Of a DNA stretch of 64,000 bases, positions 1-64,000 are shown piece after piece; within the stretch, counting starts at the first letter, position 1, and every line of letters begins with the position of its first letter. This stretch comes from a virus. Lineage: Duplodnaviria > Caudoviricetes. The notes below the pieces were generated by a model, which worked only from the letters and a program-made list of their open reading frames with translations, had not been told where the DNA came from and did no database searches. The stretch spans positions 481-64,480 of the IMG/VR virus record IMGVR_UViG_2865512620_000005; one strand, 5' to 3'. A program made the translations under genes and the position numbers.

Positions 1-723
1 TTTCGCTTCTAGATCCACGTCGCTCCATCGCAGGCCGCTGATCTCGGCGAGCCGGAACCCGGCCAAGGCGAGCTCCCAGGCGATGGCGTAGCGGTTGCCC
101 GCGATGTGCGCTAGCAGCTTCTCCACCTCCACCTCTGTGAGGGGGTCGGGCGGAGCTGGGTCGGCCTCGATGCGGTCCACCAGCGCGGCGACGTTGCGCA
201 CCGTGTGGCCCTGCTTCTGCTCGGACTCGAGCATCGAGACCAACAGGCCGAGCAGGTAATTGACCGAGCGCGGCGACCACGGCTTGCGGGGTTTCCCGGT
301 GGGCGCCGTCAGTCCGCCCTCCCTCAGCGCCGTCACGAGGTCGTCAATGTGCCGCTTGGTGAGCTTCTGCACCTCGACGTCGCCGAGCTGGTCGATCACC
401 ACCGACAGCTTCTCGGCGTACCCGTCGACCGTGGACTCTGCTCGGTCGGCCGCGCGCTTCCCGGCCAGCCAGTCATCACACGCTTCGCTCACGGTCCGTT
501 GTGTCGGCTGCACATACGTGCCCCTGGCGACGTCCCCACGGATCTGGTCGAGAGCGTCACGGGCCTGGGCTTCGGTGGGGTATCGCTTCCGGAAGCGTTT
601 GCGCTTCCCGTCGACGACGCCGACGTCGACGGTGAGCTGGTACCGCACGACCGGCCGGCCGCCGCGGCGCGATTCCAATTCGACGCGCTTGATCTGTGGT
701 GGCAGTTGCCGACGTTCAGCCAT
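1..723 (-). CDS. int: Tyrosine integrase, 5' portion (runs off the window edge)
   Basis: Manual translation from ATG at 723: MAERRQLPPQIKRV...GKRKRFRKRYPTEAQARDAL (arm-binding region)...ALAGFRLAEISGLRWSDVDLE (box I catalytic Arg); not in the ORF track because the stop lies outside the window. Confidence 0.9.
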   Translation of the reverse strand, partial: MAERRQLPPQIKRVELESRRGGRPVVRYQLTVDVGVVDGKRKRFRKRYPTEAQARDALDQIRGDVARGTYVQPTQRTVSEACDDWLAGKRAADRAESTVDGYAEKLSVVIDQLGDVEVQKLTKRHIDDLVTALREGGLTAPTGKPRKPWSPRSVNYLLGLLVSMLESEQKQGHTVRNVAALVDRIEADPAPPDPLTEVEVEKLLAHIAGNRYAIAWELALAGFRLAEISGLRWSDVDLEAK

Positions 724-949
724 CGGCGCGTCCTTTCGCTCGGGTCCGTCGGAGACGGTTCACGGTGACGGGGTCGTGAGCCAGTGCCGCCGCGGTGTCG
801 AGCAGCCGATTGAGCCGCTGGTAATAGCGCACGGGACTGAGACCGACGCGTTCGACGATCGCTGTCTCTTTGCCGCCCGACGTCGACCACCACTCGCGCT
901 CCAGGTCGAGCATCGCGCGGTCCTGGGCGGTCAGGGAATCCATAGCCAT
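716..949 (-). CDS. DUF3263-like small protein
   Basis: LTAQDRAMLDLEREWW..GGKETAIVERVGLSPVRYYQRLNRLLD..ALAHDPVTVNRLRR resembles actinobacterial DUF3263; overlaps both neighbours. Confidence 0.75.
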   Translation of the reverse strand: MAMDSLTAQDRAMLDLEREWWSTSGGKETAIVERVGLSPVRYYQRLNRLLDTAAALAHDPVTVNRLRRTRAKGRADG

Positions 950-1356
950 TCGTCTCCAAACTCGCGTTCCAGCTCGGCGGTCTCGTCGGGGGAGAGGTTG
1001 GACAGCCGGACCTCGACGGTGTGCCGATCGACCCACAGTTCCTCTGCGAGGGCATCGGGGTCTCGGGTCGATCGCAGGGCGCGCGCCAGGTCAGCTATCG
1101 CGATGAGTCGGCGCGCGGCGAGCTCGTCGACGATGCGTTCTTCACGGTCCCGGTACTGAGGGGAGGGGAGCCCGCGTTGTAGGTGCTGCAGTTCGTGGGT
1201 CAGCACCGAGCGCCGTTCGGCTTGGTTCAGGGTCGAACAGAGCCAGATGGTGTTGTCGCGCCAGATGCCCGCAACCCGCTTCGGGAGACGGTGCTCGCAA
1301 CTCACGACGATGTGCGGGTAGTGCTCGCCTACCCAACGCCACGGGTTCCAGGACAT
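931..1356 (-). CDS. ImmA/IrrE-family (DUF955) zinc metallopeptidase, putative antirepressor
   Basis: ERRSVLTHELQH (HExxH), downstream EERIVDELAARRLI and a C-terminal HTH-like segment; adjacent to the repressor. Confidence 0.85.
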   Translation of the reverse strand: MSWNPWRWVGEHYPHIVVSCEHRLPKRVAGIWRDNTIWLCSTLNQAERRSVLTHELQHLQRGLPSPQYRDREERIVDELAARRLIAIADLARALRSTRDPDALAEELWVDRHTVEVRLSNLSPDETAELEREFGDEWLWIP

Positions 1357-1363
1357 TCACAGG

Positions 1364-1385
1364 AATCTAGGGTTGGGGTCCGACA
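1364..1385 (-). promoter_or_regulatory. PafBC-type (RecA-NDp) DNA-damage-inducible promoter, leaderless
   Basis: Minus strand TGTCGG-ACCCCAACCC-TAGATT matches TGTCGG-N10-TANNNT; ATG follows 7 nt after the -10. Confidence 0.75.
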
Positions 1386-1420
1386 AAAGTGTCGCTGACC
1401 AGTAACTACACCGATGGGAT

Positions 1421-2299
1421 TCAGTCGGCATCTTGGTCGTCTTCCTCTTCGTCAGACCGCTTGCGTCGGGTCGATGCCGCTGCCTTTTCGTCGATCACGG
1501 GGGGTGGCGGGTCGCTCTTCCCCCAGTGCGGAAGGTGCGTGACGGTGCCTACCTCCTGACTTTGGTCGTCCGTCGCCGGTGCATCCGATTCCGTCGCATT
1601 TTCCACGGTGTTGCCACCTTGGTCTCCTTTCTGAAGTTGCCGCAATGAGGCAACTGCGTCAGTGAACATTTGGTTGATTTCGGCCCGTGCAGCAAACGAG
1701 GTCTTGAGTTCGTCAGCCACTGTGTCGACGTATTCGCCGTACCAGTCGGTCACGCTGACTAGCGGGCCTGCCGCGGCCGACATCATTCGTCTGAATGTCG
1801 GGATCTGGTCTTCGGGGATCTGTGTCTCGACCCACTCGTAGAGATCGGCGGTTTCTCTGAGCGAGTCCGCAATGTTGCCCATGAGTTTCGTCATGACCGA
1901 CCACTCGCGCTGTCCGCGGTCCCATTCCCGTTGGTGATGTTGGGTGAAGGCGCGGAGTACTTCGACGACTGCGCGGCGTTCGCTGGGGCCGAGGTTGTCG
2001 ACGCCGGGAGGTAGGACGCTGGCGAATGGTGTGCCGGGCACGTTTTGGCCTGCGGCTCTGAAGGCCTCCTCTTCGGTGACGCCGGCGAGCCAGGCGATGG
2101 CTTTGATCGTCGTCGTGGTTGGGGCACCGCTGTAGGTGCCGCTGCGGATTCGGTTGAGGGTGGTGTGTGACACATCGAAGCCCGCTTCGGCTGCGACGTC
2201 CGCGAGGCGTCTTCCTGACGCCCCGTTGTGCTTGGTGCTCGCGGCCTCTACGAGGTCTGCGAGCGTTGGTTTCTCGGTCACGTCGGTAATGGTGATCAC
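1421..2299 (-). CDS. Immunity repressor (XRE-like HTH with long C-terminal extension); start uncertain (2281-2434)
   Basis: SGRRLADVAAEAGFDVSHTTLNRIRSG..PTTTTIKAIAWLAGV HTH; divergent from a Cro-like gene. Confidence 0.75.
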   Translation of the reverse strand: MITITDVTEKPTLADLVEAASTKHNGASGRRLADVAAEAGFDVSHTTLNRIRSGTYSGAPTTTTIKAIAWLAGVTEEEAFRAAGQNVPGTPFASVLPPGVDNLGPSERRAVVEVLRAFTQHHQREWDRGQREWSVMTKLMGNIADSLRETADLYEWVETQIPEDQIPTFRRMMSAAAGPLVSVTDWYGEYVDTVADELKTSFAARAEINQMFTDAVASLRQLQKGDQGGNTVENATESDAPATDDQSQEVGTVTHLPHWGKSDPPPPVIDEKAAASTRRKRSDEEEDDQDAD

Positions 2300-2302
2300 C
2301 CC

Positions 2303-2433
2303 TTGTTCACTCGTGCCAGAGTCGTGCACAAATTTCGTGACAAGTGAATCACGCTCCGTGATACGCCCACCTGCAAAGTAGCCAGTTGTCATCTTGACGA
2401 GTAGATGGTTCATGGTGCACGCTTCACTTGTCA
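2303..2433. promoter_or_regulatory. Divergent repressor/Cro control region with candidate operator repeats
   Basis: TGACAAGTGAA (2338-2348) and TTCACTTGTCA (2423-2433) are an 11-bp inverted pair; a related TTCACTCGTG lies near 2306. Confidence 0.55.
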
Positions 2434-2451
2434 ACCTGAAGATTGGAGCGC

Positions 2452-2769
2452 ATGATGGCTAAATCACAACGGCGTAAGCCCCCGCAGCGAAGAAAGGACG
2501 TCTGGATGTACGTCCCCGATGGAGCGAAAGTCCGCCGCTGGCGCAAGCAGCGGCATTACTCCCAGCGGGATCTCGCATACCTGGTCCGTCGAACTCAGTC
2601 GACGATCTATCTGATCGAGACCGGGAAGTTGCGGGCCATCAGCGAGGACTTGGCCCTGGCTATCGCGGCCCGGCTCGACGTGCCCTGGGAGGACCTCTTC
2701 GAGGCCCGCGACGATTCTTTGCCGGCCGAAGCGGCAACTGCTGCATGCATCACTAGTCAAAGTGCCTAG
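2452..2769 (+). CDS. Cro-like XRE HTH regulator
   Basis: VRRWRKQRHYSQRDLAYLVRRTQSTIYLIETGK...IAARLDVPWEDLF. Confidence 0.85.
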   Translation: MMAKSQRRKPPQRRKDVWMYVPDGAKVRRWRKQRHYSQRDLAYLVRRTQSTIYLIETGKLRAISEDLALAIAARLDVPWEDLFEARDDSLPAEAATAACITSQSA

Positions 2770-2808
2770 CCGCTCGTGCGGCGACCACCAAATAGAGAGG
2801 ACACCTCA

Positions 2809-3027
2809 GTGTCGGATCAACAGTCGGGCGATGTGACCGCCCGCGTTGAGAAGTTGCTGCTGACCATCCCCGAGACGGCGGAGGTCTTGCGGGTTCACAA
2901 GGCAACCATCTATCGCCTGTTCGACCGTGGGGAATTGCGGTGGGTGCAGGTAGGTGGCCGCCGGTTGGTGCGTCGCAGCGAGGTCGACCGGTTCATCGGT
3001 GAGCACGAGCAAGGCGCGGCTGCCTGA
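2809..3027 (+). CDS. xis: Excisionase / HTH_17 DNA-binding protein
   Basis: LLTIPETAEVLRVHKATIYRLFDRGELRWVQVGGRRLVRRSEVDRFI; AGAGG RBS. Confidence 0.8.
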   Translation: MSDQQSGDVTARVEKLLLTIPETAEVLRVHKATIYRLFDRGELRWVQVGGRRLVRRSEVDRFIGEHEQGAAA

Positions 3028-3431
3028 TGACCATCACTGATCTGGCCGCCGCGGTTGCGGCGCATCACCGTCCGTTCACCGGTCCGGCGCAGCGCCGCCT
3101 CAGCATGTCGTATAGGCACTGGCCGATCCCGGCCACCTACGACGCGGCGATCGCCGAGTTGCACGCCACCCGTGAGGAACTCAACGAGGTCCTGGCTGAG
3201 CACGAGAATTTCCGCCCGCTACTCCGGTCGGCGTGCGAGGCGAACGCCGCCATCGCACGCGAGTTCACCGAACTGCTAGGGGACCGCGAGCAGATCCGCG
3301 ATGAGCGCGACGAGCTGCAGGTCCGCGTCGACGAACTGACTGCCGAACTCGACGAATTGCGCGAACGCCTGGAGTTCCTCGGCAAGGAACCCGTCGAGGG
3401 TCGGCGCGACCGGTCGGCGGTGAAGCCGTGA
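3027..3431 (+). CDS. Hypothetical coiled-coil protein
   Basis: Translationally coupled; heptad-rich sequence. Confidence 0.65.
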   Translation: MTITDLAAAVAAHHRPFTGPAQRRLSMSYRHWPIPATYDAAIAELHATREELNEVLAEHENFRPLLRSACEANAAIAREFTELLGDREQIRDERDELQVRVDELTAELDELRERLEFLGKEPVEGRRDRSAVKP

Positions 3432-4198
3432 TCACCGACTTGATGCGTGGCGCAGCCGATTTCATCGACGCGGTCAACCAGGCGCTCGAGGAACGTCGCT
3501 CGGGCTTCTCTGAGCGTGAGGCCGGCGACTATCTCGACGCGGCCGGGCTGGCTGACGCGATGGTGCCAGACGAGTTCGCCGATGACGTGGTCGACGCCGA
3601 GGTGCACTGCGAGGGATGCCGCTGCCCGTCGTACTGCGCCTGCGGACGTGAGATGTACGGCGAACCTGAGAGTCCCGACGGCCCGACGCACTGGTTCCAC
3701 CGCGACGACGATTCACCGATCACCGACCAGTGCCGTCAGGTCCGCGACGAGCAGACCACTGCCCGGCCCGTTGATCAGTGCAAGACCTGCGGAAAGCTGC
3801 TCGCCGATCCTGTTGCAGCAGTCGCTATCTGCGCGTACCCATCGGGTTACTACTGCTCGATCGAGTGCTGGAAATCCACGTGGCGCCCGATCCACGAGGA
3901 CGGGACCGTTTACCTGCCAGGCGATTTCGACGCTGTTACGGCCGCGTGCAGGGCTGTCATGGAGTGGGTCGACCGATCGGACAACAACGCGGCGCTGATC
4001 GGTTGCACGCCTTCGATGGTCGCCGGGGTCGCGGTGAATGCCTATCGGGCGGCACTGCTTTCGGTCGGTCACGCGGACCTCGCTGCCCACATCACCGGAA
4101 TTCAGGTCAGTTGCCTGCGACGCGGCATGACAGTCGACGCGACCTACGACGAGATCGCCAGCGATCTGCTCTCCGGCTACTCGATCACCAAGAAGTAG
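3428..4198 (+). CDS. Hypothetical protein with Cys clusters
   Basis: Coupled ORF with CEGCRCPSYCACG and CKTCGK...YCSIEC. Confidence 0.65.
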   Translation: MITDLMRGAADFIDAVNQALEERRSGFSEREAGDYLDAAGLADAMVPDEFADDVVDAEVHCEGCRCPSYCACGREMYGEPESPDGPTHWFHRDDDSPITDQCRQVRDEQTTARPVDQCKTCGKLLADPVAAVAICAYPSGYYCSIECWKSTWRPIHEDGTVYLPGDFDAVTAACRAVMEWVDRSDNNAALIGCTPSMVAGVAVNAYRAALLSVGHADLAAHITGIQVSCLRRGMTVDATYDEIASDLLSGYSITKK

Positions 4199-4264
4199 GG
4201 CCCCGTGCTGCGTCACCAGCTCGAAGCCCTCGACACCAGCAACACCCCATCGAAAGGAACGCCA

Positions 4265-4546
4265 GTGCCAACCGCAGAGTCTACCTATCAGATCAACGAG
4301 CGCGAGGACGGCGCGTTGGTCGCCACCGTCGAGCGCCCGGAGTGGCCCGAGGTGCCGAGGCAGGTCGGTGTGGCGATGCCGCACCCGTCCGGCGAACGCT
4401 GGCTCGTGATCGTCTGGGACGAGAACGCTGGCAGCGCTGACTTTCTCGCCGAGGACCGGGCAGCGGCGTTACAGGTCTTGGATTTTCACGCTGCCCTGGT
4501 GGCGCGTCTCGTCGAGGCCCGTGAGAATGCGGCGGTGTCGGCGTGA
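4265..4546 (+). CDS. Hypothetical protein
   Basis: GAAAGGA RBS before GTG. Confidence 0.6.
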   Translation: MPTAESTYQINEREDGALVATVERPEWPEVPRQVGVAMPHPSGERWLVIVWDENAGSADFLAEDRAAALQVLDFHAALVARLVEARENAAVSA

Positions 4547-4929
4547 CGGCGCGAGCAGTGCGACGCGGCCTGGCGCTCATCGTCTACGGCGCGATCCTCG
4601 CCGGCGTCGGAACCGTGTGGGCCGCAGGCACAGCGAAGGCCTCGCCGAACGTGGGTTGCGAGACGATCGCCGCGCCGGGCCTGCTTGCCTGGGGGCAGAA
4701 ACGCACCATCTGCGACTCGCCCCGCAACGCGGACGGCAGCTGGTGGCGCACCCGGCAGTATTGGACGCCGGCGCATTACGTGCCGGTGTCGTGCTACCGG
4801 TGGTCCTGCTCGGGTGGCTACCCGGTCGGTGACAGCGTCGCGCGCTACGAGGAATACCCCGTCACCGACGCCACGGTCCTGCCGGATGAACCTGGTTGGC
4901 TGCCAACCGGATCGGTGGCGATCCGATGA
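4543..4929 (+). CDS. Secreted CDGP-like domain protein
   Basis: Signal peptide ending AKA, then ICDSPRNADGSWWR. Confidence 0.65.
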   Translation: MTARAVRRGLALIVYGAILAGVGTVWAAGTAKASPNVGCETIAAPGLLAWGQKRTICDSPRNADGSWWRTRQYWTPAHYVPVSCYRWSCSGGYPVGDSVARYEEYPVTDATVLPDEPGWLPTGSVAIR

Positions 4930-5180
4930 CGGCGCTGCAGCCGGTGTGGACGCCGGACGATTTCGACGCCATGGTGGCAGCCGCCGCTCTGCACGAGCCG
5001 GTCGCAGCGGTCCCTGCCGCGACGCGTGGCCGCCGATACCGGGGCAGGCACCGCGCCAATAGGTTCAGCCGACGAGTCACCGACCTGCAGACCGAGATCC
5101 GGGAGGAGCAGGCGTACGACGAGTTCAGACGAAACCTGGCCTTCGTTCTCAGGTCGCTCAGACCAGGCGGTGCGCAGTGA
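4926..5180 (+). CDS. Hypothetical protein
   Basis: 4-bp overlap coupling. Confidence 0.55.
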   Translation: MTALQPVWTPDDFDAMVAAAALHEPVAAVPAATRGRRYRGRHRANRFSRRVTDLQTEIREEQAYDEFRRNLAFVLRSLRPGGAQ

Positions 5181-5455
5181 AGCCGCCGGTGGTTGACCAG
5201 ACGCTGGACTCGAACCTCGATCGCGTCGCCGAGGTGGCGCTGGGGTTGGCGGTGAAGATCCGCGACGACGACCCTCGTCGGCTGTTCGAGGAGTTGCGGT
5301 TGTTGGCGCAACGCTATCCGGCGAAATACGCCCAGATCACCATGGCGCTCGCGGCTTTCGTAAATCCCGATGAGGGCACGGTTGCGCTGCAGGAGCGCGT
5401 GGAGGCCATCACGGAGTCGCGGGTGGGGCGGCACATATCGGCGGTGGCGTCGTGA
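5177..5455 (+). CDS. Hypothetical phage protein
   Basis: Coupled ORF. Confidence 0.6.
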   Translation: MKPPVVDQTLDSNLDRVAEVALGLAVKIRDDDPRRLFEELRLLAQRYPAKYAQITMALAAFVNPDEGTVALQERVEAITESRVGRHISAVAS

Positions 5456-5817
5456 CGCGCTCGTTGTGGCTCGCCGCGTGGGTGTTCGGCGCGCTGGCCT
5501 ACATCGGGCTGGCGGTGTGGATGCCGCTATTCGTGACGGCCGCGATCCTTTCCGCCGCATCGGTATTGGCGTGGGGTTTCCGTGTCCACCCGGACCCCGA
5601 CGAATGGGCCAACGACGAGTGGTGGACAGACGAATCGGAAGAACAAGCAAGGGGTGAATCGGTGATGGCGTACGAATTCGAGTCCGACGAGTGGGCGAGG
5701 GCCAACCACCAGCTATCCGAGATGGACCGCGCCACAACGGAGATCAGCACCCGCCAGTCGGTCGGCATGTGCGGAGACCTGGATGACGTGCGTTACGGGG
5801 GAGGCGACTACCGATGA
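5452..5817 (+). CDS. Membrane protein
   Basis: N-terminal hydrophobic helices and acidic tail. Confidence 0.55.
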   Translation: MTRSLWLAAWVFGALAYIGLAVWMPLFVTAAILSAASVLAWGFRVHPDPDEWANDEWWTDESEEQARGESVMAYEFESDEWARANHQLSEMDRATTEISTRQSVGMCGDLDDVRYGGGDYR

Positions 5818-6821
5818 CCGTTGCACCGTTCTGGGCCGAGCACGCCGAGCTGGCTGGCCACTACAAGGACCGCGAAGAGTGGCTCGAGTTGCGCCGCACC
5901 GGCATTGGCTCGTCGGACTGCTCGGCCGTGCTGGGGCTAGGGAAGTACGGCTCCCCGTTCTCCGTGTGGGCTGACAAGACGGGCAAGTCGCGGCCGGACG
6001 ACGAGACCGAGGCGATGATGTGGGGCACCCTGCTGGAGCCCGTCATCCGCGCCGAGCTCGCGCGCCGCCTGGGTGTCGACATCGTCGAGTGCCCGACGCT
6101 GAGATCACTGGAGCGGCCGTGGCAGCTGTACAACCCCGACGGTCTCATCCTGGCGCAGAACGCCCTGGTGGAGATCAAGAACGCGTCCGCCTGGCTGGCC
6201 TCCGATTGGGCCGACGGCGAGGTGCCGGACCACGCGGAGCTGCAGATCCAGCACGGCTGCGCGGTCACCGGCGCTGACGGCGCCTACGTCGCTGGTCTCA
6301 TCGGTGGGAACCGGTTGCGGTGGGAGTACGTGCCGCGCGACGACGATCTGATCGCCACGATCAACGCTGCCGAGCAGCACCTGTGGGACACGTACATCGT
6401 GCCGGACGTGGCCCCGCCGATCGACGGATCGGACGCGACGGCGGAGGCGATCGCCGCACGCTGGCCACGCCGGTTCGACGTCGTCGAGGTGGCCGAGGAT
6501 ATCGCGGCTGTGGAGGCCGAGATGGTCGCCTACCGGGCAGCGCTCGACGCCGAGAAGGCCGTGAAAGCTGACAAGGCGCAGGCCGTCAACCGGTTGACCG
6601 ATCTCCTGCACGGCGCCGACGCCATCACCGACGAGACCGGCCGGAAGCTCGTGGCGCTGCGACGTGGCCAGTTCCGCGAGAAGGCGTTCCGCGAAGAGCA
6701 GGAAGACGCCGGCTGGCTCCACAAGGTCGAGGTGATCGACCGTGACCGGCTCAAGGCCGAAGACCCCGAGTTGTACCGCCGCTATCAGGCGGCGTCCGTT
6801 TACCTACCGAAAGGCAAATAA
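5814..6821 (+). CDS. YqaJ-like viral recombinase exonuclease (RecE partner)
   Basis: WLELRRTGIGSSD, WGTLLEP, NPDGL..VEIKN, QIQH. Confidence 0.92.
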   Translation: MTVAPFWAEHAELAGHYKDREEWLELRRTGIGSSDCSAVLGLGKYGSPFSVWADKTGKSRPDDETEAMMWGTLLEPVIRAELARRLGVDIVECPTLRSLERPWQLYNPDGLILAQNALVEIKNASAWLASDWADGEVPDHAELQIQHGCAVTGADGAYVAGLIGGNRLRWEYVPRDDDLIATINAAEQHLWDTYIVPDVAPPIDGSDATAEAIAARWPRRFDVVEVAEDIAAVEAEMVAYRAALDAEKAVKADKAQAVNRLTDLLHGADAITDETGRKLVALRRGQFREKAFREEQEDAGWLHKVEVIDRDRLKAEDPELYRRYQAASVYLPKGK

Positions 6822-6826
6822 CCACC

Positions 6827-7864
6827 ATGGCACGTGATTTGGCGCGTCGCGCCCAGCAGTCCGTCGCTACCCAGGGCCGCGGCGACGAGGACTCGCTGCA
6901 GGTCAAGATCCAGAAAATGGAGAAGTCGTTTCAGCTGGCCATGCCGCGCGGTGTCGAGGCCACCCAGTTGATCCGGGACGCGTTGACCTGCCTGCAGGTG
7001 AACCCGAAACTCGCCGAGTGTGAGCCGAAATCGGTGCTCGGCTCACTGATGACGTGCGCCCAGTTGGGTCTTCGTCCGGGCGTTGGGGCGCTCGGGCAGG
7101 CGTACCTGCTGCCGTTCTGGGACAGCAAGACTCGCGGGCAGAAAGCCCAGTTGGTCATCGGTTACCAGGGGTACGTCGAACTCGCGCACCGGTCGGGCCG
7201 CATCGCCAGCATCCATGCCCGCACCGTGTACAGCAACGACTACTTCGAAGTCGAATACGGTGCCGCTGAGGACAAGTGGATTCACAGACCTTGCATCGAC
7301 GGTCCGCGGGGCAAGCCGATCCTGTTCTACGCAGTGGGCCGCACTGTCGACGGCGGGTATTCGATGACGGACCCGATGACGGTCGCCGACATGGAGGCGT
7401 ACCGGGACAGGCACGCGACGGCGAAGAACCGTGACGGCAAGGTGTTCGGCCCGTGGGTAGACCACTTCGAGGCGATGGCGCACAAGACGATGGTGCGCAA
7501 GCTGATGAAGCTGTTGCCGAAGTCGACAGAGGCTCAGCGGGCGATCGCGCAGGACGAGGGTGTGCGGCTGGATCTGTCGCCGGATGCGATCAACCAGACG
7601 CCGGACTTTATCGACGGCGAGGTGGACGACTCGCCAGTGGAAAACGAGCAGGTCGTGGACGGTCAAGCGACCGAGACCATGATGGCCACCGAGGATCAGC
7701 TGGACCGCATGGCGCAGATCCAGAAAGCCGAGAAGTACGACTCCGACGACGAGTGGTTCTCGTACCTCGGTGATGCGGCTGGGGTGAAGGCTAGGCGTAC
7801 GGCTGATATGACGTACGACGAAGCCGCCGCGGTTATTTCGCTGTTCGACGGGCCGGGCGCATGA
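6827..7864 (+). CDS. recT: RecT-like ssDNA annealing recombinase
   Basis: SVLGSLMTCAQLGL, GQAYLLPF, AQLVIGYQG, PWVDHFEAMAHKT. Confidence 0.95.
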   Translation: MARDLARRAQQSVATQGRGDEDSLQVKIQKMEKSFQLAMPRGVEATQLIRDALTCLQVNPKLAECEPKSVLGSLMTCAQLGLRPGVGALGQAYLLPFWDSKTRGQKAQLVIGYQGYVELAHRSGRIASIHARTVYSNDYFEVEYGAAEDKWIHRPCIDGPRGKPILFYAVGRTVDGGYSMTDPMTVADMEAYRDRHATAKNRDGKVFGPWVDHFEAMAHKTMVRKLMKLLPKSTEAQRAIAQDEGVRLDLSPDAINQTPDFIDGEVDDSPVENEQVVDGQATETMMATEDQLDRMAQIQKAEKYDSDDEWFSYLGDAAGVKARRTADMTYDEAAAVISLFDGPGA

Positions 7865-8175
7865 GTCTCACGTACGAGCAGGCACTGAGCCTGGTCCATT
7901 GCGCCGCGTGCGGTGTGCCGTTCGGCATGACGGCCGACATGGAGCAGCGGCGTCGCCAGGACCACGCGAATTTCTACTGCCCGGCCGGTCACAGGAATGT
8001 GTTCAACGGCAAGAGTGAAGCGGAGAAGCAGCGCGTGCTGGCGTTGCGGCTGGCCGAGAAGTTGTCGGATCGGGACGAGTTGTTGCGGGCTGAGCGGAAG
8101 TCGCACGCGGTCACGAAGGGGCAGTTGACGAAGGCACGCAACCGCATCGCGAAGACCGCGGAGGCTGCGCAGTGA
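7861..8175 (+). CDS. Zinc-ribbon / coiled-coil hypothetical protein
   Basis: CAACGVPF...FYCPAGH. Confidence 0.65.
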   Translation: MSLTYEQALSLVHCAACGVPFGMTADMEQRRRQDHANFYCPAGHRNVFNGKSEAEKQRVLALRLAEKLSDRDELLRAERKSHAVTKGQLTKARNRIAKTAEAAQ

Positions 8176-8237
8176 CGTGGGCCGAGGCAGCCGTGTGGGT
8201 CGCGCTATTCGTCGTCTTCGGGTGGATCTACCGATGA
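8172..8237 (+). CDS. 21-aa single-TM micropeptide
   Basis: MTWAEAAVWVALFVVFGWIYR; 4-bp overlaps with both neighbours. Confidence 0.5.
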   Translation: MTWAEAAVWVALFVVFGWIYR

Positions 8238-8521
8238 CGCTCACCCCCGCCGAGCACTACCAGCATGCTGACGCTCTGCTCGCGGAACTGGCTGAGGCTA
8301 AGCCGGAGGCGTTCCGGTTCCCGTTCGTGCAGGCGAAGGTGGCGCGCGCTCAGATCCACGCCCAGCTCGCCCAATCCCCGTGGTGGCCCGGACTAGTCGA
8401 CGAGCCGGACTATGCCGACTTTGACGACCTGGACCCCGGTTCCCAGCGCCACCGGATCACGCAGCTGATCCTTGGCCGCCACCCCATCGACACCCGCAAG
8501 GCCACAGGCGACCGCCTGTAA
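8234..8521 (+). CDS. Hypothetical protein
   Basis: MTLTPAEHYQHADALL; coupled. Confidence 0.6.
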   Translation: MTLTPAEHYQHADALLAELAEAKPEAFRFPFVQAKVARAQIHAQLAQSPWWPGLVDEPDYADFDDLDPGSQRHRITQLILGRHPIDTRKATGDRL

Positions 8522-8546
8522 TCCCCATCCTCGGAAAGGAACAAGC

Positions 8547-9383
8547 ATGGGCATCACTGTCCAGACCACGAAGCTGATCGACATCCTGTCCGACGCGTTG
8601 CAGACCGCCAGCAACGACGTCGGCGGCGTCCACCTGACCACCACGAGGGCGCCCTGGCGCGACGAACCCAGCGACGTCGACCTGCTCGCCGCATCGTCCA
8701 CCAACAGGTACGTGCTCGGGCACACGTGGATTCCCTGCGATGGCCGCATCGACCCCATGGTGTGGCCGTGCGAGTCCGTCGCCAACGTGCTGTCGCTGAT
8801 CAAGTCATGGAAGAAAATCAAGGGCGACCAGCACACCGTCGACATCAGCCTGGTGCTCGCCGATCCACCGGAGGACGGCAAGGACGACGAGCACCCCGGC
8901 TGGACGGTCACACTCGCTGAGACGCCAGCATTGTTCGACTCGGACAATGAGTTTCAGTTCCACGCGCACCACGAAACGAAGTTCCCGATCAGCATCGTGC
9001 ACCGGATCGGCACCGACACGTTCGTCACGAAAGAGGACTACGCCGAGGTACCGCTGACCCTTTGGTCGGCGACAGTGCTGGCTCCGCTGGTGGCCGTAGC
9101 CAGGCGCCGCAACATGCAGATCCAGATGTTCCGGTCGCCGACTCGACTGCTGCAGATCGTGCAGATCGGCGACACGTGGATCGGCATCGCGATGCCGGGC
9201 ACGCCTGTGCCCGGCGATGCGACGGACGGCCCCAGCATCGAGCCCGTCCTGGCCGCTGACGCCGATCTGGTTGCGGCGCTGCGCGACATGAAGGCGAGCG
9301 GTGTGTCCGTGTCGGTGGAGAACCCACAGACGGAGCTGGGCGGGATCATCGCCGACGCCGCCGCGAAGGTGAGCGACCAGTGA
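8547..9383 (+). CDS. Hypothetical protein (possibly sliding-clamp-like fold)
   Basis: GAAAGGA RBS, 278 aa; fold guess is weak. Confidence 0.6.
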   Translation: MGITVQTTKLIDILSDALQTASNDVGGVHLTTTRAPWRDEPSDVDLLAASSTNRYVLGHTWIPCDGRIDPMVWPCESVANVLSLIKSWKKIKGDQHTVDISLVLADPPEDGKDDEHPGWTVTLAETPALFDSDNEFQFHAHHETKFPISIVHRIGTDTFVTKEDYAEVPLTLWSATVLAPLVAVARRRNMQIQMFRSPTRLLQIVQIGDTWIGIAMPGTPVPGDATDGPSIEPVLAADADLVAALRDMKASGVSVSVENPQTELGGIIADAAAKVSDQ

Positions 9384-9814
9384 CCGCCCCGACACTGCCA
9401 GGGGCCGACGCCTCGGTGCGGTTCTTCGTGCCGGGGAAGGCCGCCCCGCAGGGCAGCAAGCGGCACGTCGGGCGCGGCATCTTGGTCGAGTCGTCGAAAG
9501 AGGTTGGGCCGTGGCGTGAACGCGTCGCCCTGGCCGCGCACCAGGCGATGGCTGGCCGGCCGCTGTTCGGCGGCGCAGTGACGGTGTCGCTGAACTTCGT
9601 GATGCCGCGCCCGAAGTCGGCGCCGAAGACCAGGACCCCGGCGGCGGTGAGAAGGCCGGATATCGACAAGCTCTCGAGGGCCTGTCTCGATGCCTTGACG
9701 GACGTATGTTTTTCCGACGATTCGCAGGTCATCGGCCTATCCGCGTACAAGCGGCTCGCTGAGATCGGGGAGACGGCGGGCGTCGAGATCCGAGTGGAAG
9801 GCGACGAACTGTGA
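9380..9814 (+). CDS. rusA: RusA-like Holliday junction resolvase
   Basis: PGKAAPQGSKR, RPDIDKLSRACLDALT..DDSQV. Confidence 0.92.
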   Translation: MTAPTLPGADASVRFFVPGKAAPQGSKRHVGRGILVESSKEVGPWRERVALAAHQAMAGRPLFGGAVTVSLNFVMPRPKSAPKTRTPAAVRRPDIDKLSRACLDALTDVCFSDDSQVIGLSAYKRLAEIGETAGVEIRVEGDEL

Positions 9815-10056
9815 TGCTGCAGTGGACATCCCACGACCACATCATCGGCACCCAGACCGCGGTTGGGATGCGCGGCGTGTACAGCGTGCAACGAGTCGGC
9901 CCGGAGTGGATCCTGCAGGGCCAGGGCCACGACGGTCTCACGATGCTCGCCATCCCGGTCGAGGGGAAGGCGTTCGCGTCGCTGGACTCGGCGAAGACGT
10001 GGGCCGGCGAACTGGACCGCGTCAAAGCCGTTGAAGCCCAGGCGAGTGGGTGCTGA
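9811..10056 (+). CDS. Hypothetical protein
   Basis: Coupled ORF. Confidence 0.55.
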   Translation: MMLQWTSHDHIIGTQTAVGMRGVYSVQRVGPEWILQGQGHDGLTMLAIPVEGKAFASLDSAKTWAGELDRVKAVEAQASGC

Positions 10057-10265
10057 TGGCGACCGTTCGGGAGTTCCTGCGCGACAGCATCGCCGACATC
10101 ATCGCGGCATTGGATGAGCACGAGGCCGGGCTGTACGACCGGCAGACGCCCGTGATCTACCGGTGCCAGTGCGGATTCCGTGGCCACCAACAGGAGTGGG
10201 AGCAACACGTCGCGGAACGCATGGCCTGCAAATTCGACGACCAGACGGAGCTGACCCTGCTATGA
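10056..10265 (+). CDS. Small Zn-binding hypothetical protein
   Basis: CQCG...WEQHVAE, similar to the protein at 13096-13353. Confidence 0.55.
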   Translation: MATVREFLRDSIADIIAALDEHEAGLYDRQTPVIYRCQCGFRGHQQEWEQHVAERMACKFDDQTELTLL

Positions 10266-10555
10266 ACACCTGCGAAGACCAGTCCGAACCGCTCGGTGAG
10301 AGCCCCGATGTCCCGGCCCGGTACGACGCCGGCATCGGCACCGTTCTGGCCGCGATAGACCGTGGCGCGACTCTGGGCATCCTTTCGGCCGCCGATGAGG
10401 TGTTGGCCACTAAGCAGCTCGCCGAACGACAAGGCCGGGCGATCAACGCTGTTCGGGAACTGCACACCGAGTCGACCTATTGGAAGAACTGCTGCGAATG
10501 CCATGACTCGTGGCCCTGCGCCACCATCCGCGCGATCGACGAGGCGTGCGCGTGA
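10262..10555 (+). CDS. Hypothetical phage protein
   Basis: VRELH..CCECHDSWPCATIRAI. Confidence 0.6.
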   Translation: MNTCEDQSEPLGESPDVPARYDAGIGTVLAAIDRGATLGILSAADEVLATKQLAERQGRAINAVRELHTESTYWKNCCECHDSWPCATIRAIDEACA

Positions 10556-10743
10556 TGGGCTCATTGGACGATCGCAAAGTCGAGATTGTCGACACCGATG
10601 AGACGGGTCTTGCCATCCTCGTGTACCCGGACGGCAAGACCCGGTTCCGCACCGATCAGTCCCTGGCGTGGGTCGCGGAAACCCTGCAGACGCTCACCGA
10701 TTCGGTGCGCGCCAAGATCGAACGCGAGGCCCCGAAATGCTGA
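10555..10743 (+). CDS. Hypothetical protein
   Basis: Coupled ORF. Confidence 0.5.
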   Translation: MGSLDDRKVEIVDTDETGLAILVYPDGKTRFRTDQSLAWVAETLQTLTDSVRAKIEREAPKC

Positions 10744-12248
10744 CCCTCACCGATCTGTTCTGCGGCGCTGGGGGATCGAGCACCGGGGCCATCGCGGTCC
10801 CTGGCGTCTCGGTCCGGATCGCGTCGAACCACTGGGATCTCGCGGTGGAGACGCACAACACGAACCACCCCGACGCGGATCACCTGTGCGCGGATATCTC
10901 GCAGACCGACCCACGAAGGTTCCCACGCACCGACATCCTGTGGGCCAGCCCCGAGTGCACGAATCACAGTGTGGCCAAGGGCAAGAAAAAGCTGATCCAG
11001 GCCGACCTGTTCACCGAGGAACCGCCGCTGCCGGACGAAGCGGCCGAGCGGTCCCGCGCCACCATGTGGGATGTGCCGCGGTTCGCCGAGGCGCATGGCT
11101 ACCGATCGATCATCGTCGAGAACGTCGTGGACGCGATCGAGTGGGCGCCAGAGTGGTCACCCGACAAGGGCTGCCTGTTCCGGTCCTGGCTGTCCGCGAT
11201 GGACAACATGGGCTACGACCACCAGATCGTGTTCCTGAACAGCATGCACGCGCAGCTGCTCGGCCTCGGGGCCCCGCAGTCCCGCGATCGGATGTACGTG
11301 TTGTTCTGGCGCCGCGGCAACCGGCGGCCCGACGTCGAACGCGTCACCCGGCCTGAAGCTATTTGCCCGAAGTGCGGCCCGGTGCGGGCAATGCAGGCGT
11401 TCAAACCGGGCGGGTCGCCGAAGGCGAACTACCGCCGCCAGTACGTCTACCGATGCCCCAACACGTCGTGCCGCAACGCGACTGTCGAGCCCAGCGTCCG
11501 CGCTGCTGAGGAGATCATCGACTGGTCGCTGGAAGGCAAGCTGCTCTACGACCGGCCGCTGAAAAAGTTCGTCATCAAGGCCACAGGCGAAGAGGTGTGG
11601 TTGCCGCTCGCACCGTCGACGATGGAACGCGTCCGCGCCGGCATCGACCGCTATTGGTCGCCGCTACTGGTCCCGGTGGAGGGGCGCGCCGGTAAGCACG
11701 CCCAGCCGGTGTCGTCGCCGTCGCGGACGATGACGACCCGCAACGAGACAGGGCTGGCGTTCGTCGCCGAGCTGCGCGGCGGCGGGTCTGATGCCCGACA
11801 GGTGACCGATCCTCTGGCCACGGTTACAGCGTCGGGCAATCACCACGCTCTGGTGACGACGTTCTACGGCAATGGAGGCACTGTGCGGGCGGCCAGCCCG
11901 CTGCCGACGGTGTCGACGGTCGAGAAGCACGCGTTGATCATGCGGAACAACACCGCGCGCGGCGACCAAGGGCAGATGACCACGCCGGCCGCTGAGCCGA
12001 TCCGGACCGTGACGACGACGGGCCATCAGTCGCTGCTGACCGCGGACCAGCCGACCGTCGACCTGCGTGATGTTCGATTCCGGATGTTGGAGCCCAGGGA
12101 AATCATTGCGGCGATGGACTTTCCGTCCGACTACGTGGTCTTGGGTGATCGTCGGGAACAAGTGAAGTTGGCCGGCAACGCGGTGACGCCGCCGGCCGCG
12201 CGGGATCTCGTCGGTGTCGTGGCCGAGTCGCTCGGGGTGGTCGCGTGA
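10737..12248 (+). CDS. DNA cytosine-5 methyltransferase
   Basis: DLFCGAGG (motif I), SPEC (IV), ENV (VI), QSRDR (VIII), GNAV (X). Confidence 0.93.
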   Translation: MLTLTDLFCGAGGSSTGAIAVPGVSVRIASNHWDLAVETHNTNHPDADHLCADISQTDPRRFPRTDILWASPECTNHSVAKGKKKLIQADLFTEEPPLPDEAAERSRATMWDVPRFAEAHGYRSIIVENVVDAIEWAPEWSPDKGCLFRSWLSAMDNMGYDHQIVFLNSMHAQLLGLGAPQSRDRMYVLFWRRGNRRPDVERVTRPEAICPKCGPVRAMQAFKPGGSPKANYRRQYVYRCPNTSCRNATVEPSVRAAEEIIDWSLEGKLLYDRPLKKFVIKATGEEVWLPLAPSTMERVRAGIDRYWSPLLVPVEGRAGKHAQPVSSPSRTMTTRNETGLAFVAELRGGGSDARQVTDPLATVTASGNHHALVTTFYGNGGTVRAASPLPTVSTVEKHALIMRNNTARGDQGQMTTPAAEPIRTVTTTGHQSLLTADQPTVDLRDVRFRMLEPREIIAAMDFPSDYVVLGDRREQVKLAGNAVTPPAARDLVGVVAESLGVVA

Positions 12249-13099
12249 CCGCCCCGCCGATGGCGTACTACGGCGGCAAGACACGGCTGGCCACGAAGAT
12301 CGCCGCGCTGCTGCCGGCGCACGAGCACTACGTTGAGCCGTTCGCGGGAGGCCTCTCCGTTTTGCTCGCGAAGCGACCGAGCCGGATGGAAACCGTCAAC
12401 GATCTCGACGGTCTGCTGATGACATTCTGGCGAGTACTCCGCAACCAACCAGAGCAGCTGGCCCGGGCGTGCGCGCTCACCCCGCACTCGCGCGCCGAGC
12501 ACGCACTTACCCGCGGCGCGATCCTTGACGGGCTCGACGACGTCGAGATCGCCCGCCTCGTGTGGGTGCAGATCACGCAATCCCGTGGCGGCACCATGCG
12601 ATCTAGTACCGGGTGGAGGTATTACGTAAACCCGGGCGGCAACTCGACCGGCATGCCGGGCTACCTCGCCGCCTACGTCGACCGGATGGCCGCAGCTGCC
12701 GAACGTCTCCACCACGTCAGCCTGGAGAGCAAACCAGCCCTCGAAATCATCGCGGCCTACGGTTCGCACCCGAAGTGCTGCCTGTACGTCGACCCGCCAT
12801 ATCTCGGCGCCACGCGCAGCACACGAGGTGGCGGCAACGGGTACCGGATCGACATGCCAGAGCACAGCGACCACGTCGAGCTGCTCTGGGCGCTCATGGC
12901 TTGCCAGGCGTCGGTGGTGCTGTCCGGCTATCCGTCCGACCTCTACGAGACCGCGCTCAAGGGATGGGACCGCATCGAGATCCCGCACATGACCGGCCAA
13001 GGCAATGGCGCCAATCAGGGCCGCACCGAAGTGATTTGGTCGAACCGGCCGATCAGCGATCAGCGATCACTGTTCGACGTCGACGGGCGCACGTCATGA
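12245..13099 (+). CDS. DNA adenine methyltransferase (Dam/D12 class)
   Basis: YYGGKTRL, YVEPFAGG, NDLD, VDPPY. Confidence 0.93.
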   Translation: MTAPPMAYYGGKTRLATKIAALLPAHEHYVEPFAGGLSVLLAKRPSRMETVNDLDGLLMTFWRVLRNQPEQLARACALTPHSRAEHALTRGAILDGLDDVEIARLVWVQITQSRGGTMRSSTGWRYYVNPGGNSTGMPGYLAAYVDRMAAAAERLHHVSLESKPALEIIAAYGSHPKCCLYVDPPYLGATRSTRGGGNGYRIDMPEHSDHVELLWALMACQASVVLSGYPSDLYETALKGWDRIEIPHMTGQGNGANQGRTEVIWSNRPISDQRSLFDVDGRTS

Positions 13100-13353
13100 C
13101 GGTCGATGAGTTGGTGGCGGTCCTGCGTGTTCATCAGGGCCCGTTCTTTCATGGCACGCACACGCGGTGTGGGTGTCGGCGGATCGTGCAGACCGCCGAC
13201 GAGTGGACCCGGCACGTAGCCGAGGAGATCCAGCGCGCTTCAGGGGTATGCGCGTGGTGTTCTGCCCCGGCGTGTGGCGACGCGCTTCACAACGACGGGT
13301 GTCGCCATCCATCCTGCGGCGCGGCAGATCACGGACAGGACTTCCGGTCGTGA
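13096..13353 (+). CDS. Small Cys/His-rich hypothetical protein
   Basis: CGC..WTRHVAEEI..CAWC. Confidence 0.55.
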   Translation: MTVDELVAVLRVHQGPFFHGTHTRCGCRRIVQTADEWTRHVAEEIQRASGVCAWCSAPACGDALHNDGCRHPSCGAADHGQDFRS

Positions 13354-13417
13354 CCGCGGAATCGATGTTCCGACACCGTTATAGACGACGCACCACCGGA
13401 TCAACCAGGAGGACACG

Positions 13418-13675
13418 ATGAGCGACCCAGCAGTCGAAGCCGCACAACGGGCCGAACAGGCGTCGGGCTGGTGGAAGTCGGGCCACTCGACGCCATGGGA
13501 TGCGGGTTACGCCGTGGACGCTGCCCGTGAGGCGTTGCGGCCGATACGCGAACTGCACCGCGAACTATCCGTGTCCGCACTGGACGAGGACGCCGAGGTC
13601 GAGCACGGGATGCGCCTCGTGCTCGACAACCTCGCACCACTGATCTATTCAACCGAGGAGCTGATGGAACGATGA
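13418..13675 (+). CDS. Hypothetical phage protein
   Basis: AGGAGG RBS; MSDPAVEAAQRA..AAREALRPIRELH. Confidence 0.7.
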   Translation: MSDPAVEAAQRAEQASGWWKSGHSTPWDAGYAVDAAREALRPIRELHRELSVSALDEDAEVEHGMRLVLDNLAPLIYSTEELMER

Positions 13676-14790
13676 GCGACAACACCGGCATCGAATGGAC
13701 CGACGCCACATGGAATGTCGTGATCGGATGCGACAAGGTGAGTCCGGGCTGCGACCACTGCTACGCGATCCGCACGGCGCACCGGATGCAGTCGAATCCG
13801 AACCCGAAGGTAGTCGAACCGTACGCGGGCACCGAGTCTGGTGGTGAGTGGACGGGACGCGTCAATCTCGTCGAGGATCGGCTGTCGTTGCCGCTGCAGT
13901 GGAAGCGCCCGCGGCGGATCTTCGTCAACGCGCAGTCCGACCTGTTCCACGACCAGGTGCCCGACGAGTACATCGCGAAGGTGTTCGCGATCATGCTTCT
14001 CGCGCAACGCCACACCTTCCAGGTGCTCACTAAGCGCCACGGTCGGATGCGGTCGCTGCTGAACAGCCACGCCTTCTGGACGCGCGTCCTCTACGAAGCG
14101 CTCGACCCCGGATTACCGGCCGGAGATCGTGACGGGCTGCAGCTCAGCCTTCACTACCTGCCAAACGTGTGGCTCGGCGTCTCCACCGAAAACCAGCAGT
14201 GGGCCGACATCCGCATCCCCGCGCTGCTCGACACCCCGGCCGCCGTCCGGTTCATCAGCGCCGAACCACTTCTTGGACCCATCGATCTGCTCAACGTCGC
14301 GCGCCGCAATGTCCTCACCGGGGTGGGCAATCGGATCGCGATGACCACGCTGCGGTCGCCCCGGGAGACGCACATCATCACCCCCGCATGCCTCGACTGG
14401 GTGATCACCGGCGGTGAGTCGGGGCCAGGTGCGAGACCCGCTCACCCGCAATGGTTCCGCTCGATTCGAGACCAATGCCAGTCGGCTGGCGTCGCGTATC
14501 TGCACAAGCAGCACGGCGAGTGGATCGAGGACGTCACCGAGCACCCGGCTGATCCCGAGCTTGGCATCGATGAGCCCTATCGGGTGCTCAACGTGCCGAG
14601 TGATGCCAAGAGTGGCAACCGGTGCGCGATGCACCTGTCGGGCAGCATGGCGCTGACGCCTGATAACCCGTTCAACCCGTTCCGCGCCGGCCATGGCGGC
14701 TGGACCGCGATGCGCCGCGTCGGCAAGACCCGCGCTGGTCGCGTGCTCGATGGACGCACCTGGGACGAGTACCCGGGGGTGGCGGGGTGA
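13672..14790 (+). CDS. Phage Gp37/Gp68 (DUF5131) family protein
   Basis: TGIEWTDATWN..GCDKVSPGCDHCYA, SDLFH, FQVLTKR, RFISAEPLLG, WVITGGESG. Confidence 0.9.
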   Translation: MSDNTGIEWTDATWNVVIGCDKVSPGCDHCYAIRTAHRMQSNPNPKVVEPYAGTESGGEWTGRVNLVEDRLSLPLQWKRPRRIFVNAQSDLFHDQVPDEYIAKVFAIMLLAQRHTFQVLTKRHGRMRSLLNSHAFWTRVLYEALDPGLPAGDRDGLQLSLHYLPNVWLGVSTENQQWADIRIPALLDTPAAVRFISAEPLLGPIDLLNVARRNVLTGVGNRIAMTTLRSPRETHIITPACLDWVITGGESGPGARPAHPQWFRSIRDQCQSAGVAYLHKQHGEWIEDVTEHPADPELGIDEPYRVLNVPSDAKSGNRCAMHLSGSMALTPDNPFNPFRAGHGGWTAMRRVGKTRAGRVLDGRTWDEYPGVAG

Positions 14791-14951
14791 TGGATGAAAT
14801 CGTGTGCGCGCTCTGCGATCACCCGCGGGACGACCACGGCGACGGTGTGGTGCACACCGGCTGCTGCCACCTACCGCCCGGGGCGCGACTCGACGAGATG
14901 TGCGACTGCCCCGGGTTCGAGCAACCCGCCGACGACGAAGTGGAGGACTGA
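14790..14951 (+). CDS. 53-aa Cys/His-rich protein
   Basis: MDEIVCALCDHPRDDH...CDCPGFE; TGATG coupling on both sides. Confidence 0.55.
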   Translation: MDEIVCALCDHPRDDHGDGVVHTGCCHLPPGARLDEMCDCPGFEQPADDEVED

Positions 14952-15292
14952 TGGCTCGGCTGATGTCGGTGTCGCTCACCGAGGCGCAGGTGGTCGCCCG
15001 CACCAAGGACGTGACGCGCCGCATGGGGTGGCTGATCCTCAAGCCCGGCGACCGTTTGACCCTGTGCCGCAAGGTGATGGGCCGCCGCAAGGGCGAACCG
15101 TTGGTGCGGATCACCGATGTCGAGGTGGTGTCGGTCCGGCGGGAACCGCTGAACCACATCGACCTCGACGACGTTGCACGCGAAGGCTTCCCCGAGCTGA
15201 CACCCGACGAGTTCTTGCGGTTCTTCTGCGACTCCCACAAGGGCTGCCGGCCCGACTCGATGGTCACCCGAATCGAGTGGCGCTATGTCTGA
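14951..15292 (+). CDS. ASCH/PUA-like domain protein
   Basis: KDVTRR..LKPGD...VEVVSVRREPL..DVAREGF...VTRIEW. Confidence 0.75.
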   Translation: MARLMSVSLTEAQVVARTKDVTRRMGWLILKPGDRLTLCRKVMGRRKGEPLVRITDVEVVSVRREPLNHIDLDDVAREGFPELTPDEFLRFFCDSHKGCRPDSMVTRIEWRYV

Positions 15293-15632
15293 ACTCGACC
15301 TCGATGAACTCGAAAACGCAACCCGCGGACTGGTGTACATGTCCGACGGCACCCGGGCGAGCGAGAAGCTGGGCCGCATCGTCGACGCGCACCGACTGCT
15401 GATCGCCGAGGTGCGTCGCCTGCGCCCGGCACTCATCGAGACCGTGGAGCAGCTCGACGCGCTGCCTGACCGCAGCATCGTCCACGAGTCGCACCGCGAC
15501 GTCGCATGGATGAAAGACGGTAGATACACGCCCAATGAACCGTGGTGGGCGACTGGGGCCGAAGTCGAGGAACCGGCGACCGCCATCGTGCTGCCCGTGC
15601 GCGTGCTCTACACACCGGAGCTTGACAGGTGA
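15285..15632 (+). CDS. Hypothetical phage protein
   Basis: IETVEQLDALP...LPVRVLYTP. Confidence 0.65.
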   Translation: MSELDLDELENATRGLVYMSDGTRASEKLGRIVDAHRLLIAEVRRLRPALIETVEQLDALPDRSIVHESHRDVAWMKDGRYTPNEPWWATGAEVEEPATAIVLPVRVLYTPELDR

Positions 15633-16588
15633 GCGCCTCGAGCGACCTGCTCGCTCAGCTCGAGCGGCACTACATCAAACCCTCGGCGCCGATGCCTGGC
15701 GGCGTGTTCCTCCCCGAAGTCGGGCAGAACGGCGGATGGGGCAACGGCAGCCGCTGCGACGCCATCTACGTCGGATTCACCAGCAGCAGCGGCCGAATCC
15801 TCATCGGCCACGAACTCAAGATCAGCCGCAGCGACTGGCTCAACGAACTGAACAAGCCCGGCAAGGCCGACGCCTGGGCCGACGAATGCCACGAATGGTG
15901 GCTCGTCGTCAACGATCCCGCGATTGTGCACGACAGCGAACTACCCGCCGGGTGGGGCCTCATGAGCCCGTCGCCGCGGTCGAAGAACCGCATGCAGGTC
16001 CACACCCAGGCCCACCGCAAGGACCCCCGCGTGCACCGGCCGGCGTGGAATGCGGTGCGCAGCATCATGGCCCGCCAGGACACACTGCGCGCCCAGGCCG
16101 CCGAGGCCTTGCGCCGCGACGCCCGCGAGGACGCGCGCCGCGACTTCGACAAGCAGGTGCAGGCTGCCGTCGACCGCCGCGTGGCCGCCGGTGGCCTGCA
16201 CGACGCCGCCCAGATCCGCGAGCGCCTCGCCCAGGTCGAACAGGCACTTGGCGCCAAGATCGATTTCACCGCCGGCGCGACTGATCGGTCGTCGGGTCGG
16301 TACGGGTGGAGCGGCGAGGTCACGCTCGCGCAGATCCGCGAGATCGCCGCAGCGGTCCGGGCGTTCGGCGACGTGCAGCGCGCGGTGTCGGCGCTGACCG
16401 ACCGGTGGGCCAACCCCGTCAAGAACACGCAGGGCGCACTCGACCGGCTCGGCGCGGCGCTCACCGAACTCGGCAAGGCCGGCCGCCCAGCGAAACCACC
16501 ACGGCCAGCACCAGGCTCGGCAGCTGCGGAGTCTCCACCCGCGGGTGCCCGGCCGTCATCGGACCTGTTCGACGAGATCCCGCTATGA
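15629..16588 (+). CDS. MmcB-like PD-(D/E)xK nuclease-domain protein
   Basis: PEV...RCDAI...GHELKISRSDWLNEL..PGKAD...ELPAGWGL. Confidence 0.7.
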   Translation: MSASSDLLAQLERHYIKPSAPMPGGVFLPEVGQNGGWGNGSRCDAIYVGFTSSSGRILIGHELKISRSDWLNELNKPGKADAWADECHEWWLVVNDPAIVHDSELPAGWGLMSPSPRSKNRMQVHTQAHRKDPRVHRPAWNAVRSIMARQDTLRAQAAEALRRDAREDARRDFDKQVQAAVDRRVAAGGLHDAAQIRERLAQVEQALGAKIDFTAGATDRSSGRYGWSGEVTLAQIREIAAAVRAFGDVQRAVSALTDRWANPVKNTQGALDRLGAALTELGKAGRPAKPPRPAPGSAAAESPPAGARPSSDLFDEIPL

Positions 16589-16875
16589 GCTCCGCGCCCG
16601 CGCAGCCCGACGATGCCGGCGAGCCGTGCCCGACGCCGGAGAAGCGCACCTACCGGTCGAAAGCCAAAGCCAACCGCTACCAACGCCGTCGTCGGCCACC
16701 CGCCGGGGAGAAGAAAGACCGGCTCTACCCCTACCTGTGCCCCTGCGGCGAGCACTGGCACCTCACCCACCAATCACCCGCGCAGCAGGCGCGTATCGCT
16801 GCCCGCATCGCCGCGCAAGCAGCAGCCGCAGCCGCTGCCCAGGCCGCACGAGACGAGGAGCGCGAAGCCTCATGA
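16585..16875 (+). CDS. Hypothetical protein, Zn-ribbon
   Basis: CPTPEKRTY...YPYLCPCGEHWHLTH. Confidence 0.65.
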   Translation: MSSAPAQPDDAGEPCPTPEKRTYRSKAKANRYQRRRRPPAGEKKDRLYPYLCPCGEHWHLTHQSPAQQARIAARIAAQAAAAAAAQAARDEEREAS

Positions 16876-17150
16876 CCACCACCGACCCGACATGGCGCGC
16901 CCGCGCCGGATGCCGCGATGAAGACCCAGAGCTGTTCTTCCCCAACGAAGCCGACGACGCCACCCGGGCCCGCGCCAAGGCCATCTGCGCCACCTGCCCC
17001 GTCGCCTTCCAATGCCTCGCCGACGCCAACGCCCGACGCGAACGCCACGGCATCTGGGGCGGATTCGAACGCACCGACAAGGGCCGCGCCCAACGACCAG
17101 TCGGCCGACCACCCAACGGGGGCCACCGCATCAGGAGTGGCGCCCAATGA
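16872..17150 (+). CDS. whiB: WhiB-family transcription factor
   Basis: WRARAGCRDEDPELFFP..AKAICATCPVAFQCL..GIWGG. Confidence 0.92.
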   Translation: MTTTDPTWRARAGCRDEDPELFFPNEADDATRARAKAICATCPVAFQCLADANARRERHGIWGGFERTDKGRAQRPVGRPPNGGHRIRSGAQ

Positions 17151-17314
17151 GCGACCCGAAGATCCGCCTGCTGTTCACCCGCGCCCAACTCATCGCCATG
17201 AAACGCTGCGCCGACTGCGGATGGCACCCACCAACACAGGGCCACCATCCCGACTGTCCCACAAAGGAACCCGAGCCTGCACCAGTCGGCTCTACCGTCC
17301 AACCCCGACCATGA
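17147..17314 (+). CDS. Small hypothetical protein
   Basis: MSDPKIRLLF..CADCGWHPPTQGHHPDC. Confidence 0.6.
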   Translation: MSDPKIRLLFTRAQLIAMKRCADCGWHPPTQGHHPDCPTKEPEPAPVGSTVQPRP

Positions 17315-17343
17315 GCCGCCAAGCCCCACCAGGAGCCGAAACG

Positions 17344-17535
17344 ATGACGGAACGTCGCTGGGCGACCGAAGGCGAAGCCTCAGACCACGCACGCGTCAGC
17401 GGAAACACGTTGCGCCGCTGGCGCGCCCAAGGCCGCATCACCGGCTACAAAGTCGGTCGCACCGTCCGCTACGACCTCAACGAAATCGACGCCATGCTCA
17501 CCGCCACCACCACCGCAGAGGCAGCAGCACAGTGA
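17344..17535 (+). CDS. MerR/excisionase-like HTH protein
   Basis: VSGNTLRRWRAQGRITGYKVGRTVRYDLNEIDA. Confidence 0.8.
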   Translation: MTERRWATEGEASDHARVSGNTLRRWRAQGRITGYKVGRTVRYDLNEIDAMLTATTTAEAAAQ

Positions 17536-18713
17536 CCACCCGCGAATACGCCAAAAACCTGTTCTCCCAGTGGTCCGACGAAGATTTCTGCGACCAACCC
17601 ATCTTCGACAAGCTGTTCTTCCAGGTGCTCAACGGGCAGCGTGCCGTCAACGCGGCCGGCATCCAGCCCATCAACTTCACCCGCTGGCGCAAGGCCATGC
17701 GCGACGGCGACCGGCTCCCGGCCGTCGAGGACCTGCAGGCCGCACTCGTGCGGATGGAGCGCCGCGGCTACGTCTTCACCGACGAGGACGCGGGGGAGGT
17801 GTTGATCAGGTCGAGGATCCGCCGCGACGAACTCGATAAGCAGCCCACCATGTTCCTCGCCGCCCTGCGGATCTTGGCTGTGATCGACTCCCCGAAGTTC
17901 GCTGCCGTGCTGGCCACCGAGTTGAACCGGATGGACGTGCCGGACGTCAAGGGCGACAAGGACTATGCGAAGCGCCTCCGGGACTCGCTCAACCAGACGT
18001 ACGTCACGGCCCGAACGCACCTGAAAACCCTGGCCGACGGTTACCCGCAGCCGTTCCCTGAGCCGTTCGAGGGAGTCACCCCGGGACCCTCCCACGGACC
18101 CTCCACGAGACCCTCCCCGGGAGGGTCTGCGGGACCCTCCCCGCGACCTGGGGAAACAGGACCCACCCCGGGACCCTCCCCGAGACCCACCCAGGGACCC
18201 TCGGGTTCTGGTTCAGGTTCAGGTTCACTCACCTCCCTAGGTGGTTACGTTGGGGAACGCGCGCGAGCAGCCGAAACCGCCGACACCGAGCCCAACGGCC
18301 CCCGCAACGACCCCCCAATAGCCGCAGCACCACCGGACGACACCGACGACCCCGAGCCGCCTCGCCGCTGCAAAACCCACCGCGCACTCCCCGCAGACGC
18401 CGAAATCCCCGACTGCCCCCACTGCGGACACTTCCGCAAGGCCCACGAGCGCTGGACCGAACGCCATCGCACCGCCCACGCGCAAGCACAGTCCGCCGCC
18501 GCCCACGCACGAGCCGCACTCATCGCCGAAGCCATCCACGCCTGTGACCTATGCGACCCAGACGGCTACGTCCACGGCAGCACCCACATCGTCTGCAACC
18601 ACAACCCCGCCCAAGCCGACACCAACGCCCGCGGCATGGCAGCCGTCCGCGCCGCCCTCACAACCCGAACCACCACCACCGACCCAGCCGAGGAAGCACA
18701 GGCCGATGCGTGA
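17532..18713 (+). CDS. Putative replication initiator (Rep) with C-terminal Zn-binding region
   Basis: N-terminal helical domain typical of actinophage Rep-like proteins, central repeat-encoded Pro/Ser linker, C-terminal Cys/His clusters. Confidence 0.65.
   Translation: MTTREYAKNLFSQWSDEDFCDQPIFDKLFFQVLNGQRAVNAAGIQPINFTRWRKAMRDGDRLPAVEDLQAALVRMERRGYVFTDEDAGEVLIRSRIRRDELDKQPTMFLAALRILAVIDSPKFAAVLATELNRMDVPDVKGDKDYAKRLRDSLNQTYVTARTHLKTLADGYPQPFPEPFEGVTPGPSHGPSTRPSPGGSAGPSPRPGETGPTPGPSPRPTQGPSGSGSGSGSLTSLGGYVGERARAAETADTEPNGPRNDPPIAAAPPDDTDDPEPPRRCKTHRALPADAEIPDCPHCGHFRKAHERWTERHRTAHAQAQSAAAHARAALIAEAIHACDLCDPDGYVHGSTHIVCNHNPAQADTNARGMAAVRAALTTRTTTTDPAEEAQADA
18080..18228 (+). repeat. Iteron-like direct repeats (GACCCTCC / GACCCACC core, roughly 12-bp period)
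   Basis: About 9 imperfect copies inside the rep gene, one inverted (GGAGGGTC), followed by GGTTCA repeats. Confidence 0.7.
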
Positions 18714-19041
18714 CCCCTACGACCCCCACGCCGACGAACGCCAAGCCACCGGCCCCACCGCCGACCAAATCTGGGCATCCGAACAAAACCGCCGACGCCA
18801 CGCCGACCGCCTCCACGCCATCGCCAACTGCCCGCTCTGCGACACCGACGGCTACCGAGACACCCACGTCTGCGACCACACCGACCACCGCGCCGCAGCA
18901 CGACGAGGCATGGCCCAAATCCGAGCCGCCCTCAACCGTGACGAAACGCGTGACGAAACACCCCCGCCAGGCACAACCACACCAGAAACCCCCCAAACGC
19001 AGCCCCACGGCCACGCTGGGCCTCAAAAAACACGCCTGTAA
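18706..19041 (+). CDS. Stand-alone paralog of the Rep C-terminal Zn domain
   Basis: AIANCPLCDTDGY..VCDH..RRGMAQIRAAL. Confidence 0.7.
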   Translation: MRDPYDPHADERQATGPTADQIWASEQNRRRHADRLHAIANCPLCDTDGYRDTHVCDHTDHRAAARRGMAQIRAALNRDETRDETPPPGTTTPETPQTQPHGHAGPQKTRL

Positions 19042-19125
19042 TTCATCCCCGACGCCCAAAAACCGCACAAACCAAACCGGACCACAGTCCACCAACCAGC
19101 ACCCACCCAACAGAAAATCCACACC

Positions 19126-19599
19126 ATGCCCCCAGTCATGAACCGCAAAGCCAGCAACAAACGCTGCGAACAAGCCTGGGAACTGCGCTGCTCCGGACGA
19201 ACCTGGAGCGAGGTCGCACGCGAGGTCGGCTACAACTCGCCCCAGGCCGCACTCAAGGCCGTCAAGAGCTGGCTGGAGAAGAACCCGCCCGACGAGCTCG
19301 AGACGATGCGGCGGGCGTCGGGCGACATGCTGACCCGCGGCATCGACAAGCTGTTCAAGGCCATGGAGGTCGCCGAGCAGCGAGGCGAACTACGGACGTT
19401 GGCCGAGCTGGTCAAGGTGGCGTTCGACGGCATCGACAAGCGCGCGAAGCTGCGGGGCGAGTGGGTTGCGGTTCCGACGCAGGTTGACGTGACGGTGACG
19501 CAGACGATGACCGAGATCCTGACCGACACCCGCGCTCGGCTGCTCGATGCGATCGACGCCGAGGTGGTCGAACTGCCGGCCGAACGGAGCGAAGCATGA
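19126..19599 (+). CDS. terS: Terminase small subunit (HTH)
   Basis: AWELRCSGRTWSEVAREVGY..., DKRAKLRG...PTQVDVTV; upstream of terL. Confidence 0.65.
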   Translation: MPPVMNRKASNKRCEQAWELRCSGRTWSEVAREVGYNSPQAALKAVKSWLEKNPPDELETMRRASGDMLTRGIDKLFKAMEVAEQRGELRTLAELVKVAFDGIDKRAKLRGEWVAVPTQVDVTVTQTMTEILTDTRARLLDAIDAEVVELPAERSEA

Positions 19600-20015
19600 C
19601 CACTACCGAGCAAATGAAGGCTGCCGCGAAGGCCGCGAAAAAGGCCGGCGTGGACGCGGCGATGTCGCTGGCCGAGGACATCGCTACGGGCCGGCTCGAC
19701 CCCGCCGCGCTCGACGCCGCAGCGGCCGCTGAGGCTCGGGCACTGTTCGCACGCGTCGAGGGCCCCGACGATCCGCTGTGGGAGCTGCATGTGGACGTGG
19801 CGCGCCAGGTGCTCGCTGTCGGTGGTGGCATCCCGGCCGGTGAGCTTGCGGAGTGGCTGGCGGTCACCAGGGCGGCCGAAGGCGTCGAGGCTGAGCCGGA
19901 CGCCGACGCGGGGGACTGGACGGCGGAGGCGTGCGACGAGGTACTGGCCTGGCCGGATAGTGGTGTCGCAAAACTAAAGCAAAGCGACAGCACTGAGGAC
20001 ACGCCCGACCCCTAG
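19596..20015 (+). CDS. Hypothetical protein coupled to terS
   Basis: 4-bp overlap; its 3' end runs into the res-like site. Confidence 0.65.
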   Translation: MTTTEQMKAAAKAAKKAGVDAAMSLAEDIATGRLDPAALDAAAAAEARALFARVEGPDDPLWELHVDVARQVLAVGGGIPAGELAEWLAVTRAAEGVEAEPDADAGDWTAEACDEVLAWPDSGVAKLKQSDSTEDTPDP

Positions 20016-20100
20016 CGTTTCCGCAGGATGGAGTTACGCAAAAGTCGCCGCAAAACTGGATAAGCAATATTGCGTTTTGCGATACTTTTGCGATAGTCTC
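19960..20100. promoter_or_regulatory. res-like resolvase binding site with overlapping leaderless promoter
   Basis: TGTCGC-N14-GCGACA; CGCAAAAG..CGCAAAAC versus GTTTTGCG..CTTTTGCG inverted pairs; TTGCGT-N18-TAGTCT ending 6 nt before GTG 20106; AT-rich. Confidence 0.65.
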
Positions 20101-20105
20101 TAGTC

Positions 20106-20339
20106 GTGACCAAGACCCGCCCCCAGACCACCACCGACGAAGTCATCGCCGCCATCACCGCGGCCGGCCTCGACTACCACGACTTCAAGTGCGAGTACGC
20201 CGCCAAGCTCACCGCTCACTATCCGGTGTGGGTCGCCATCGCCGAGATGGCACGCACCGACGCCGCCAGCATCGCGGCCTGGAAGATCAGCGGCCGCCCC
20301 GACCCGTACACCACCGCGGTATGGCTCGGGGCCGCTTGA
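20106..20339 (+). CDS. Hypothetical protein
   Basis: Leaderless start; coupled to the resolvase. Confidence 0.55.
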   Translation: MTKTRPQTTTDEVIAAITAAGLDYHDFKCEYAAKLTAHYPVWVAIAEMARTDAASIAAWKISGRPDPYTTAVWLGAA

Positions 20340-20935
20340 TGTCGGGCGCGCTGCTCGGGTACGCCCGTGTGTCGACAGGTCACCAGTCCCTCGACCAGCA
20401 GGCCGACGCGCTCGCGGCGGCCGGCGTCGACGCTGATCGGGTCTACAGCGACAAACTCACCGGCACGTCGACCCGCGATGAACGACCCGGCCTGGCCGCC
20501 CTGCTGGACTACGCCCGGGAGGGCGACACCATCGTGGTCGTTGGCATCGACCGCCTGGGCCGCAACGCCGCCGAGGTGATGCTGACCATCCGGGATCTCG
20601 GGCAGCGGGGCATCGTGCTGCGCAGTCTGCGTGAGGGCATCGACACCTCGAACGCGACAGGCCGCATGATCGCCGGGGTGCTGGCGTCGCTGGCCGAGTT
20701 GGAGTTGGAGCTGGGCCGGGAGCGGCGTGCCGCTGCTCGGGAGGCGCGGCGGTCGCGTGGGCAGCCGATCGGCCGACCGCGGGCGCTCACTGACGCGCAG
20801 GTGGAGCAGGTGTTGAAGCTGCACGCTGCGGGGGAGCAGGTCGCGGATATCGCGAAGTCGTTCCGCGTGGGGCGTGACACGGTGTATCGAGTGATCCGCG
20901 CAGCAGCGGACGAATCAGAGTCGGAGGGTATGTGA
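20339..20935 (+). CDS. Small serine recombinase (resolvase/invertase)
   Basis: LGYARVST (catalytic Ser), RPGL, DRLGR, GRP linker and C-terminal HTH. Confidence 0.95.
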   Translation: MSGALLGYARVSTGHQSLDQQADALAAAGVDADRVYSDKLTGTSTRDERPGLAALLDYAREGDTIVVVGIDRLGRNAAEVMLTIRDLGQRGIVLRSLREGIDTSNATGRMIAGVLASLAELELELGRERRAAAREARRSRGQPIGRPRALTDAQVEQVLKLHAAGEQVADIAKSFRVGRDTVYRVIRAAADESESEGM

Positions 20936-21153
20936 TGGGTGACGTGAACGTGACGTTCTTCGTGCGGTACGAGGTGTTGCTGGGTGACGGGGAATGGACC
21001 GCCAGAGAATTCGGCCCGGTCAGTGACGAGTCGGCGGCGCATGCGTTCTTCGAGGACCAGGTTTACGGGACGGGGCCGCAGGTGCGGAACACGGAGATTG
21101 TGCGTCGTGAGGAGCGGGTGATCCAGGCGCAGGACGGCGCTGCCGGTGGGTGA
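20932..21153 (+). CDS. Hypothetical protein
   Basis: GGAGGG RBS; coupled. Confidence 0.5.
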   Translation: MMGDVNVTFFVRYEVLLGDGEWTAREFGPVSDESAAHAFFEDQVYGTGPQVRNTEIVRREERVIQAQDGAAGG

Positions 21154-21475
21154 GCCAGCGCGGTGCCCGCGGTGCATGGCAGTGCTCGAATTGGTGGGCC
21201 CGGACGCTGCGGGTGTGGTGCGGTGCGCGGGATGCGGTGACGACGTGACGGAGTTCGTGAAAGCTCAGATGGAGTTTTACGAGGCCATCATTCAGGTTGG
21301 TCGTCGTAGGCGTCGGGCTGAGCGGTGGCGTCAGCTCCAGATCGGGGCGGTGGTGCTGGTGGTGCTGCTCGGTCTGTTTCCGGCGACGCGGCCGGTGTTG
21401 TTGCCGTTGGCCGCGTTTGGTGTGGGTGTGTGGATGGTTTCGGGGTTGTGGCGGCTGTTTACGGGGCGTCTCTGA
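21146..21475 (+). CDS. Zn-ribbon plus two-TM membrane protein
   Basis: CPRC..CAGC then two hydrophobic segments. Confidence 0.55.
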   Translation: MGEPARCPRCMAVLELVGPDAAGVVRCAGCGDDVTEFVKAQMEFYEAIIQVGRRRRRAERWRQLQIGAVVLVVLLGLFPATRPVLLPLAAFGVGVWMVSGLWRLFTGRL

Positions 21476-21490
21476 CCTGCAATCCAATTT

Positions 21491-21532
21491 GTCTAGCGCG
21501 CTTGACTAGAAATAGTCTAGCGCGCTAGACTA
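21491..21532 (+). promoter_or_regulatory. hicAB promoter with two palindromic operators
   Basis: TTGACT-N18-TAGACT; perfect palindrome TAGTCTAGCGCGCTAGACTA (21513-21532) and imperfect copy GTCTAGCGCGCTTGAC (21491-21506); ATG 6 nt after the -10. Confidence 0.8.
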
Positions 21533-21537
21533 AAGTC

Positions 21538-21759
21538 ATGATCGCACCGGCGCCCACCCGAGAAATCGTCAAGCAGCTCAAAGACGCGCGCTTCACCAAG
21601 CGTGACGGCAAGGGCAGCCACACCGTGTGGACCTGCCCGCACGGCCGCTACAGCGTCTCGGTGGACACCGGAGGTCGGACCATCAGCCCGGGCGTGCGCC
21701 GCCAGGTCAACAACGTGATCGATCGGTGCGCAACCGACTGCAAGGACGAGGAGGACTGA
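21538..21759 (+). CDS. hicA: HicA-family mRNA interferase toxin
   Basis: REIVKQLKDARF..RDGKGSHTVW...ISPGVRRQV. Confidence 0.85.
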   Translation: MIAPAPTREIVKQLKDARFTKRDGKGSHTVWTCPHGRYSVSVDTGGRTISPGVRRQVNNVIDRCATDCKDEED

Positions 21760-21761
21760 AC

Positions 21762-22175
21762 ATGCACACCTACAAGGTCAACGTCACCCGCGACGACAAG
21801 TGGTGGATGATCACCGTGCCCGAGCTCGACGGGTACGTGACCGCCGACGGTTCGATCAACCTCTCCGACACGACTCAGGCGCGCCGGCTCGCCGACGTCC
21901 CCGGCCAGGCGCTCGACTTCATCTGCACCGTGGTCGATGCCGCTCCCTCGGAAGTCGGTGTGGAGATTTCGATCAGTGTCGACGACATCGACGTGACGGC
22001 TATCGCTGACGAGGTGGCCAAGGAGCGGGAACTGGCGGAGCGGCATGCGGCCGCGGCTCAGGAATACGCCAAGACGTTGGCCCGCAGCCTCTCGGCGCAC
22101 GGGGTGGCGGTGCGCGACGTCGGTGAGGTGTTAGGCGTGTCGTTTCAGCGCGCGCAGCAGTTGATCTCGGCTTAG
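21762..22175 (+). CDS. hicB: HicB-like antitoxin with C-terminal HTH
   Basis: YKVNVTRDDKWWMITVPEL...TTQARRL..., VRDVGEVLGVSFQRAQQL. Confidence 0.85.
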   Translation: MHTYKVNVTRDDKWWMITVPELDGYVTADGSINLSDTTQARRLADVPGQALDFICTVVDAAPSEVGVEISISVDDIDVTAIADEVAKERELAERHAAAAQEYAKTLARSLSAHGVAVRDVGEVLGVSFQRAQQLISA

Positions 22176-22264
22176 ACACCGTCTTTGACGTTTGCGTCAC
22201 GCAAGTGCGCGGTCGACGCTAGCGTGTGGTCGCTGCGGCAAGGTGTCGCGGCGGAGAGGGGAAC

Positions 22265-22426
22265 ATGGCTGATTTGACGGAAGAAACGCGGGACGCGTTG
22301 TTGGCGGCGATCAAGAACCGCGCTGCGACTGAGAATGCCAAGGGGTTGGAGTCGCTGGCAGTGGCTTTCGCGTTCACAGTTGGGGCGTACAGGCAGCGCG
22401 TCCCGGGCTACACCCCGTCGTCGTAG
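22265..22426 (+). CDS. Small hypothetical protein
   Basis: GGAGAGGGG RBS; 53 aa. Confidence 0.5.
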   Translation: MADLTEETRDALLAAIKNRAATENAKGLESLAVAFAFTVGAYRQRVPGYTPSS

Positions 22427-22461
22427 CCGATCGGAGCACCGGGGCGTGACACTCTTCGCGG

Positions 22462-23991
22462 GTGTCCGCCCCGGTTGCGTTGTTGACGGCTGTTCGCCAC
22501 GTGCGGGCCATCCGCGCCCAACGTCGGCCGGCGACCCCTGCGGAGCTGGCACGTCGCCTCGACCCGAAATTTCGTGTGACGCCCACGATCCGGCTGCTGT
22601 CCGACCTCGCGGTCCGGTCCGTCAACGAGCCCGACGAGCGCGACGCAGTGTCGACGCCGCCGCGGACCGGCAAGTCGCGGATGCTGGCCATCTGGACGTC
22701 GGTCTGGGCGCTGATGCAGAACCCGGACCTCGAAATCGTGATCGTGTCCTACTCGGATGAGCTGGCGCAGGTGCATTCTCGTGAGGTCCGCAAGATCATC
22801 AACGAGCACGGCGACTTTCTCGGCTTCCGGTTGGCGCGGGACAAGACGGCGGTTGGTCAGTGGCGCGTCGAGGGCCACGAAGGCGGCGTCCTGGCGACGG
22901 GCATCAACTCGGGTGTGACGGGTTTCGGCGCGGATCTGATGATCATCGATGACCCGGTTAAGGATGCGGCGGAGGCGGATTCGAAGGCGCACCGCAAGCG
23001 CGTGCTGAACGAATTCCAGTCGACGTTGTCGACGCGTGTGCACCCGGGCGGCTCGATCCTGTTGGTGATGACCCGTTGGCATGAGGAGGATCTGGCCGGC
23101 GCGTTGTTGAAGCAGGATCCGAAGCGGTGGCGGCGCACCAACATTCCCGCCGTGAGCGACGCGAAGATTCCTGACGCGTTGGGTCGGCCGCCGGGTGTGG
23201 CGATGATCTCGGCGCTGGGCTACACGGCAGCGGATTTCGCGGCGACGCGCCGCATGGTGGGGGAGCGGGTGTGGTTCGCGCTGTATTGCGGGGAGCCGAA
23301 GACCCCGGCGGGCAGCTTGGTGAAAGCGGCGTGGTTGGACGGGTGGCGGTTGCCGGTGGCGCCGGCGCGGCCGGTGTTCACGGTGGTGGCTGTGGACCCG
23401 AGCGATTCGGGTGAGGGCGACTCGTGCGGTTTGGTGGCGACGTCGATGACGGCTGGCGGTGTGGTGGCGATGATCGCGGACATCTCGGCGCCGATGACGT
23501 CGGACGCGTGGGCCGTGGCTGCGGTGGACCTCGCGGTGAAGGTGGGGGCGAGTCAGATCACGGTGGAGGGGTTTTCCGCGCGGGAGACGTATGTGCGGGT
23601 GGTTCGGGCGGCGATCGGGCGGGCGGTCGAGGCAGGCACGTTGGGCCGTGAGATTCGGGTGACGTCGTGGCCGCCGAAAGGCCGCGCGCGGGTGGGGGAT
23701 GCGGTGGCCCGTTCGGCGGCATTGCTGCAGGCGCTGGAAACCGGAACCTGCCGTCTGGCGGGGCATTTCCCCGATTTCGAGATCAAAGCGGTGGCGTGGC
23801 AGGCGGGCCAGCATCAGCCGGACAACCTGGCAGCGCTGGTGATTGGCCACGATGAATGCGTGCATGCCGCTGGCCTGGAGTGGGACATGGCGGCACCGCT
23901 GACCGAGGGCCAGGGCGCGGCGTCGGACGGGCCGGAGCGCGGTGGCTCGGTGGTGAGCATGGACGATTGGATGTCGCGCAAGATCGGGTGA
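22462..23991 (+). CDS. terL: Terminase large subunit
   Basis: Walker A STPPRTGKS, Walker B LMIIDDP, MTRWHEEDL, VAVDPS nuclease motif, HQPD. Confidence 0.92.
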   Translation: MSAPVALLTAVRHVRAIRAQRRPATPAELARRLDPKFRVTPTIRLLSDLAVRSVNEPDERDAVSTPPRTGKSRMLAIWTSVWALMQNPDLEIVIVSYSDELAQVHSREVRKIINEHGDFLGFRLARDKTAVGQWRVEGHEGGVLATGINSGVTGFGADLMIIDDPVKDAAEADSKAHRKRVLNEFQSTLSTRVHPGGSILLVMTRWHEEDLAGALLKQDPKRWRRTNIPAVSDAKIPDALGRPPGVAMISALGYTAADFAATRRMVGERVWFALYCGEPKTPAGSLVKAAWLDGWRLPVAPARPVFTVVAVDPSDSGEGDSCGLVATSMTAGGVVAMIADISAPMTSDAWAVAAVDLAVKVGASQITVEGFSARETYVRVVRAAIGRAVEAGTLGREIRVTSWPPKGRARVGDAVARSAALLQALETGTCRLAGHFPDFEIKAVAWQAGQHQPDNLAALVIGHDECVHAAGLEWDMAAPLTEGQGAASDGPERGGSVVSMDDWMSRKIG

Positions 23992-24070
23992 CGTCTGCGG
24001 CGAACACGGCGCACTGTGTGGAGTTGGGGCTGATGTCCGCCGGGTCCGCAAGCACGCCATACTGCCAAGT

Positions 24071-25066
24071 GTGGACGACACAGAGTATCTCGCATCACCC
24101 GCTGGCCAGGCGTACTACAACTTCCATGAGTTCATGGAGAGGGTCTTTCACCTCACCAACATGGCAAAATCTGGTATTGGAATTACTAGCGGCTTAGGAA
24201 TGTTATTTATTAGGGCCCTATCTAAAGATGATAAGTACAAAGACGAACTCAAACGGCTCGAAAAGGTTGCCAAAGACCCACTTCTTCACTCAATGTCCAT
24301 AATGGCCGCTTGGGGAGCCTTCGATGCGTTCATTGATGACTTCTGCAAAGGAGTGTTAGCTGCCGATCCGTCGTTACTGGAAGATAAAGACATAAAGAAC
24401 AAAAGTGTAAAGGTTCACCACCTTCTAGCGCCGCAGGAAGTCAAGCTCGAATTGGTCTATGAAGCAATCAAGTCCAGCATCGATACGCGCAAGGTCGAAG
24501 AACGCGTCGAACAGACCCTCGGATTTCTCAATCTCAATACACCGCAGACAGCGTCGTCAATCACAGCGGCATTCGTCGACTCGTACAAGATTCGAAACGT
24601 ATGGGCGCACAGTTCCGGAAGAGCCGACGCGAAGTTCGTCAAAGAAGCGAGGCACCTTGGATTCAATGTCGGTGATGAAGTCTCACTGACGTTGGATCAG
24701 ACAACTCATTACGTCGGTGCCATCTGGTACTACGGTCTGGCAGTTAATAACCGACTGAGGCTCAAATACAATTTGGAGCCAGCAATCCTTCTAACAGATG
24801 CTGTAGGCGCAAAACTAAAACAAGACTTCCATAAAATGTACCCCCAGTATCCCCACATAAAGCAAACTGGAACTGGACCCGGCTGGTGGGCCGAGACACC
24901 CGAGGAGATGGAGCAGACACGGCTCGCGTCAGAAGCTGCAGCGAGCGCGGCCGACGCTACCCCGGACTCTCCACCAGATGCGTCAAGGCCAGTGTCGGAT
25001 GCACCTTCGCCAACTCCTCCAGATGGGGAAGAACCCCCAGCTGGCGCCCGTGGCCAAGGCGACTAG
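24071..25066 (+). CDS. Low-GC accessory gene, HEPN-like (RxxxxH) putative RNase
   Basis: KIRNVWAHSSG motif and a SIMAAWGAFDAFIDD helix; clearly more AT-rich than its flanks. Confidence 0.65.
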   Translation: MDDTEYLASPAGQAYYNFHEFMERVFHLTNMAKSGIGITSGLGMLFIRALSKDDKYKDELKRLEKVAKDPLLHSMSIMAAWGAFDAFIDDFCKGVLAADPSLLEDKDIKNKSVKVHHLLAPQEVKLELVYEAIKSSIDTRKVEERVEQTLGFLNLNTPQTASSITAAFVDSYKIRNVWAHSSGRADAKFVKEARHLGFNVGDEVSLTLDQTTHYVGAIWYYGLAVNNRLRLKYNLEPAILLTDAVGAKLKQDFHKMYPQYPHIKQTGTGPGWWAETPEEMEQTRLASEAAASAADATPDSPPDASRPVSDAPSPTPPDGEEPPAGARGQGD

Positions 25067-25189
25067 CTGACGTAGCAAGCCTTCGCCCTTCACCTATGCA
25101 GTGCTGCGGGTCACTCGCAGCGTAACGTTTTGGGTGTCAACATGTTCCGTGCGCACAGCTCACTGACTGGTGGGCTTACGGTGGCGTTC

Positions 25190-25705
25190 GTGACGCAGCC
25201 TCCACGCTGGCAGCCTGATGAGCACATGGTTGCCGCGGTGCTGTCGACGCCGAAAGCCTCGCGGAAGATGACGGAGCTGTCGGACGCTGACCGGGCCTGG
25301 CTCGTCGCCGGTCTGACGCTCGCTGGGGTGACGGCGCAGGACATCGCCGACCGTATGTCGTGCTCGCTGCGGTTGGTGCGGTCGATCCGCGCGGAGGACA
25401 TCACCCAGATGGCCGTCGTGGCGCAGACCGAAACGCGTGCGCTCGGTGACGATCTGCGCACTGAGCGTTGCGATCACGCGTTGACCCGCCGGAATCTGGC
25501 TGAGGCTGAGGCGGAGCTGGAGCGACTGCGGGCCCAGTTCGATCAGGTCGTCGACGCCCACATGACCGGCGAGTTGAAGACCTTCCCGAGGTGCGGGCAT
25601 CCGATGGTGCCGTACAACACCTACGAGCACGGCGGCCGGAAGTGGTGCCGGACCTGTGGCCGGAAGCGGAAAGCTGAGAGCCGTAGGGCATTAGCTGCCG
25701 TCTGA
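25190..25705 (+). CDS. HTH DNA-binding protein with coiled coil and C-terminal Zn ribbon
   Basis: LAGVTAQDIADRMSCSLRLVRSIR; CGH...WCRTCGR; start uncertain. Confidence 0.7.
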   Translation: MTQPPRWQPDEHMVAAVLSTPKASRKMTELSDADRAWLVAGLTLAGVTAQDIADRMSCSLRLVRSIRAEDITQMAVVAQTETRALGDDLRTERCDHALTRRNLAEAEAELERLRAQFDQVVDAHMTGELKTFPRCGHPMVPYNTYEHGGRKWCRTCGRKRKAESRRALAAV

Positions 25706-25763
25706 CCTGCGGTGTCCTCACCGGTTGGGACAGTTTCACCCCTGCTACATAGCGTCCCGGCCC

Positions 25764-26180
25764 ATGAATCTTAGTCTCGGACAATCCATTCTGATTCTCG
25801 TCGTCTACGTGCTGGCCGTGATGCGGCTCGTGCGCCTGGTCAACTTCGACACCGTGCTGGACCCGTTGCGGATTCGGATCGCACGCCGGGCCCAGACCGC
25901 GAAGTTGGCCGGTGAAGAGGCGGAGGTGAACATGCAGCCCATCGCGGCGGAGCTGCATCTGCGGACGATGGCGCGGTGGAACACTCTGGCGTACTTCCTG
26001 GGATGCCCGTGGTGCGTGGGGTTTTGGCTGTCGCTGGCCACGGCAATCTTGCCGGTGTGGCTGATCGGGTGGCCGTGGTGGGCGGCGTTCGGAGTCGCGT
26101 TGGCCACCAGCCACCTCGTCGGGCTGGCGGCGCCGTTGACGGCGGACGAGGACATGGAGATCGTCGAGAACGCCGAGTAA
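25764..26180 (+). CDS. DUF1360-like membrane protein
   Basis: LAVMRLVRLVNFDTVLDPLR...LGCPWCVGFW. Confidence 0.75.
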   Translation: MNLSLGQSILILVVYVLAVMRLVRLVNFDTVLDPLRIRIARRAQTAKLAGEEAEVNMQPIAAELHLRTMARWNTLAYFLGCPWCVGFWLSLATAILPVWLIGWPWWAAFGVALATSHLVGLAAPLTADEDMEIVENAE

Positions 26181-26207
26181 ACACCCAGCTTGGCTACCGT
26201 CTCGCTC

Positions 26208-28118
26208 GTGGCAGCTCCGGATTTGCGCGTCGTTCGACGCCGTAAGGGCACCGCGCTGGTCGCGTCCGGTGCGCGTCCTGTCGCGCTGACGGCAGCCAGC
26301 GCACCGGTGAGCGACCCGAGCAAGGTGTTCGGCGCCGCGACGATGGGGCGCCGCAACAACTGGCAGGCCGACGCCTGGGAGATGCATCGGCAGGTTGGTG
26401 AGCTCGGCTATTACGTGCGGTGGCGCTCCAAATCGTGCTCGCGGGTGCGGCTCGTCGCGTCGGAGATTGACCCCGACACTGGGTTGCCGACCGGCAGCAT
26501 CGATCCCGACAACGCGGAAGGTATGCGGTTCGCGGAGATCGTGCGCGAGATCGCCGGCGGACCGCTGGGCCAGGCGAAGATCATCAAACGCGCCACCGAG
26601 TGCCTCACAGTGCCCGGCGAGCACTGGATCGCGATCCTGATGCGGCCGGCGGCGGGCTGGGCGGATGGTTCACTGCTGCCTGAGCGGTGGTTTGTGGTCA
26701 CCCGCAAGGAAATCGAAAAGGGTGCGCGGCGCAACAGCGTCGTAATCAAACTGCCGGACGGGTCCAAGCACGAGTTCGACGCCACAGCCGGGGATGGCAT
26801 CTTTCGGGTGTGGAATGAGGACGCTGAGGACGCATCCGAGCCGACGTCGCCAGTGCAGGCTTGCATGGACCCGCTGCGTGAGATCGTCCGTACGACAAAG
26901 AAGATCCGCAACGCCGACAATTCGCGGCTGCTGAACAACGGTCTGCTGTTCGTGCCGTCGGAGGCGAGCCTGCCGGATTCGCAGGCGCCGGTGTCGGCGG
27001 ACAAACCGTCCGGGTCACCGACGCCACCAGCTCGCCGACAGGGTGTGGCGGAGAAGCTGCAGCACATGATCGTTCGTGTTGGTGAGACGGCAGCGAAGGA
27101 TCCGGACAGCATGGCGGCCTTGGTTCCCGTCGTGGTCGCGGCGCCGGGTGAGCACCTGTCGAAGATCCATCACCAGGAGATCGGCAAGGACGTCACCGAC
27201 ACGGCGCTTAGGACGCGCACGGAGGCGATCGCGCGGCTCGCGATGGGCCTGGACATGTCGCCGGAACAGTTGCTCGGGCTCGGCAACTCGAATCACTGGT
27301 CTGCGTGGCTGCTGTCGGACAACGATGTGCAGCTGCACGTGTCGCCGGTGCTTGAAACGATCTGCCAGGCGATCTATGACAATGTGCTGCGCCACATGCT
27401 GGTCGCGGCCGGGATCGATCCGGACAAGTATGTCCTGTGGTACGACGCGAGTCGCCTGACCGCCGACCCGGACAAGACCGACGAGGCCCGCGACGCGTTC
27501 GACCGCGGCGCTATCACGGCCGAGGCGTTGGTCCGTCAGTACGGGTTGCCCGATGACTCGCTCTACGACTTCTCGACCCTCGACGGCTGGAAACAGTGGG
27601 CGCAGGACAAGGTTTCGCAGGATCCGACGCTGTTGCCGACGTTGTTGCCCCTGCTCGACGAGAGTGTGCAGGCGATCGACTTCCCTGAGCCGCAGCCTGC
27701 GTTGCCGCCGGCCGACAACCAGCAATCCGATGACGAGTCGGGCGCTGACGGGCAGCAGGAACCGGCCACCGAGGACAACAGCGGTGACCAGGCGGCGGGC
27801 CTGCGTGGCGATGTCGAACTGGCCGTTGTGGACCTACTCGTCGGCCGGGCACTGGAGTTGGCGGGCAAGCGGCGTGTCCGGACGAACGACCGGGTGCAGC
27901 ACGCGCGCCTGCGTGACGTCGCGACCCGGGACTATCACCGGTTCATGCCGCCGGTCGACGACGGTGAAGTCGGCAGGTTGATCAAGGGATTTGACGATGT
28001 GCTCGACGGTGATTTCGCCGCGGCGCACGGTCTGGACCCTGAGCGCGTTCGGGCGGCGGTGCGGCGTATCGCGCGGCGCGAGCTCACCGCCCAGGTGGTC
28101 GACGGGCAGGTGGTCTGA
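26208..28118 (+). CDS. Portal protein
   Basis: Position; WQADAW..VGEL, NNGLLFVP, RLAMGLDMSPEQLLG..NHWSAW. Confidence 0.85.
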   Translation: MAAPDLRVVRRRKGTALVASGARPVALTAASAPVSDPSKVFGAATMGRRNNWQADAWEMHRQVGELGYYVRWRSKSCSRVRLVASEIDPDTGLPTGSIDPDNAEGMRFAEIVREIAGGPLGQAKIIKRATECLTVPGEHWIAILMRPAAGWADGSLLPERWFVVTRKEIEKGARRNSVVIKLPDGSKHEFDATAGDGIFRVWNEDAEDASEPTSPVQACMDPLREIVRTTKKIRNADNSRLLNNGLLFVPSEASLPDSQAPVSADKPSGSPTPPARRQGVAEKLQHMIVRVGETAAKDPDSMAALVPVVVAAPGEHLSKIHHQEIGKDVTDTALRTRTEAIARLAMGLDMSPEQLLGLGNSNHWSAWLLSDNDVQLHVSPVLETICQAIYDNVLRHMLVAAGIDPDKYVLWYDASRLTADPDKTDEARDAFDRGAITAEALVRQYGLPDDSLYDFSTLDGWKQWAQDKVSQDPTLLPTLLPLLDESVQAIDFPEPQPALPPADNQQSDDESGADGQQEPATEDNSGDQAAGLRGDVELAVVDLLVGRALELAGKRRVRTNDRVQHARLRDVATRDYHRFMPPVDDGEVGRLIKGFDDVLDGDFAAAHGLDPERVRAAVRRIARRELTAQVVDGQVV

Positions 28119-28282
28119 TGGCCGAGATCGACAAGACACATCCCGGCAGCGTCCGCGCCTACGTGGGGAACGCCAACGCCGCCTACTACACCGAGAGTCG
28201 CCGCGTCCTAGTCGTCGCCGACAGTGGCAGCTTCGCCGACGCGCTGGCCGCGTTGAAGGCACTTCGGGACGAGGTGTGCTGA
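28118..28282 (+). CDS. 54-aa hypothetical protein
   Basis: MAEIDKTHPGSV...; TGATG coupling on both sides. Confidence 0.5.
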   Translation: MAEIDKTHPGSVRAYVGNANAAYYTESRRVLVVADSGSFADALAALKALRDEVC

Positions 28283-30765
28283 TGTTCTTCCCTGGGCGTG
28301 ATGAAGCGTTGTCGCACACCATCAAGGCGGAGACGGCGATCAGTGACCTGTACGCGGAGGCGATCCGCCGGTGGGCACCGGATGTGCAGGCCGCGGTGCT
28401 GCCGTCGCTGACGGCCGCGGCCGCGGGAGAGCAGCTGCCGCCGGACCCCGATGCTGTCGCGCAGCAGCAGCCGTCGTGGGAGACGGCCGCCACGGCGGTG
28501 ATCGTCGCCGGTCTTGCGGTCCTGTGGGCGGTCGCGGTCTACGAAACCCTGTCGGGCCTCGCTGGCGTCGTTCCCTCGATTGGCGGCGACGGCGGCGACG
28601 AGCGTCCACCCGTGCCCGACATCGACGACGCGGTGATCGACATTATTTCGGCATCGGTGCGGCAGTCCCGCGCGGAGGTGAACGACGCTGTCGCATACGT
28701 GCAGGCCACACCGTCGCTGGCCGCCGCACGCGACGATCTCCTGTCCTCAAAACGTGAGGACATTTTCACCAGCACCCCGAAAGCGGTGCGCGCCAAGGTC
28801 ACCGCGGCGATCTCCGACCCGGTGCTGACGGTGTCGGTGATCCCCGAGGATCGGTCCGCGGTGCTGCAGGCGGAGGCGGCCAAGGTGCTGCAGCCGTCGT
28901 CGGCTGTGATGCGGGAGATCGCCCGCGGCGGCGGGTACCAGGCGGCTGGCGTGATGAACCACGCTGTCGTCGCCGCGGCGGTGGCCTCGGCGCGCGAGTC
29001 CGGCGAGGAACTGGAAAAGACGTGGATCTGCACGATCGACGGGAAGACGCGGCCGACGCACTGGGCTGCTGACGGGCAACGGGTGCCGCTCGCGGGGCGC
29101 TTCACCGTTGGCGCTGACCAACTGTTCGTGCCCGGTGACCCGGCGGGCTCGCCGGCCGAGGTGAAGAACTGCCGTTGCCGTGTCGGCATTCTCGCCGCCG
29201 ACGAGGAGATTCCCGACGAGGTGGACCGGCACACCGAACGTCTCAACGGTCGCGACAGCGTGCAGGTCAACCGTCAAGGCAGCCAGGCCGACGAGATCCG
29301 GCGGCGGGCCGACAGCGGGAACGTCCGGGCCCGAGACGATCCGAACGGCATTGGGCAAGTGGCATCCGGCGGCTGGGCCGCACCAAGTGAACAGGAGTAC
29401 GACATGACGACCCCAGTGATTGGCGGACCCACCAAGGCCGAACTGTCGGCCTTCGCCGCCGACGGTGGCGACACCACCGACGCGGAGACCTATCTGACGT
29501 TCACCGACGCACTGTTCGCGGTGACCGGCACACCCACCGACGACCGCCGCATGCTCGCCGCGGACATCGAGCTCTCGATGCGCGACACCCCGATGCCGCT
29601 GCAGTGGTGCGAGAAGATGGAAGGCGGCCACTACGGATCCGTCACCGTCGGTGTCATCGAGGCGATCGACTTCAAGAACGGCCAGGTGCTCGCGTCGGGC
29701 TACATGCTGAACAACGAGAACGCGCTCAAGGCGATGGATCTCGTCGCGCACGGTGTGTGCAACCCGTCGGTCGACCTGGCCAACGCCACCGCGACGTGGA
29801 CCTACGAAGACGGCACGATCGTCACGGACGAGAATTACGACCCAGAACTGCCGATCTATGAGACGGTCACCGAGGCCACGCTGACGGCGGCGACCATCGT
29901 GGCGATCCCCGCGTTCGGGCAGACGCGCATCGCGCTGAACGCCGACCGGGAATCCCGGGACACGGCACTGGTGGCATCAGCCGCCGCGAAATTCCAGCCC
30001 CGCGTGTACGACCCGGCGTTGTTCTCCGATCCGAAGCTGACTGGGCCGACGCAGCTGACGATGGACCCCCAGACAGGTCGGATCTACGGGCACATCGCGG
30101 ATTTCAAGGAAAAGCACCGCTCTGTCGGGCTGGGCCACATCTCGCCGCCGCACTCTCAGACCGGGTACGCGCACTTTCACACCAGCCCGCCGGTGCACCT
30201 GTCCGACGGCAGTCACCTGCCGGTCGGCCGGCTGACGGTGGGCATCGGCCACGCTCCCACGAGCGGGGTGAGCAACGCTGAGGCGCAGGCACACTACGAC
30301 AACGCTGAGGCGTGCTTCGCGCTGGTCCGTGCGGGTGAGGATGCGCACGGCATCTGGGTGTCGGGTGTCGCGGCGCCGTGGGCCACGCCGGAGAAGATCG
30401 AAATGGGTTTGGCGGCACCGCTGTCCGGTGATTGGCGTCCGTACGGTGGTGCGCTCGAACTAGTCGCCGCGCTCGCGGTGAACACTCCAGGGTTCCTATG
30501 CCGCGCCACGACCGACTCGCGGGGTAACCCGCTGTCGTTGGTCGCGTCGATGTCGCCGCGGTCAGGCGCGCCGGCGCGGCCGGTGCTGTCGCGGGAGGAC
30601 ATCAAGGCGGCCGTGGCGGAGGCGCTGGCCGACTCCCAGCAGGCTGCGGAACTGGCGCAGCGCCGTGACGCCGTGTTGGCGCGGGCTTTCGCCGCAGTTG
30701 GTGATCCGCCTGCTGAGCTGACGCCAACGGAGCGAATCGGTCAGATGCTCGCGGGGCGTGCCTGA
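28282..30765 (+). CDS. MuF-like minor head protein fused to capsid maturation protease
   Basis: KTWICTIDGKTRPTH...EVKNCRC (MuF), then GHYGSVTVG..., IPAF, LSGDWR..LELVAALAVNTPGF. Confidence 0.8.
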   Translation: MFFPGRDEALSHTIKAETAISDLYAEAIRRWAPDVQAAVLPSLTAAAAGEQLPPDPDAVAQQQPSWETAATAVIVAGLAVLWAVAVYETLSGLAGVVPSIGGDGGDERPPVPDIDDAVIDIISASVRQSRAEVNDAVAYVQATPSLAAARDDLLSSKREDIFTSTPKAVRAKVTAAISDPVLTVSVIPEDRSAVLQAEAAKVLQPSSAVMREIARGGGYQAAGVMNHAVVAAAVASARESGEELEKTWICTIDGKTRPTHWAADGQRVPLAGRFTVGADQLFVPGDPAGSPAEVKNCRCRVGILAADEEIPDEVDRHTERLNGRDSVQVNRQGSQADEIRRRADSGNVRARDDPNGIGQVASGGWAAPSEQEYDMTTPVIGGPTKAELSAFAADGGDTTDAETYLTFTDALFAVTGTPTDDRRMLAADIELSMRDTPMPLQWCEKMEGGHYGSVTVGVIEAIDFKNGQVLASGYMLNNENALKAMDLVAHGVCNPSVDLANATATWTYEDGTIVTDENYDPELPIYETVTEATLTAATIVAIPAFGQTRIALNADRESRDTALVASAAAKFQPRVYDPALFSDPKLTGPTQLTMDPQTGRIYGHIADFKEKHRSVGLGHISPPHSQTGYAHFHTSPPVHLSDGSHLPVGRLTVGIGHAPTSGVSNAEAQAHYDNAEACFALVRAGEDAHGIWVSGVAAPWATPEKIEMGLAAPLSGDWRPYGGALELVAALAVNTPGFLCRATTDSRGNPLSLVASMSPRSGAPARPVLSREDIKAAVAEALADSQQAAELAQRRDAVLARAFAAVGDPPAELTPTERIGQMLAGRA

Positions 30766-30950
30766 TGGGGTGCAGCTGCAGAGGCGGTCGGCGTGCCGGC
30801 GCCAAGACGTCGACGGGCTCGACGGTGCAGGGCTACGAGTACACCGCGCCGGACAAGACGGTGAAGACGTTCCTGATCTATCTGGAAGCGAAGAAAGAGC
30901 AGCTCCACAACGGTGGCGGCACGATCAAAACGATCACCAGCAGCGTATAG
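30765..30950 (+). CDS. Small head-region protein
   Basis: MGCSCRGG...NGGGTIK; coupled. Confidence 0.65.
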   Translation: MGCSCRGGRRAGAKTSTGSTVQGYEYTAPDKTVKTFLIYLEAKKEQLHNGGGTIKTITSSV

Positions 30951-30960
30951 GTATCCGACC

Positions 30961-30993
30961 AGACGGCCCCCGGTTTCACCCCGGGGGCCGTCT
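30961..30993 (+). terminator. Stem-loop terminator
   Basis: AGACGGCCCCCGG-tttcacc-CCGGGGGCCGTCT. Confidence 0.7.
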
Positions 30994-31121
30994 CGTGTTC
31001 TGGGTTGCTGCACGGTGCCCTCTTACTGTCCGGCGCCAGAGAGTTCCTGCCATGCGCTATGTGCCGGGGAGCGATCGGAAACAGGCAGTACCCCTTTTGA
31101 TCCGAGACAGGAGCCATTGCA

Positions 31122-33167
31122 GTGAAGTTCACGACGCTGCCCGATCAGCTGCCCGCCACCGTCACCGAATTGGAAGAACTGGCCGCGGCTGTCGCCGCCG
31201 AGATCAACGTCTTCCAGGCCCGCTATGCGGCCGGTGACGAGTTCACCGAGGACGAAGTGGCCCGGTTCGAATACGTCACCGAGGCGCACGAGAAGGTCAC
31301 CGCGGAGTGCGACACCCTCGCCGCCGCCGAGCAGACCCAGGCCGACAAGGTGAAGGGCCTGATCGAGCGTTCGACCAGTGCTACCAAGAAAGCCACCGAC
31401 CCCGCACCGGCCGCCGACGCCGATGCGGAATCCGGCACCGAGGCAGAAGCGCCAGCCGCCGACGCCGACACTGCCGCTGCTCAGGTGGTCGCGGAGGCTG
31501 AGGCCGCGACAGCGAAAGCCGCCGAGTCCAGTGCTGCTGTCACCGCCGGCGCCGGGGTGAGTTTCGGTGGCGCCGTCCGCAATAACGACATCCCAGCTGA
31601 CGCCCCTGCCACCGAGTTGCCGAAGCGCTGGCGGATGCTGCCGTCTGCGCCGAAGTACGCCGAATTCGGTGGCTCGTCTGGCATGGTCAGCACCCGGGAG
31701 ATCGCCGAGGCGATCGAGTCGGTGCAGCCCGGTCAGCGGACCGGCAAGCAGCAAACCGGTTCGAAGGTGTTCAACGGCCAGACGTTCGCCACGCAGGCGC
31801 TCGCCAAAATGGACCGCCCGCAAGGCAAGGTCATCGAGACCGGCGAGGACTTCTACGCCGAACTGGAACGCATCGCCGCCGAGATCCCCGGTCGCGGCAA
31901 GGTTTCCGCGCAGGCGCTCGTCGCCGCCGGTGGCTGGTGCGCACCATCGGAGCAGCTGTACGACTTCTGCCCCACGCCTGCCGCTGGCAATCTGCTGTCA
32001 CTGCCGGAGATCGCGATCAAGCGTGGCGGTATCCGGTTCCCCGCTGAGCCGGACTTCACCGCGCTGCAGACCGGGTTCCACTTCACTGAACCGCAACTGG
32101 AAGCCACCGACGGCAACGGCAAGCCGACGGCGATCAAGAACTTCGTCGAGATCCCTTGCCCGGACGAAATGATCGAGTATCGCCTCGAAGCGATCGGCTG
32201 GGCGGTCAAGGCTGGCATCCTGCAGCGGCAGGCGTGGCCGGAGCTGATCCAGAAGTTCCTCGACGAGTTCCTGGTGAAGCACCAGTACCGGGTGTCGGCG
32301 AAGACCATCTTGAAGATGCTGGGCGAGTCGAGCGCGGCCAAGGTCGTCCCGACGGATGCGGTGCTCGGTGCCACCACTGGCATCCTGAACGGTTTGCACG
32401 TGCGGGCTCGGAACCTGCAGATCAAGACCCGTAAGGACACCATGGAAGGTGTTGCGCCGGTGTGGTTCCGCGACGTGCTGCGCGCCGATCTGGCGATGCG
32501 GGACGGCAGGGACATGCTCGATGTGTCCGACGCGCAGATCGACGCTTGGCTGGCTGTCCGAGGGATTTACCTGCAGTACGAAGGCCGTTGGCAGTCCCTC
32601 GGCGTCGGTCAGCCCGGACACTACGACACTTCGTGGTGGCCCGGCAGCGTCGACGTGATGCTGTACCCGGCGGGCACGTTCTTCCGGTCGCTGGACAACG
32701 TCATCACCCTGGGCGTCCAGTACCCAATCGAGCAGGTCCAAGAGAACCGCTACACCGAAGGGTTCCTCGAGGACTCGTTCCTCGTCGGAAAGCGTTGCGA
32801 CCCGTCGCATCTGATCCGTATCCCGCTGTGCACCAATGGTGCGGTCGGTGCTCGCGAGACCATCGTGTGCCAGTCGGCCACGATCACCAAGACGGTGACC
32901 GTCGGCGGTGCCCCGACCGGTGGCGGCTACACGCTGAAGTTCGGCCCGCTGGGTGTCCCGTCGGCGTCGATCGCGAACAACGCGGCCGGAACCGCGATGG
33001 ACTCTGCCCTCACCGGCATCGACGACGGTGTGACCGCGGCAGGCGACATCACCGTGGTGGGCAACGGCCCGGTCTACACGGTCACCTACCCGGCCAAGCT
33101 GGGCGACCTGCAGTTGGCCGCCAACAACCTGACCGGCGGCACCAACCCGAGCGTGACCGTCTCCTAG
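31122..33167 (+). CDS. Major capsid protein with N-terminal scaffold region and C-terminal extension
   Basis: Coiled-coil N-terminus, ALVAAGGWCAPSE, AWPEL; CAGGAG RBS. Confidence 0.85.
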   Translation: MKFTTLPDQLPATVTELEELAAAVAAEINVFQARYAAGDEFTEDEVARFEYVTEAHEKVTAECDTLAAAEQTQADKVKGLIERSTSATKKATDPAPAADADAESGTEAEAPAADADTAAAQVVAEAEAATAKAAESSAAVTAGAGVSFGGAVRNNDIPADAPATELPKRWRMLPSAPKYAEFGGSSGMVSTREIAEAIESVQPGQRTGKQQTGSKVFNGQTFATQALAKMDRPQGKVIETGEDFYAELERIAAEIPGRGKVSAQALVAAGGWCAPSEQLYDFCPTPAAGNLLSLPEIAIKRGGIRFPAEPDFTALQTGFHFTEPQLEATDGNGKPTAIKNFVEIPCPDEMIEYRLEAIGWAVKAGILQRQAWPELIQKFLDEFLVKHQYRVSAKTILKMLGESSAAKVVPTDAVLGATTGILNGLHVRARNLQIKTRKDTMEGVAPVWFRDVLRADLAMRDGRDMLDVSDAQIDAWLAVRGIYLQYEGRWQSLGVGQPGHYDTSWWPGSVDVMLYPAGTFFRSLDNVITLGVQYPIEQVQENRYTEGFLEDSFLVGKRCDPSHLIRIPLCTNGAVGARETIVCQSATITKTVTVGGAPTGGGYTLKFGPLGVPSASIANNAAGTAMDSALTGIDDGVTAAGDITVVGNGPVYTVTYPAKLGDLQLAANNLTGGTNPSVTVS

Positions 33168-33195
33168 TCGAGACCCGGGCGCATCGCAATGGACG

Positions 33196-33243
33196 AGGCG
33201 GGCGGCGTGAACAGCATCCGAGGCTTTCTCACGCCGCCCGCCT
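33196..33243 (+). terminator. Stem-loop after capsid gene
   Basis: AGGCGGGCGGCGTGA...TCACGCCGCCCGCCT. Confidence 0.65.
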
Positions 33244-33268
33244 TCCCCGGTAGAGAGGACCGCACGCC

Positions 33269-34117
33269 ATGACCACTGCATTTTCTCCGGTGGTGTTCGA
33301 CGCTCCGCTGGTCAACCCGGCGCCGAACGGTTTGTTCGGCGCGACCCAGTGGACGGACGAGGATGGGCCGCTGCGCTGGTTGGCGTCCGGTGTCGACATC
33401 CGGGTGTTCAACTACGGTGGCGGAGCGCAGTTCGGTGTGTGGGAACACCCGTGGTGTGTGTCGGAGGACGATCTCGATCCCGAGACGGACGCCAAACGCG
33501 GTGTCCGGCCGGAGTTTCCGGACACGTTCACTGCGTTCACCTCGTGGGCGTCGGACGAGTGCGATGTGACGCAGCGGAGCCGCGACGAGGTCCGTGTACG
33601 AGCACAGCAGGTGCACCGGCTGCAGGAACCCAACGCGGTTGAAGCCAAACTGGCCACTCGAATGCTGGCCGACGCCGGCACGGCGGGCACCGCCGCGGGC
33701 GTGGTGGCCGCCGTGGCATTCCTGGAGGGGCTGTTGGCGAAGACCAACACGGTCGGCCAGATTCACGCATCAGCGGAGTGGGCGGCGTTCGCGGCGTACG
33801 CGAATCTGGTGCGCTACAACGGCAGCAAGCTGGTGACGCCCCTTGGACACCAGTGGGTGTTTGGTGGCGGCTACGTCGATGGTCTGGGTTCGACTCTGGT
33901 GGCGACGTCGCCGACGTTTGGTTGGCGAGGCCCGGTGGTGCTGCGCGACGCCCCCACAGCGGGGTTCAACGAGTTTGTGGCGGTCGCTGAACGGAGCCTT
34001 GTCGTTGGCTACGAGGAGCTGGTGGCTGCTGTCAAGGTGACGGCGCCGGTCGCTGGCGACGGCTTCCCTGGACTGCTGAATTTCCCTGGTAGTGCGAATT
34101 TCCCGAGCGGAGGATAG
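33269..34117 (+). CDS. Head-associated structural protein (minor capsid / decoration)
   Basis: Follows the capsid gene; TPLGHQWVFGGGY, AVAERS. Confidence 0.6.
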   Translation: MTTAFSPVVFDAPLVNPAPNGLFGATQWTDEDGPLRWLASGVDIRVFNYGGGAQFGVWEHPWCVSEDDLDPETDAKRGVRPEFPDTFTAFTSWASDECDVTQRSRDEVRVRAQQVHRLQEPNAVEAKLATRMLADAGTAGTAAGVVAAVAFLEGLLAKTNTVGQIHASAEWAAFAAYANLVRYNGSKLVTPLGHQWVFGGGYVDGLGSTLVATSPTFGWRGPVVLRDAPTAGFNEFVAVAERSLVVGYEELVAAVKVTAPVAGDGFPGLLNFPGSANFPSGG

Positions 34118-34119
34118 TC

Positions 34120-34608
34120 ATGCCTGCTGGTGTGCTGGTTGTGGTTGAGAATGGTTTCGCCACGATCGATTTCGTCGACAAGGCCAAGCGTGGCCCTGCG
34201 CTGGCGAAGCTGTTCGAGATCGGGACACCTCCCGAGGCAATCGAGAAGCTGACCAGGTCGGGACCGCGCGCCGTGTATGTGGTGCCCGAGGGCAATGCCC
34301 GCGAGGCCGGACTGCTCGACGAAGCCGACGTGGAGGACGCCGTCGTTGGCGACGTCGAAATTCCTGACGGCGACTCGGTTCCCGACACGGTGTTCGTTGA
34401 GGGTGGGCCGCTGCCGGATGGGTCTCTGCCCGTGCTGGGTACGTCCGGGGAGGATGTCCTGCCGAAGGCGTGGCCGGATGGTGAGCCGGCCGACGACTGG
34501 ACCCGTTCGGAACTCGACGCTTACGCCCAGGCGGTGACGGGCATCGACACTCGTGAATTCAAGAACAAGGCCGCGGTGCTCGACGCCATCGGTAAGGCAA
34601 CGGCATGA
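34120..34608 (+). CDS. Hypothetical virion-region protein
   Basis: C-terminal PADDWTRSELDAYA..NKAAVLDAI (HeH/LEM-like). Confidence 0.6.
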   Translation: MPAGVLVVVENGFATIDFVDKAKRGPALAKLFEIGTPPEAIEKLTRSGPRAVYVVPEGNAREAGLLDEADVEDAVVGDVEIPDGDSVPDTVFVEGGPLPDGSLPVLGTSGEDVLPKAWPDGEPADDWTRSELDAYAQAVTGIDTREFKNKAAVLDAIGKATA

Positions 34609-34994
34609 CACCGCTTCCGGTCGTCCAAGGCCCCGGTGTGCTGGACCGGATTCGCGCGCTGATCCCTGAGTCGGCGCGCGAAGCCTGGTACCGCATCGCA
34701 GGTGCCACAGTCGCGTTTCTGGCCGCATTCGGCCTGCTGGAGCAACAGGAGGCGGCACTGTGGACGCAACTGGTCATTTCGGTGGTCACCCTGGTGTTCG
34801 CGCTCATCTACGCCACTTCGACGTGGCGGGTCGTGCTGTACGCCGTCACCGGTCCGCTCGGCAGCGTGCTGATGTTCTATGGACTGGTGAACGACGTCCG
34901 GTGGGCGGCGATCACCGCGTCGGTGGCGTACGCCTTTGGCATCACGACCGCCGCGGCGAAGACGGTGCAGCGAGACTCCGACTTGGTGCGATGA
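34605..34994 (+). CDS. Holin-like membrane protein
   Basis: About 4 TM helices with an internal duplication (REAWYRI / RVVLYAV). Confidence 0.6.
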   Translation: MTPLPVVQGPGVLDRIRALIPESAREAWYRIAGATVAFLAAFGLLEQQEAALWTQLVISVVTLVFALIYATSTWRVVLYAVTGPLGSVLMFYGLVNDVRWAAITASVAYAFGITTAAAKTVQRDSDLVR

Positions 34995-35449
34995 CCGAGT
35001 CGGAGCGGGAACTGGCGAAGGCCGCCCACGACGTCGAGGTCCACGAGCAGCACCGCACCGTATTCATCGGCAGTCAGACGATGCTGCTGGCGTTGCTGGC
35101 CATCGGCTACGGGCTGATGACGTTCTGGCTGGGCCAGGATGCGTGGAGCTTCGAAGGCTACGAGGGCACCTACACCACTGCGTTGGAGGTGCCCGGCTCG
35201 CCGGAGAGTTGGGGTGCCGCGTTCCTCATCTTCGGGCTGTCGACACTGTGGGCGTTCCACAGGTCGATGTCGCGGCTGCTCGCCGTGTCACTTACGTTGC
35301 TGTCCATCCTGTTTGGCATGTTCTCCAGTTCGTTCATCGTGGATGCACTGGCCTACGATGCGCCGGAATCCTGGCCGTCCGTACTGGTCTACGGGCTGAT
35401 TGCCCTAACGATGCTGATCCGCGCCAGGCTGGCGTGGGTGACACGGTGA
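34991..35449 (+). CDS. Four-TM membrane protein
   Basis: Hydrophobic helices; coupled. Confidence 0.65.
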   Translation: MTESERELAKAAHDVEVHEQHRTVFIGSQTMLLALLAIGYGLMTFWLGQDAWSFEGYEGTYTTALEVPGSPESWGAAFLIFGLSTLWAFHRSMSRLLAVSLTLLSILFGMFSSSFIVDALAYDAPESWPSVLVYGLIALTMLIRARLAWVTR

Positions 35450-35781
35450 ATTGGGAATTCCTCGGACAGTTGTTCGCAACCGGGACCGGTCTCGCGGCAG
35501 TCGCCAAGGGGCTGGCATGGCTGAACACCAAGAGGGCGCAACGTCTTCGCGCCACCGGTGAGGCCGGCGTCGAGTACGACAAATTCATGGGCGCAGCGAT
35601 GACCCGGGCCAACGAGGTCAACTCTGGCATCCGCGACGATCTCATCGTGGAGCGCCGTATCAAGAGCAACCTGATCGACCTGGTTTTCGATCTGGTTGAT
35701 GCGCTGCGCAATCATGGCGCGTCGGCGCGTGAGGTGGACCCGTATCTCGATCGCCTCGACGAGATTCGCGCTGATCGGTGA
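35446..35781 (+). CDS. Membrane-anchored coiled-coil protein
   Basis: N-terminal hydrophobic segment; coupled. Confidence 0.6.
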   Translation: MNWEFLGQLFATGTGLAAVAKGLAWLNTKRAQRLRATGEAGVEYDKFMGAAMTRANEVNSGIRDDLIVERRIKSNLIDLVFDLVDALRNHGASAREVDPYLDRLDEIRADR

Positions 35782-35902
35782 GTTCGTCGAGCAGCTGGTC
35801 TACCGCGCTGCTGGAGCGCACTGGCCAGCCGTCGGCGGCGCAGGCGCCCCGGTAGGCGGCGAGAACGCGGAGCTCCGCGTGGATCGTTTCGATGTCTCCC
35901 AT
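35660..35902 (-). CDS. Small antisense-oriented hypothetical protein
   Basis: IETIHAELRVLAAYR..SSSAVDQLLDE resembles small mycobacterial mobile-element proteins; overlaps the previous gene. Confidence 0.45.
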   Translation of the reverse strand: MGDIETIHAELRVLAAYRGACAADGWPVRSSSAVDQLLDELTDQRESRRGDRDTGPPHAPTRHDCAAHQPDRKPGRSGCS

Positions 35903-36033
35903 GCAGGGTTAGACGCAGCGCCAGCACCGGTGGTTCCACTCGGATTGCTGGTGCACCCACTGCTCTTACTGTTCGGCGCAGCCTCGGATACCGACCGGCG
36001 CGAAGCGCCTGATAGCAGGAGGAAGGCCAGCTC

Positions 36034-37101
36034 ATGGCATTCGCAGTCGTAAAAGGACTCTCACTTCGCGCGACGAAGGTGGACCGCTGTGGCACCCCGC
36101 TGCCGGGCCTTGCGAACCGCATCGTCACCGACGGGTTCATTCGGGTCAACCTGGACCCGAACATGAAGGACGCCAACGAGCTGACGCAGGAGAACGCGGC
36201 CGGCAAGGAATGCGTGTCTGACCGCACCCCGCCCGAGCGTCGTTGGTGGAACACCGAACTGCAGCTCTGTGGCGTCGACCCGGATCTGTGGTCGATGGTG
36301 CTTTCGTGGGCTCGGGTGCTCGATTACGACGGCAACCCGATCGGTGTCCGCGACCGCAAGTCTGTCGATGCCGATACCGGTGTCATGTTCGAGGTCTGGA
36401 CCGGTGGTGAGGGTGACGACGATTGCCCGCCCCCGACCGACGATTCGATTTTCTCCGCGGCATCGACTGGAAAGCAGTACGGCTACCTGGCGTTCGCCGG
36501 CTCCGAGTTCGTGTCGGGAGCAATCCCCGTCGAGGCCGCGGTGTCGACGTTCACCATCAGCGGCCGGACCATCGCGCCGAAGAACTGGGGTCGCGGCCCC
36601 TACAACGTCGCCGCGATCGACAGCAACGGCACCCCAGGCCGCCTGCTGGTCCCGGCGTACAGCAAGGAAGACGACAACCACCTGCTGTTCTTCCGCACGC
36701 CCGTCGAGCCGCCCAAGCCGACCGACGGCGCGTGCGAGCTGAACATCTCGTCGGTGTTCGCGGCGCCGAACTACTACTTCGGTGGCCCGGCGTCCGAGCC
36801 GGCCGCGGATGTCGCTCCGCCGCAGCCGATCTGCAACGGCAAGAAGTACACCGTGGCCGTCTCCGGCACCGGCAACTGGAAGGCGAAGATCGGCACCGTC
36901 CCGTCGGCGAACATCGCACACACGGCACTGGCCTCCGCTGTGCAGTCGGCGATCGAGGCACTGTCCAACGTCGAGGTCGGCCAAGTGCAGGTGGTCGGTA
37001 CTGCGGGGAACTACACCGTCACGCTGGATCCGTCGCTGCCTGCGCTGACCGCGGACAGCACGGGCCTGACCGGCGGCACTGTGACCGTCACGCCCCTGTA
37101 G
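36034..37101 (+). CDS. Major tail protein with C-terminal extension
   Basis: LRATKVDRCG, ENAAGKECV, CGVDPDL, WGRGPYNV; AGGAGG RBS. Confidence 0.85.
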   Translation: MAFAVVKGLSLRATKVDRCGTPLPGLANRIVTDGFIRVNLDPNMKDANELTQENAAGKECVSDRTPPERRWWNTELQLCGVDPDLWSMVLSWARVLDYDGNPIGVRDRKSVDADTGVMFEVWTGGEGDDDCPPPTDDSIFSAASTGKQYGYLAFAGSEFVSGAIPVEAAVSTFTISGRTIAPKNWGRGPYNVAAIDSNGTPGRLLVPAYSKEDDNHLLFFRTPVEPPKPTDGACELNISSVFAAPNYYFGGPASEPAADVAPPQPICNGKKYTVAVSGTGNWKAKIGTVPSANIAHTALASAVQSAIEALSNVEVGQVQVVGTAGNYTVTLDPSLPALTADSTGLTGGTVTVTPL

Positions 37102-37115
37102 GCAGTTCTGGTCGT

Positions 37116-37147
37116 GGGTGGCACTCACTGCTTTGGGGGTGCCACCC
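37116..37147 (+). terminator. Stem-loop after major tail gene
   Basis: GGGTGGCAC...GTGCCACCC. Confidence 0.55.
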
Positions 37148-37190
37148 GCCCAGGGTCTTTCACCTTCCCCACGGTTGATCGGAGCGCCGC

Positions 37191-38681
37191 GTGACTTTCA
37201 CCCCGAAGACTTGGCATGACAGCCCGGACAGGTCGACGCCGATCACCGCTGCTGAGCTGAATCGGATCGAGCAAGGTGTTGGCGACGCTTTTATGGAGCT
37301 GACGTCGTTCGTGAACGTCAAAGCCCGGGCGTACGGGGCAAAGGGTGACGGCACCACCGACGACACAACGGCGCTCAACAACGCCAAGGCTGCGGCCGTA
37401 GCAGCGGGCCTGCCGCTGTACATCCCGAAGGGCACCTACAAGATCACCAGCACGCTGGACTGGATGGTCAACGACCTTGTGGTGGTCACCGATGGATCGC
37501 GGCTGTCGCAGATCCTGCAGGCCACGAACAACATTCCAGTGGTGAAGGTCGCAGGCGAGCATCAGCACATCGGTGGTCTCGGTCTCCGGTTCGCGTCGCA
37601 ACAGACCAGCGCCCAGACCTCCGGGATCGGTATGGCGTTCGGTGACGACGCCGTCGGCTCGTGCTTCGCCTCGCAGTTCTACGACCTGCGGTTCGTGAAC
37701 TGTGCCATTCCGATGGCGATGAACCCGGCGATCAATACAGTGGCTGGCCTGTTCTCGAGCCAGTTCTTTGGTATGGACATTACGTCCTACAGCATTTCTG
37801 CGATTGACTTCACCGGCGGCAATGATGTCGGTGCGTACGCGACCGGATGCGTCTTCAACAACACGTACCTCGGCAACAGTTCCGACGGCACCGCATGCTC
37901 GTCGTATGCGATCCGGCTGCGTGATTGGGACGAGGTGGTCTTCAACCAGCTGAATATCGAGCACGGAACCGTCAACACCACAGATGTTTTCGGTCTGATC
38001 CGGGTGAACAACCTCGTGGTCAACGATCTGCATTTCGAGAAGATCACCTCCAGCTTTAACGGCGCGGCCCTGATGTACCTGTCGAACTCGCGGGCCGTGA
38101 TCAACTCCGGGACGGCGCGTTTCAACACGTTTTCGGGGTCTGCGTCGAATCCGGTGTTCCGCATGTTCGGCACGTCGAAACTCGTCGTCAACAACTGGGT
38201 GGACAACTCCAACACTCGCACCACTCCGTCGCGGCCCGCGATCGACTTCGGTTCTGCTACCAACAGTTCCGCGCTGATCAACCACATGGATCTCGGACAG
38301 ACCACGGCGCGCCGGACCGGCGGCGACTCGACCGACGCGGCGATCTTCCACGATGAGATCGCGACGCGCGCACCGCGCACCGCGTCCGTCGCGTCCAGCG
38401 CTACCCCGTCGATCAACTGCGACACCACCGATCAGCTGAACCTCACCGCGCTGGCTGTGCCAATCACCGGCATCACGGTCACCGGAACCCCGCGGGACGG
38501 ACAAGAACTGACGATTCGGTTCAAGGACAACGGCACCGCGCAGGCCATCACGCACGGAGCCAGTTTCGTCGGAACACTGCTCACCACCACCGTTGCAGGA
38601 AAGACCCACGTGTGCACGTACCGGTACGACGCGGCGGCCGCCAAGTGGGCAGGGACCATCGCGAACACGGCTGGCTACTGA
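37191..38681 (+). CDS. Beta-helix (pectate-lyase-3-like) spike / putative depolymerase
   Basis: VNVKARAYGAKGDGTTDDTTALNNA..LYIPKGTYKI; N-terminal TW..TPITAAELNRIEQG anchor-like segment. Confidence 0.75.
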   Translation: MTFTPKTWHDSPDRSTPITAAELNRIEQGVGDAFMELTSFVNVKARAYGAKGDGTTDDTTALNNAKAAAVAAGLPLYIPKGTYKITSTLDWMVNDLVVVTDGSRLSQILQATNNIPVVKVAGEHQHIGGLGLRFASQQTSAQTSGIGMAFGDDAVGSCFASQFYDLRFVNCAIPMAMNPAINTVAGLFSSQFFGMDITSYSISAIDFTGGNDVGAYATGCVFNNTYLGNSSDGTACSSYAIRLRDWDEVVFNQLNIEHGTVNTTDVFGLIRVNNLVVNDLHFEKITSSFNGAALMYLSNSRAVINSGTARFNTFSGSASNPVFRMFGTSKLVVNNWVDNSNTRTTPSRPAIDFGSATNSSALINHMDLGQTTARRTGGDSTDAAIFHDEIATRAPRTASVASSATPSINCDTTDQLNLTALAVPITGITVTGTPRDGQELTIRFKDNGTAQAITHGASFVGTLLTTTVAGKTHVCTYRYDAAAAKWAGTIANTAGY

Positions 38682-38682
38682 C

Positions 38683-39441
38683 ATGCCCTTTGTCTGGCCG
38701 ATCGACCGCACCTGCTTGCCAGAGCTTCCGGTGCTGCCGGACACCCCGACCGCCGACGAGCAAGCCGCCTACGACGTCGCGCTGGCACAACGCAACGGCG
38801 CCGAAGACCTGGCGGTGCAGGTGCTGTGGGCGTTGTCCGGACGGCAGTTCGGTGTGTGGGAAACGACCGTGCGGCCCTGCCCGATCAACGTGAGCCTTTC
38901 CGGATACGAAATGCCCTGGGCGCAACCGTTTGTCTTGACCCTCGACGAGGGCCATTGGTTCAACTGGCCGTGCGGCTGCATCGGAAGCTGCACACTCAGC
39001 GGGCCCCGCGTGGTGCACCTGCCCGGACCGGTCGACGAGATCACCGCGGTGACCATTGACGGCGTGGCTCTCGACCCTAGTGAGTACCAGCTGGAGGGAA
39101 ACGTCCTGTACCGCAAGGGCGCATCGTGGCCACGTCAAGACCTCGGCCGGCCCCTGGGCGAGTCCAGCACGTGGTCGGTGACCTACACGCGCGGTAACCC
39201 CGTCCCGGCGGGTGTCGACCGCCTCGGTGGCCTGCTGGCCAAGGAATTCCTGGCCGCGTGCGGTGGCGGGAAATGCCGACTGCCCCGCAATGTTCGCAAT
39301 GTGTCGCGCCAGGGGGTCACCTACGAGGTGTACGACCCGCGCGACATCTACGCCAACGGCAAGACAGGTCTGGCCGAGGTTGACCTGTGGTTGGCCGCGG
39401 TGAACCCGAACCGTCTGGCCGAGGCCCCGGAGGTGCTGTGA
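38683..39441 (+). CDS. Head-to-tail adaptor
   Basis: VLWALSGRQFG..VRPC, CRLP..VSRQGV, TGLAEVDLWLAAVNP. Confidence 0.75.
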   Translation: MPFVWPIDRTCLPELPVLPDTPTADEQAAYDVALAQRNGAEDLAVQVLWALSGRQFGVWETTVRPCPINVSLSGYEMPWAQPFVLTLDEGHWFNWPCGCIGSCTLSGPRVVHLPGPVDEITAVTIDGVALDPSEYQLEGNVLYRKGASWPRQDLGRPLGESSTWSVTYTRGNPVPAGVDRLGGLLAKEFLAACGGGKCRLPRNVRNVSRQGVTYEVYDPRDIYANGKTGLAEVDLWLAAVNPNRLAEAPEVL

Positions 39442-39968
39442 GCAGCCCACAGTGTGTCGACCCGGCAGTGGAGGTCATCGCCGCCTTCACCAAGGGATTG
39501 CGGCAGGGATTCGACCCCGCGGGACCGTGCCCACCCGACGGCGGCGGCAGCGCCACAGTGCGGTTCTTCGCAGGCGACGGCGCGCTCCCCGCGTGGAACG
39601 CTGGCGACGACTGCGATGCACCGTTCCTGTGGGTGCGGGCCGCGCACCGGTACCACTCGCTACCCCGGACATTTCCGGATCCATTCACAGGGAACGCGGC
39701 TGACTGCACCGTCCAGCCGATCCGCGTGCTGGCCGTGGAGATCGGCGTCGGCCGGTGCACCACGATGGACGCCGAACCCGACTGGGACACCCTCGACGAC
39801 GAGGCAATCATGAGCCTCGACGACTCGTGGCGCATCGAACAGACGTTGCAGGCCGTCACCCGACGTCTACGCGGCCCGGACCGTGCAGTGGCCACCGATA
39901 CCGTGGCGCCGTACGGGCCGGCCGGCGGCATCATCGCGTGGACCGGAATGGCCTACGTCCAACTCTGA
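39438..39968 (+). CDS. Putative tail terminator / neck protein
   Basis: Position; VEIGVGRC, GPAGG. Confidence 0.55.
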   Translation: MSSPQCVDPAVEVIAAFTKGLRQGFDPAGPCPPDGGGSATVRFFAGDGALPAWNAGDDCDAPFLWVRAAHRYHSLPRTFPDPFTGNAADCTVQPIRVLAVEIGVGRCTTMDAEPDWDTLDDEAIMSLDDSWRIEQTLQAVTRRLRGPDRAVATDTVAPYGPAGGIIAWTGMAYVQL

Positions 39969-39981
39969 GAGAGGTTGTGCT

Positions 39982-40329
39982 GTGGCGCATCACGTGACTA
40001 TCGAAGGCAGTGTTACCCCGACTGATTGGCTGCCCCGCGGTGTGCGACGCACCGTCGAGGTGACCGAAGACATCCGCAAGCTCGTGGCGATCGGCGGCGC
40101 CATCGTGGTGGCGGGCGACCTTGATGAGCCCGACACCGTGGCCTACGGCGACGAGGAAGCCCCGGAGCCTGCCGACCACACCGGTGTGACGGAAAGCGAT
40201 CCCAGCGGCGTGACACCGCTGCCGACTGGCGATTTCGCGCCAGTAACCGAGCCGTCGATCGACGAGCCGGCCGCCGAGGATGAGCCGAAGGCCCGCCGGT
40301 CGCGCCGGCCGTCCAATGGCGACGGTTAG
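39982..40329 (+). CDS. Hypothetical protein
   Basis: GAGAGG RBS. Confidence 0.6.
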   Translation: MAHHVTIEGSVTPTDWLPRGVRRTVEVTEDIRKLVAIGGAIVVAGDLDEPDTVAYGDEEAPEPADHTGVTESDPSGVTPLPTGDFAPVTEPSIDEPAAEDEPKARRSRRPSNGDG

Positions 40330-40720
40330 AGCGCACGTCGAGCTCGATGAACGCGAGCTCAACGACCAGGTGCGGACGTTCGAGCGGCGCCGTATGGCGT
40401 CGCTGCAGCGGCGTATCGCCAACCAGGCGCGCGCTGACGTCCCGGTCGACACCGGGCACCTGGGGCAGACGATCGGTGAGGGGCAGATCCGTTTCACCGG
40501 GCCCCGCACCGTGAATGGCAGTGTCCACGCCCTGGCGAAATACGCGGCCCCGGTCCACGAGGGCAGCCGACCGCACCTGATCCGGCCCCGCAACGCGCAG
40601 GCGCTGCGATTCCAGATCGGTGGCCGCACCGTGTTCGCGAAGCTGGTACGTCACCCGGGCACGAAGGCACGGCCGTTCCTGCGTAATGCTGGGCTGCGCA
40701 TCGCATCCCGCGAACGCTGA
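40316..40720 (+). CDS. HK97 gp10-like neck protein
   Basis: VPVDTGHL, YAAPVHEGSRPH, HPGTKARPFL. Confidence 0.75.
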   Translation: MATVRAHVELDERELNDQVRTFERRRMASLQRRIANQARADVPVDTGHLGQTIGEGQIRFTGPRTVNGSVHALAKYAAPVHEGSRPHLIRPRNAQALRFQIGGRTVFAKLVRHPGTKARPFLRNAGLRIASRER

Positions 40721-40756
40721 CACGGGTTTGCACCACGCCGCAGCACCATGCTCGGC

Positions 40757-41326
40757 ATGCCTACCTATGCCTCGGATGGAACTGAACTGACCGACACCGT
40801 TGTCCCGGCCGCGTCGCCTGTCGTTGAGCAGGACGTCGCCGTCGTTGTCGACCCCGAACCCGAAGTCGTCGTTGAGCCGGAACCGCTGCCGTCGGAGCTT
40901 CACGCCGTCGACGAGGCCACCGTTCACGACGCCGAAGTGGTCGTGGTCGACGACGAACCCGCAGCCGACGGGAAGTGGGTGCACCAGTCCGAATGGAACT
41001 ACGACTGGCTCAACTACAACGGCGACATGCTGGCCTTCCGTGTGCCACACCAGAACGCGCTCACCGCGCTGTTCCAAGCTGGCCAGCAGTGCAGTCCAGA
41101 ATTCCAGGCCGACCTCACGGTGAAGTTCGTCAAGCGGCACATCTCGCAGGAGAGCATCGAGCGGGTCCTCGAGCGCATGTCAGACCCCGACGACGAGGCT
41201 TACACCAGCGTGGTGGGCGGCGTGTGGGGTGACTTGCTCAAGAGAATCGCGGAGATCGGCGGCAAGCGCGCCGTGAAGGACGCTGAGGCGCTGCTGGCGG
41301 TGCAGAGCGGGAAAGCCAAGGCGTAG
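40757..41326 (+). CDS. Tail assembly chaperone
   Basis: Immediately upstream of the tape measure gene. Confidence 0.6.
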   Translation: MPTYASDGTELTDTVVPAASPVVEQDVAVVVDPEPEVVVEPEPLPSELHAVDEATVHDAEVVVVDDEPAADGKWVHQSEWNYDWLNYNGDMLAFRVPHQNALTALFQAGQQCSPEFQADLTVKFVKRHISQESIERVLERMSDPDDEAYTSVVGGVWGDLLKRIAEIGGKRAVKDAEALLAVQSGKAKA

Positions 41327-41351
41327 CACCCTGTCTCGCTAGCTTGACCCG

Positions 41352-44300
41352 GTGACCACGCCCGTCGGATCGATCAAGCTTGACCTGAAGATCGACGGGT
41401 CGGCGATACCGGCTGAGACGCTGCGCGAGATCCAGAGCGCGTTGGGGCCGGTGCTGGCGGACATCCAACGCCGGCTCGATGAGGTTGAGCGCGACTATCA
41501 GCAGCTGGCGCGGGAGGCCGAAAAGTCCGCTGCCAAGCAGGTCGCGGCGAATGAAGCCGTGGCCAAGTCGGTCGACGACGTGTCGAAAGCGACGGATCGT
41601 GCTGCGCCGGCGGCCAAGCGGCAGAAGGCGGCCAACGACGGGCTGGCGAACTCGACGCGCAGCGTGACTGAGGCGCAGAACGAGCTGAACGCCGCGATCG
41701 ACATTTTCGGCCGCAAGTCGCCGCAGGCTGAGGCTGCGCAGAAGCGGCTGGCACGGGCGGAAGCGACACACACCACCGAGTTGCTGCGCGCGGCAGCGCA
41801 ATCGAAAGCGTCGACGGACAGCCAGGTCCGCGACTACGCGCGGTTGGCGCGCGCCGCAGAGGAATCAGCAGCGCGCCAGGCCGCGGCCCAGGCGGCTGCC
41901 GGCGGCGGCGGTCGCGGTGGCGGCGGTGGTCGGGGCGGTGTGCAGTGGCACGGCGGACGCGGCGGATTCTTCACCAGCCCACTAGGTCTGAACACCATCG
42001 CGCTCGGCGCCAGCGGCCTTCCCGCGGCCGCGACGGCGGTCGTGAACCTCACTGGCGCCGTTCAACAGCTCATCCAAGTCGGCGGCCTGGTGCCCGGCAT
42101 CATCGGCGGCATCGTGTCCTCCGTCGGCACCGCCAAGCTCGGTTTCCTGGGCCTGTCCGACGCGGTTACCACCGCGTGGGCCGCGGCGAAGTCTGGCGAC
42201 CCGAAGGACCTCCTGAAAGCCGTCGAGGCGCAAAAGGACCTCGCCGACTCGGCGAAAGCGACCGTCAAGGCTATCGTGGCGGTCCAGCCGCAGGTCGAGC
42301 GTCTGCAACGGGACATCGTGCAGCAGAACATGTTCGACGGCATCGACCAGACATTCACCGACCTGGCCAACAAGACGATGCCGACCCTCGAGAAGGGGCT
42401 CGGAGGCGTCAGTAGGACGTGGAACGCAACGTTCAAGGAACTCGGCCGCGTCGCTGGGCTCGACTCGACACAGTCGTTCCTGGACAAGATTTTCGGCAAC
42501 ACTGCAGAGGCGCAGACCCGGGCCAACGCGGCGATCGAACCGCTGATCCACGGGATCGGCACGCTCACATCAGAGTCGAGCGATTTCCTACCGCGTCTCG
42601 CTGATGGGTTCAAGGGGCTCACCACCCGGTTCGACAACTGGATCACCAAGTCGGTCGAAAACGGCAACCTCGACAAGTGGATCAACGAAGGTATCGACGC
42701 GGCCAGCCATCTCGGTGAGACGTTCCTGAGCATCGGCAAGATCCTCAACGACCTCACCACCGCGGCTGGCGGTGACGGCGGGTTCCTGAAATGGCTGGAG
42801 GATGCCACCACCAACCTGCACACATTCCTGACCAGCACCGAGGGACAGACCAAGCTCACCGAGTTCTTCCGCGAGGGCAAAGAGCAGCTGGCGAAGTGGG
42901 GGGAGATCCTCAAGAACCTCGGCCCGATTCTGGGTGGCGTCTACGACGGGATGAAGCAGTGGGGTGATGTGCTGCTGCCGATACTCCAGGCCGTCACTGG
43001 CGTGTTGGCCGGCATGCCGGGCGGGATCCAGGGTGTTGTGACGGCATTCCTGGCGTGGAAGACCATCACCGGCATCACCGACGTCATCGGCCATCTGACG
43101 AACATGGGCGGCCTGCTCGACGGAATGCCGGGCAAGGCAAAGGGTTCGGCGACGGGGTTCGCCTCTGCGTTCAATCCCGTCACGCTGGGGCTCACTGCGC
43201 TGTTCACGACGATCACCATGCTGGTCGAGAAGATCAAGTCCGACAACGAGTACGTGAAGTTGCAGGGCGATCCGAACGTGCCGCAGGAGGTCAAGGACCA
43301 GGCCACCGTCCAGAAGTTCTACCCCGATCTGGGTCGGCTCCCCAACGCTTCCGATCCGGCCAACCTGGGCATGCCTGAGAAAGGGTCGCTGCTTTACGAC
43401 CAGATGCTGCAGGACGTCAAGGACGGCAAGTTTCAGATCCCCGGCGTCGACCCCGCCAATGCGGACGCGACATTCGCGCAGATTGCGGAGCAAGCAGCCA
43501 ACGCGCGGAAGAACACCGAGCTGCTGGCCAACGACATCAAGACGTTGCCCGATGGCCAGGTGGTGCTCAAAGAGGACACCCCCGAGGCGATCCAGCGGGT
43601 CAAGGACCTCGGCTACGAGGTGCAGAAGCTGCCGGACGGAAACGTCACCGTGCGGGTGGTGTTCCGGGATCCGAACGGCAACCCGATCGACCCGTCGCAG
43701 CTCCGTACCCCAGGCTTCATTCCGGCTTTCCCTGGTGACACCACGGTCCCGAAGGGCGGTCGCGCCGATGGTGGTGTGCTGCCTGGCTATTCGCCGGGCG
43801 TGGACAACATGCTGGTGCCGATGTCCGGCGGTGAGGGCGTCATCATCCCGGAGGCCATGCGTGCCCTGGGCCCGGCGTGGCTGTACAACCTGAACTCGTC
43901 GTTCCGCAATGGCATCTCGCGCAGCGGCTACGCCGACGGCGGTGTGGTCGGCGGAATGCCGGGACTGCCCGAGGACACCACCGTGCTGGGGCTGCTGACT
44001 CAGATACGGGATCTGTTGGCCGGCAAGGGCGGCACGGCCAGTAACCCTCTGGCGGCGACGGCCGCGAACACCAGCAACATGAGCACCGCGGTCGACAAGG
44101 CCGGGGCCACCGGCCAGCAGCTCGGCCCATTCGGCACTCCGATCAAGCCGCGTCACCGCGGCTATGAGGCAGCCGCGGCCGCGATTCAGGCGCTCGGCGG
44201 GGACCCAGAGAAGTGGCTGGGCGCCGACCCGGCGACGCTGACCGTGGCGCAGGGCGGCATCCTGCCGAACCCCATCATGACCGCTGCTGGCCTGCCGGGT

Positions 44301-46874
44301 GGTGGCGCGGACTTCGCGAAGTATGCGGCGGTGCTGGCGGCGTTCGCGAAGTCCGGCCAGCTCGGTGCCGACCTCACCGGTCTGGGACTCGACGCGAATG
44401 ATCCTGTTGTAAAGGCGATCACGACGGCGCGGAACAAGAAAAAGGGCGCGCTCGGCGGCGACGCGATCGCCGACCTGGTCACGCAGGTGGTCGGCGGCGG
44501 CGGATACACCGGCACACTCGACAGTTCGAACAGCAGCCTGATCAGCTCACTGCAGACGTTCCGCGACAAGCTGGCCAAGGGACCCGGCCGATCCACCAGC
44601 GCGCGGGGCGGCTACGCGAACGTTGCGGGCCTGACGGGTGTGCCCATGTCCGGGTTGCCCATGGACGCGGTCAGTGCTTTTGCTCAGCAGACGAGCGGCG
44701 GTCAGTACAGCTGGGGAGCTTCCGATCTCGCCAAGGGCCTGTCCGATTGCTCCGGTGCGGTGTCCGATCTGGTGGAGCTGATCACGAAGGGCCAGGCTGG
44801 GCCCGAGCGATTGTTCTCCACGGCTGACGCCGCCAGCGTGCTCAAGTCGCTCGGTGCGACGCCCGGCCTGATCCCGGGCACTCTGCAGATCGGTTTCAAC
44901 TCGGGGCACATGGCGGCGACCCTGCCCAACGGTGTGAACTTCGAGTCCGGCGGCGGTACGGGCCAGGGCGCAACATACGGCGGCAACGCAGCGGGCGCGG
45001 GTGACAAGCAGTTCACCGAACATTGGTCACTGCCGGTGAATGGCGCTGTGCCCATGGGTCTGTCAACTGCTGGGCTGGGTGGCGCGGGCGGTGTGGTGCC
45101 CGTGTACGTCACCAACTTCGACGGCAAGTTGACCGGCCTGGGCGGGTCGATCCTCGACGCGCTCGGCCAGGGCGGCGGCCAAGCAGCAGCCAACGTGACC
45201 GGCGATGCGATGAGCGCCGTCGCCGGCCTTGGCCAGGAACCGTGGAACACGAAGAACGCCACCTACGCTGAGCTGAACAAGCTGGTGCGGGAGCGTAACC
45301 CGCTCGCACTGGCGAAGGCGCTCGGCCTCAATGTGGAGGACTTCACCCGCCAGGGCGGCGACGGCGGCGACGTTATGAAGAACGACGGCCCGGCGTTCGA
45401 CTCCACCGGGCGGGTGTTCTCCGATACGTCGTCGCTGCTGGACCGCACGTTCAGTAATCTCAACGCTCAACTGGTAGCCATGCGTGAGCAGTTGGTTGGC
45501 GTGATCGAGCAGACCAACAAGAAGCTCAACGACGAGGCGCTGGAGCCGATCGTCAAGACCGGTGTGCAGAACGCGCTCGAGGGTCTGAAAGACAGTGTGA
45601 GCGCGGCGATCGGCACCGCGATGGGCCAGGCCGCGGCCCCGCCAATCGCCGACGCTGTCAGGTCGGCCATCCCGAGCAACTCCACCGGCACGAGCCTGGC
45701 CGCCGACGCCGTCAACGGTGTGCAGGCCGCAGCCGGCAAGGCCACGGGCGGCCCGATCTGGGGCGGTGTGCCGGGCAAGGACTCGGTGCCCATCATGGCC
45801 ATGCCCGGCGAGCACATGCTCACCGTCGACGACGTGAACGCGATGGGCGGTCACGCAGGTGTCTACGCGTTCCGCCGCGCGTTGCACAATGCCCCCGGGT
45901 TCGCCACGGGTGGCGGTGTCATCGTGAACGACACCGTGGGCGCGGAGTTCTTTGGGGTGTCCCAGGTCCCAATCCTCGGCGCGATCGTAAACCTGCTCGT
46001 GCGGGTGCTGCTGCAGGTGCTCGGTGTGCAGATCGAGGCCCGCGACACCCTCAACGAGATGACCGACGAATTCCGCAAGTTCCGTGGGGATTTCCAGGCA
46101 TTCGACGCGTCGGGTCGCCTGCTCAACGACACGAGCGCCTTGATGGACCGGTCGCAGTCGAGCGAGGAAATCGCTGCGCAGGAACGCATCCGGATCCTCA
46201 AGATCGTCATCCAGGCGCTGATCAAGTACATCATCGAAAAGGTCATCGTCCCGCTGAGCAAGGCGGTCGCCAACGCCGCCATCAACGCTGGCGCATCGGC
46301 CGCCGGCGCGGCGGTCAACAGTCAGGCCCCGGGCGCAGGCAGCGTGGTGTCGTCGCTGATTTCGTCGGCCGGTTCGGCTGGTGTGGACATCGCTGCCGAG
46401 GTCGGCACCGACTTCGCGTTGGCGATCAGCGAGCAGCTGATCAACATCACTGCCGAGAGCCTGCAGTCATCGTTCCCCGGCGTGATGACCGGCATTTTCG
46501 GTGGCGCCATGATGGAGAACCTCATCGCGGCGCCGATCAACGCGGCGCTGGCGATGCCGTTGGCGATGATCGGCGCACTCACCGGCGGACTGTCGGGATT
46601 GTTCGCACCGTTGGCCGCGATCGTCGGCGGCGCGTCGTTCGACAACGGCGGTGTCGCCAACGGGGTTGGCATGATGCCGAAGGCGACGATCCGACCTGAG
46701 CGGGTGCTGAACCCTGAGCAGACTGCCCTGTTCGCGCGCATGGTGTCGGCGCTCGAACGCAACGGCGGTGGTGGTCAGTCCGGCCAGACGTTGGTGCAGG
46801 CCCAGATTCACGTTGACGGCGGACCCGAAGCCGGCCGCCGCGTCCGCGACTCGCTACTGGAGTTGATGAGCTGA
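41352..46874 (+). CDS. Tape measure protein with internal NlpC/P60-like domain
   Basis: 1840 aa Ala/Gly-rich helical protein; ADGG/ATGG repeats; YSWG..DCSGAVS...GHMAATL..NFESGG. Confidence 0.93.
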   Translation: MTTPVGSIKLDLKIDGSAIPAETLREIQSALGPVLADIQRRLDEVERDYQQLAREAEKSAAKQVAANEAVAKSVDDVSKATDRAAPAAKRQKAANDGLANSTRSVTEAQNELNAAIDIFGRKSPQAEAAQKRLARAEATHTTELLRAAAQSKASTDSQVRDYARLARAAEESAARQAAAQAAAGGGGRGGGGGRGGVQWHGGRGGFFTSPLGLNTIALGASGLPAAATAVVNLTGAVQQLIQVGGLVPGIIGGIVSSVGTAKLGFLGLSDAVTTAWAAAKSGDPKDLLKAVEAQKDLADSAKATVKAIVAVQPQVERLQRDIVQQNMFDGIDQTFTDLANKTMPTLEKGLGGVSRTWNATFKELGRVAGLDSTQSFLDKIFGNTAEAQTRANAAIEPLIHGIGTLTSESSDFLPRLADGFKGLTTRFDNWITKSVENGNLDKWINEGIDAASHLGETFLSIGKILNDLTTAAGGDGGFLKWLEDATTNLHTFLTSTEGQTKLTEFFREGKEQLAKWGEILKNLGPILGGVYDGMKQWGDVLLPILQAVTGVLAGMPGGIQGVVTAFLAWKTITGITDVIGHLTNMGGLLDGMPGKAKGSATGFASAFNPVTLGLTALFTTITMLVEKIKSDNEYVKLQGDPNVPQEVKDQATVQKFYPDLGRLPNASDPANLGMPEKGSLLYDQMLQDVKDGKFQIPGVDPANADATFAQIAEQAANARKNTELLANDIKTLPDGQVVLKEDTPEAIQRVKDLGYEVQKLPDGNVTVRVVFRDPNGNPIDPSQLRTPGFIPAFPGDTTVPKGGRADGGVLPGYSPGVDNMLVPMSGGEGVIIPEAMRALGPAWLYNLNSSFRNGISRSGYADGGVVGGMPGLPEDTTVLGLLTQIRDLLAGKGGTASNPLAATAANTSNMSTAVDKAGATGQQLGPFGTPIKPRHRGYEAAAAAIQALGGDPEKWLGADPATLTVAQGGILPNPIMTAAGLPGGGADFAKYAAVLAAFAKSGQLGADLTGLGLDANDPVVKAITTARNKKKGALGGDAIADLVTQVVGGGGYTGTLDSSNSSLISSLQTFRDKLAKGPGRSTSARGGYANVAGLTGVPMSGLPMDAVSAFAQQTSGGQYSWGASDLAKGLSDCSGAVSDLVELITKGQAGPERLFSTADAASVLKSLGATPGLIPGTLQIGFNSGHMAATLPNGVNFESGGGTGQGATYGGNAAGAGDKQFTEHWSLPVNGAVPMGLSTAGLGGAGGVVPVYVTNFDGKLTGLGGSILDALGQGGGQAAANVTGDAMSAVAGLGQEPWNTKNATYAELNKLVRERNPLALAKALGLNVEDFTRQGGDGGDVMKNDGPAFDSTGRVFSDTSSLLDRTFSNLNAQLVAMREQLVGVIEQTNKKLNDEALEPIVKTGVQNALEGLKDSVSAAIGTAMGQAAAPPIADAVRSAIPSNSTGTSLAADAVNGVQAAAGKATGGPIWGGVPGKDSVPIMAMPGEHMLTVDDVNAMGGHAGVYAFRRALHNAPGFATGGGVIVNDTVGAEFFGVSQVPILGAIVNLLVRVLLQVLGVQIEARDTLNEMTDEFRKFRGDFQAFDASGRLLNDTSALMDRSQSSEEIAAQERIRILKIVIQALIKYIIEKVIVPLSKAVANAAINAGASAAGAAVNSQAPGAGSVVSSLISSAGSAGVDIAAEVGTDFALAISEQLINITAESLQSSFPGVMTGIFGGAMMENLIAAPINAALAMPLAMIGALTGGLSGLFAPLAAIVGGASFDNGGVANGVGMMPKATIRPERVLNPEQTALFARMVSALERNGGGGQSGQTLVQAQIHVDGGPEAGRRVRDSLLELMS

Positions 46875-48364
46875 TGGCCTACAGAGGATGGATCGGACTC
46901 AACGGTGTCGAGATCGCCAACACCTCACGGCTGATCGCCCACCTGGGCGCCGAGACACCGACCAGCGACGTCGGGATCTTCATCACCGACTCGGGGGCCA
47001 CGTATCCCGGCGGGGACGTGTATCCCGATGATGACCTGAACCCCGGCGGCGGGCCGTGCGCGTTGGTCGAGTCCGTCGACTACCCGGGCATGTTCGAGAT
47101 TCCCGACAGCTCTGTCGAGGTGTTGCCCGGGTTGCTGACGCCGCCCAACGGTGCTCGCCGCTACGGGCCCGGCCTGTTCGACGTCGACGGCACCTGCTGG
47201 GGGCCCGCGGCGATCTGTTCGTCATGCTCCACCATGGTGGTCTACGACGACACCTGGCCAGGTCTGCGGGAGTTCCTGGGTGACACGGAGTATCGGCCTG
47301 AGTTGGCGCCGTGGTACACCACCCAACTGCCGGAGTCGGGCGAGTTCGGCGGTGTGTGGCTGACACGCCTCGACGGCCTGGGCCCGACACCGGTGGAGCG
47401 GTCCATCACCCCGATGGCAGGGCCGGGCTCAGCGGCCGGACCGAGCCGCGACACAGCCCGCACGCTGACGTTCGAGGCGCTGCTGATCGCCTGCACCCAC
47501 GCCGGCGTGGAGTACGGGCTGCAGTGGCTGTCGTGCCTACTGCGCGACACCACGGACAACACCACCAGCACGCTGCGGTACCTGGCAGCGTCACCGTCGC
47601 ACTCCGCGGTCGACCCGGCCGGCCTGGTGCGTGAGGTGCACGGCGTTGTCCTGACGAAAGCCCCCACGATCGTCGAGGAGGTCAACACAGAGCCCCGCCA
47701 GCACCAACAGGCCACCCTCTACCGGATCTCCTGGGAGATGACCGTTCTGAGCCCATACGCCTACCTGCCCGGCATCTCGGTGCCGGTGGATTGGGACGAG
47801 ATCACCCGCCAGTCGATCAACTGGATTCACGCCGCCGACTGCGAGAAGCCGGAGACGTGCGTCGACATGCCCGTCATGTTCTCCACCGACTGCGCACCGG
47901 AAGAGATCGCCGCGATCACCACGCCGCCACCGGTGTGCGGCGGCTGCCTGCCCGTCGGGGAGATCGACAAGTACAGCTTCCGCGTGCCCACGATGGATTA
48001 CGCGTTCCGCTGCCGAGAGACCGTGGTGACGACGATCATCCGCAACACCGGCGAGACATCCCTGACGTTGCAGGCGTTCTGGCGCGAATGCGGCTCGGAC
48101 ATCCGCTGCGAGGACAACCGCTTTCCTCTGCAGATCTCCGGTCTGCCGGCCGGGGCGGAACTGGTGCTCGACGGCATCACCGGCCGGTATTGGGCGCACT
48201 ACGACGAACGGACCCGCGCGGTGATCGGCGTGGTCGGAACCCCGAACGGTGCGCCGTGGCGGCCGCCGGTGATCGACCGGGAAGGCTGCTGGGACTTCAT
48301 CGTTCAGGCCCCCAGCACGGCTGAATTCGAGGTCGACATGGTGCTGACCGACCGGGAGGCATAG
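46874..48364 (+). CDS. Minor tail protein (distal tail, Dit-like)
   Basis: Follows the tape measure gene; MAYRGWIGLNGVEIAN, APWY..PESGEFGG. Confidence 0.75.
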   Translation: MAYRGWIGLNGVEIANTSRLIAHLGAETPTSDVGIFITDSGATYPGGDVYPDDDLNPGGGPCALVESVDYPGMFEIPDSSVEVLPGLLTPPNGARRYGPGLFDVDGTCWGPAAICSSCSTMVVYDDTWPGLREFLGDTEYRPELAPWYTTQLPESGEFGGVWLTRLDGLGPTPVERSITPMAGPGSAAGPSRDTARTLTFEALLIACTHAGVEYGLQWLSCLLRDTTDNTTSTLRYLAASPSHSAVDPAGLVREVHGVVLTKAPTIVEEVNTEPRQHQQATLYRISWEMTVLSPYAYLPGISVPVDWDEITRQSINWIHAADCEKPETCVDMPVMFSTDCAPEEIAAITTPPPVCGGCLPVGEIDKYSFRVPTMDYAFRCRETVVTTIIRNTGETSLTLQAFWRECGSDIRCEDNRFPLQISGLPAGAELVLDGITGRYWAHYDERTRAVIGVVGTPNGAPWRPPVIDREGCWDFIVQAPSTAEFEVDMVLTDREA

Positions 48365-48368
48365 AGCC

Positions 48369-49421
48369 GTGATCGTGTCGGATGAGCAGATCGTGTCGGT
48401 CCGCACCGCCAGCGGCAAGCAGCTCTACCAGTTCCTGTCCAGCGGCTACTCGCAGTTGAAGTGGACCCGGGAGCTGCGCGAAGTGTCGATCTGCAACCTG
48501 GGTGTTCCACCGAAGGCCGGCTATGTGCGGATCCCAGACATCACGCCCTGGATGCACTGGGTGGACGTGTGGGACGGTCAGGGCCGCGAACTCTATTGGT
48601 CCGGCCCGATCCAGTCCGCCGAGCAGGGTCGCGACTGGCTGGCCCTCTCGGCGCGCGACGCGAGCTCGCTGCTGGGCCGCACACGCTGCCCGCTGACGAA
48701 ACGGTGGGACGCCGCCGACCCGGCCGAGGTCGCGCGGGAACTGTGGGACGCGGCGATCGACCACCACGGCCTGAACATCAAACCGATCTCGCGGCCCGAC
48801 CCGCGTGGTGACCGGTTCGAATTCTCCTGCACCGCAGACACCGCGATGACCGACAACGTCATCAAGGACCTGACCGACCGCGGCCTGTACTGGTCGGTGG
48901 TGGCCGGCATTCCACTGCTCGGCCCGGCGAAGTTCGAAGCGGTCGCGACGCTGAGCGAGGACGACTTCGTTGACGGCGGACTGTCGGTGATCCGCGACGG
49001 CGCCAACACCTCGAACGATGTGCTGCTGCGCGCCGCGGACGCGGTGTCACGCGGCCGAGTCGAAATGGGTGGGCTGAGCCTGCAGAGCATCGTGAACATC
49101 GACTCGATGTTCGGGGTGTCCAACACCGATCGGGAGGCATACAAGTACGCCCGTTACAACGGGGTCATCCGTGACGCCATCAAGGTGCCGCCGGGTGCGT
49201 CGCTGCACCGTGACACGCCAATCTCCATGCAACTGCTGGTGCCGTCGGTGCGGCTGAATGTGGAGGCGTACGGGCTGTTGTCGACCATGGAACTGGCTGG
49301 GGTGACGGTGAACTGCTCGTCGAGCGGCGTGACCGTCGGGATCGACCTGGAGTCGGTGAACGACGATCTGCCCGAGCTGGTGGAGCTTGACCAGCAGGCG
49401 CAGCGGGGACGTCAGCCGTGA
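48369..49421 (+). CDS. Minor tail protein (hub-like)
   Basis: LKWTREL..S, LYWSGPI, LSARD. Confidence 0.7.
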   Translation: MIVSDEQIVSVRTASGKQLYQFLSSGYSQLKWTRELREVSICNLGVPPKAGYVRIPDITPWMHWVDVWDGQGRELYWSGPIQSAEQGRDWLALSARDASSLLGRTRCPLTKRWDAADPAEVARELWDAAIDHHGLNIKPISRPDPRGDRFEFSCTADTAMTDNVIKDLTDRGLYWSVVAGIPLLGPAKFEAVATLSEDDFVDGGLSVIRDGANTSNDVLLRAADAVSRGRVEMGGLSLQSIVNIDSMFGVSNTDREAYKYARYNGVIRDAIKVPPGASLHRDTPISMQLLVPSVRLNVEAYGLLSTMELAGVTVNCSSSGVTVGIDLESVNDDLPELVELDQQAQRGRQP

Positions 49422-51799
49422 GCGGCGTCGCGACCCTGCAGCGTCCGCCGCGCACCGATCAGGAATGGGCGCGGCAGATTTCGCGTCGGCTCGATGTGCT
49501 CGAGAACCCCCGGTCACTGCGGGTGTCGGACTGGGTGATCAATTCTGTCGACGGGAAACTGATCGCGACGCGGCCCGGTCAGTCCGTCGACCTGGACAAC
49601 CCGGCGGGCCCGGTGTCGGTCGACCTGGGGAGCCTGCGCGGGTTCACGAGCACCGATCGCGAAGAGGTTATCAACGAGGCGAAAACGTCGGCGTGGCAGG
49701 AGCTTTACGAGAAGCTCACCGGCCAGCTGAACCCGGTTGACGCACTCAAAAGCTTGTCCGATTTCTTCCGTATCGAGCTCGGCGGCCCGATCAGCGCTGA
49801 CCGGATCCCACTGATCCCGCTGACGCATATTCGCGACATCAACCGCAACCTGATCCTCGACGGCGGGTTCGACACCGGCGACACCCTGCTGGGCCTGCCT
49901 GACTGGACCCACGATGCCACCGACGGCCGAAGCAAGCCCGGCTGTGCCGTCACAACGGCCGACGGCACCTCACATGTCATCTACAGCAACGACATCCAGG
50001 TCGCCAAGGACGACAAGCTCAACCTGTCGGTGGCGGTGAAATGGGTTGGCCTGACGGCGTTGGCCGGCAGCGACGCGATCCGGCTCAACGTCGTCGCCTA
50101 CGACGCGAGCGGCGTGATGATCGGCGGCGCCCCCACCATGGTGGCGTCGGTGGCCAGTCCGTCGGGTAACAGCGGCGGCACCAACGGGTGGGGCACGACG
50201 CTCAGCGGCACCTACACCGTGCCGGCCACCGCGGTGATCGTGACCGTTGAACTGACCGTGATGGCCACCGCCACTGCGGGCACAGTGAAGTTCGACGATG
50301 CCGAGTCCCGCAAGACCGGCAGCTTCCTGCAGGACTACGTCAAGGATCTGCCTGCCGATCTCCAGTCGTTGCTCGGATGGATCGAGGCCACCGTCAACGC
50401 CGGACTGGGCGCGCTCGGTATCCCCGCGATGGGCAGCCTGGCAGACAAACTGCTCGACTTCCAGGACGGGCTATCGGACCTACAGAACGCCGCCGAGGAT
50501 GCGTTCGCCAACGCGCAAAACGCTCTCGACTCCCTGGCCGACAAACTCGGCATCTCCGATTGGGATGACTGGCTCACGAATCAGTGGGGCAACCTGCGTG
50601 ACGCACTGGCCAACGCGCCCGCGACGGTGATCGGGATGCTGGACATGACCCGCATCACGGGCCTGCCGGACCTCAACACCCAGGCCACCCAGCTAATCGA
50701 GATCATCGCCGGGCACGCTGTCACACCGATCACTTCGGCGTTGCAGCAGGCCAAGGACTGGATTACTGGCACGGGCAGCAAGACACAGTTCCTCACCTTC
50801 GGTGGGCTTTTCGACCCCACGAAGCTCAATGGCCAGGTGCCGTCGAACGGCGTGGCCGGCATCGGCGGTGCGACGAGCATCGGTGACGCGCTTCAGCAGG
50901 CAGTCGATGCGGTCACCCAGGGAGCCGGTGGCTTGGGTGGCTCCGGGTTCAACTTTCTCGATGCGCTCGCGCAGTTGACCGGTCTGCGCCAAGCAACGGC
51001 GGGCGCGAACGCCGCAGTCCTCAATGTGCAATCGCAACTGGCTGGCCTGGATCCGGCCGCGTCGTCGGAGATCATCAACTTCAGCGAGTATGTGAATGCC
51101 GGTGCCCCGCCGTCGATGTTCACCAAGGTCTTCGACCAGGGATCCGGCGGCATCGTCACCTCGGGCGGAAAGTTGGTGTGGTCGGGCAGCGCTGGCGATG
51201 AGCGCTACCTGTTCAACGGCGGCCCCCTGCAGACCGATCTGTTCGAGGTCAATGTCGTTCTGCCGACGGTCCCGTCGCACGGGTGGTTCGGCGCCGATGG
51301 CAACAACTTCATCTATCTCATCGGCCGATCCGACGCCGCCGGGAACAACATGTGTATCGCCGAAATCGGCTGGGACCGTGTGCGAATCATGTCGTACAAC
51401 ACCGGCACCACCACCGTGCTGGCCACCGTCAATCAGTCCGACATAGTCACCGGCGGCTGCCGTGTGGCGTTCAAGGGCGGTAACGCCCTGCAGCCGCGCT
51501 ACTTCCACGTCGCGGTCAACGACGACATCGTCACCTCAGCCACCGACATCGCGCCGATCACCCAACTGGGCAGCAGCTTCCGGCTGTGCGGACTTGGCCT
51601 CAAGAAAGATTCCAGCTACGACACTGGCACCATCTCTGCCTGGTCCATGCTCGACGGTGGCGCATCGGCAGGGTCCGGCGTCGTTGCGGGTATGACCGCG
51701 GCGGGGCCCACCAACCTGATCATTTGGAAGGGCACCGCTGCTGAGTACGCTGCCATTCCGACGAAGAACCCCAACACGATCTACGCGGTGAAGAACTGA
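49418..51799 (+). CDS. Minor tail protein / central fibre with carbohydrate-binding-like domains
   Basis: NLILDGGFD CBM-like domain; C-terminal WKGTAAEYAAIPTKNPNTIY. Confidence 0.75.
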   Translation: MSGVATLQRPPRTDQEWARQISRRLDVLENPRSLRVSDWVINSVDGKLIATRPGQSVDLDNPAGPVSVDLGSLRGFTSTDREEVINEAKTSAWQELYEKLTGQLNPVDALKSLSDFFRIELGGPISADRIPLIPLTHIRDINRNLILDGGFDTGDTLLGLPDWTHDATDGRSKPGCAVTTADGTSHVIYSNDIQVAKDDKLNLSVAVKWVGLTALAGSDAIRLNVVAYDASGVMIGGAPTMVASVASPSGNSGGTNGWGTTLSGTYTVPATAVIVTVELTVMATATAGTVKFDDAESRKTGSFLQDYVKDLPADLQSLLGWIEATVNAGLGALGIPAMGSLADKLLDFQDGLSDLQNAAEDAFANAQNALDSLADKLGISDWDDWLTNQWGNLRDALANAPATVIGMLDMTRITGLPDLNTQATQLIEIIAGHAVTPITSALQQAKDWITGTGSKTQFLTFGGLFDPTKLNGQVPSNGVAGIGGATSIGDALQQAVDAVTQGAGGLGGSGFNFLDALAQLTGLRQATAGANAAVLNVQSQLAGLDPAASSEIINFSEYVNAGAPPSMFTKVFDQGSGGIVTSGGKLVWSGSAGDERYLFNGGPLQTDLFEVNVVLPTVPSHGWFGADGNNFIYLIGRSDAAGNNMCIAEIGWDRVRIMSYNTGTTTVLATVNQSDIVTGGCRVAFKGGNALQPRYFHVAVNDDIVTSATDIAPITQLGSSFRLCGLGLKKDSSYDTGTISAWSMLDGGASAGSGVVAGMTAAGPTNLIIWKGTAAEYAAIPTKNPNTIYAVKN

Positions 51800-53133
51800 T
51801 GCCGATCTACATCGGCGACGCCGCCGCCAGCATCTACGTCGGCAACGATCTGCAGGACGCCGTTTACCTGGGCAGTGACCGTATCTGGCCGCCGATCTCG
51901 TTCCCGTACGTCATCGAGAACACCAACCTCACCGACGCCGAAACGCCAAGTGAGGCTGCGGGCGTCATCGTCGAGTTGGCCGGTGGCGGCGGGCCCGGTA
52001 AGGCGGGCGCTGTCATGCCGTCGCAGAACAACGTCGTGGCTGCTGGCGGTGACGGCGGCGGTGGGGCGGCCACGATCGGAACCGCGGGGCTCCGGTTCTT
52101 CATCCCGATCGAAGACCTCGGCCCACTGTTCAGCACCATCGTCGGAACCCCGGGAACCGCATCGAGTTTCGTCTCCGGTGCCGTCCAGCTCAATGCGGGC
52201 GCGGGGACGAATAGTGCCGGCGGGACACCGACCATCTCCGGGATCGGCTATGGCTTCTCAGCACCGGGATCATTGGGCGCCAACACCTTGGGCGGTGCGG
52301 CCGGTGGCGGCCAAGGGCGTACCGCGCGCACCGACAGCAACAAAAACGTCAGCTACACCCCAGGCACCGCGGGCGCCGCGTCGCTGTTCAAAAGCGGCGG
52401 CGCATACCTATCACCCGACCCAGTCCCCGAGGCCAGTAAGCCCAGCGGTGGAGCTGGCGGTGGTGCCGCCGGGCGGGGCTACGGCGCCGGTGGTGGCGGG
52501 GGATCGGGCCAGATCCAGGGCACCCCGGTGGACGGATCCGGAAAAGTCGGTGGCCCGGGCTACCTGCGTGTCACGTTCACCGACAAGCGGCACTACTGGG
52601 GCAGGTTCCTGGCCGGGTCGTGGTCCTGGACGCTGCCGTCCTGGCTGCGCAATGGTGACAAGATCCGGCTCACCGGGCTCGGCGGCGGCCGCGGTGGAGA
52701 CAAAGGCGGCTCCACCTCTGGTGGTGCTGGAGGACGCGCCGGCGCGTGGAACGACGTCGTGCTGACCGTCGGTGTCGACGTTCCGGTCGGCGGCACGCTC
52801 GTCGGCGTCGTCGGGACCGGCGGCGCGATCAACAGCGGCAACGGCGGCAACACCACCTGCACCACAGTCGGATTCGTCGCGCTCGGAGCCACGGCGAGCA
52901 ACGGCGGCACAGCGACTGGAGGTGATAACTCCGGCATCCACTCCTACCTCGATGACGACTACATCGGCGGCCTGGGAGGCCTCTACGGCGGCGACATCAA
53001 CCTCACCGATCCAGTGGGTGGCGACGGCGGCCCCGGCTCTGGCGGCGGCGGTGGCGGCTCGATCTTCTTTTCCGGCAAGGACGGCGGCAAGGGCGGCGAC
53101 GGTCGCCTGTTCATCCACGCATACCAGGTGTGA
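51799..53133 (+). CDS. Glycine-rich minor tail protein
   Basis: Two Gly-rich domains. Confidence 0.75.
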   Translation: MPIYIGDAAASIYVGNDLQDAVYLGSDRIWPPISFPYVIENTNLTDAETPSEAAGVIVELAGGGGPGKAGAVMPSQNNVVAAGGDGGGGAATIGTAGLRFFIPIEDLGPLFSTIVGTPGTASSFVSGAVQLNAGAGTNSAGGTPTISGIGYGFSAPGSLGANTLGGAAGGGQGRTARTDSNKNVSYTPGTAGAASLFKSGGAYLSPDPVPEASKPSGGAGGGAAGRGYGAGGGGGSGQIQGTPVDGSGKVGGPGYLRVTFTDKRHYWGRFLAGSWSWTLPSWLRNGDKIRLTGLGGGRGGDKGGSTSGGAGGRAGAWNDVVLTVGVDVPVGGTLVGVVGTGGAINSGNGGNTTCTTVGFVALGATASNGGTATGGDNSGIHSYLDDDYIGGLGGLYGGDINLTDPVGGDGGPGSGGGGGGSIFFSGKDGGKGGDGRLFIHAYQV

Positions 53134-53143
53134 GGGCTGACGC

Positions 53144-54298
53144 GTGCCGTGGTTTCCTGAGCGCCAGACATCTCCGCTGCTGCGGATCGGGTGGGGCGGT
53201 GCCCCAGACCATTCCGGCAGCCAGATCACCGAGCCGTCGTGGTGGGCGGTGCTCGGTATCGATCTAGCCCTGACGGTCCGCTGTGTCACCGAACTGGAAT
53301 TGCAGGCGCTGCAAAGCCTCAACCTCGTGCGCGCGGTCACCGTGAGTCGAGACCTGGCGCTGCAAAAAGTCGCGGCCATGACGATGGCGCGGCAACTCAC
53401 CGTCACCCGAGGTCTCGAACTACAGGGCATCTACTTACTCGACATGGCGCTGGCCGCGCAGATCGACCGCGCCATGGTGCTCGGCCGCGTCGTGGGCCTC
53501 GGCCTCGCCCAGACCATCAACGTGAACCGGCTGCTGACCCTCGACATGGTCAAGCCCATCGACCTGCCCCGGGCGATCACCGTCGGCCGCGACCTGACCA
53601 GCACCCTGCTGGCACCAATCAACCTGCCGCAGACCGTCATCGCCAACCGGTCCGCTTCGTTCGACTACATCCGCACGCTCGCGCTCGCTCAATCGCTGAC
53701 CCTCAACCGATCACTCTCGCTGGCGTTCCCCGCCACAGGACTACCGGCCACCGAGTCATACGCCACCGCGGGCGCCTATGCCTACACCTTCCCCCGCAAC
53801 TGCGACTTTATCGACGCCGTGGTGCTCGGCGCGGGTGGCGGCGGTGCCAGCTCGGGCACGTTCTACACACTCAAGGGATACCCCGGCGAGGCAGGCTCAT
53901 GGGCCGCTGGCACCATCCAGCGCGGCACCACAATTGCATGGGCAGTCGCCCAGATCACCGGAACGGTCGGAACCGGCGGTCCACGTGGATCCGGTGGATT
54001 CACCGGCACAGCAGGCCAAGCGGGCACCGCCACGACCGCGGCCGCCACCGGCTGGGCCGGTCTATCAGGCGCGGGCGGAGCGGGCGGCATCGCGAACGCA
54101 ACCGGCACATCAGACAACGTCGGCCGCTCACCCGGAAACTACAACTACAACGGCCAGCCGTACTACGGCGGCGGCACACAGTCGACCAACGGCGCAGCGG
54201 GCAACCCACCCGGCGGCGGCGGCGCCGGCGGCGCGAGCTTCGGCGGCGCAGGTGGCGTAGGAGCCCCCGGCCTCGCAGCTTTCCGGGCGTACCAGTAA
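53144..54298 (+). CDS. Minor tail protein with repeat stalk and Gly-rich domain
   Basis: Roughly 16-aa Leu/Arg repeats, then DAVVLGAGGGG. Confidence 0.75.
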   Translation: MPWFPERQTSPLLRIGWGGAPDHSGSQITEPSWWAVLGIDLALTVRCVTELELQALQSLNLVRAVTVSRDLALQKVAAMTMARQLTVTRGLELQGIYLLDMALAAQIDRAMVLGRVVGLGLAQTINVNRLLTLDMVKPIDLPRAITVGRDLTSTLLAPINLPQTVIANRSASFDYIRTLALAQSLTLNRSLSLAFPATGLPATESYATAGAYAYTFPRNCDFIDAVVLGAGGGGASSGTFYTLKGYPGEAGSWAAGTIQRGTTIAWAVAQITGTVGTGGPRGSGGFTGTAGQAGTATTAAATGWAGLSGAGGAGGIANATGTSDNVGRSPGNYNYNGQPYYGGGTQSTNGAAGNPPGGGGAGGASFGGAGGVGAPGLAAFRAYQ

Positions 54299-54326
54299 CT
54301 GCACGCGGCTCAACCACTATGACCGC

Positions 54327-54713
54327 GTGGCCAACACCGGTATCACCGCTTATCTGGCGAACAAGCTCCTCGATCACGTGTGCCGCAACGTCGCCTACAC
54401 ACCACCCGCGGTGGTGTACTTCCAAGCGCACACCGGCCAACCCGGCGCCGCCTGCAGCTCGAACGTCGCGACCAACACCACGCGGTACGCCTGCTCATTC
54501 GCGGCGGCGGCGTCCGGCGCGATCGCACTGTCCAACACCCCCGAACACACCCTGGGCGGCACCAACACCGTCACCCACGGATCGTTCTGGGACACGGCCA
54601 GCGGAGGCAACGCGCTGTGGAGTGCAGATGCTTCGGTCGCAAAAGGTGGTGTGTCCGGTGACATCATCCGCGTCACCACCGCGCCGCTGTCCTTCTCGCC
54701 GATCGCATCGTAG
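54327..54713 (+). CDS. Minor tail / fibre-associated protein
   Basis: YLANKLLDH..HTGQPG..THGSFWDTASGGN. Confidence 0.65.
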   Translation: MANTGITAYLANKLLDHVCRNVAYTPPAVVYFQAHTGQPGAACSSNVATNTTRYACSFAAAASGAIALSNTPEHTLGGTNTVTHGSFWDTASGGNALWSADASVAKGGVSGDIIRVTTAPLSFSPIAS

Positions 54714-54721
54714 GAGACACC

Positions 54722-55078
54722 ATGGCTGACAACGAGATCCAGTGGGGCGTGCAGTGGGAGGTAGCGACGCCGCCCGAGTCGGTCACCACCAACACCCCGG
54801 TCGCGCCGATACCACCGGCCCCTGACGCCGACCAGGAATTGCAGGATCAGTACGCCGAACTGCTCATCGCGTTCGAGGAAGCGGTTCGGGTCCACGCCGC
54901 GCTGCTCGATGAAGCTCTGGCCGACCCGGCGGCGTGGCAGATCACGGTGACGGTGTTCGGGTCGGAGGCCGAGGCGCGCCAGACGTTGGCTGAGATGCGT
55001 CGTGTCAACAACGGCAACGTGCTGACCCGCAACTTCCAGTTGGTGACCTCACCGCCGCGCTCCTGGACGCCCGTGTAG
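54722..55078 (+). CDS. Hypothetical protein
   Basis: AGGAG RBS. Confidence 0.6.
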   Translation: MADNEIQWGVQWEVATPPESVTTNTPVAPIPPAPDADQELQDQYAELLIAFEEAVRVHAALLDEALADPAAWQITVTVFGSEAEARQTLAEMRRVNNGNVLTRNFQLVTSPPRSWTPV

Positions 55079-55107
55079 CCGCACCGCCGCTCCGTAACCT
55101 CACCGCC

Positions 55108-55749
55108 GTGGCGATCACGGAGTACACCGAGCCGAACGTCTGCATCGGGGAGAACCTCACCACCGACGACGCCGGACAGCTCCGTTTGCAGCCGTGGGCG
55201 GTGCCGCGTCTCGTTGCTGATGTGCGGGGCAATTCGGGTGGTGACGGGAAGGTATACCCGACCACTGCGCTGCCGGGAAAGCTGCTGATCGACATCAAAG
55301 CTGGGTGGCGCAATGAAACTCCGCTCGAGCAGCAGTTGTTGATCCGCGTGGTCCGCGGCCCGCGCTACTGGCTGACCAGCAACCCGAACGCGATTCAGTT
55401 CCGTGACCGCTGGACCTACGCGATGGACGCCGAACCCGGACCGCCGATCACGTCGGGAATCTTCAACGGGCAGACCGGATCCGCGATCGACCTGGGCACC
55501 AACAGTGTCGCCGAGCCTCAGCCAGGGCAGCAGTGGATGTGGACCGACACCAACATGGTCGACGAGTGGGTGCCCTACCCGATCGGGCCCGGCCAGTCGT
55601 TCAAGGCCTGGTACCGCTGCTACGTGTGGACGCCGCCGCCGTGGAGCGACAACGCGAACAAGAACAGCCCGAAGCATGAGGCGAAAGCGAATTGGGCTCG
55701 GCTACAACTGATCGCGTTCGGACAGCAAGGAAATGTGGTGACCGGATGA
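55108..55749 (+). CDS. Tail/baseplate-region protein, paralog 1
   Basis: QPW..PRLVA...WRNETPLEQ..RGPR. Confidence 0.65.
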   Translation: MAITEYTEPNVCIGENLTTDDAGQLRLQPWAVPRLVADVRGNSGGDGKVYPTTALPGKLLIDIKAGWRNETPLEQQLLIRVVRGPRYWLTSNPNAIQFRDRWTYAMDAEPGPPITSGIFNGQTGSAIDLGTNSVAEPQPGQQWMWTDTNMVDEWVPYPIGPGQSFKAWYRCYVWTPPPWSDNANKNSPKHEAKANWARLQLIAFGQQGNVVTG

Positions 55750-55850
55750 ACCTGCTCGTGGGCATCCTGATCGGGATCGCGGTCTGGCCGGCGGTTTACG
55801 TCGCGTCCTGGGGCGTGGCGTGGATCCGCTACTGGAGGGGTCGGCGATGA
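55746..55850 (+). CDS. 34-aa single-TM micropeptide
   Basis: MNLLVGILIGIAVWPAVYVASWGVAWIRYWRGRR; ATGA overlaps on both sides. Confidence 0.5.
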   Translation: MNLLVGILIGIAVWPAVYVASWGVAWIRYWRGRR

Positions 55851-56446
55851 CCGTCAAACCCTGCACCATGGAGGGGATGCTGGCCACGGTCGACGGTCTC
55901 GACATGGCGCGGCACTGGTTTCCCCGCATTGTCGCCGAACGATTCCTCGAATCCACCAAGGACGGCACGATCAGCCGCGCCCCCGACCCGGTGACGATGA
56001 TCAGCGGCGACATAGACTGGTACAACAACACCGGTGACCCGCAAGTCGTTGCCGTGCAGGTCAATAGAGCACCGCGCAGCATCGTCGCGCAGAACCCCGG
56101 CACCGTCGTGATCCACGACGCCTGGTCGCACGCGCAGGGTGTCAGCCCCACCGCCGACTACCCCAGCATCGTTCAGGACGCGTTCGGTGGCCGCGCCCAG
56201 GTCGACCGGCCGGAGGCCCGCGCGGAGGACCTGAAATACGGGCGCCTGTTCATCGACGGTGACGGCTCGCAGGCGTGGGTGCCGATCGGCGTCCTGCCGG
56301 CGAAGCATTCGCTGCACTTCCGCTACCTCGCCGCGGTCCAGACTCCCGGCGTGTGGACGTCGGCCAGCGAGTTCGAGTCGCGGTGGGAAGCGCACGCCCG
56401 CTGGGCCCGCCTGCTGGTATTTGCCACCCCGGTGGGTTCGGCATGA
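55847..56446 (+). CDS. Tail/baseplate-region protein, paralog 2
   Basis: HWFPRIVA...WYNNTGDPQ..RAPR. Confidence 0.65.
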   Translation: MTVKPCTMEGMLATVDGLDMARHWFPRIVAERFLESTKDGTISRAPDPVTMISGDIDWYNNTGDPQVVAVQVNRAPRSIVAQNPGTVVIHDAWSHAQGVSPTADYPSIVQDAFGGRAQVDRPEARAEDLKYGRLFIDGDGSQAWVPIGVLPAKHSLHFRYLAAVQTPGVWTSASEFESRWEAHARWARLLVFATPVGSA

Positions 56447-57753
56447 GCGGCGCCAACAGTGAGCACTTCGCGATCGTCGACGAAGCGATCGAACCGCAGC
56501 CATGGACGCAATACCGCCAGCTGGCCAGCCGGACAGCCACATCGGTATCCCGCAGCTACGACACGAGCGGTGGCGGCAACAAAGCAGACCTGGTGCACAG
56601 CGTCGACATTCAGTGGACGAACAACAGCCCAGTGCCGCAGCAGGTTTACGGTCTCGTGACCCGGGCCGGCGCACAGGTGACATTGCAGGCCCGGTCCCGC
56701 GGCTACCTCGTCACCTCGCACGGCATCGACATCCGACCCACCGCGACGCCACCAGCGAGTTTCGACATGGTGGAGGTGTCGCGGTTCGGGTGCGGCATGG
56801 ACATCGGCAAGGGCGGAACCCTCGCATTGGGTACCAGCTTCGGTGTGCACGAAGTGCGGCAAAACAGCCAGAGCGCACCGTTGATGCCGCAGACCCCCGG
56901 GTGGCCGATGGTGGCGCCGGGGGAGACGTTCTTCGCGCGCGTGACCGTCCGATTCGTCAGCGATTTCTGGGAGAACACCACCATCGACGGCGGCGACCAG
57001 AACACCGAGTCGTTGTTCATCTCCGGCGATACACGCGTCGACCTGTTCGGAATCCCCAGCGTTGCAGGCGGTCCGCTGCCGTCACGGCCGGTCCCCACGG
57101 TCGTGGGGGTGGAGCACTCCACCAACAACACGTTCCCCACCGACGTCGATGTGCCGGCCGGAACAGCGGCGGGCGACGCCATGTTGGCGATCGTGGCGAA
57201 CAACATCGGCCTGGCCTCCGACATCACCCCGTCCGAATCCGGTTGGACCGAGCTGCATGTCCGCAATGACGGACTGATGGGCATCGGCGACGTCCACATG
57301 AAGGTGTACGGCCGCATCGCGTCGGCAGCCGAACCGGCTTCCTACCACTTCACCACCGGCGTGCTGGCCGAGGAGATCGTCACGCTCGTGGTGCTGCGCG
57401 ACGCCTCCACGGACTTCACCGAGTGGCGATTCGCCTCCACCCTGTCCCGGCGGTTCTGGGAACGCGGCGACGGCGGCCACGTGTGCCCCAGCATCGACAG
57501 CCGCGGTCAGCTGCTGTTGTGCGCCTCCCACATCGCTCACACGCCGCTGCAGGCGCCGATCAACCAGGCACCCCCGGCCGGCATGACCGCGCTGTCCGAC
57601 GTCGACGCCACCGGCTCCACGATGGCGGTCGCCGCGCTCGCCAGTCCGCCGCGGCCCACGCTGGACCGGTCGTTCACCCCGACCAAGGAACCCCAGTGGT
57701 CCGGGCGCGCGATCGCCCTGTCGGTGCTGGTGCCCGGCACCCCCGTCATCTGA
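56443..57753 (+). CDS. Tail/baseplate-region protein, paralog 3 with extra C-terminal domain
   Basis: QPWTQYRQLA...WTNNSPVPQ..RAG; VPAGTAAGDAMLAIV domain. Confidence 0.65.
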   Translation: MSGANSEHFAIVDEAIEPQPWTQYRQLASRTATSVSRSYDTSGGGNKADLVHSVDIQWTNNSPVPQQVYGLVTRAGAQVTLQARSRGYLVTSHGIDIRPTATPPASFDMVEVSRFGCGMDIGKGGTLALGTSFGVHEVRQNSQSAPLMPQTPGWPMVAPGETFFARVTVRFVSDFWENTTIDGGDQNTESLFISGDTRVDLFGIPSVAGGPLPSRPVPTVVGVEHSTNNTFPTDVDVPAGTAAGDAMLAIVANNIGLASDITPSESGWTELHVRNDGLMGIGDVHMKVYGRIASAAEPASYHFTTGVLAEEIVTLVVLRDASTDFTEWRFASTLSRRFWERGDGGHVCPSIDSRGQLLLCASHIAHTPLQAPINQAPPAGMTALSDVDATGSTMAVAALASPPRPTLDRSFTPTKEPQWSGRAIALSVLVPGTPVI

Positions 57754-57763
57754 GCCAGCCCAG

Positions 57764-58450
57764 ATGTTTGATCCGCCCGAGGGCTTCGACGACATGCTGG
57801 GCGACGCCGTGCTGGCGCCGCTGACGGGCCCGGTGTTGGACCTCGATGTGCCGGACGTCGGCGTCGTGAAGGCCCGTCGGCCGATGCCGAGATCGGCGGC
57901 CGCGCTGGCAATGTCAGGCAACCCGAAGATCACCCCGGAGGAACGGCACCGCCACCTGACCCAATTCGTCCGGGACCACCTCGACGACGGCGAGTTTGAG
58001 CGGCTGCTGTCAGCCATGATGGCCGACGAACTCCCCGGCGACACCACCACGCGCGTGGCGCGCGGGCTGGCGACCTGGGGCACCGCACGCCCCTATGTCG
58101 CCGTGATCATCCTGGCGGTGATGGCCGGCACGCACTGGCGAACCGTTCGACAGCGGATGCGGTCGGACGGAATCGCTGACCCGATGCGGGAACTACCGCA
58201 CATGCACGCCGTCATCGATGAGATCGAAACACTCGCGCTGGAGGGCACGGCCAGCACGGGCGATAAGGATCGGGATCGGCTGGCCCGCGAGGACCTGATG
58301 GACCGGCTGTATGCGCCCGAGCCGGAAGGGGCGGAACGCCTGAACGGCAAGGACTATCGGGCGCAGGTCAAACCTCCCGAGGGCTTCACGCCTGGTGAGG
58401 TGGAGGCGTCGTTCGATGCGTTCACGCGGGCGATGTCGGGGATGCGGTAG
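57764..58450 (+). CDS. Hypothetical protein, possible long-form tail assembly chaperone
   Basis: N-terminal half resembles the product of 40757-41326. Confidence 0.55.
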   Translation: MFDPPEGFDDMLGDAVLAPLTGPVLDLDVPDVGVVKARRPMPRSAAALAMSGNPKITPEERHRHLTQFVRDHLDDGEFERLLSAMMADELPGDTTTRVARGLATWGTARPYVAVIILAVMAGTHWRTVRQRMRSDGIADPMRELPHMHAVIDEIETLALEGTASTGDKDRDRLAREDLMDRLYAPEPEGAERLNGKDYRAQVKPPEGFTPGEVEASFDAFTRAMSGMR

Positions 58451-58479
58451 CTGCACGCTGGGCCCATAACCTGCGGGGC

Positions 58480-58893
58480 ATGTCGACGTTGGTTCCGTTC
58501 CTCGATCTGTCGAAGCCAGTCGGTGAACGGCTGGCGCCGCAGATGCAGCAGGAGATCGCCGAGGTCGCACCGTCCGGGCTGGTCAACGGGGCTGTCACCA
58601 CAGCGAAGCTGGCCGAGAAAGCCGTCACGGGCCCGAAGCTCGCCGACGGGGCAGCCACCACAGAGAAGATCGCCACCAACGGTGTGGAAGCCGTCAACCT
58701 CGCCCCCGGCGCCGTCACCACCCCCAAGCTCGACGACGACGCGGTCACCGCAGCCAAGGCAGGTCTGGGTGTCGTCACCGCCTACGACAAGGATGGCAAC
58801 CCTGTCGATGCGCCGATGGTGTTCATGACTCAAACCGAGTACGCAGCCATCACGCCGGTGCCGGGCGTCACCTACATGCTGCGAGCTGGCTGA
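58480..58893 (+). CDS. Short fibre-like protein
   Basis: GAVTTAKLA 10-aa repeats; C-terminal TQTEYAAITPVPGVTY. Confidence 0.65.
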   Translation: MSTLVPFLDLSKPVGERLAPQMQQEIAEVAPSGLVNGAVTTAKLAEKAVTGPKLADGAATTEKIATNGVEAVNLAPGAVTTPKLDDDAVTAAKAGLGVVTAYDKDGNPVDAPMVFMTQTEYAAITPVPGVTYMLRAG

Positions 58894-59579
58894 TGCCCAT
58901 CCCGGGGATCGTCACCATCAAACGCGACGGACAGGACATCGTCGAGATCCGCCGCGATGGTCAACTGCTCTGGTCGACATCGTCACTTGGGGACTACTTC
59001 GACCGAGATGATCTCGGCGCCAACTGGGTTCACTACGGCCCGGCGAGCGACTATGTGGCTGGCATCGTGGACGGGTCGCTTCGCCTCGACATTCCCGACG
59101 GGTTGCTGGCCGCGGCCCTCAAGACCGACCGCGTGCGGCTCAACACCGGCACGACCGGTGCCGATGACTATTACCTCGAATTCCGTATCGGCTCGCAGGG
59201 TTCCGGCAACAGCATCACTAACACGCAGCACCGCACGCAGGTGTTCGCGCGGGTGTCCAACGGTGCTTTCACGCACGGCGTCGGTGTCGAGCTGCTCAAC
59301 TCCAAGCTGGCGATCGTGCGCCGCGTCGCCGGCACCGACACCATCATGGTTCCGGACTGCGGCGCCTACGCTGCCGGCGACATCTGCCGCCTGTCAGGTG
59401 TGGGGAACCTGCACACGTTGCGCCGCAATGGCAAGTTCGCGGGGGAGTGGCCGGACAACGCCGGCACCGCGGCGAAGGGCGCGGGCTACCGCAGTATCGG
59501 TGCCCGGGTGGATGCGTCGAAGGATGCGCTTGGGCCGCGCCGGTTCTCGCCGACGATCGATTGGATTGTGGCCGGATAG
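58893..59579 (+). CDS. Fibre tip / lectin-like protein
   Basis: DYFDRDDLGANW beta-sandwich-like domain; coupled to the previous gene. Confidence 0.6.
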   Translation: MPIPGIVTIKRDGQDIVEIRRDGQLLWSTSSLGDYFDRDDLGANWVHYGPASDYVAGIVDGSLRLDIPDGLLAAALKTDRVRLNTGTTGADDYYLEFRIGSQGSGNSITNTQHRTQVFARVSNGAFTHGVGVELLNSKLAIVRRVAGTDTIMVPDCGAYAAGDICRLSGVGNLHTLRRNGKFAGEWPDNAGTAAKGAGYRSIGARVDASKDALGPRRFSPTIDWIVAG

Positions 59580-59612
59580 GGCTTGCACCCTGCAGCTTTA
59601 CCGTCCGGTGTC

Positions 59613-59960
59613 GTGCTCGGAAAACTGCTCGCATCGCTCGTGCCCATCCTCGGAAAAGCCATCTTCGACTACGCGGTGGAGTGGTTGAAGGACCCCGCCA
59701 ACCGCGACGACATCGACTCAGCAACCAAGTTCGTGCGGGAGCAGGCGGCCGAGGTGTTGCCGTCCCTCGTCGACAAGGCCACCAACGTCATCCCCGGCCA
59801 GCTCGATGACCAGGTCCTCGACAGCCTGGCGCGTCGTCTCGCACCGATGCTCGCCGGTCACTTGCCCGACCTCGGCGCCCTCACCAACGTGGTGGCCCAG
59901 TTGCAGCAGTTCGCCGGCCGGCTGCCCAACCTCGGTGGCCTGTTCGGCGGTGGCCGCTGA
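59613..59960 (+). CDS. Hypothetical protein preceding lysin A
   Basis: Leaderless start after a late-promoter motif; IPGQLDDQVLD. Confidence 0.6.
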   Translation: MLGKLLASLVPILGKAIFDYAVEWLKDPANRDDIDSATKFVREQAAEVLPSLVDKATNVIPGQLDDQVLDSLARRLAPMLAGHLPDLGALTNVVAQLQQFAGRLPNLGGLFGGGR

Positions 59961-61498
59961 TGCCGGCGCGCGCTGCGGTCGAGTACCTCAAGGCCCGCTT
60001 CCGGGAACGCGTCGGCAACGACTACATCTACGGCGGCGAGTGGTCCAAGACCAACGTGCGGCAGGGCTGCGACTGCTCCGCGCTGGCCGCTCACGGGCTC
60101 AACGGCGTGATCTACGGCGAGGCCATGCAGTGGCGACGCATCGACCCGGCGACCGGCGCGTGGATCACCACCGAATCGTGGCGCCCCATCGAGGTGGGGG
60201 ACCGCGGACCGTTTGGCACCATCACCGTCGCGCACCCCAACGACTTCCCGGCCGACGCCGCGGTGAAGATCGCCATCCACCACGGGCCCGGCGGCGGTGC
60301 CAACTCGCACATGTGGATCGAAGTCGACGGCGTCCGAATGGAATCCAACGGCACCGACGGCTGCGTCACCGGCAACCAAGCCCGCTCTGTCTATGACACG
60401 GGGTACGCGAACGACTGGGCTTACCTACCCGGCCCGATCACCGAGGACGGCACCGAAGTGGCGCCGGACCCCAACGCCGTCACCTACGGCATCGACATCT
60501 CCAACCACCAGGGCGTGATGGACCTCGACCGCGTCAAAGCCGAGGGGTTCGACTTCGTGTTCGCCAAGGTGTCCGAGGGCGCGAGCTACCGGGACCCGTT
60601 CTGGCCCAAGACGCGTGACGACGCTCGGCGGCTCGGCCTGATCCTGGCCGGCTACCACTACGTCCGCACCGGCGACCCGGCGGCCCAGGCCCGTCTGTTC
60701 GTCGACCAGCTCGGCGACAAGTCCATCCCCGCCATGCTCGACTTCGAAGCCGGATCCGGTGACATCGCCCAGTTCTGGGCAGTCAAGGCCGAGATCGAGA
60801 AGCTCGGGGTGCGAGTCGCGCTGTCGTATATCCCCGACTGGTATTGGGCGCAGATCGGCAAGCCGGACCTGTCGCAGGTGCCGGGCCTCATCCGCTCCGA
60901 GTACGTCTCTGGCAGCGGATACGCGTCGGTGCTGTACCCAGGCAACTCCTGGGCGATGTGGGGCGCGTACGGCGGCCGTACGCCCGACATTCTGCAGTTC
61001 ACCGACCGTGCCCTAGTGGCCGGGAAATCGGTCGACGCCAACGCGTTCCGCGGCACACCCACGCAGCTCCGCCAACTTCTCAACCTCGAAACCCCACCAC
61101 AGTCAGGAGAAATCACCATGTCCGCAGCCGAAGAGCTCGAAGCCCAGTCCCGCGGTGTGTTCCCACCGTCCGACCCCGCCAAGCGGTCCGGCTGGCCGCA
61201 GCCGTGGCGGTTCGTGTTCTCCCGTTTCGCTCGCCCGTTCAACAGCATCGTGAAGGACCCGGCGCGCGGCCCGTGGGGTCGTGTCCAGCCGGACGGCAGC
61301 TGGCAGAACGGCCACACCGACAGCGACGAGCAGACCGTCACCATCGGTGAGCAGATCGCCTGGCGCAACGACTTTTCCGACGGCATCGTCCGGGACCACG
61401 GGGACGTGATGATCGAGCTGATGGAGGACCTCATCGCCCGCCGCAAGGCCGCCGGACAGTCCACCAGCCCGGCCAGCGACGCGCTCAAGGCCAAGTAG
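59960..61498 (+). CDS. lysA: Lysin A (N-terminal Cys-His peptidase, GH25 muramidase, C-terminal domain)
   Basis: YIYGG..CDCSAL..SHM; YGIDISNHQG, KVSEG, AGYHY, MLDFE, ILQFT, VDANAF. Confidence 0.9.
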   Translation: MPARAAVEYLKARFRERVGNDYIYGGEWSKTNVRQGCDCSALAAHGLNGVIYGEAMQWRRIDPATGAWITTESWRPIEVGDRGPFGTITVAHPNDFPADAAVKIAIHHGPGGGANSHMWIEVDGVRMESNGTDGCVTGNQARSVYDTGYANDWAYLPGPITEDGTEVAPDPNAVTYGIDISNHQGVMDLDRVKAEGFDFVFAKVSEGASYRDPFWPKTRDDARRLGLILAGYHYVRTGDPAAQARLFVDQLGDKSIPAMLDFEAGSGDIAQFWAVKAEIEKLGVRVALSYIPDWYWAQIGKPDLSQVPGLIRSEYVSGSGYASVLYPGNSWAMWGAYGGRTPDILQFTDRALVAGKSVDANAFRGTPTQLRQLLNLETPPQSGEITMSAAEELEAQSRGVFPPSDPAKRSGWPQPWRFVFSRFARPFNSIVKDPARGPWGRVQPDGSWQNGHTDSDEQTVTIGEQIAWRNDFSDGIVRDHGDVMIELMEDLIARRKAAGQSTSPASDALKAK

Positions 61499-61500
61499 CG

Positions 61501-61893
61501 ATGAGCATCGCGGCGGCCATCGCGACCGCCGGCCTGGCGCACATGTTCGGCGATTACCTGATCCAGTCCGATTGGATGGCCCAGGAGAAGACGAAGCGGT
61601 GGTGGCCAGCAGTCGCGCACGCGCTGACGTACGGCATCCCGTTCCTGTTCGTCACCCAGTCGCCGCTGGCGCTGCTCGTGATCATCAGCACGCACGCCGT
61701 GATCGACCGGTATCGGCTGGCTCGGCACGTCGTGTGGTTCAAGAATCAGTTCGCCCCCAGTGCCTTCCGGCCGCCGCACACCCCGACTGGCCACGGCGCA
61801 GACCGCCCCGACTGGCTGGCCGTGTGGCTGCTCATCATCGCCGACAACGTGCTCCACATGCTGATCAACGTCGCCGCGGTGGTGTGGCTATGA
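61501..61893 (+). CDS. DUF3307-like membrane protein
   Basis: AHMFGDYLIQSDWMA..K, HALTY, THAVID, DNVLH. Confidence 0.8.
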   Translation: MSIAAAIATAGLAHMFGDYLIQSDWMAQEKTKRWWPAVAHALTYGIPFLFVTQSPLALLVIISTHAVIDRYRLARHVVWFKNQFAPSAFRPPHTPTGHGADRPDWLAVWLLIIADNVLHMLINVAAVVWL

Positions 61894-62777
61894 CCGGCAT
61901 GGCCGAGCTGCTGGCCGGGCGCCGCGGCGTCGAGTTCGTGCGGCACGCGATCCTGACGTTCGCCGGCACCTGGGCCGCGCCCGGCTCCGGCTATCCATCG
62001 TGGGTCGTGGCCGGTGCTGCGGACACGTTGGACGCACCGGTGTTCGAGGTACCCGTCCAGGCACCGTGGAGCTTCGGGTTCATCGGCGCACCCAACCCGA
62101 ACGCCCCGAGCTACGCGAAGTCCGTCGACATCGCGGTGGAGTGGGCGATCGAGTGGATCTTGGCGCACCCGCTGCAGACGTTCGGGCTCGGCGGCTACTC
62201 CCAGGGCGCCGAGGCGGCGTCACGCGTGCTGCTGGAGATCATCACCCCGGGCGGCCGCCTGTATCACCTGCGGCGCAACTTCGTCGGCGGCTACACGATC
62301 GGCAACCCGATGCGCGGGCAAGGCCACACCGGGTCCGGCCTCGTCGACCCGGGCGGCCGCGGCATCGCCGCCAAGCGCCTGCCCGCCGACCTCCCGGCCA
62401 CGTGGGTCGACATCGGCAACCCGGGCGACATGTACACCTCGGTGCCGATCGGCCAGGCGGGCGACAACATCACCGCCTGCTACATGGCGGCGATCCAACT
62501 CGGCCTCGACATCAACGCCGCCACCGCAGTGCTGGCCGCGCTCACCGGAAAGGGCGGCTTGGCCGAGCAAGTCCTGGAGCTGCTGACCAACCCGCTGAAC
62601 GTCGGCGCCCTGGCGAAGAGTGTCGCCGTGGCGTTGCAGTTCGTGGCCCAGAATCCGCCGACCGGTCCGCACATCACCTACGAATGGCGGCCTGTCACTG
62701 CCGACGGTCGCACCGGGATCCAGTACGCAGTCGACCACCTCGGCGCCATCGCCGCCGCGATACCAGCAGCGGCCTGA
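61890..62777 (+). CDS. lysB: Lysin B (cutinase-like esterase)
   Basis: GGYSQGA, IGNPMR, GDMY, GPHITY. Confidence 0.88.
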   Translation: MTGMAELLAGRRGVEFVRHAILTFAGTWAAPGSGYPSWVVAGAADTLDAPVFEVPVQAPWSFGFIGAPNPNAPSYAKSVDIAVEWAIEWILAHPLQTFGLGGYSQGAEAASRVLLEIITPGGRLYHLRRNFVGGYTIGNPMRGQGHTGSGLVDPGGRGIAAKRLPADLPATWVDIGNPGDMYTSVPIGQAGDNITACYMAAIQLGLDINAATAVLAALTGKGGLAEQVLELLTNPLNVGALAKSVAVALQFVAQNPPTGPHITYEWRPVTADGRTGIQYAVDHLGAIAAAIPAAA

Positions 62778-62876
62778 CACCGTGGCCGCGGTCTACGCGA
62801 TGTGCTGGATCGGCATCGCGGACAGCGCAGCATCCATCGCGCTGGCGTTTACTCTGGCGTGGCGCAACCGTCGCAC

Positions 62877-63029
62877 CTAGCTCATGTGGTGCACCTTGAG
62901 GGCGATGTCTCCAACGGCCTCGGCTAACCTCTCGACAGCAATTGCCATGCGCCGCTCGTACTCGTTACTGGCTGCGTGTCTAGCTAGGCGCGCCGAGCTC
63001 TGCGCTTCTGCCGCTTTACCTTGAGCCAT
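62877..63029 (-). CDS. 50-aa hypothetical protein
   Basis: GGAGG RBS; MAQGKAAEAQSSARLARHAASNEYERRMAIAVERLAEAVGDIALKVHHMS. Confidence 0.5.
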   Translation of the reverse strand: MAQGKAAEAQSSARLARHAASNEYERRMAIAVERLAEAVGDIALKVHHMS

Positions 63030-63089
63030 GTGTGCCTCCGGTTCCTTGGGGTGGGTAGAAGTCCACTCTTGCTCAGATATCGTGGCGCG

Positions 63090-63707
63090 CTAGGTCTTCG
63101 GGGAGATCGGCCATACCCAGGACATGTCCCCAACGATGAGCCTGAGCTCTTTCGCCGAGGCGGGGGCAATCACCGTTACGGTGCCCCGCATGCGAGTTCC
63201 CGGGACGAACGTCTGAAGTACGGCGTCGGCGTGCTCTGTGCAGGGCGACGCAATATCGAGGTCGCGATGCAGAACGCCATCGCCATCCTCGATGGCCCAG
63301 TTGTTGATACGCAGGGCGTCGGCCGAACCAGACCACTCAAGCTTGTTCGCTGCCTGACCATCAACCGAGTACCGCAGATATTGCTGCCCGGGAGCGAGCG
63401 GTGAAATCTGGTAGGGATCCGAGCACTGATATCCCGGTTCGATCGCCGTGACGGTGAACTCCAGATCGCACGGCGCGGTCGGTGATGGGCACCCGACACC
63501 GGCGCCTTCACCGATCGCTTTGAGCATCGCGCCGCTAGCGTCGCGTCGAGGCTCGCCCGTCGGCGCCACCGGCGGTTGCTCGGGCCCGCGTTCAGTGGTG
63601 ACCGTGACGGTGGTGGCCGCGGGTTGCTGGGTGGGCTGGCTGCAGGCAACAAGAAGCGCCAGCGCGGTGATCGCGGCGGGCACGGCGATGACGCGGAGGC
63701 CCGTCAT
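63090..63707 (-). CDS. Lipoprotein
   Basis: MTGLRVIAVPAAITALALLVAC lipobox, Thr/Pro linker, beta-rich domain. Confidence 0.7.
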   Translation of the reverse strand: MTGLRVIAVPAAITALALLVACSQPTQQPAATTVTVTTERGPEQPPVAPTGEPRRDASGAMLKAIGEGAGVGCPSPTAPCDLEFTVTAIEPGYQCSDPYQISPLAPGQQYLRYSVDGQAANKLEWSGSADALRINNWAIEDGDGVLHRDLDIASPCTEHADAVLQTFVPGTRMRGTVTVIAPASAKELRLIVGDMSWVWPISPKT

Positions 63708-64000
63708 GGGTAGATGTGGTACTGCGGCTGGCCCAGCGGCGTCGGTGGCCAGGCGTTCGGGTCGACGGGGTAGCAGCGGCCGACAGATGGCACCCATCCA
63801 GTGATCTGTCCGTACTGGCCGTTGATGGCCTGCGGCTGTGTCGAGAAACACCGGTCCCAGGTGCCGTCTGGACGGATCGGGCCGTCGCAGTACTGCGCGA
63901 ACGGCTGGGTCTCGCACCCGGCGCTGGACGGCGCGGCCAGCGCCAAACCGGCCGCCGCCAGGCCCCCTGCGACCAGCCCACCTGTGAGCCACCTGTACAT
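63704..64000 (-). CDS. Secreted CDGP-domain protein
   Basis: Signal peptide, then YCDGPIRPDGTWDRC. Confidence 0.75.
   Translation of the reverse strand: MYRWLTGGLVAGGLAAAGLALAAPSSAGCETQPFAQYCDGPIRPDGTWDRCFSTQPQAINGQYGQITGWVPSVGRCYPVDPNAWPPTPLGQPQYHIYP

Follow-up and report, generated by a model that had tools for sequence, protein, structure and literature searches.

It is well established that the middle promoters of phage T4 keep the host −10 element and replace the −35 contact by means of a MotA box at −30 and AsiA ("sigma appropriation"). A comparison between these promoters and those of PafBC is drawn in PMC8635444. As described there and in PMC10693628, PafBC and SiwR act by "sigma adaptation": their promoters have a SigA −10 element and no −35 element, and the activator reads an element at −23 to −28 in place of sigma domain 4. 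This "−26 element" of PafBC spans −23 to −28 (PMC8635444), and the sequences reported are GTC for PafBC and GGA for SiwR. In Mycobacterium smegmatis, 79% of 6,090 promoters have ANNNT between −6 and −13 and 24% of transcripts are leaderless; mycobacterial promoters have no −35 consensus (PMC6448022). The leaderless SigA promoters of that study and those predicted for Cluster O phages (PMC4351075) place TANNNT just before a start codon that serves as +1, and these promoters either lack an upstream element or have a −35 hexamer. Conserved intergenic sequences of other kinds include the SAS/ESAS of Cluster K and an 18-bp motif of Microbacterium Cluster EC (22–30 bp upstream of start codons), which are asymmetric, cluster-specific and of putative function and occupy short gaps, a constant number of nucleotides away from the start, with the Cluster K SAS at the ribosome-binding site (PMC7302621). 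Cluster A stoperators are described as contiguous 13–14 bp repressor sites that occupy intergenic positions across the genome in one orientation (PMC9934374).

The window analysed here, a stretch of 64,000 nt, belongs to a mycobacterial prophage. It and its many sequenced relatives carry a repeated two-part signal before virion and lysis genes that resembles a distinct class of promoter and is probably switched on by a phage protein, which would account for late-gene activation in these phages. The sites are best read as promoters with a −10 element of the SigA type and a phage-specific (T)GCAC(C) element near −26, leaderless in most cases. The likeness to PafBC proposed in the earlier note extends to geometry only. 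Family membership fails, as the element is GCAC(C) rather than the triplet GTC (or the GGA of SiwR) and the window holds no WYL-domain gene. That the 10-nt spacer equals the one of PafBC promoters, as the earlier note has it, is doubtful; the RecA-NDp motif would have a different spacing. In further contrast to PafBC and SiwR, the motif has no regulon on the host chromosome, is present in many copies in one operon, mostly at leaderless starts, and has as its candidate reader an HTH/zinc-ribbon protein without family assignment. T4 middle promoters differ from it in box position, sequence and host. Compared with the leaderless SigA and Cluster O promoters as described, the motif adds an invariant CAC 10 nt upstream and is repeated in 10–14 copies within the virion operon. 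Its sequence is not that of the Cluster K or Cluster EC repeats, and in contrast to the SAS it bears a −10 signature and shows no SD pairing.

Sequence, placement and strand bias of the motif

All eleven sites reported earlier are present with the coordinates and hexamers given in Table 1 (sites are named in the text by the first letter of CAC). CAC is preceded by G in nine of them, the exceptions being 25737 (T) and 26182 (A). As originally written, the pattern CAC-N10-YANNNT, on which the count of eleven copies was based, is not enriched: the window gives 32 matches when both strands are counted, where 100 shuffles yield 37.6 ± 5.9 and 84 of them reach at least 32, and the 24 plus-strand matches lie inside the range of 8–28 obtained with spacers of 4–19 nt. 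The T-first form does exceed the shuffled background, with 12 matches to CAC-N10-TANNNT (11 on the plus strand, one on the minus strand) against 5.96 ± 2.49, a count reached by 2 of 100 shuffles. GCAC-N10-TANNNT is found eight times on the plus strand at a spacer of 10 and zero to two times at each of 15 other spacers. Placement is likewise above chance. Between 22000 and 60000, 12 of 20 loose plus-strand matches are intergenic (binomial P=1.2e-9; the 20 gaps cover 2,697 of 38,001 nt or 7.1%; the overlapping sites 40731 and 40734 are both counted). The significance lies in position, and with position and the T-first form considered the signal is real.

A Gibbs sampler that was blind to the motif recovered it in 14 of 31 gaps. 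The recovered set comprises ten of the eleven sites (26182 was missed), 17280, 19100 and two weak sites. With a matrix trained on 44 sites of relatives, none of them from the window, 11 window sites on the plus strand and none on the minus strand score at least 12 bits. The terL copy at 22437 is a doubtful, unsupported member, since it has no counterpart in any of seven relatives although the sampler picked it, and the pattern matches at 51733 and 20000 are probably due to chance. The earlier restriction to late genes does not hold, as 17280 and 19100 precede the HTH_17 and phrog_645 genes of the replication region; the former gene is HTH_17/excisionase-like and is followed by a RepA-like gene. 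With two copies ahead of non-virion genes, the label "late" is provisional.

Table 1. Motif sites and associated features of the window. Scores are from the matrix trained on relatives.
Feature	Position	Strand	Sequence or structure	Start codon and distance from hexamer	Score (bits)	Counterparts in relatives
Extra site, outside the originally reported range	17279..17298	+	GCAC-N10-TACCGT	12 nt to ATG 17311	16.7	same arrangement ahead of Dori gp80
Extra site, phrog_645 protein	19099..19118	+	GCAC-N10-GAAAAT	7 nt to ATG 19126		Dori gp83: AGCAC-N10-CAAAAT, also 7 nt
terL site (doubtful)	22436..22455	+	GCAC-N10-CACTCT	6 nt to GTG 22462		0/7
Candidate activator gene (phrog_928)	25190..25705	+	N-terminal four-helix HTH, 57-residue helix, C-terminal zinc ribbon			
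DUF1360 membrane-protein site	25736..25755	+	tCAC-N10-TAGCGT	8 nt to ATG 25764	19.2	4/6 having homologue
Portal site	26181..26200	+	aCAC-N10-TACCGT	7 nt to GTG 26208, leaderless geometry	20.4	6/7, at 6–7 nt
Capsid site	31010..31029	+	TGCAC-N10-TACTGT	major capsid GTG 31122, leader ~86 nt	19.9	7/7, 73–88 nt 5′ of capsid start
Capsid 5′ leader	31030..31121	+	AGAGAGTTC ... GCCGGGGAGCGATC			blocks kept across six phages
Hairpin directly 3′ of capsid gene	33195..33244	+	16 bp, GC-rich; gap fold, z −2.06			
Major tail site	35953..35972	+	TGCAC-N10-TACTGT	ATG 36034, leader ~55 nt, strong SD	20.8	6/7
Hairpin directly 3′ of major tail gene	37114..37149	+	GC-rich; gap fold, z −2.21			
Tail assembly chaperone site	40730..40749	+	GCAC-N10-CACCAT (C-first −10)	7 nt to ATG 40757		C-first also in Dori (CACGCT), prophi88-1 (CACGCT), Jeon (CACTAT)
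Tape measure site	41326..41345	+	GCAC-N10-TAGCTT	6 nt to GTG 41352	20.3	3/5 with alignable N-terminus
Site before gene 54327-54713	54301..54320	+	GCAC-N10-CACTAT	6 nt to GTG		1/3 (Dori, TAGTAT)
Site before gene 55108-55749	55081..55100	+	GCAC-N10-TAACCT	7 nt to GTG	13.8	2/7
Site before gene 58480-58893	58453..58472	+	GCAC-N10-TAACCT	7 nt to ATG	17.0	4/7
Lysis cassette site	59585..59604	+	GCAC-N10-TACCGT	8 nt to GTG 59613	22.0 (highest in genome)	

The hexamer is of the −10 type with invariant A and T at positions 2 and 6. In nine of the eleven sites an ATG or GTG follows it by 6–8 nt, as had been noted, which agrees with the ANNNT and leaderless rules of M. smegmatis (PMC6448022), and nine copies fill the 25–34 nt between a stop codon and the following start, keeping a constant distance to the latter. 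When six genomes are taken together, an ATG or GTG with an ORF of at least 40 codons lies 5–8 nt after the hexamer at 34 of 55 sites (spacing of 7 nt in 21, 6 nt in nine and 8 nt in three), compared with 20 of 135 controls (Fisher P=4.8e-10); by the loose definition of a start after the hexamer, 85 of all 361 plus-strand TANNNT have one as well. SD pairing is lacking at the motif genes (mean −1.6 kcal/mol versus −6.2 for other genes, P=8e-5). The capsid and major tail sites are the leadered ones, as first described, with SD energies of −9.0 and −10.3 kcal/mol, respectively.

A −35 consensus was looked for at the motif sites and not found, and canonical −35/−10 promoters in the late region are limited to one match, inside a low-GC insert, against 1.7–2.2 expected. 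When the hexamer is set at −12 to −7, CAC occupies −25 to −23, and the conserved upstream element at about −27 to −23 coincides in position with the "−26 element" read by PafBC, in agreement with the geometry first proposed. All six T-first leaderless starts of late genes in the window have CAC. The four without it belong to a leftward early gene, 20106, HicA and the phrog_928 HTH gene itself, whose hexamer TACGGT stands 7 nt before GTG 25190 with no CAC at N10.

Conservation and phage specificity

The occurrence in related phages that had been suggested as a check is borne out: the motif recurs at the corresponding gene junctions of Dori, prophi88-1, Jeon and Oline as well as of phages of Gordonia and Tsukamurella. 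Site counts on the plus and minus strands are 13/0 in Dori, 11/0 in prophi88-1, 8/1 in Jeon, 8/0 in AnarQue, 4/1 in Oline, 9/0 in Evaa and 3/0 in TPA2. In the negative-control phages L5 (0/1) and TM4 (1/0) the motif is deemed absent. CAC is invariant at the 10-nt distance across phages of three host genera with diverged flanks, and the conserved letters are the T, A and T of the −10 hexamer plus the separate box, with a spacer of variable sequence. In the host genome, 8 of 20 matches of at least 16 bits fall in the prophage, where 0.066 would be expected, and the chromosome scan gave no regulon carrying the motif. No paper describing the motif was found in the literature on Dori or Cluster B. 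The sites thus appear to form a lineage-conserved class of phage promoters, and the whole explanation, activator included, is favoured by a slight balance of probability.

These promoters could also be real and need no phage factor. RNA polymerase with SigA would then read them unaided, GCAC(C) would be a polymerase contact or a habit of the lineage, and timing would come solely from repression or read-through. The −10 element and its spacing do fit ordinary mycobacterial promoters, which have no −35 consensus (PMC6448022); moreover, the window contains no sigma or WYL gene, and phrog_928 is an unproven candidate. This reading is nevertheless unlikely. Among 551 candidate leaderless starts in the host, CAC stands at N10 in 11, no more often than at other spacers. 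The non-late leaderless promoters of the same prophage lack CAC as well, and the triplet is kept at 10 nt in three host genera where its flanks have diverged.

Proposed mechanism and candidate activator

What the sequences show is the motif with its placement, strand bias, conservation, phage specificity and missing SD; we infer that transcription initiates at the sites, that they need an activator and which protein this is. Late timing and the tuning of stoichiometry put forward in the earlier note are likewise putative. Host RNA polymerase with housekeeping SigA would read TANNNT (sometimes CANNNT) as the −10 element and start 6–8 nt past the hexamer, at the A or G of the start codon. The portal, tape measure, tail-chaperone, several tail and lysis genes would thereby give leaderless mRNAs, and capsid and major tail would give leadered, SD-bearing mRNAs ending in a GC-rich hairpin. 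No −35 hexamer is present; instead (T)GCAC(C) lies exactly 10 nt before the −10 hexamer, between about −27 and −23, where a phage protein would recognise it and replace the sigma domain 4/−35 contact.

The likeliest reader of the GCAC element is the HTH, coiled-coil, zinc-ribbon protein encoded at 25190-25705 (phrog_928). It was among the activators originally suggested and is the best candidate, being shared by all compared motif-bearing phages and the only non-virion protein common to them. The protein is present in 524 phage records. Its structure model is confident (pLDDT 94.2) and the residues of the HTH do not vary among 34 homologues. Foldseek gave weak matches (E at least 0.2 for the whole model and at least 0.9 for the HTH domain alone), and the best VIA match of the HTH fold, KorB, is weak too (Z 6.0). 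The link between protein and motif is confounded by descent, because no phage with the protein lacks the shared structural module (496 Mycobacterium records in both searches), which leaves no independent contrast. In Dori-like phages the gene is part of the late operon; in Oline, AnarQue, Evaa and TPA2 it belongs to an operon of the right arm. Its own operon carries the motif in Evaa and TPA2 and does not in the window, Jeon and AnarQue; the regulatory logic around it is not uniform among phages. In Dori-like phages the gene adjoins terL and it is sometimes annotated as an HNH endonuclease, so a packaging or nuclease-accessory role is possible.

That another activator reads the motif is rather improbable. 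The candidates are WhiB (16893-17150), HTH_17 (17311-17535), phrog_645 (19126-19599) and an infection-induced host factor. WhiB-family proteins bind SigA domain 4, which would suit the role, and the HTH_17 and phrog_645 genes are themselves preceded by the motif. The earlier proposals of WhiB and the 17311 protein are not supported by the comparison of genomes, however. A WhiB homologue was detected in four of eight motif-bearing genomes tested (the window, Dori, prophi88-1 and Jeon) and not in Oline, AnarQue, Evaa or TPA2 at E<=0.01. Homologues of HTH_17 and phrog_645 are restricted to Dori and prophi88-1, weakly so in prophi88-1 for HTH_17, and the lack of a host regulon speaks against a host factor.

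Leadered sites, downstream hairpins and readings other than a promoter

Action of the motif in RNA is very improbable, either as a translation signal like the Cluster K SAS or as a site where processing releases cistrons from one long late transcript. The short stop-to-start gaps and fixed distances would suit it, and conserved start-associated motifs are known in actinobacteriophages (PMC7302621). Against this, the best-conserved copies, those of capsid and major tail, stand 46–88 nt away from the start in every relative and are followed by an ordinary SD; the motif is therefore not a start-codon-associated RNA signal. It also has no SD complementarity, and −10 letters with a separate box form a DNA–protein pattern rather than a helix or pairing site. 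Hardly credible is a set of repressor sites at which elongation would be stopped in the lysogen, in the manner of Cluster A stoperators. The asymmetry, short intergenic gaps and single orientation relative to transcription would allow it, and stoperators are described in these terms (PMC9934374). Against it, the motif is retained in Oline, AnarQue and Evaa, for which the records give neither integrase nor repressor, and its information falls into two separate blocks that show a −10 signature and keep a constant distance to start codons.

The aligned capsid leader has 12 predicted pairs, two of them with compensatory change, and gave no match in Rfam. The hairpin 3′ of the capsid gene has no T tail and was not picked up by the consensus scan; it is likely a terminator, attenuator or 3′ stabiliser. 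A LysA homologue lies at 59960, 3′ of the lysis cassette site.

Sequence, position and statistics of the motif

The window lies at C56:36676-100675 of a 7.9-Mb actinobacterial genome with 66% G+C and contains a prophage. The virion genes share about 70% DNA identity with Mycobacterium phages Dori, Sejanus and Mask and with M. abscessus prophages such as prophi88-1, and a more distant kinship links the prophage to Jeon-like phages, Cluster B phages and some Gordonia phages. In self-trained gene calls, an almost continuous rightward gene array extends from about 2,500 to 62,900. The terL gene is recognized by Pfam, and portal, capsid, major tail, tape measure and LysA were assigned via homology to annotated Dori genes. 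The features are collected in the following table.

Features of the window with their coordinates
Feature	Coordinates	Strand	Remark
DNA methyltransferase homologue	10737-12248	+	
DNA methyltransferase homologue	12245-13099	+	
WhiB gene	16893-17150	+	
HTH_17 gene	17311-17535	+	excisionase-like; preceded by motif copy
RepA-like initiator gene	17532-18713	+	
phrog_645 gene	19126 (start)		preceded by motif copy
HicA-like toxin gene	21538-21759	+	
HicB-like antitoxin gene	21762-22175	+	
terL	22462 (start)		Pfam Terminase_6N
Low-GC segment	24001-26000		58% G+C, about 66% elsewhere
331-codon ORF	24071-25066	+	between terL and HTH gene
Sigma-70-like match	24744-24772		inside 331-codon ORF
Candidate activator gene	25190-25705	+	phrog_928
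Capsid leader	31030-31121		
Hairpin directly after capsid	33195-33244		from folding; GC-rich, perfect, without T tail
Hairpin directly after major tail	about 37114-37149		from folding; GC-rich, perfect, without T tail
496-aa protein gene	37191-38681	+	PF12708
Degenerate motif copy	38709-38727		GCAC-N10-GAGCTT; 3 nt before GTG 38731

The motif is composed of a GCAC box, a 10-nt spacer and a -10-like hexamer. An earlier note had listed eleven copies, written as CAC-N10-YANNNT, between 22434 and 59613. All eleven were recovered in place with the hexamers reported for them; nine carry a G before CAC, nine are followed by ATG or GTG 6-8 nt past the hexamer, and the capsid and major tail copies are leadered (about 86 and 55 nt) with strong Shine-Dalgarno (SD) pairing. 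While the observation is real, its statistics had been mis-stated, the terL copy is questionable and no fewer than two further copies are present. In the form written, the pattern is not enriched (32 matches on both strands versus 37.6 +/- 5.9 in shuffles), and a spacer of 10 is unremarkable among spacers 4-19. The T-first form with G (GCAC-N10-TANNNT), in contrast, occurs eight times on the plus strand at spacer 10 and zero to two times at each other spacer. T-first matches show a strand bias (11 on the plus strand, one on the minus strand). Of the 20 plus-strand matches to the loose pattern in the late region, 12 fall in gaps that make up 7.1% of that region (P=1.2e-9). Conservation also extends to T/A and G ahead of CAC and to CC behind it. 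A Gibbs sampler fed only the 31 gaps of at least 15 nt recovered this motif from 14, and a matrix built solely from 44 sites of relatives finds 11 plus-strand and no minus-strand sites in the window (>=12 bits). Trinucleotide-dyad enrichment in the 45 nt upstream of gene starts, a test blind to the TANNNT hexamer, gave nothing significant.

Besides the copies at virion-gene junctions, two precede the HTH_17 and phrog_645 genes, and the class is therefore not strictly confined to virion genes. Both copies lie outside the range of the earlier note and are kept in Dori. At the head-to-tail adaptor gene a degenerate copy is found, and Dori, prophi88-1, Oline and Evaa harbor good copies at this gene; the degenerate copy may be a decayed promoter, or the gene start may be mis-called.

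Conservation and phage specificity

The two-block motif is found on the virion-gene strand in every relative examined. Plus- and minus-strand counts are 13/0 in Dori, 11/0 in prophi88-1, 9/0 in Gordonia phage Evaa and 3/0 in Tsukamurella phage TPA2; within the first 50 kb, they are 8/1 in Jeon, 8/0 in Gordonia phage AnarQue and 4/1 in Cluster B1 phage Oline. The copies occupy the same gene junctions as in the window, namely capsid (7/7 relatives), major tail and portal (6/7 each), the DUF1360 gene (4/6) and tape measure (3/5). The terL junction carries the motif in none of seven relatives. L5 and TM4, two unrelated mycobacteriophages, give zero to one match and no matrix match of at least 16 bits.

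The idea of a host regulon that carries the motif is rejected. In the whole host genome, 20 sites reach 16 bits, of which eight lie in the prophage (0.066 expected) and the others by appearance in coding sequence. Of the host's 551 candidate leaderless starts, 11 have CAC at N10, which is no commoner there than at other spacers.

A search of full-text papers found no description of the motif, and an earlier description is possible. In descriptive terms, the motif joins the wide group of intergenic repeats specific to actinobacteriophage clusters (PMC7302621). According to a 2022 review, few mycobacteriophage late promoters have been characterized, and they are worth study as very active promoters (PMC9262239). 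For one of the largest sets of sequenced actinobacteriophages, the motif supplies a late-promoter definition that is concrete and open to test.

Probable promoter architecture and predicted leaderless starts

Without exception, the hexamer holds T/C, A and T, the letters that define the SigA -10 element, and positions -12 to -3 upstream of CAC hold little information. No motif site has a canonical -35/-10 pair, and the late region lacks such promoters except for one sigma-70-like match inside the 331-codon ORF. In six genomes, ATG or GTG follows the hexamer by 5-8 nt at 34 of 55 sites with a peak at 7 nt, compared to 20 of 135 controls. This is the distance expected if transcription begins on the start codon, and the sites conform to the mycobacterial leaderless SigA sequence rule (ANNNT at -6 to -13, +1 on the A/G of the start codon). 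In M. smegmatis, ANNNT is reported at -6 to -13 in 79% of 6,090 promoters, with no -35 consensus, and 24% of transcripts are leaderless (PMC6448022). SD pairing is weak for motif genes (-1.6 versus -6.2 kcal/mol, P=8e-5). In the window, CAC is present at all six T-first predicted leaderless starts of late genes. Four such starts lack it; one belongs to an early gene that runs leftward, and the others to gene 20106, HicA and the HTH gene. Sequence logic and conservation lend good support to reading the motif as promoters with mostly leaderless starts; dependence on an activator, and the identity of that activator, are plausible.

The two most conserved copies, at capsid and major tail, stand well away from the start codons, with a conserved SD-bearing leader downstream of each. 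Both genes end in a strong GC hairpin. Distant copies, leaders with an SD and hairpins fit promoters and speak against an RNA signal bound to the start codon. Since the hairpins directly follow the genes, capsid and major tail are each bracketed by their own promoter and hairpin. A consensus terminator scan yielded sites no more numerous than in shuffles; the hairpins were obtained from folding. The capsid leader contains long blocks, AGAGAGTTC and GCCGGGGAGCGATC, that are identical in its counterparts in the related phage sequences L004 (Dori), L005 (prophi88-1), L008, L009 and L010, and these blocks are common to Mycobacterium and Gordonia phages whose flanks have diverged. The folds predicted for the capsid and tail leaders do not exceed shuffles in stability (z +0.69 and +0.92), and Rfam matched no family in the window, capsid leader included; neither leader is put forward as a structured RNA element. 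The capsid leader may act as a protein-binding or translational control element.

Two known repeat types are rejected. Cluster K start-associated sequences, a type in which every member takes the place of the ribosome-binding site, are unsuited as the motif precedes the capsid and major tail starts by 46-88 nt, and SD pairing of motif genes is weak. The Cluster A stoperator type is dismissed on annotation alone, given that Oline, AnarQue and Evaa carry the motif and their annotation tables list no repressor or integrase.

The motif also predicts true start codons, pointing to shorter, in-frame starts in relatives. Annotated starts lie upstream of, or within, the motif at Dori capsid gp10 and adaptor gp19 (L004 8393 and 14673) and at prophi88-1 gene 68 (L005 25111). 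For portal, tape measure and lysis genes, the virion operon is predicted to rely on leaderless translation.

Comparison with -26-element promoters and the candidate reader of the GCAC box

The geometry of the motif had been called PafBC-like. It does resemble that of -26-element promoters, with a SigA -10 (TANNNT), no -35 consensus and a (T)GCAC at -27 to -23, within -23 to -28, if the hexamer is numbered -12 to -7 from the assumed start site. The triplet and the missing WYL activator place the motif outside the PafBC class. The reported triplets are GTC in PafBC promoters, read by the PafB HTH (PMC8635444), and GGA in SiwR promoters (PMC10693628), whereas all 34 aligned phage sites have GCAC(C). 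The WYL domain (PF13280) has four matches in the genome and none within the window. The host's own WYL proteins could possibly act on the motif, but no host regulon carries it. As the GCAC box is phage-specific, a phage factor is the economical reading. A resemblance in concept exists to T4 MotA/AsiA.

No match to sigma region 4 (PF04545) occurs in the window. WhiB, which had been put forward as a candidate activator, is present in only four of eight motif-bearing genomes. In a gene-by-gene comparison, the phrog_928 product is the single non-virion protein common to all compared motif-bearing phages (Dori gp5, prophi88-1 gp51, Jeon gp3, Oline gp74, AnarQue gp75, Evaa gp70 and TPA2 orf76), and it is present in 524 phage records. 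Its gene adjoins terL in Dori-like phages and resides in a right-arm operon in lytic ones. The predicted structure (pLDDT 94.2) takes on a four-helix HTH, a 57-residue helix and a zinc ribbon. Pfam gives HTH_23 alone, below cut-off. The top Foldseek matches (LiaR, VraR, DosR, GerE and ECF sigma domain 4) are weak, with E of at least 0.2 for the whole model and at least 0.9 for the domain by itself, and the top HTH in VIA is KorB (Z 6.0), the whole-model search being dominated by the long helix. The modeled HTH bears only a weak likeness to LuxR/GerE domains and to domain 4 of ECF sigma factors. A profile search against solved structures returned chance-level matches (best E 0.053), nothing exceeded NCBIfam cut-offs and no usable protein-atlas match was obtained.

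From these comparisons we infer that this protein may be the GCAC-box reader. Protein and motif both travel with the virion module by descent, and finding them in the same phages therefore adds no independent evidence; a packaging or nuclease-accessory role is possible for the protein. Tentatively, and with the odds somewhat against the full scheme, the phrog_928 protein, with its sigma-4/LuxR-like HTH, long helix and zinc ribbon, might re-aim host SigA polymerase to the GCAC box at -26 as a viral counterpart of mycobacterial sigma adaptation. In that case the motif would mark the late promoter class throughout the Cluster-B-like supergroup, which counts >500 sequenced phages of Mycobacterium, Gordonia, Tsukamurella and relatives, and most late genes would be transcribed as 10-14 distinct units, the majority leaderless, rather than as a single long operon. 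If the activator reading is true, -26-element promoter recognition in mycobacteria would have a third example, this one carried by phages, and mycobacterial genetics would gain a small inducible pair of promoter and activator.

Several neighboring genes deserve mention. The 331-codon ORF, without a Pfam or PHROG match and situated in a low-GC island, looks like an acquired moron and is possibly a defence gene. Just upstream of the packaging genes, the HicA-like/HicB-like pair comes with a TAGACT hexamer of its own, 6 nt ahead of the ATG and without a CAC box. Inserted after the major tail gene is the gene for a 496-aa protein with a pectate-lyase-like domain, which is missing from the compared relatives save for a 30-aa match to Dori gp18 and may be a decoration protein or depolymerase. 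WhiB, a motif copy, HTH_17 and the RepA-like initiator follow in this order; in prophi88-1, the WhiB gene immediately precedes the RepA-like gene. The two methyltransferase homologues are similar to Dori gp72 and a prophi88-1 adenine methylase.
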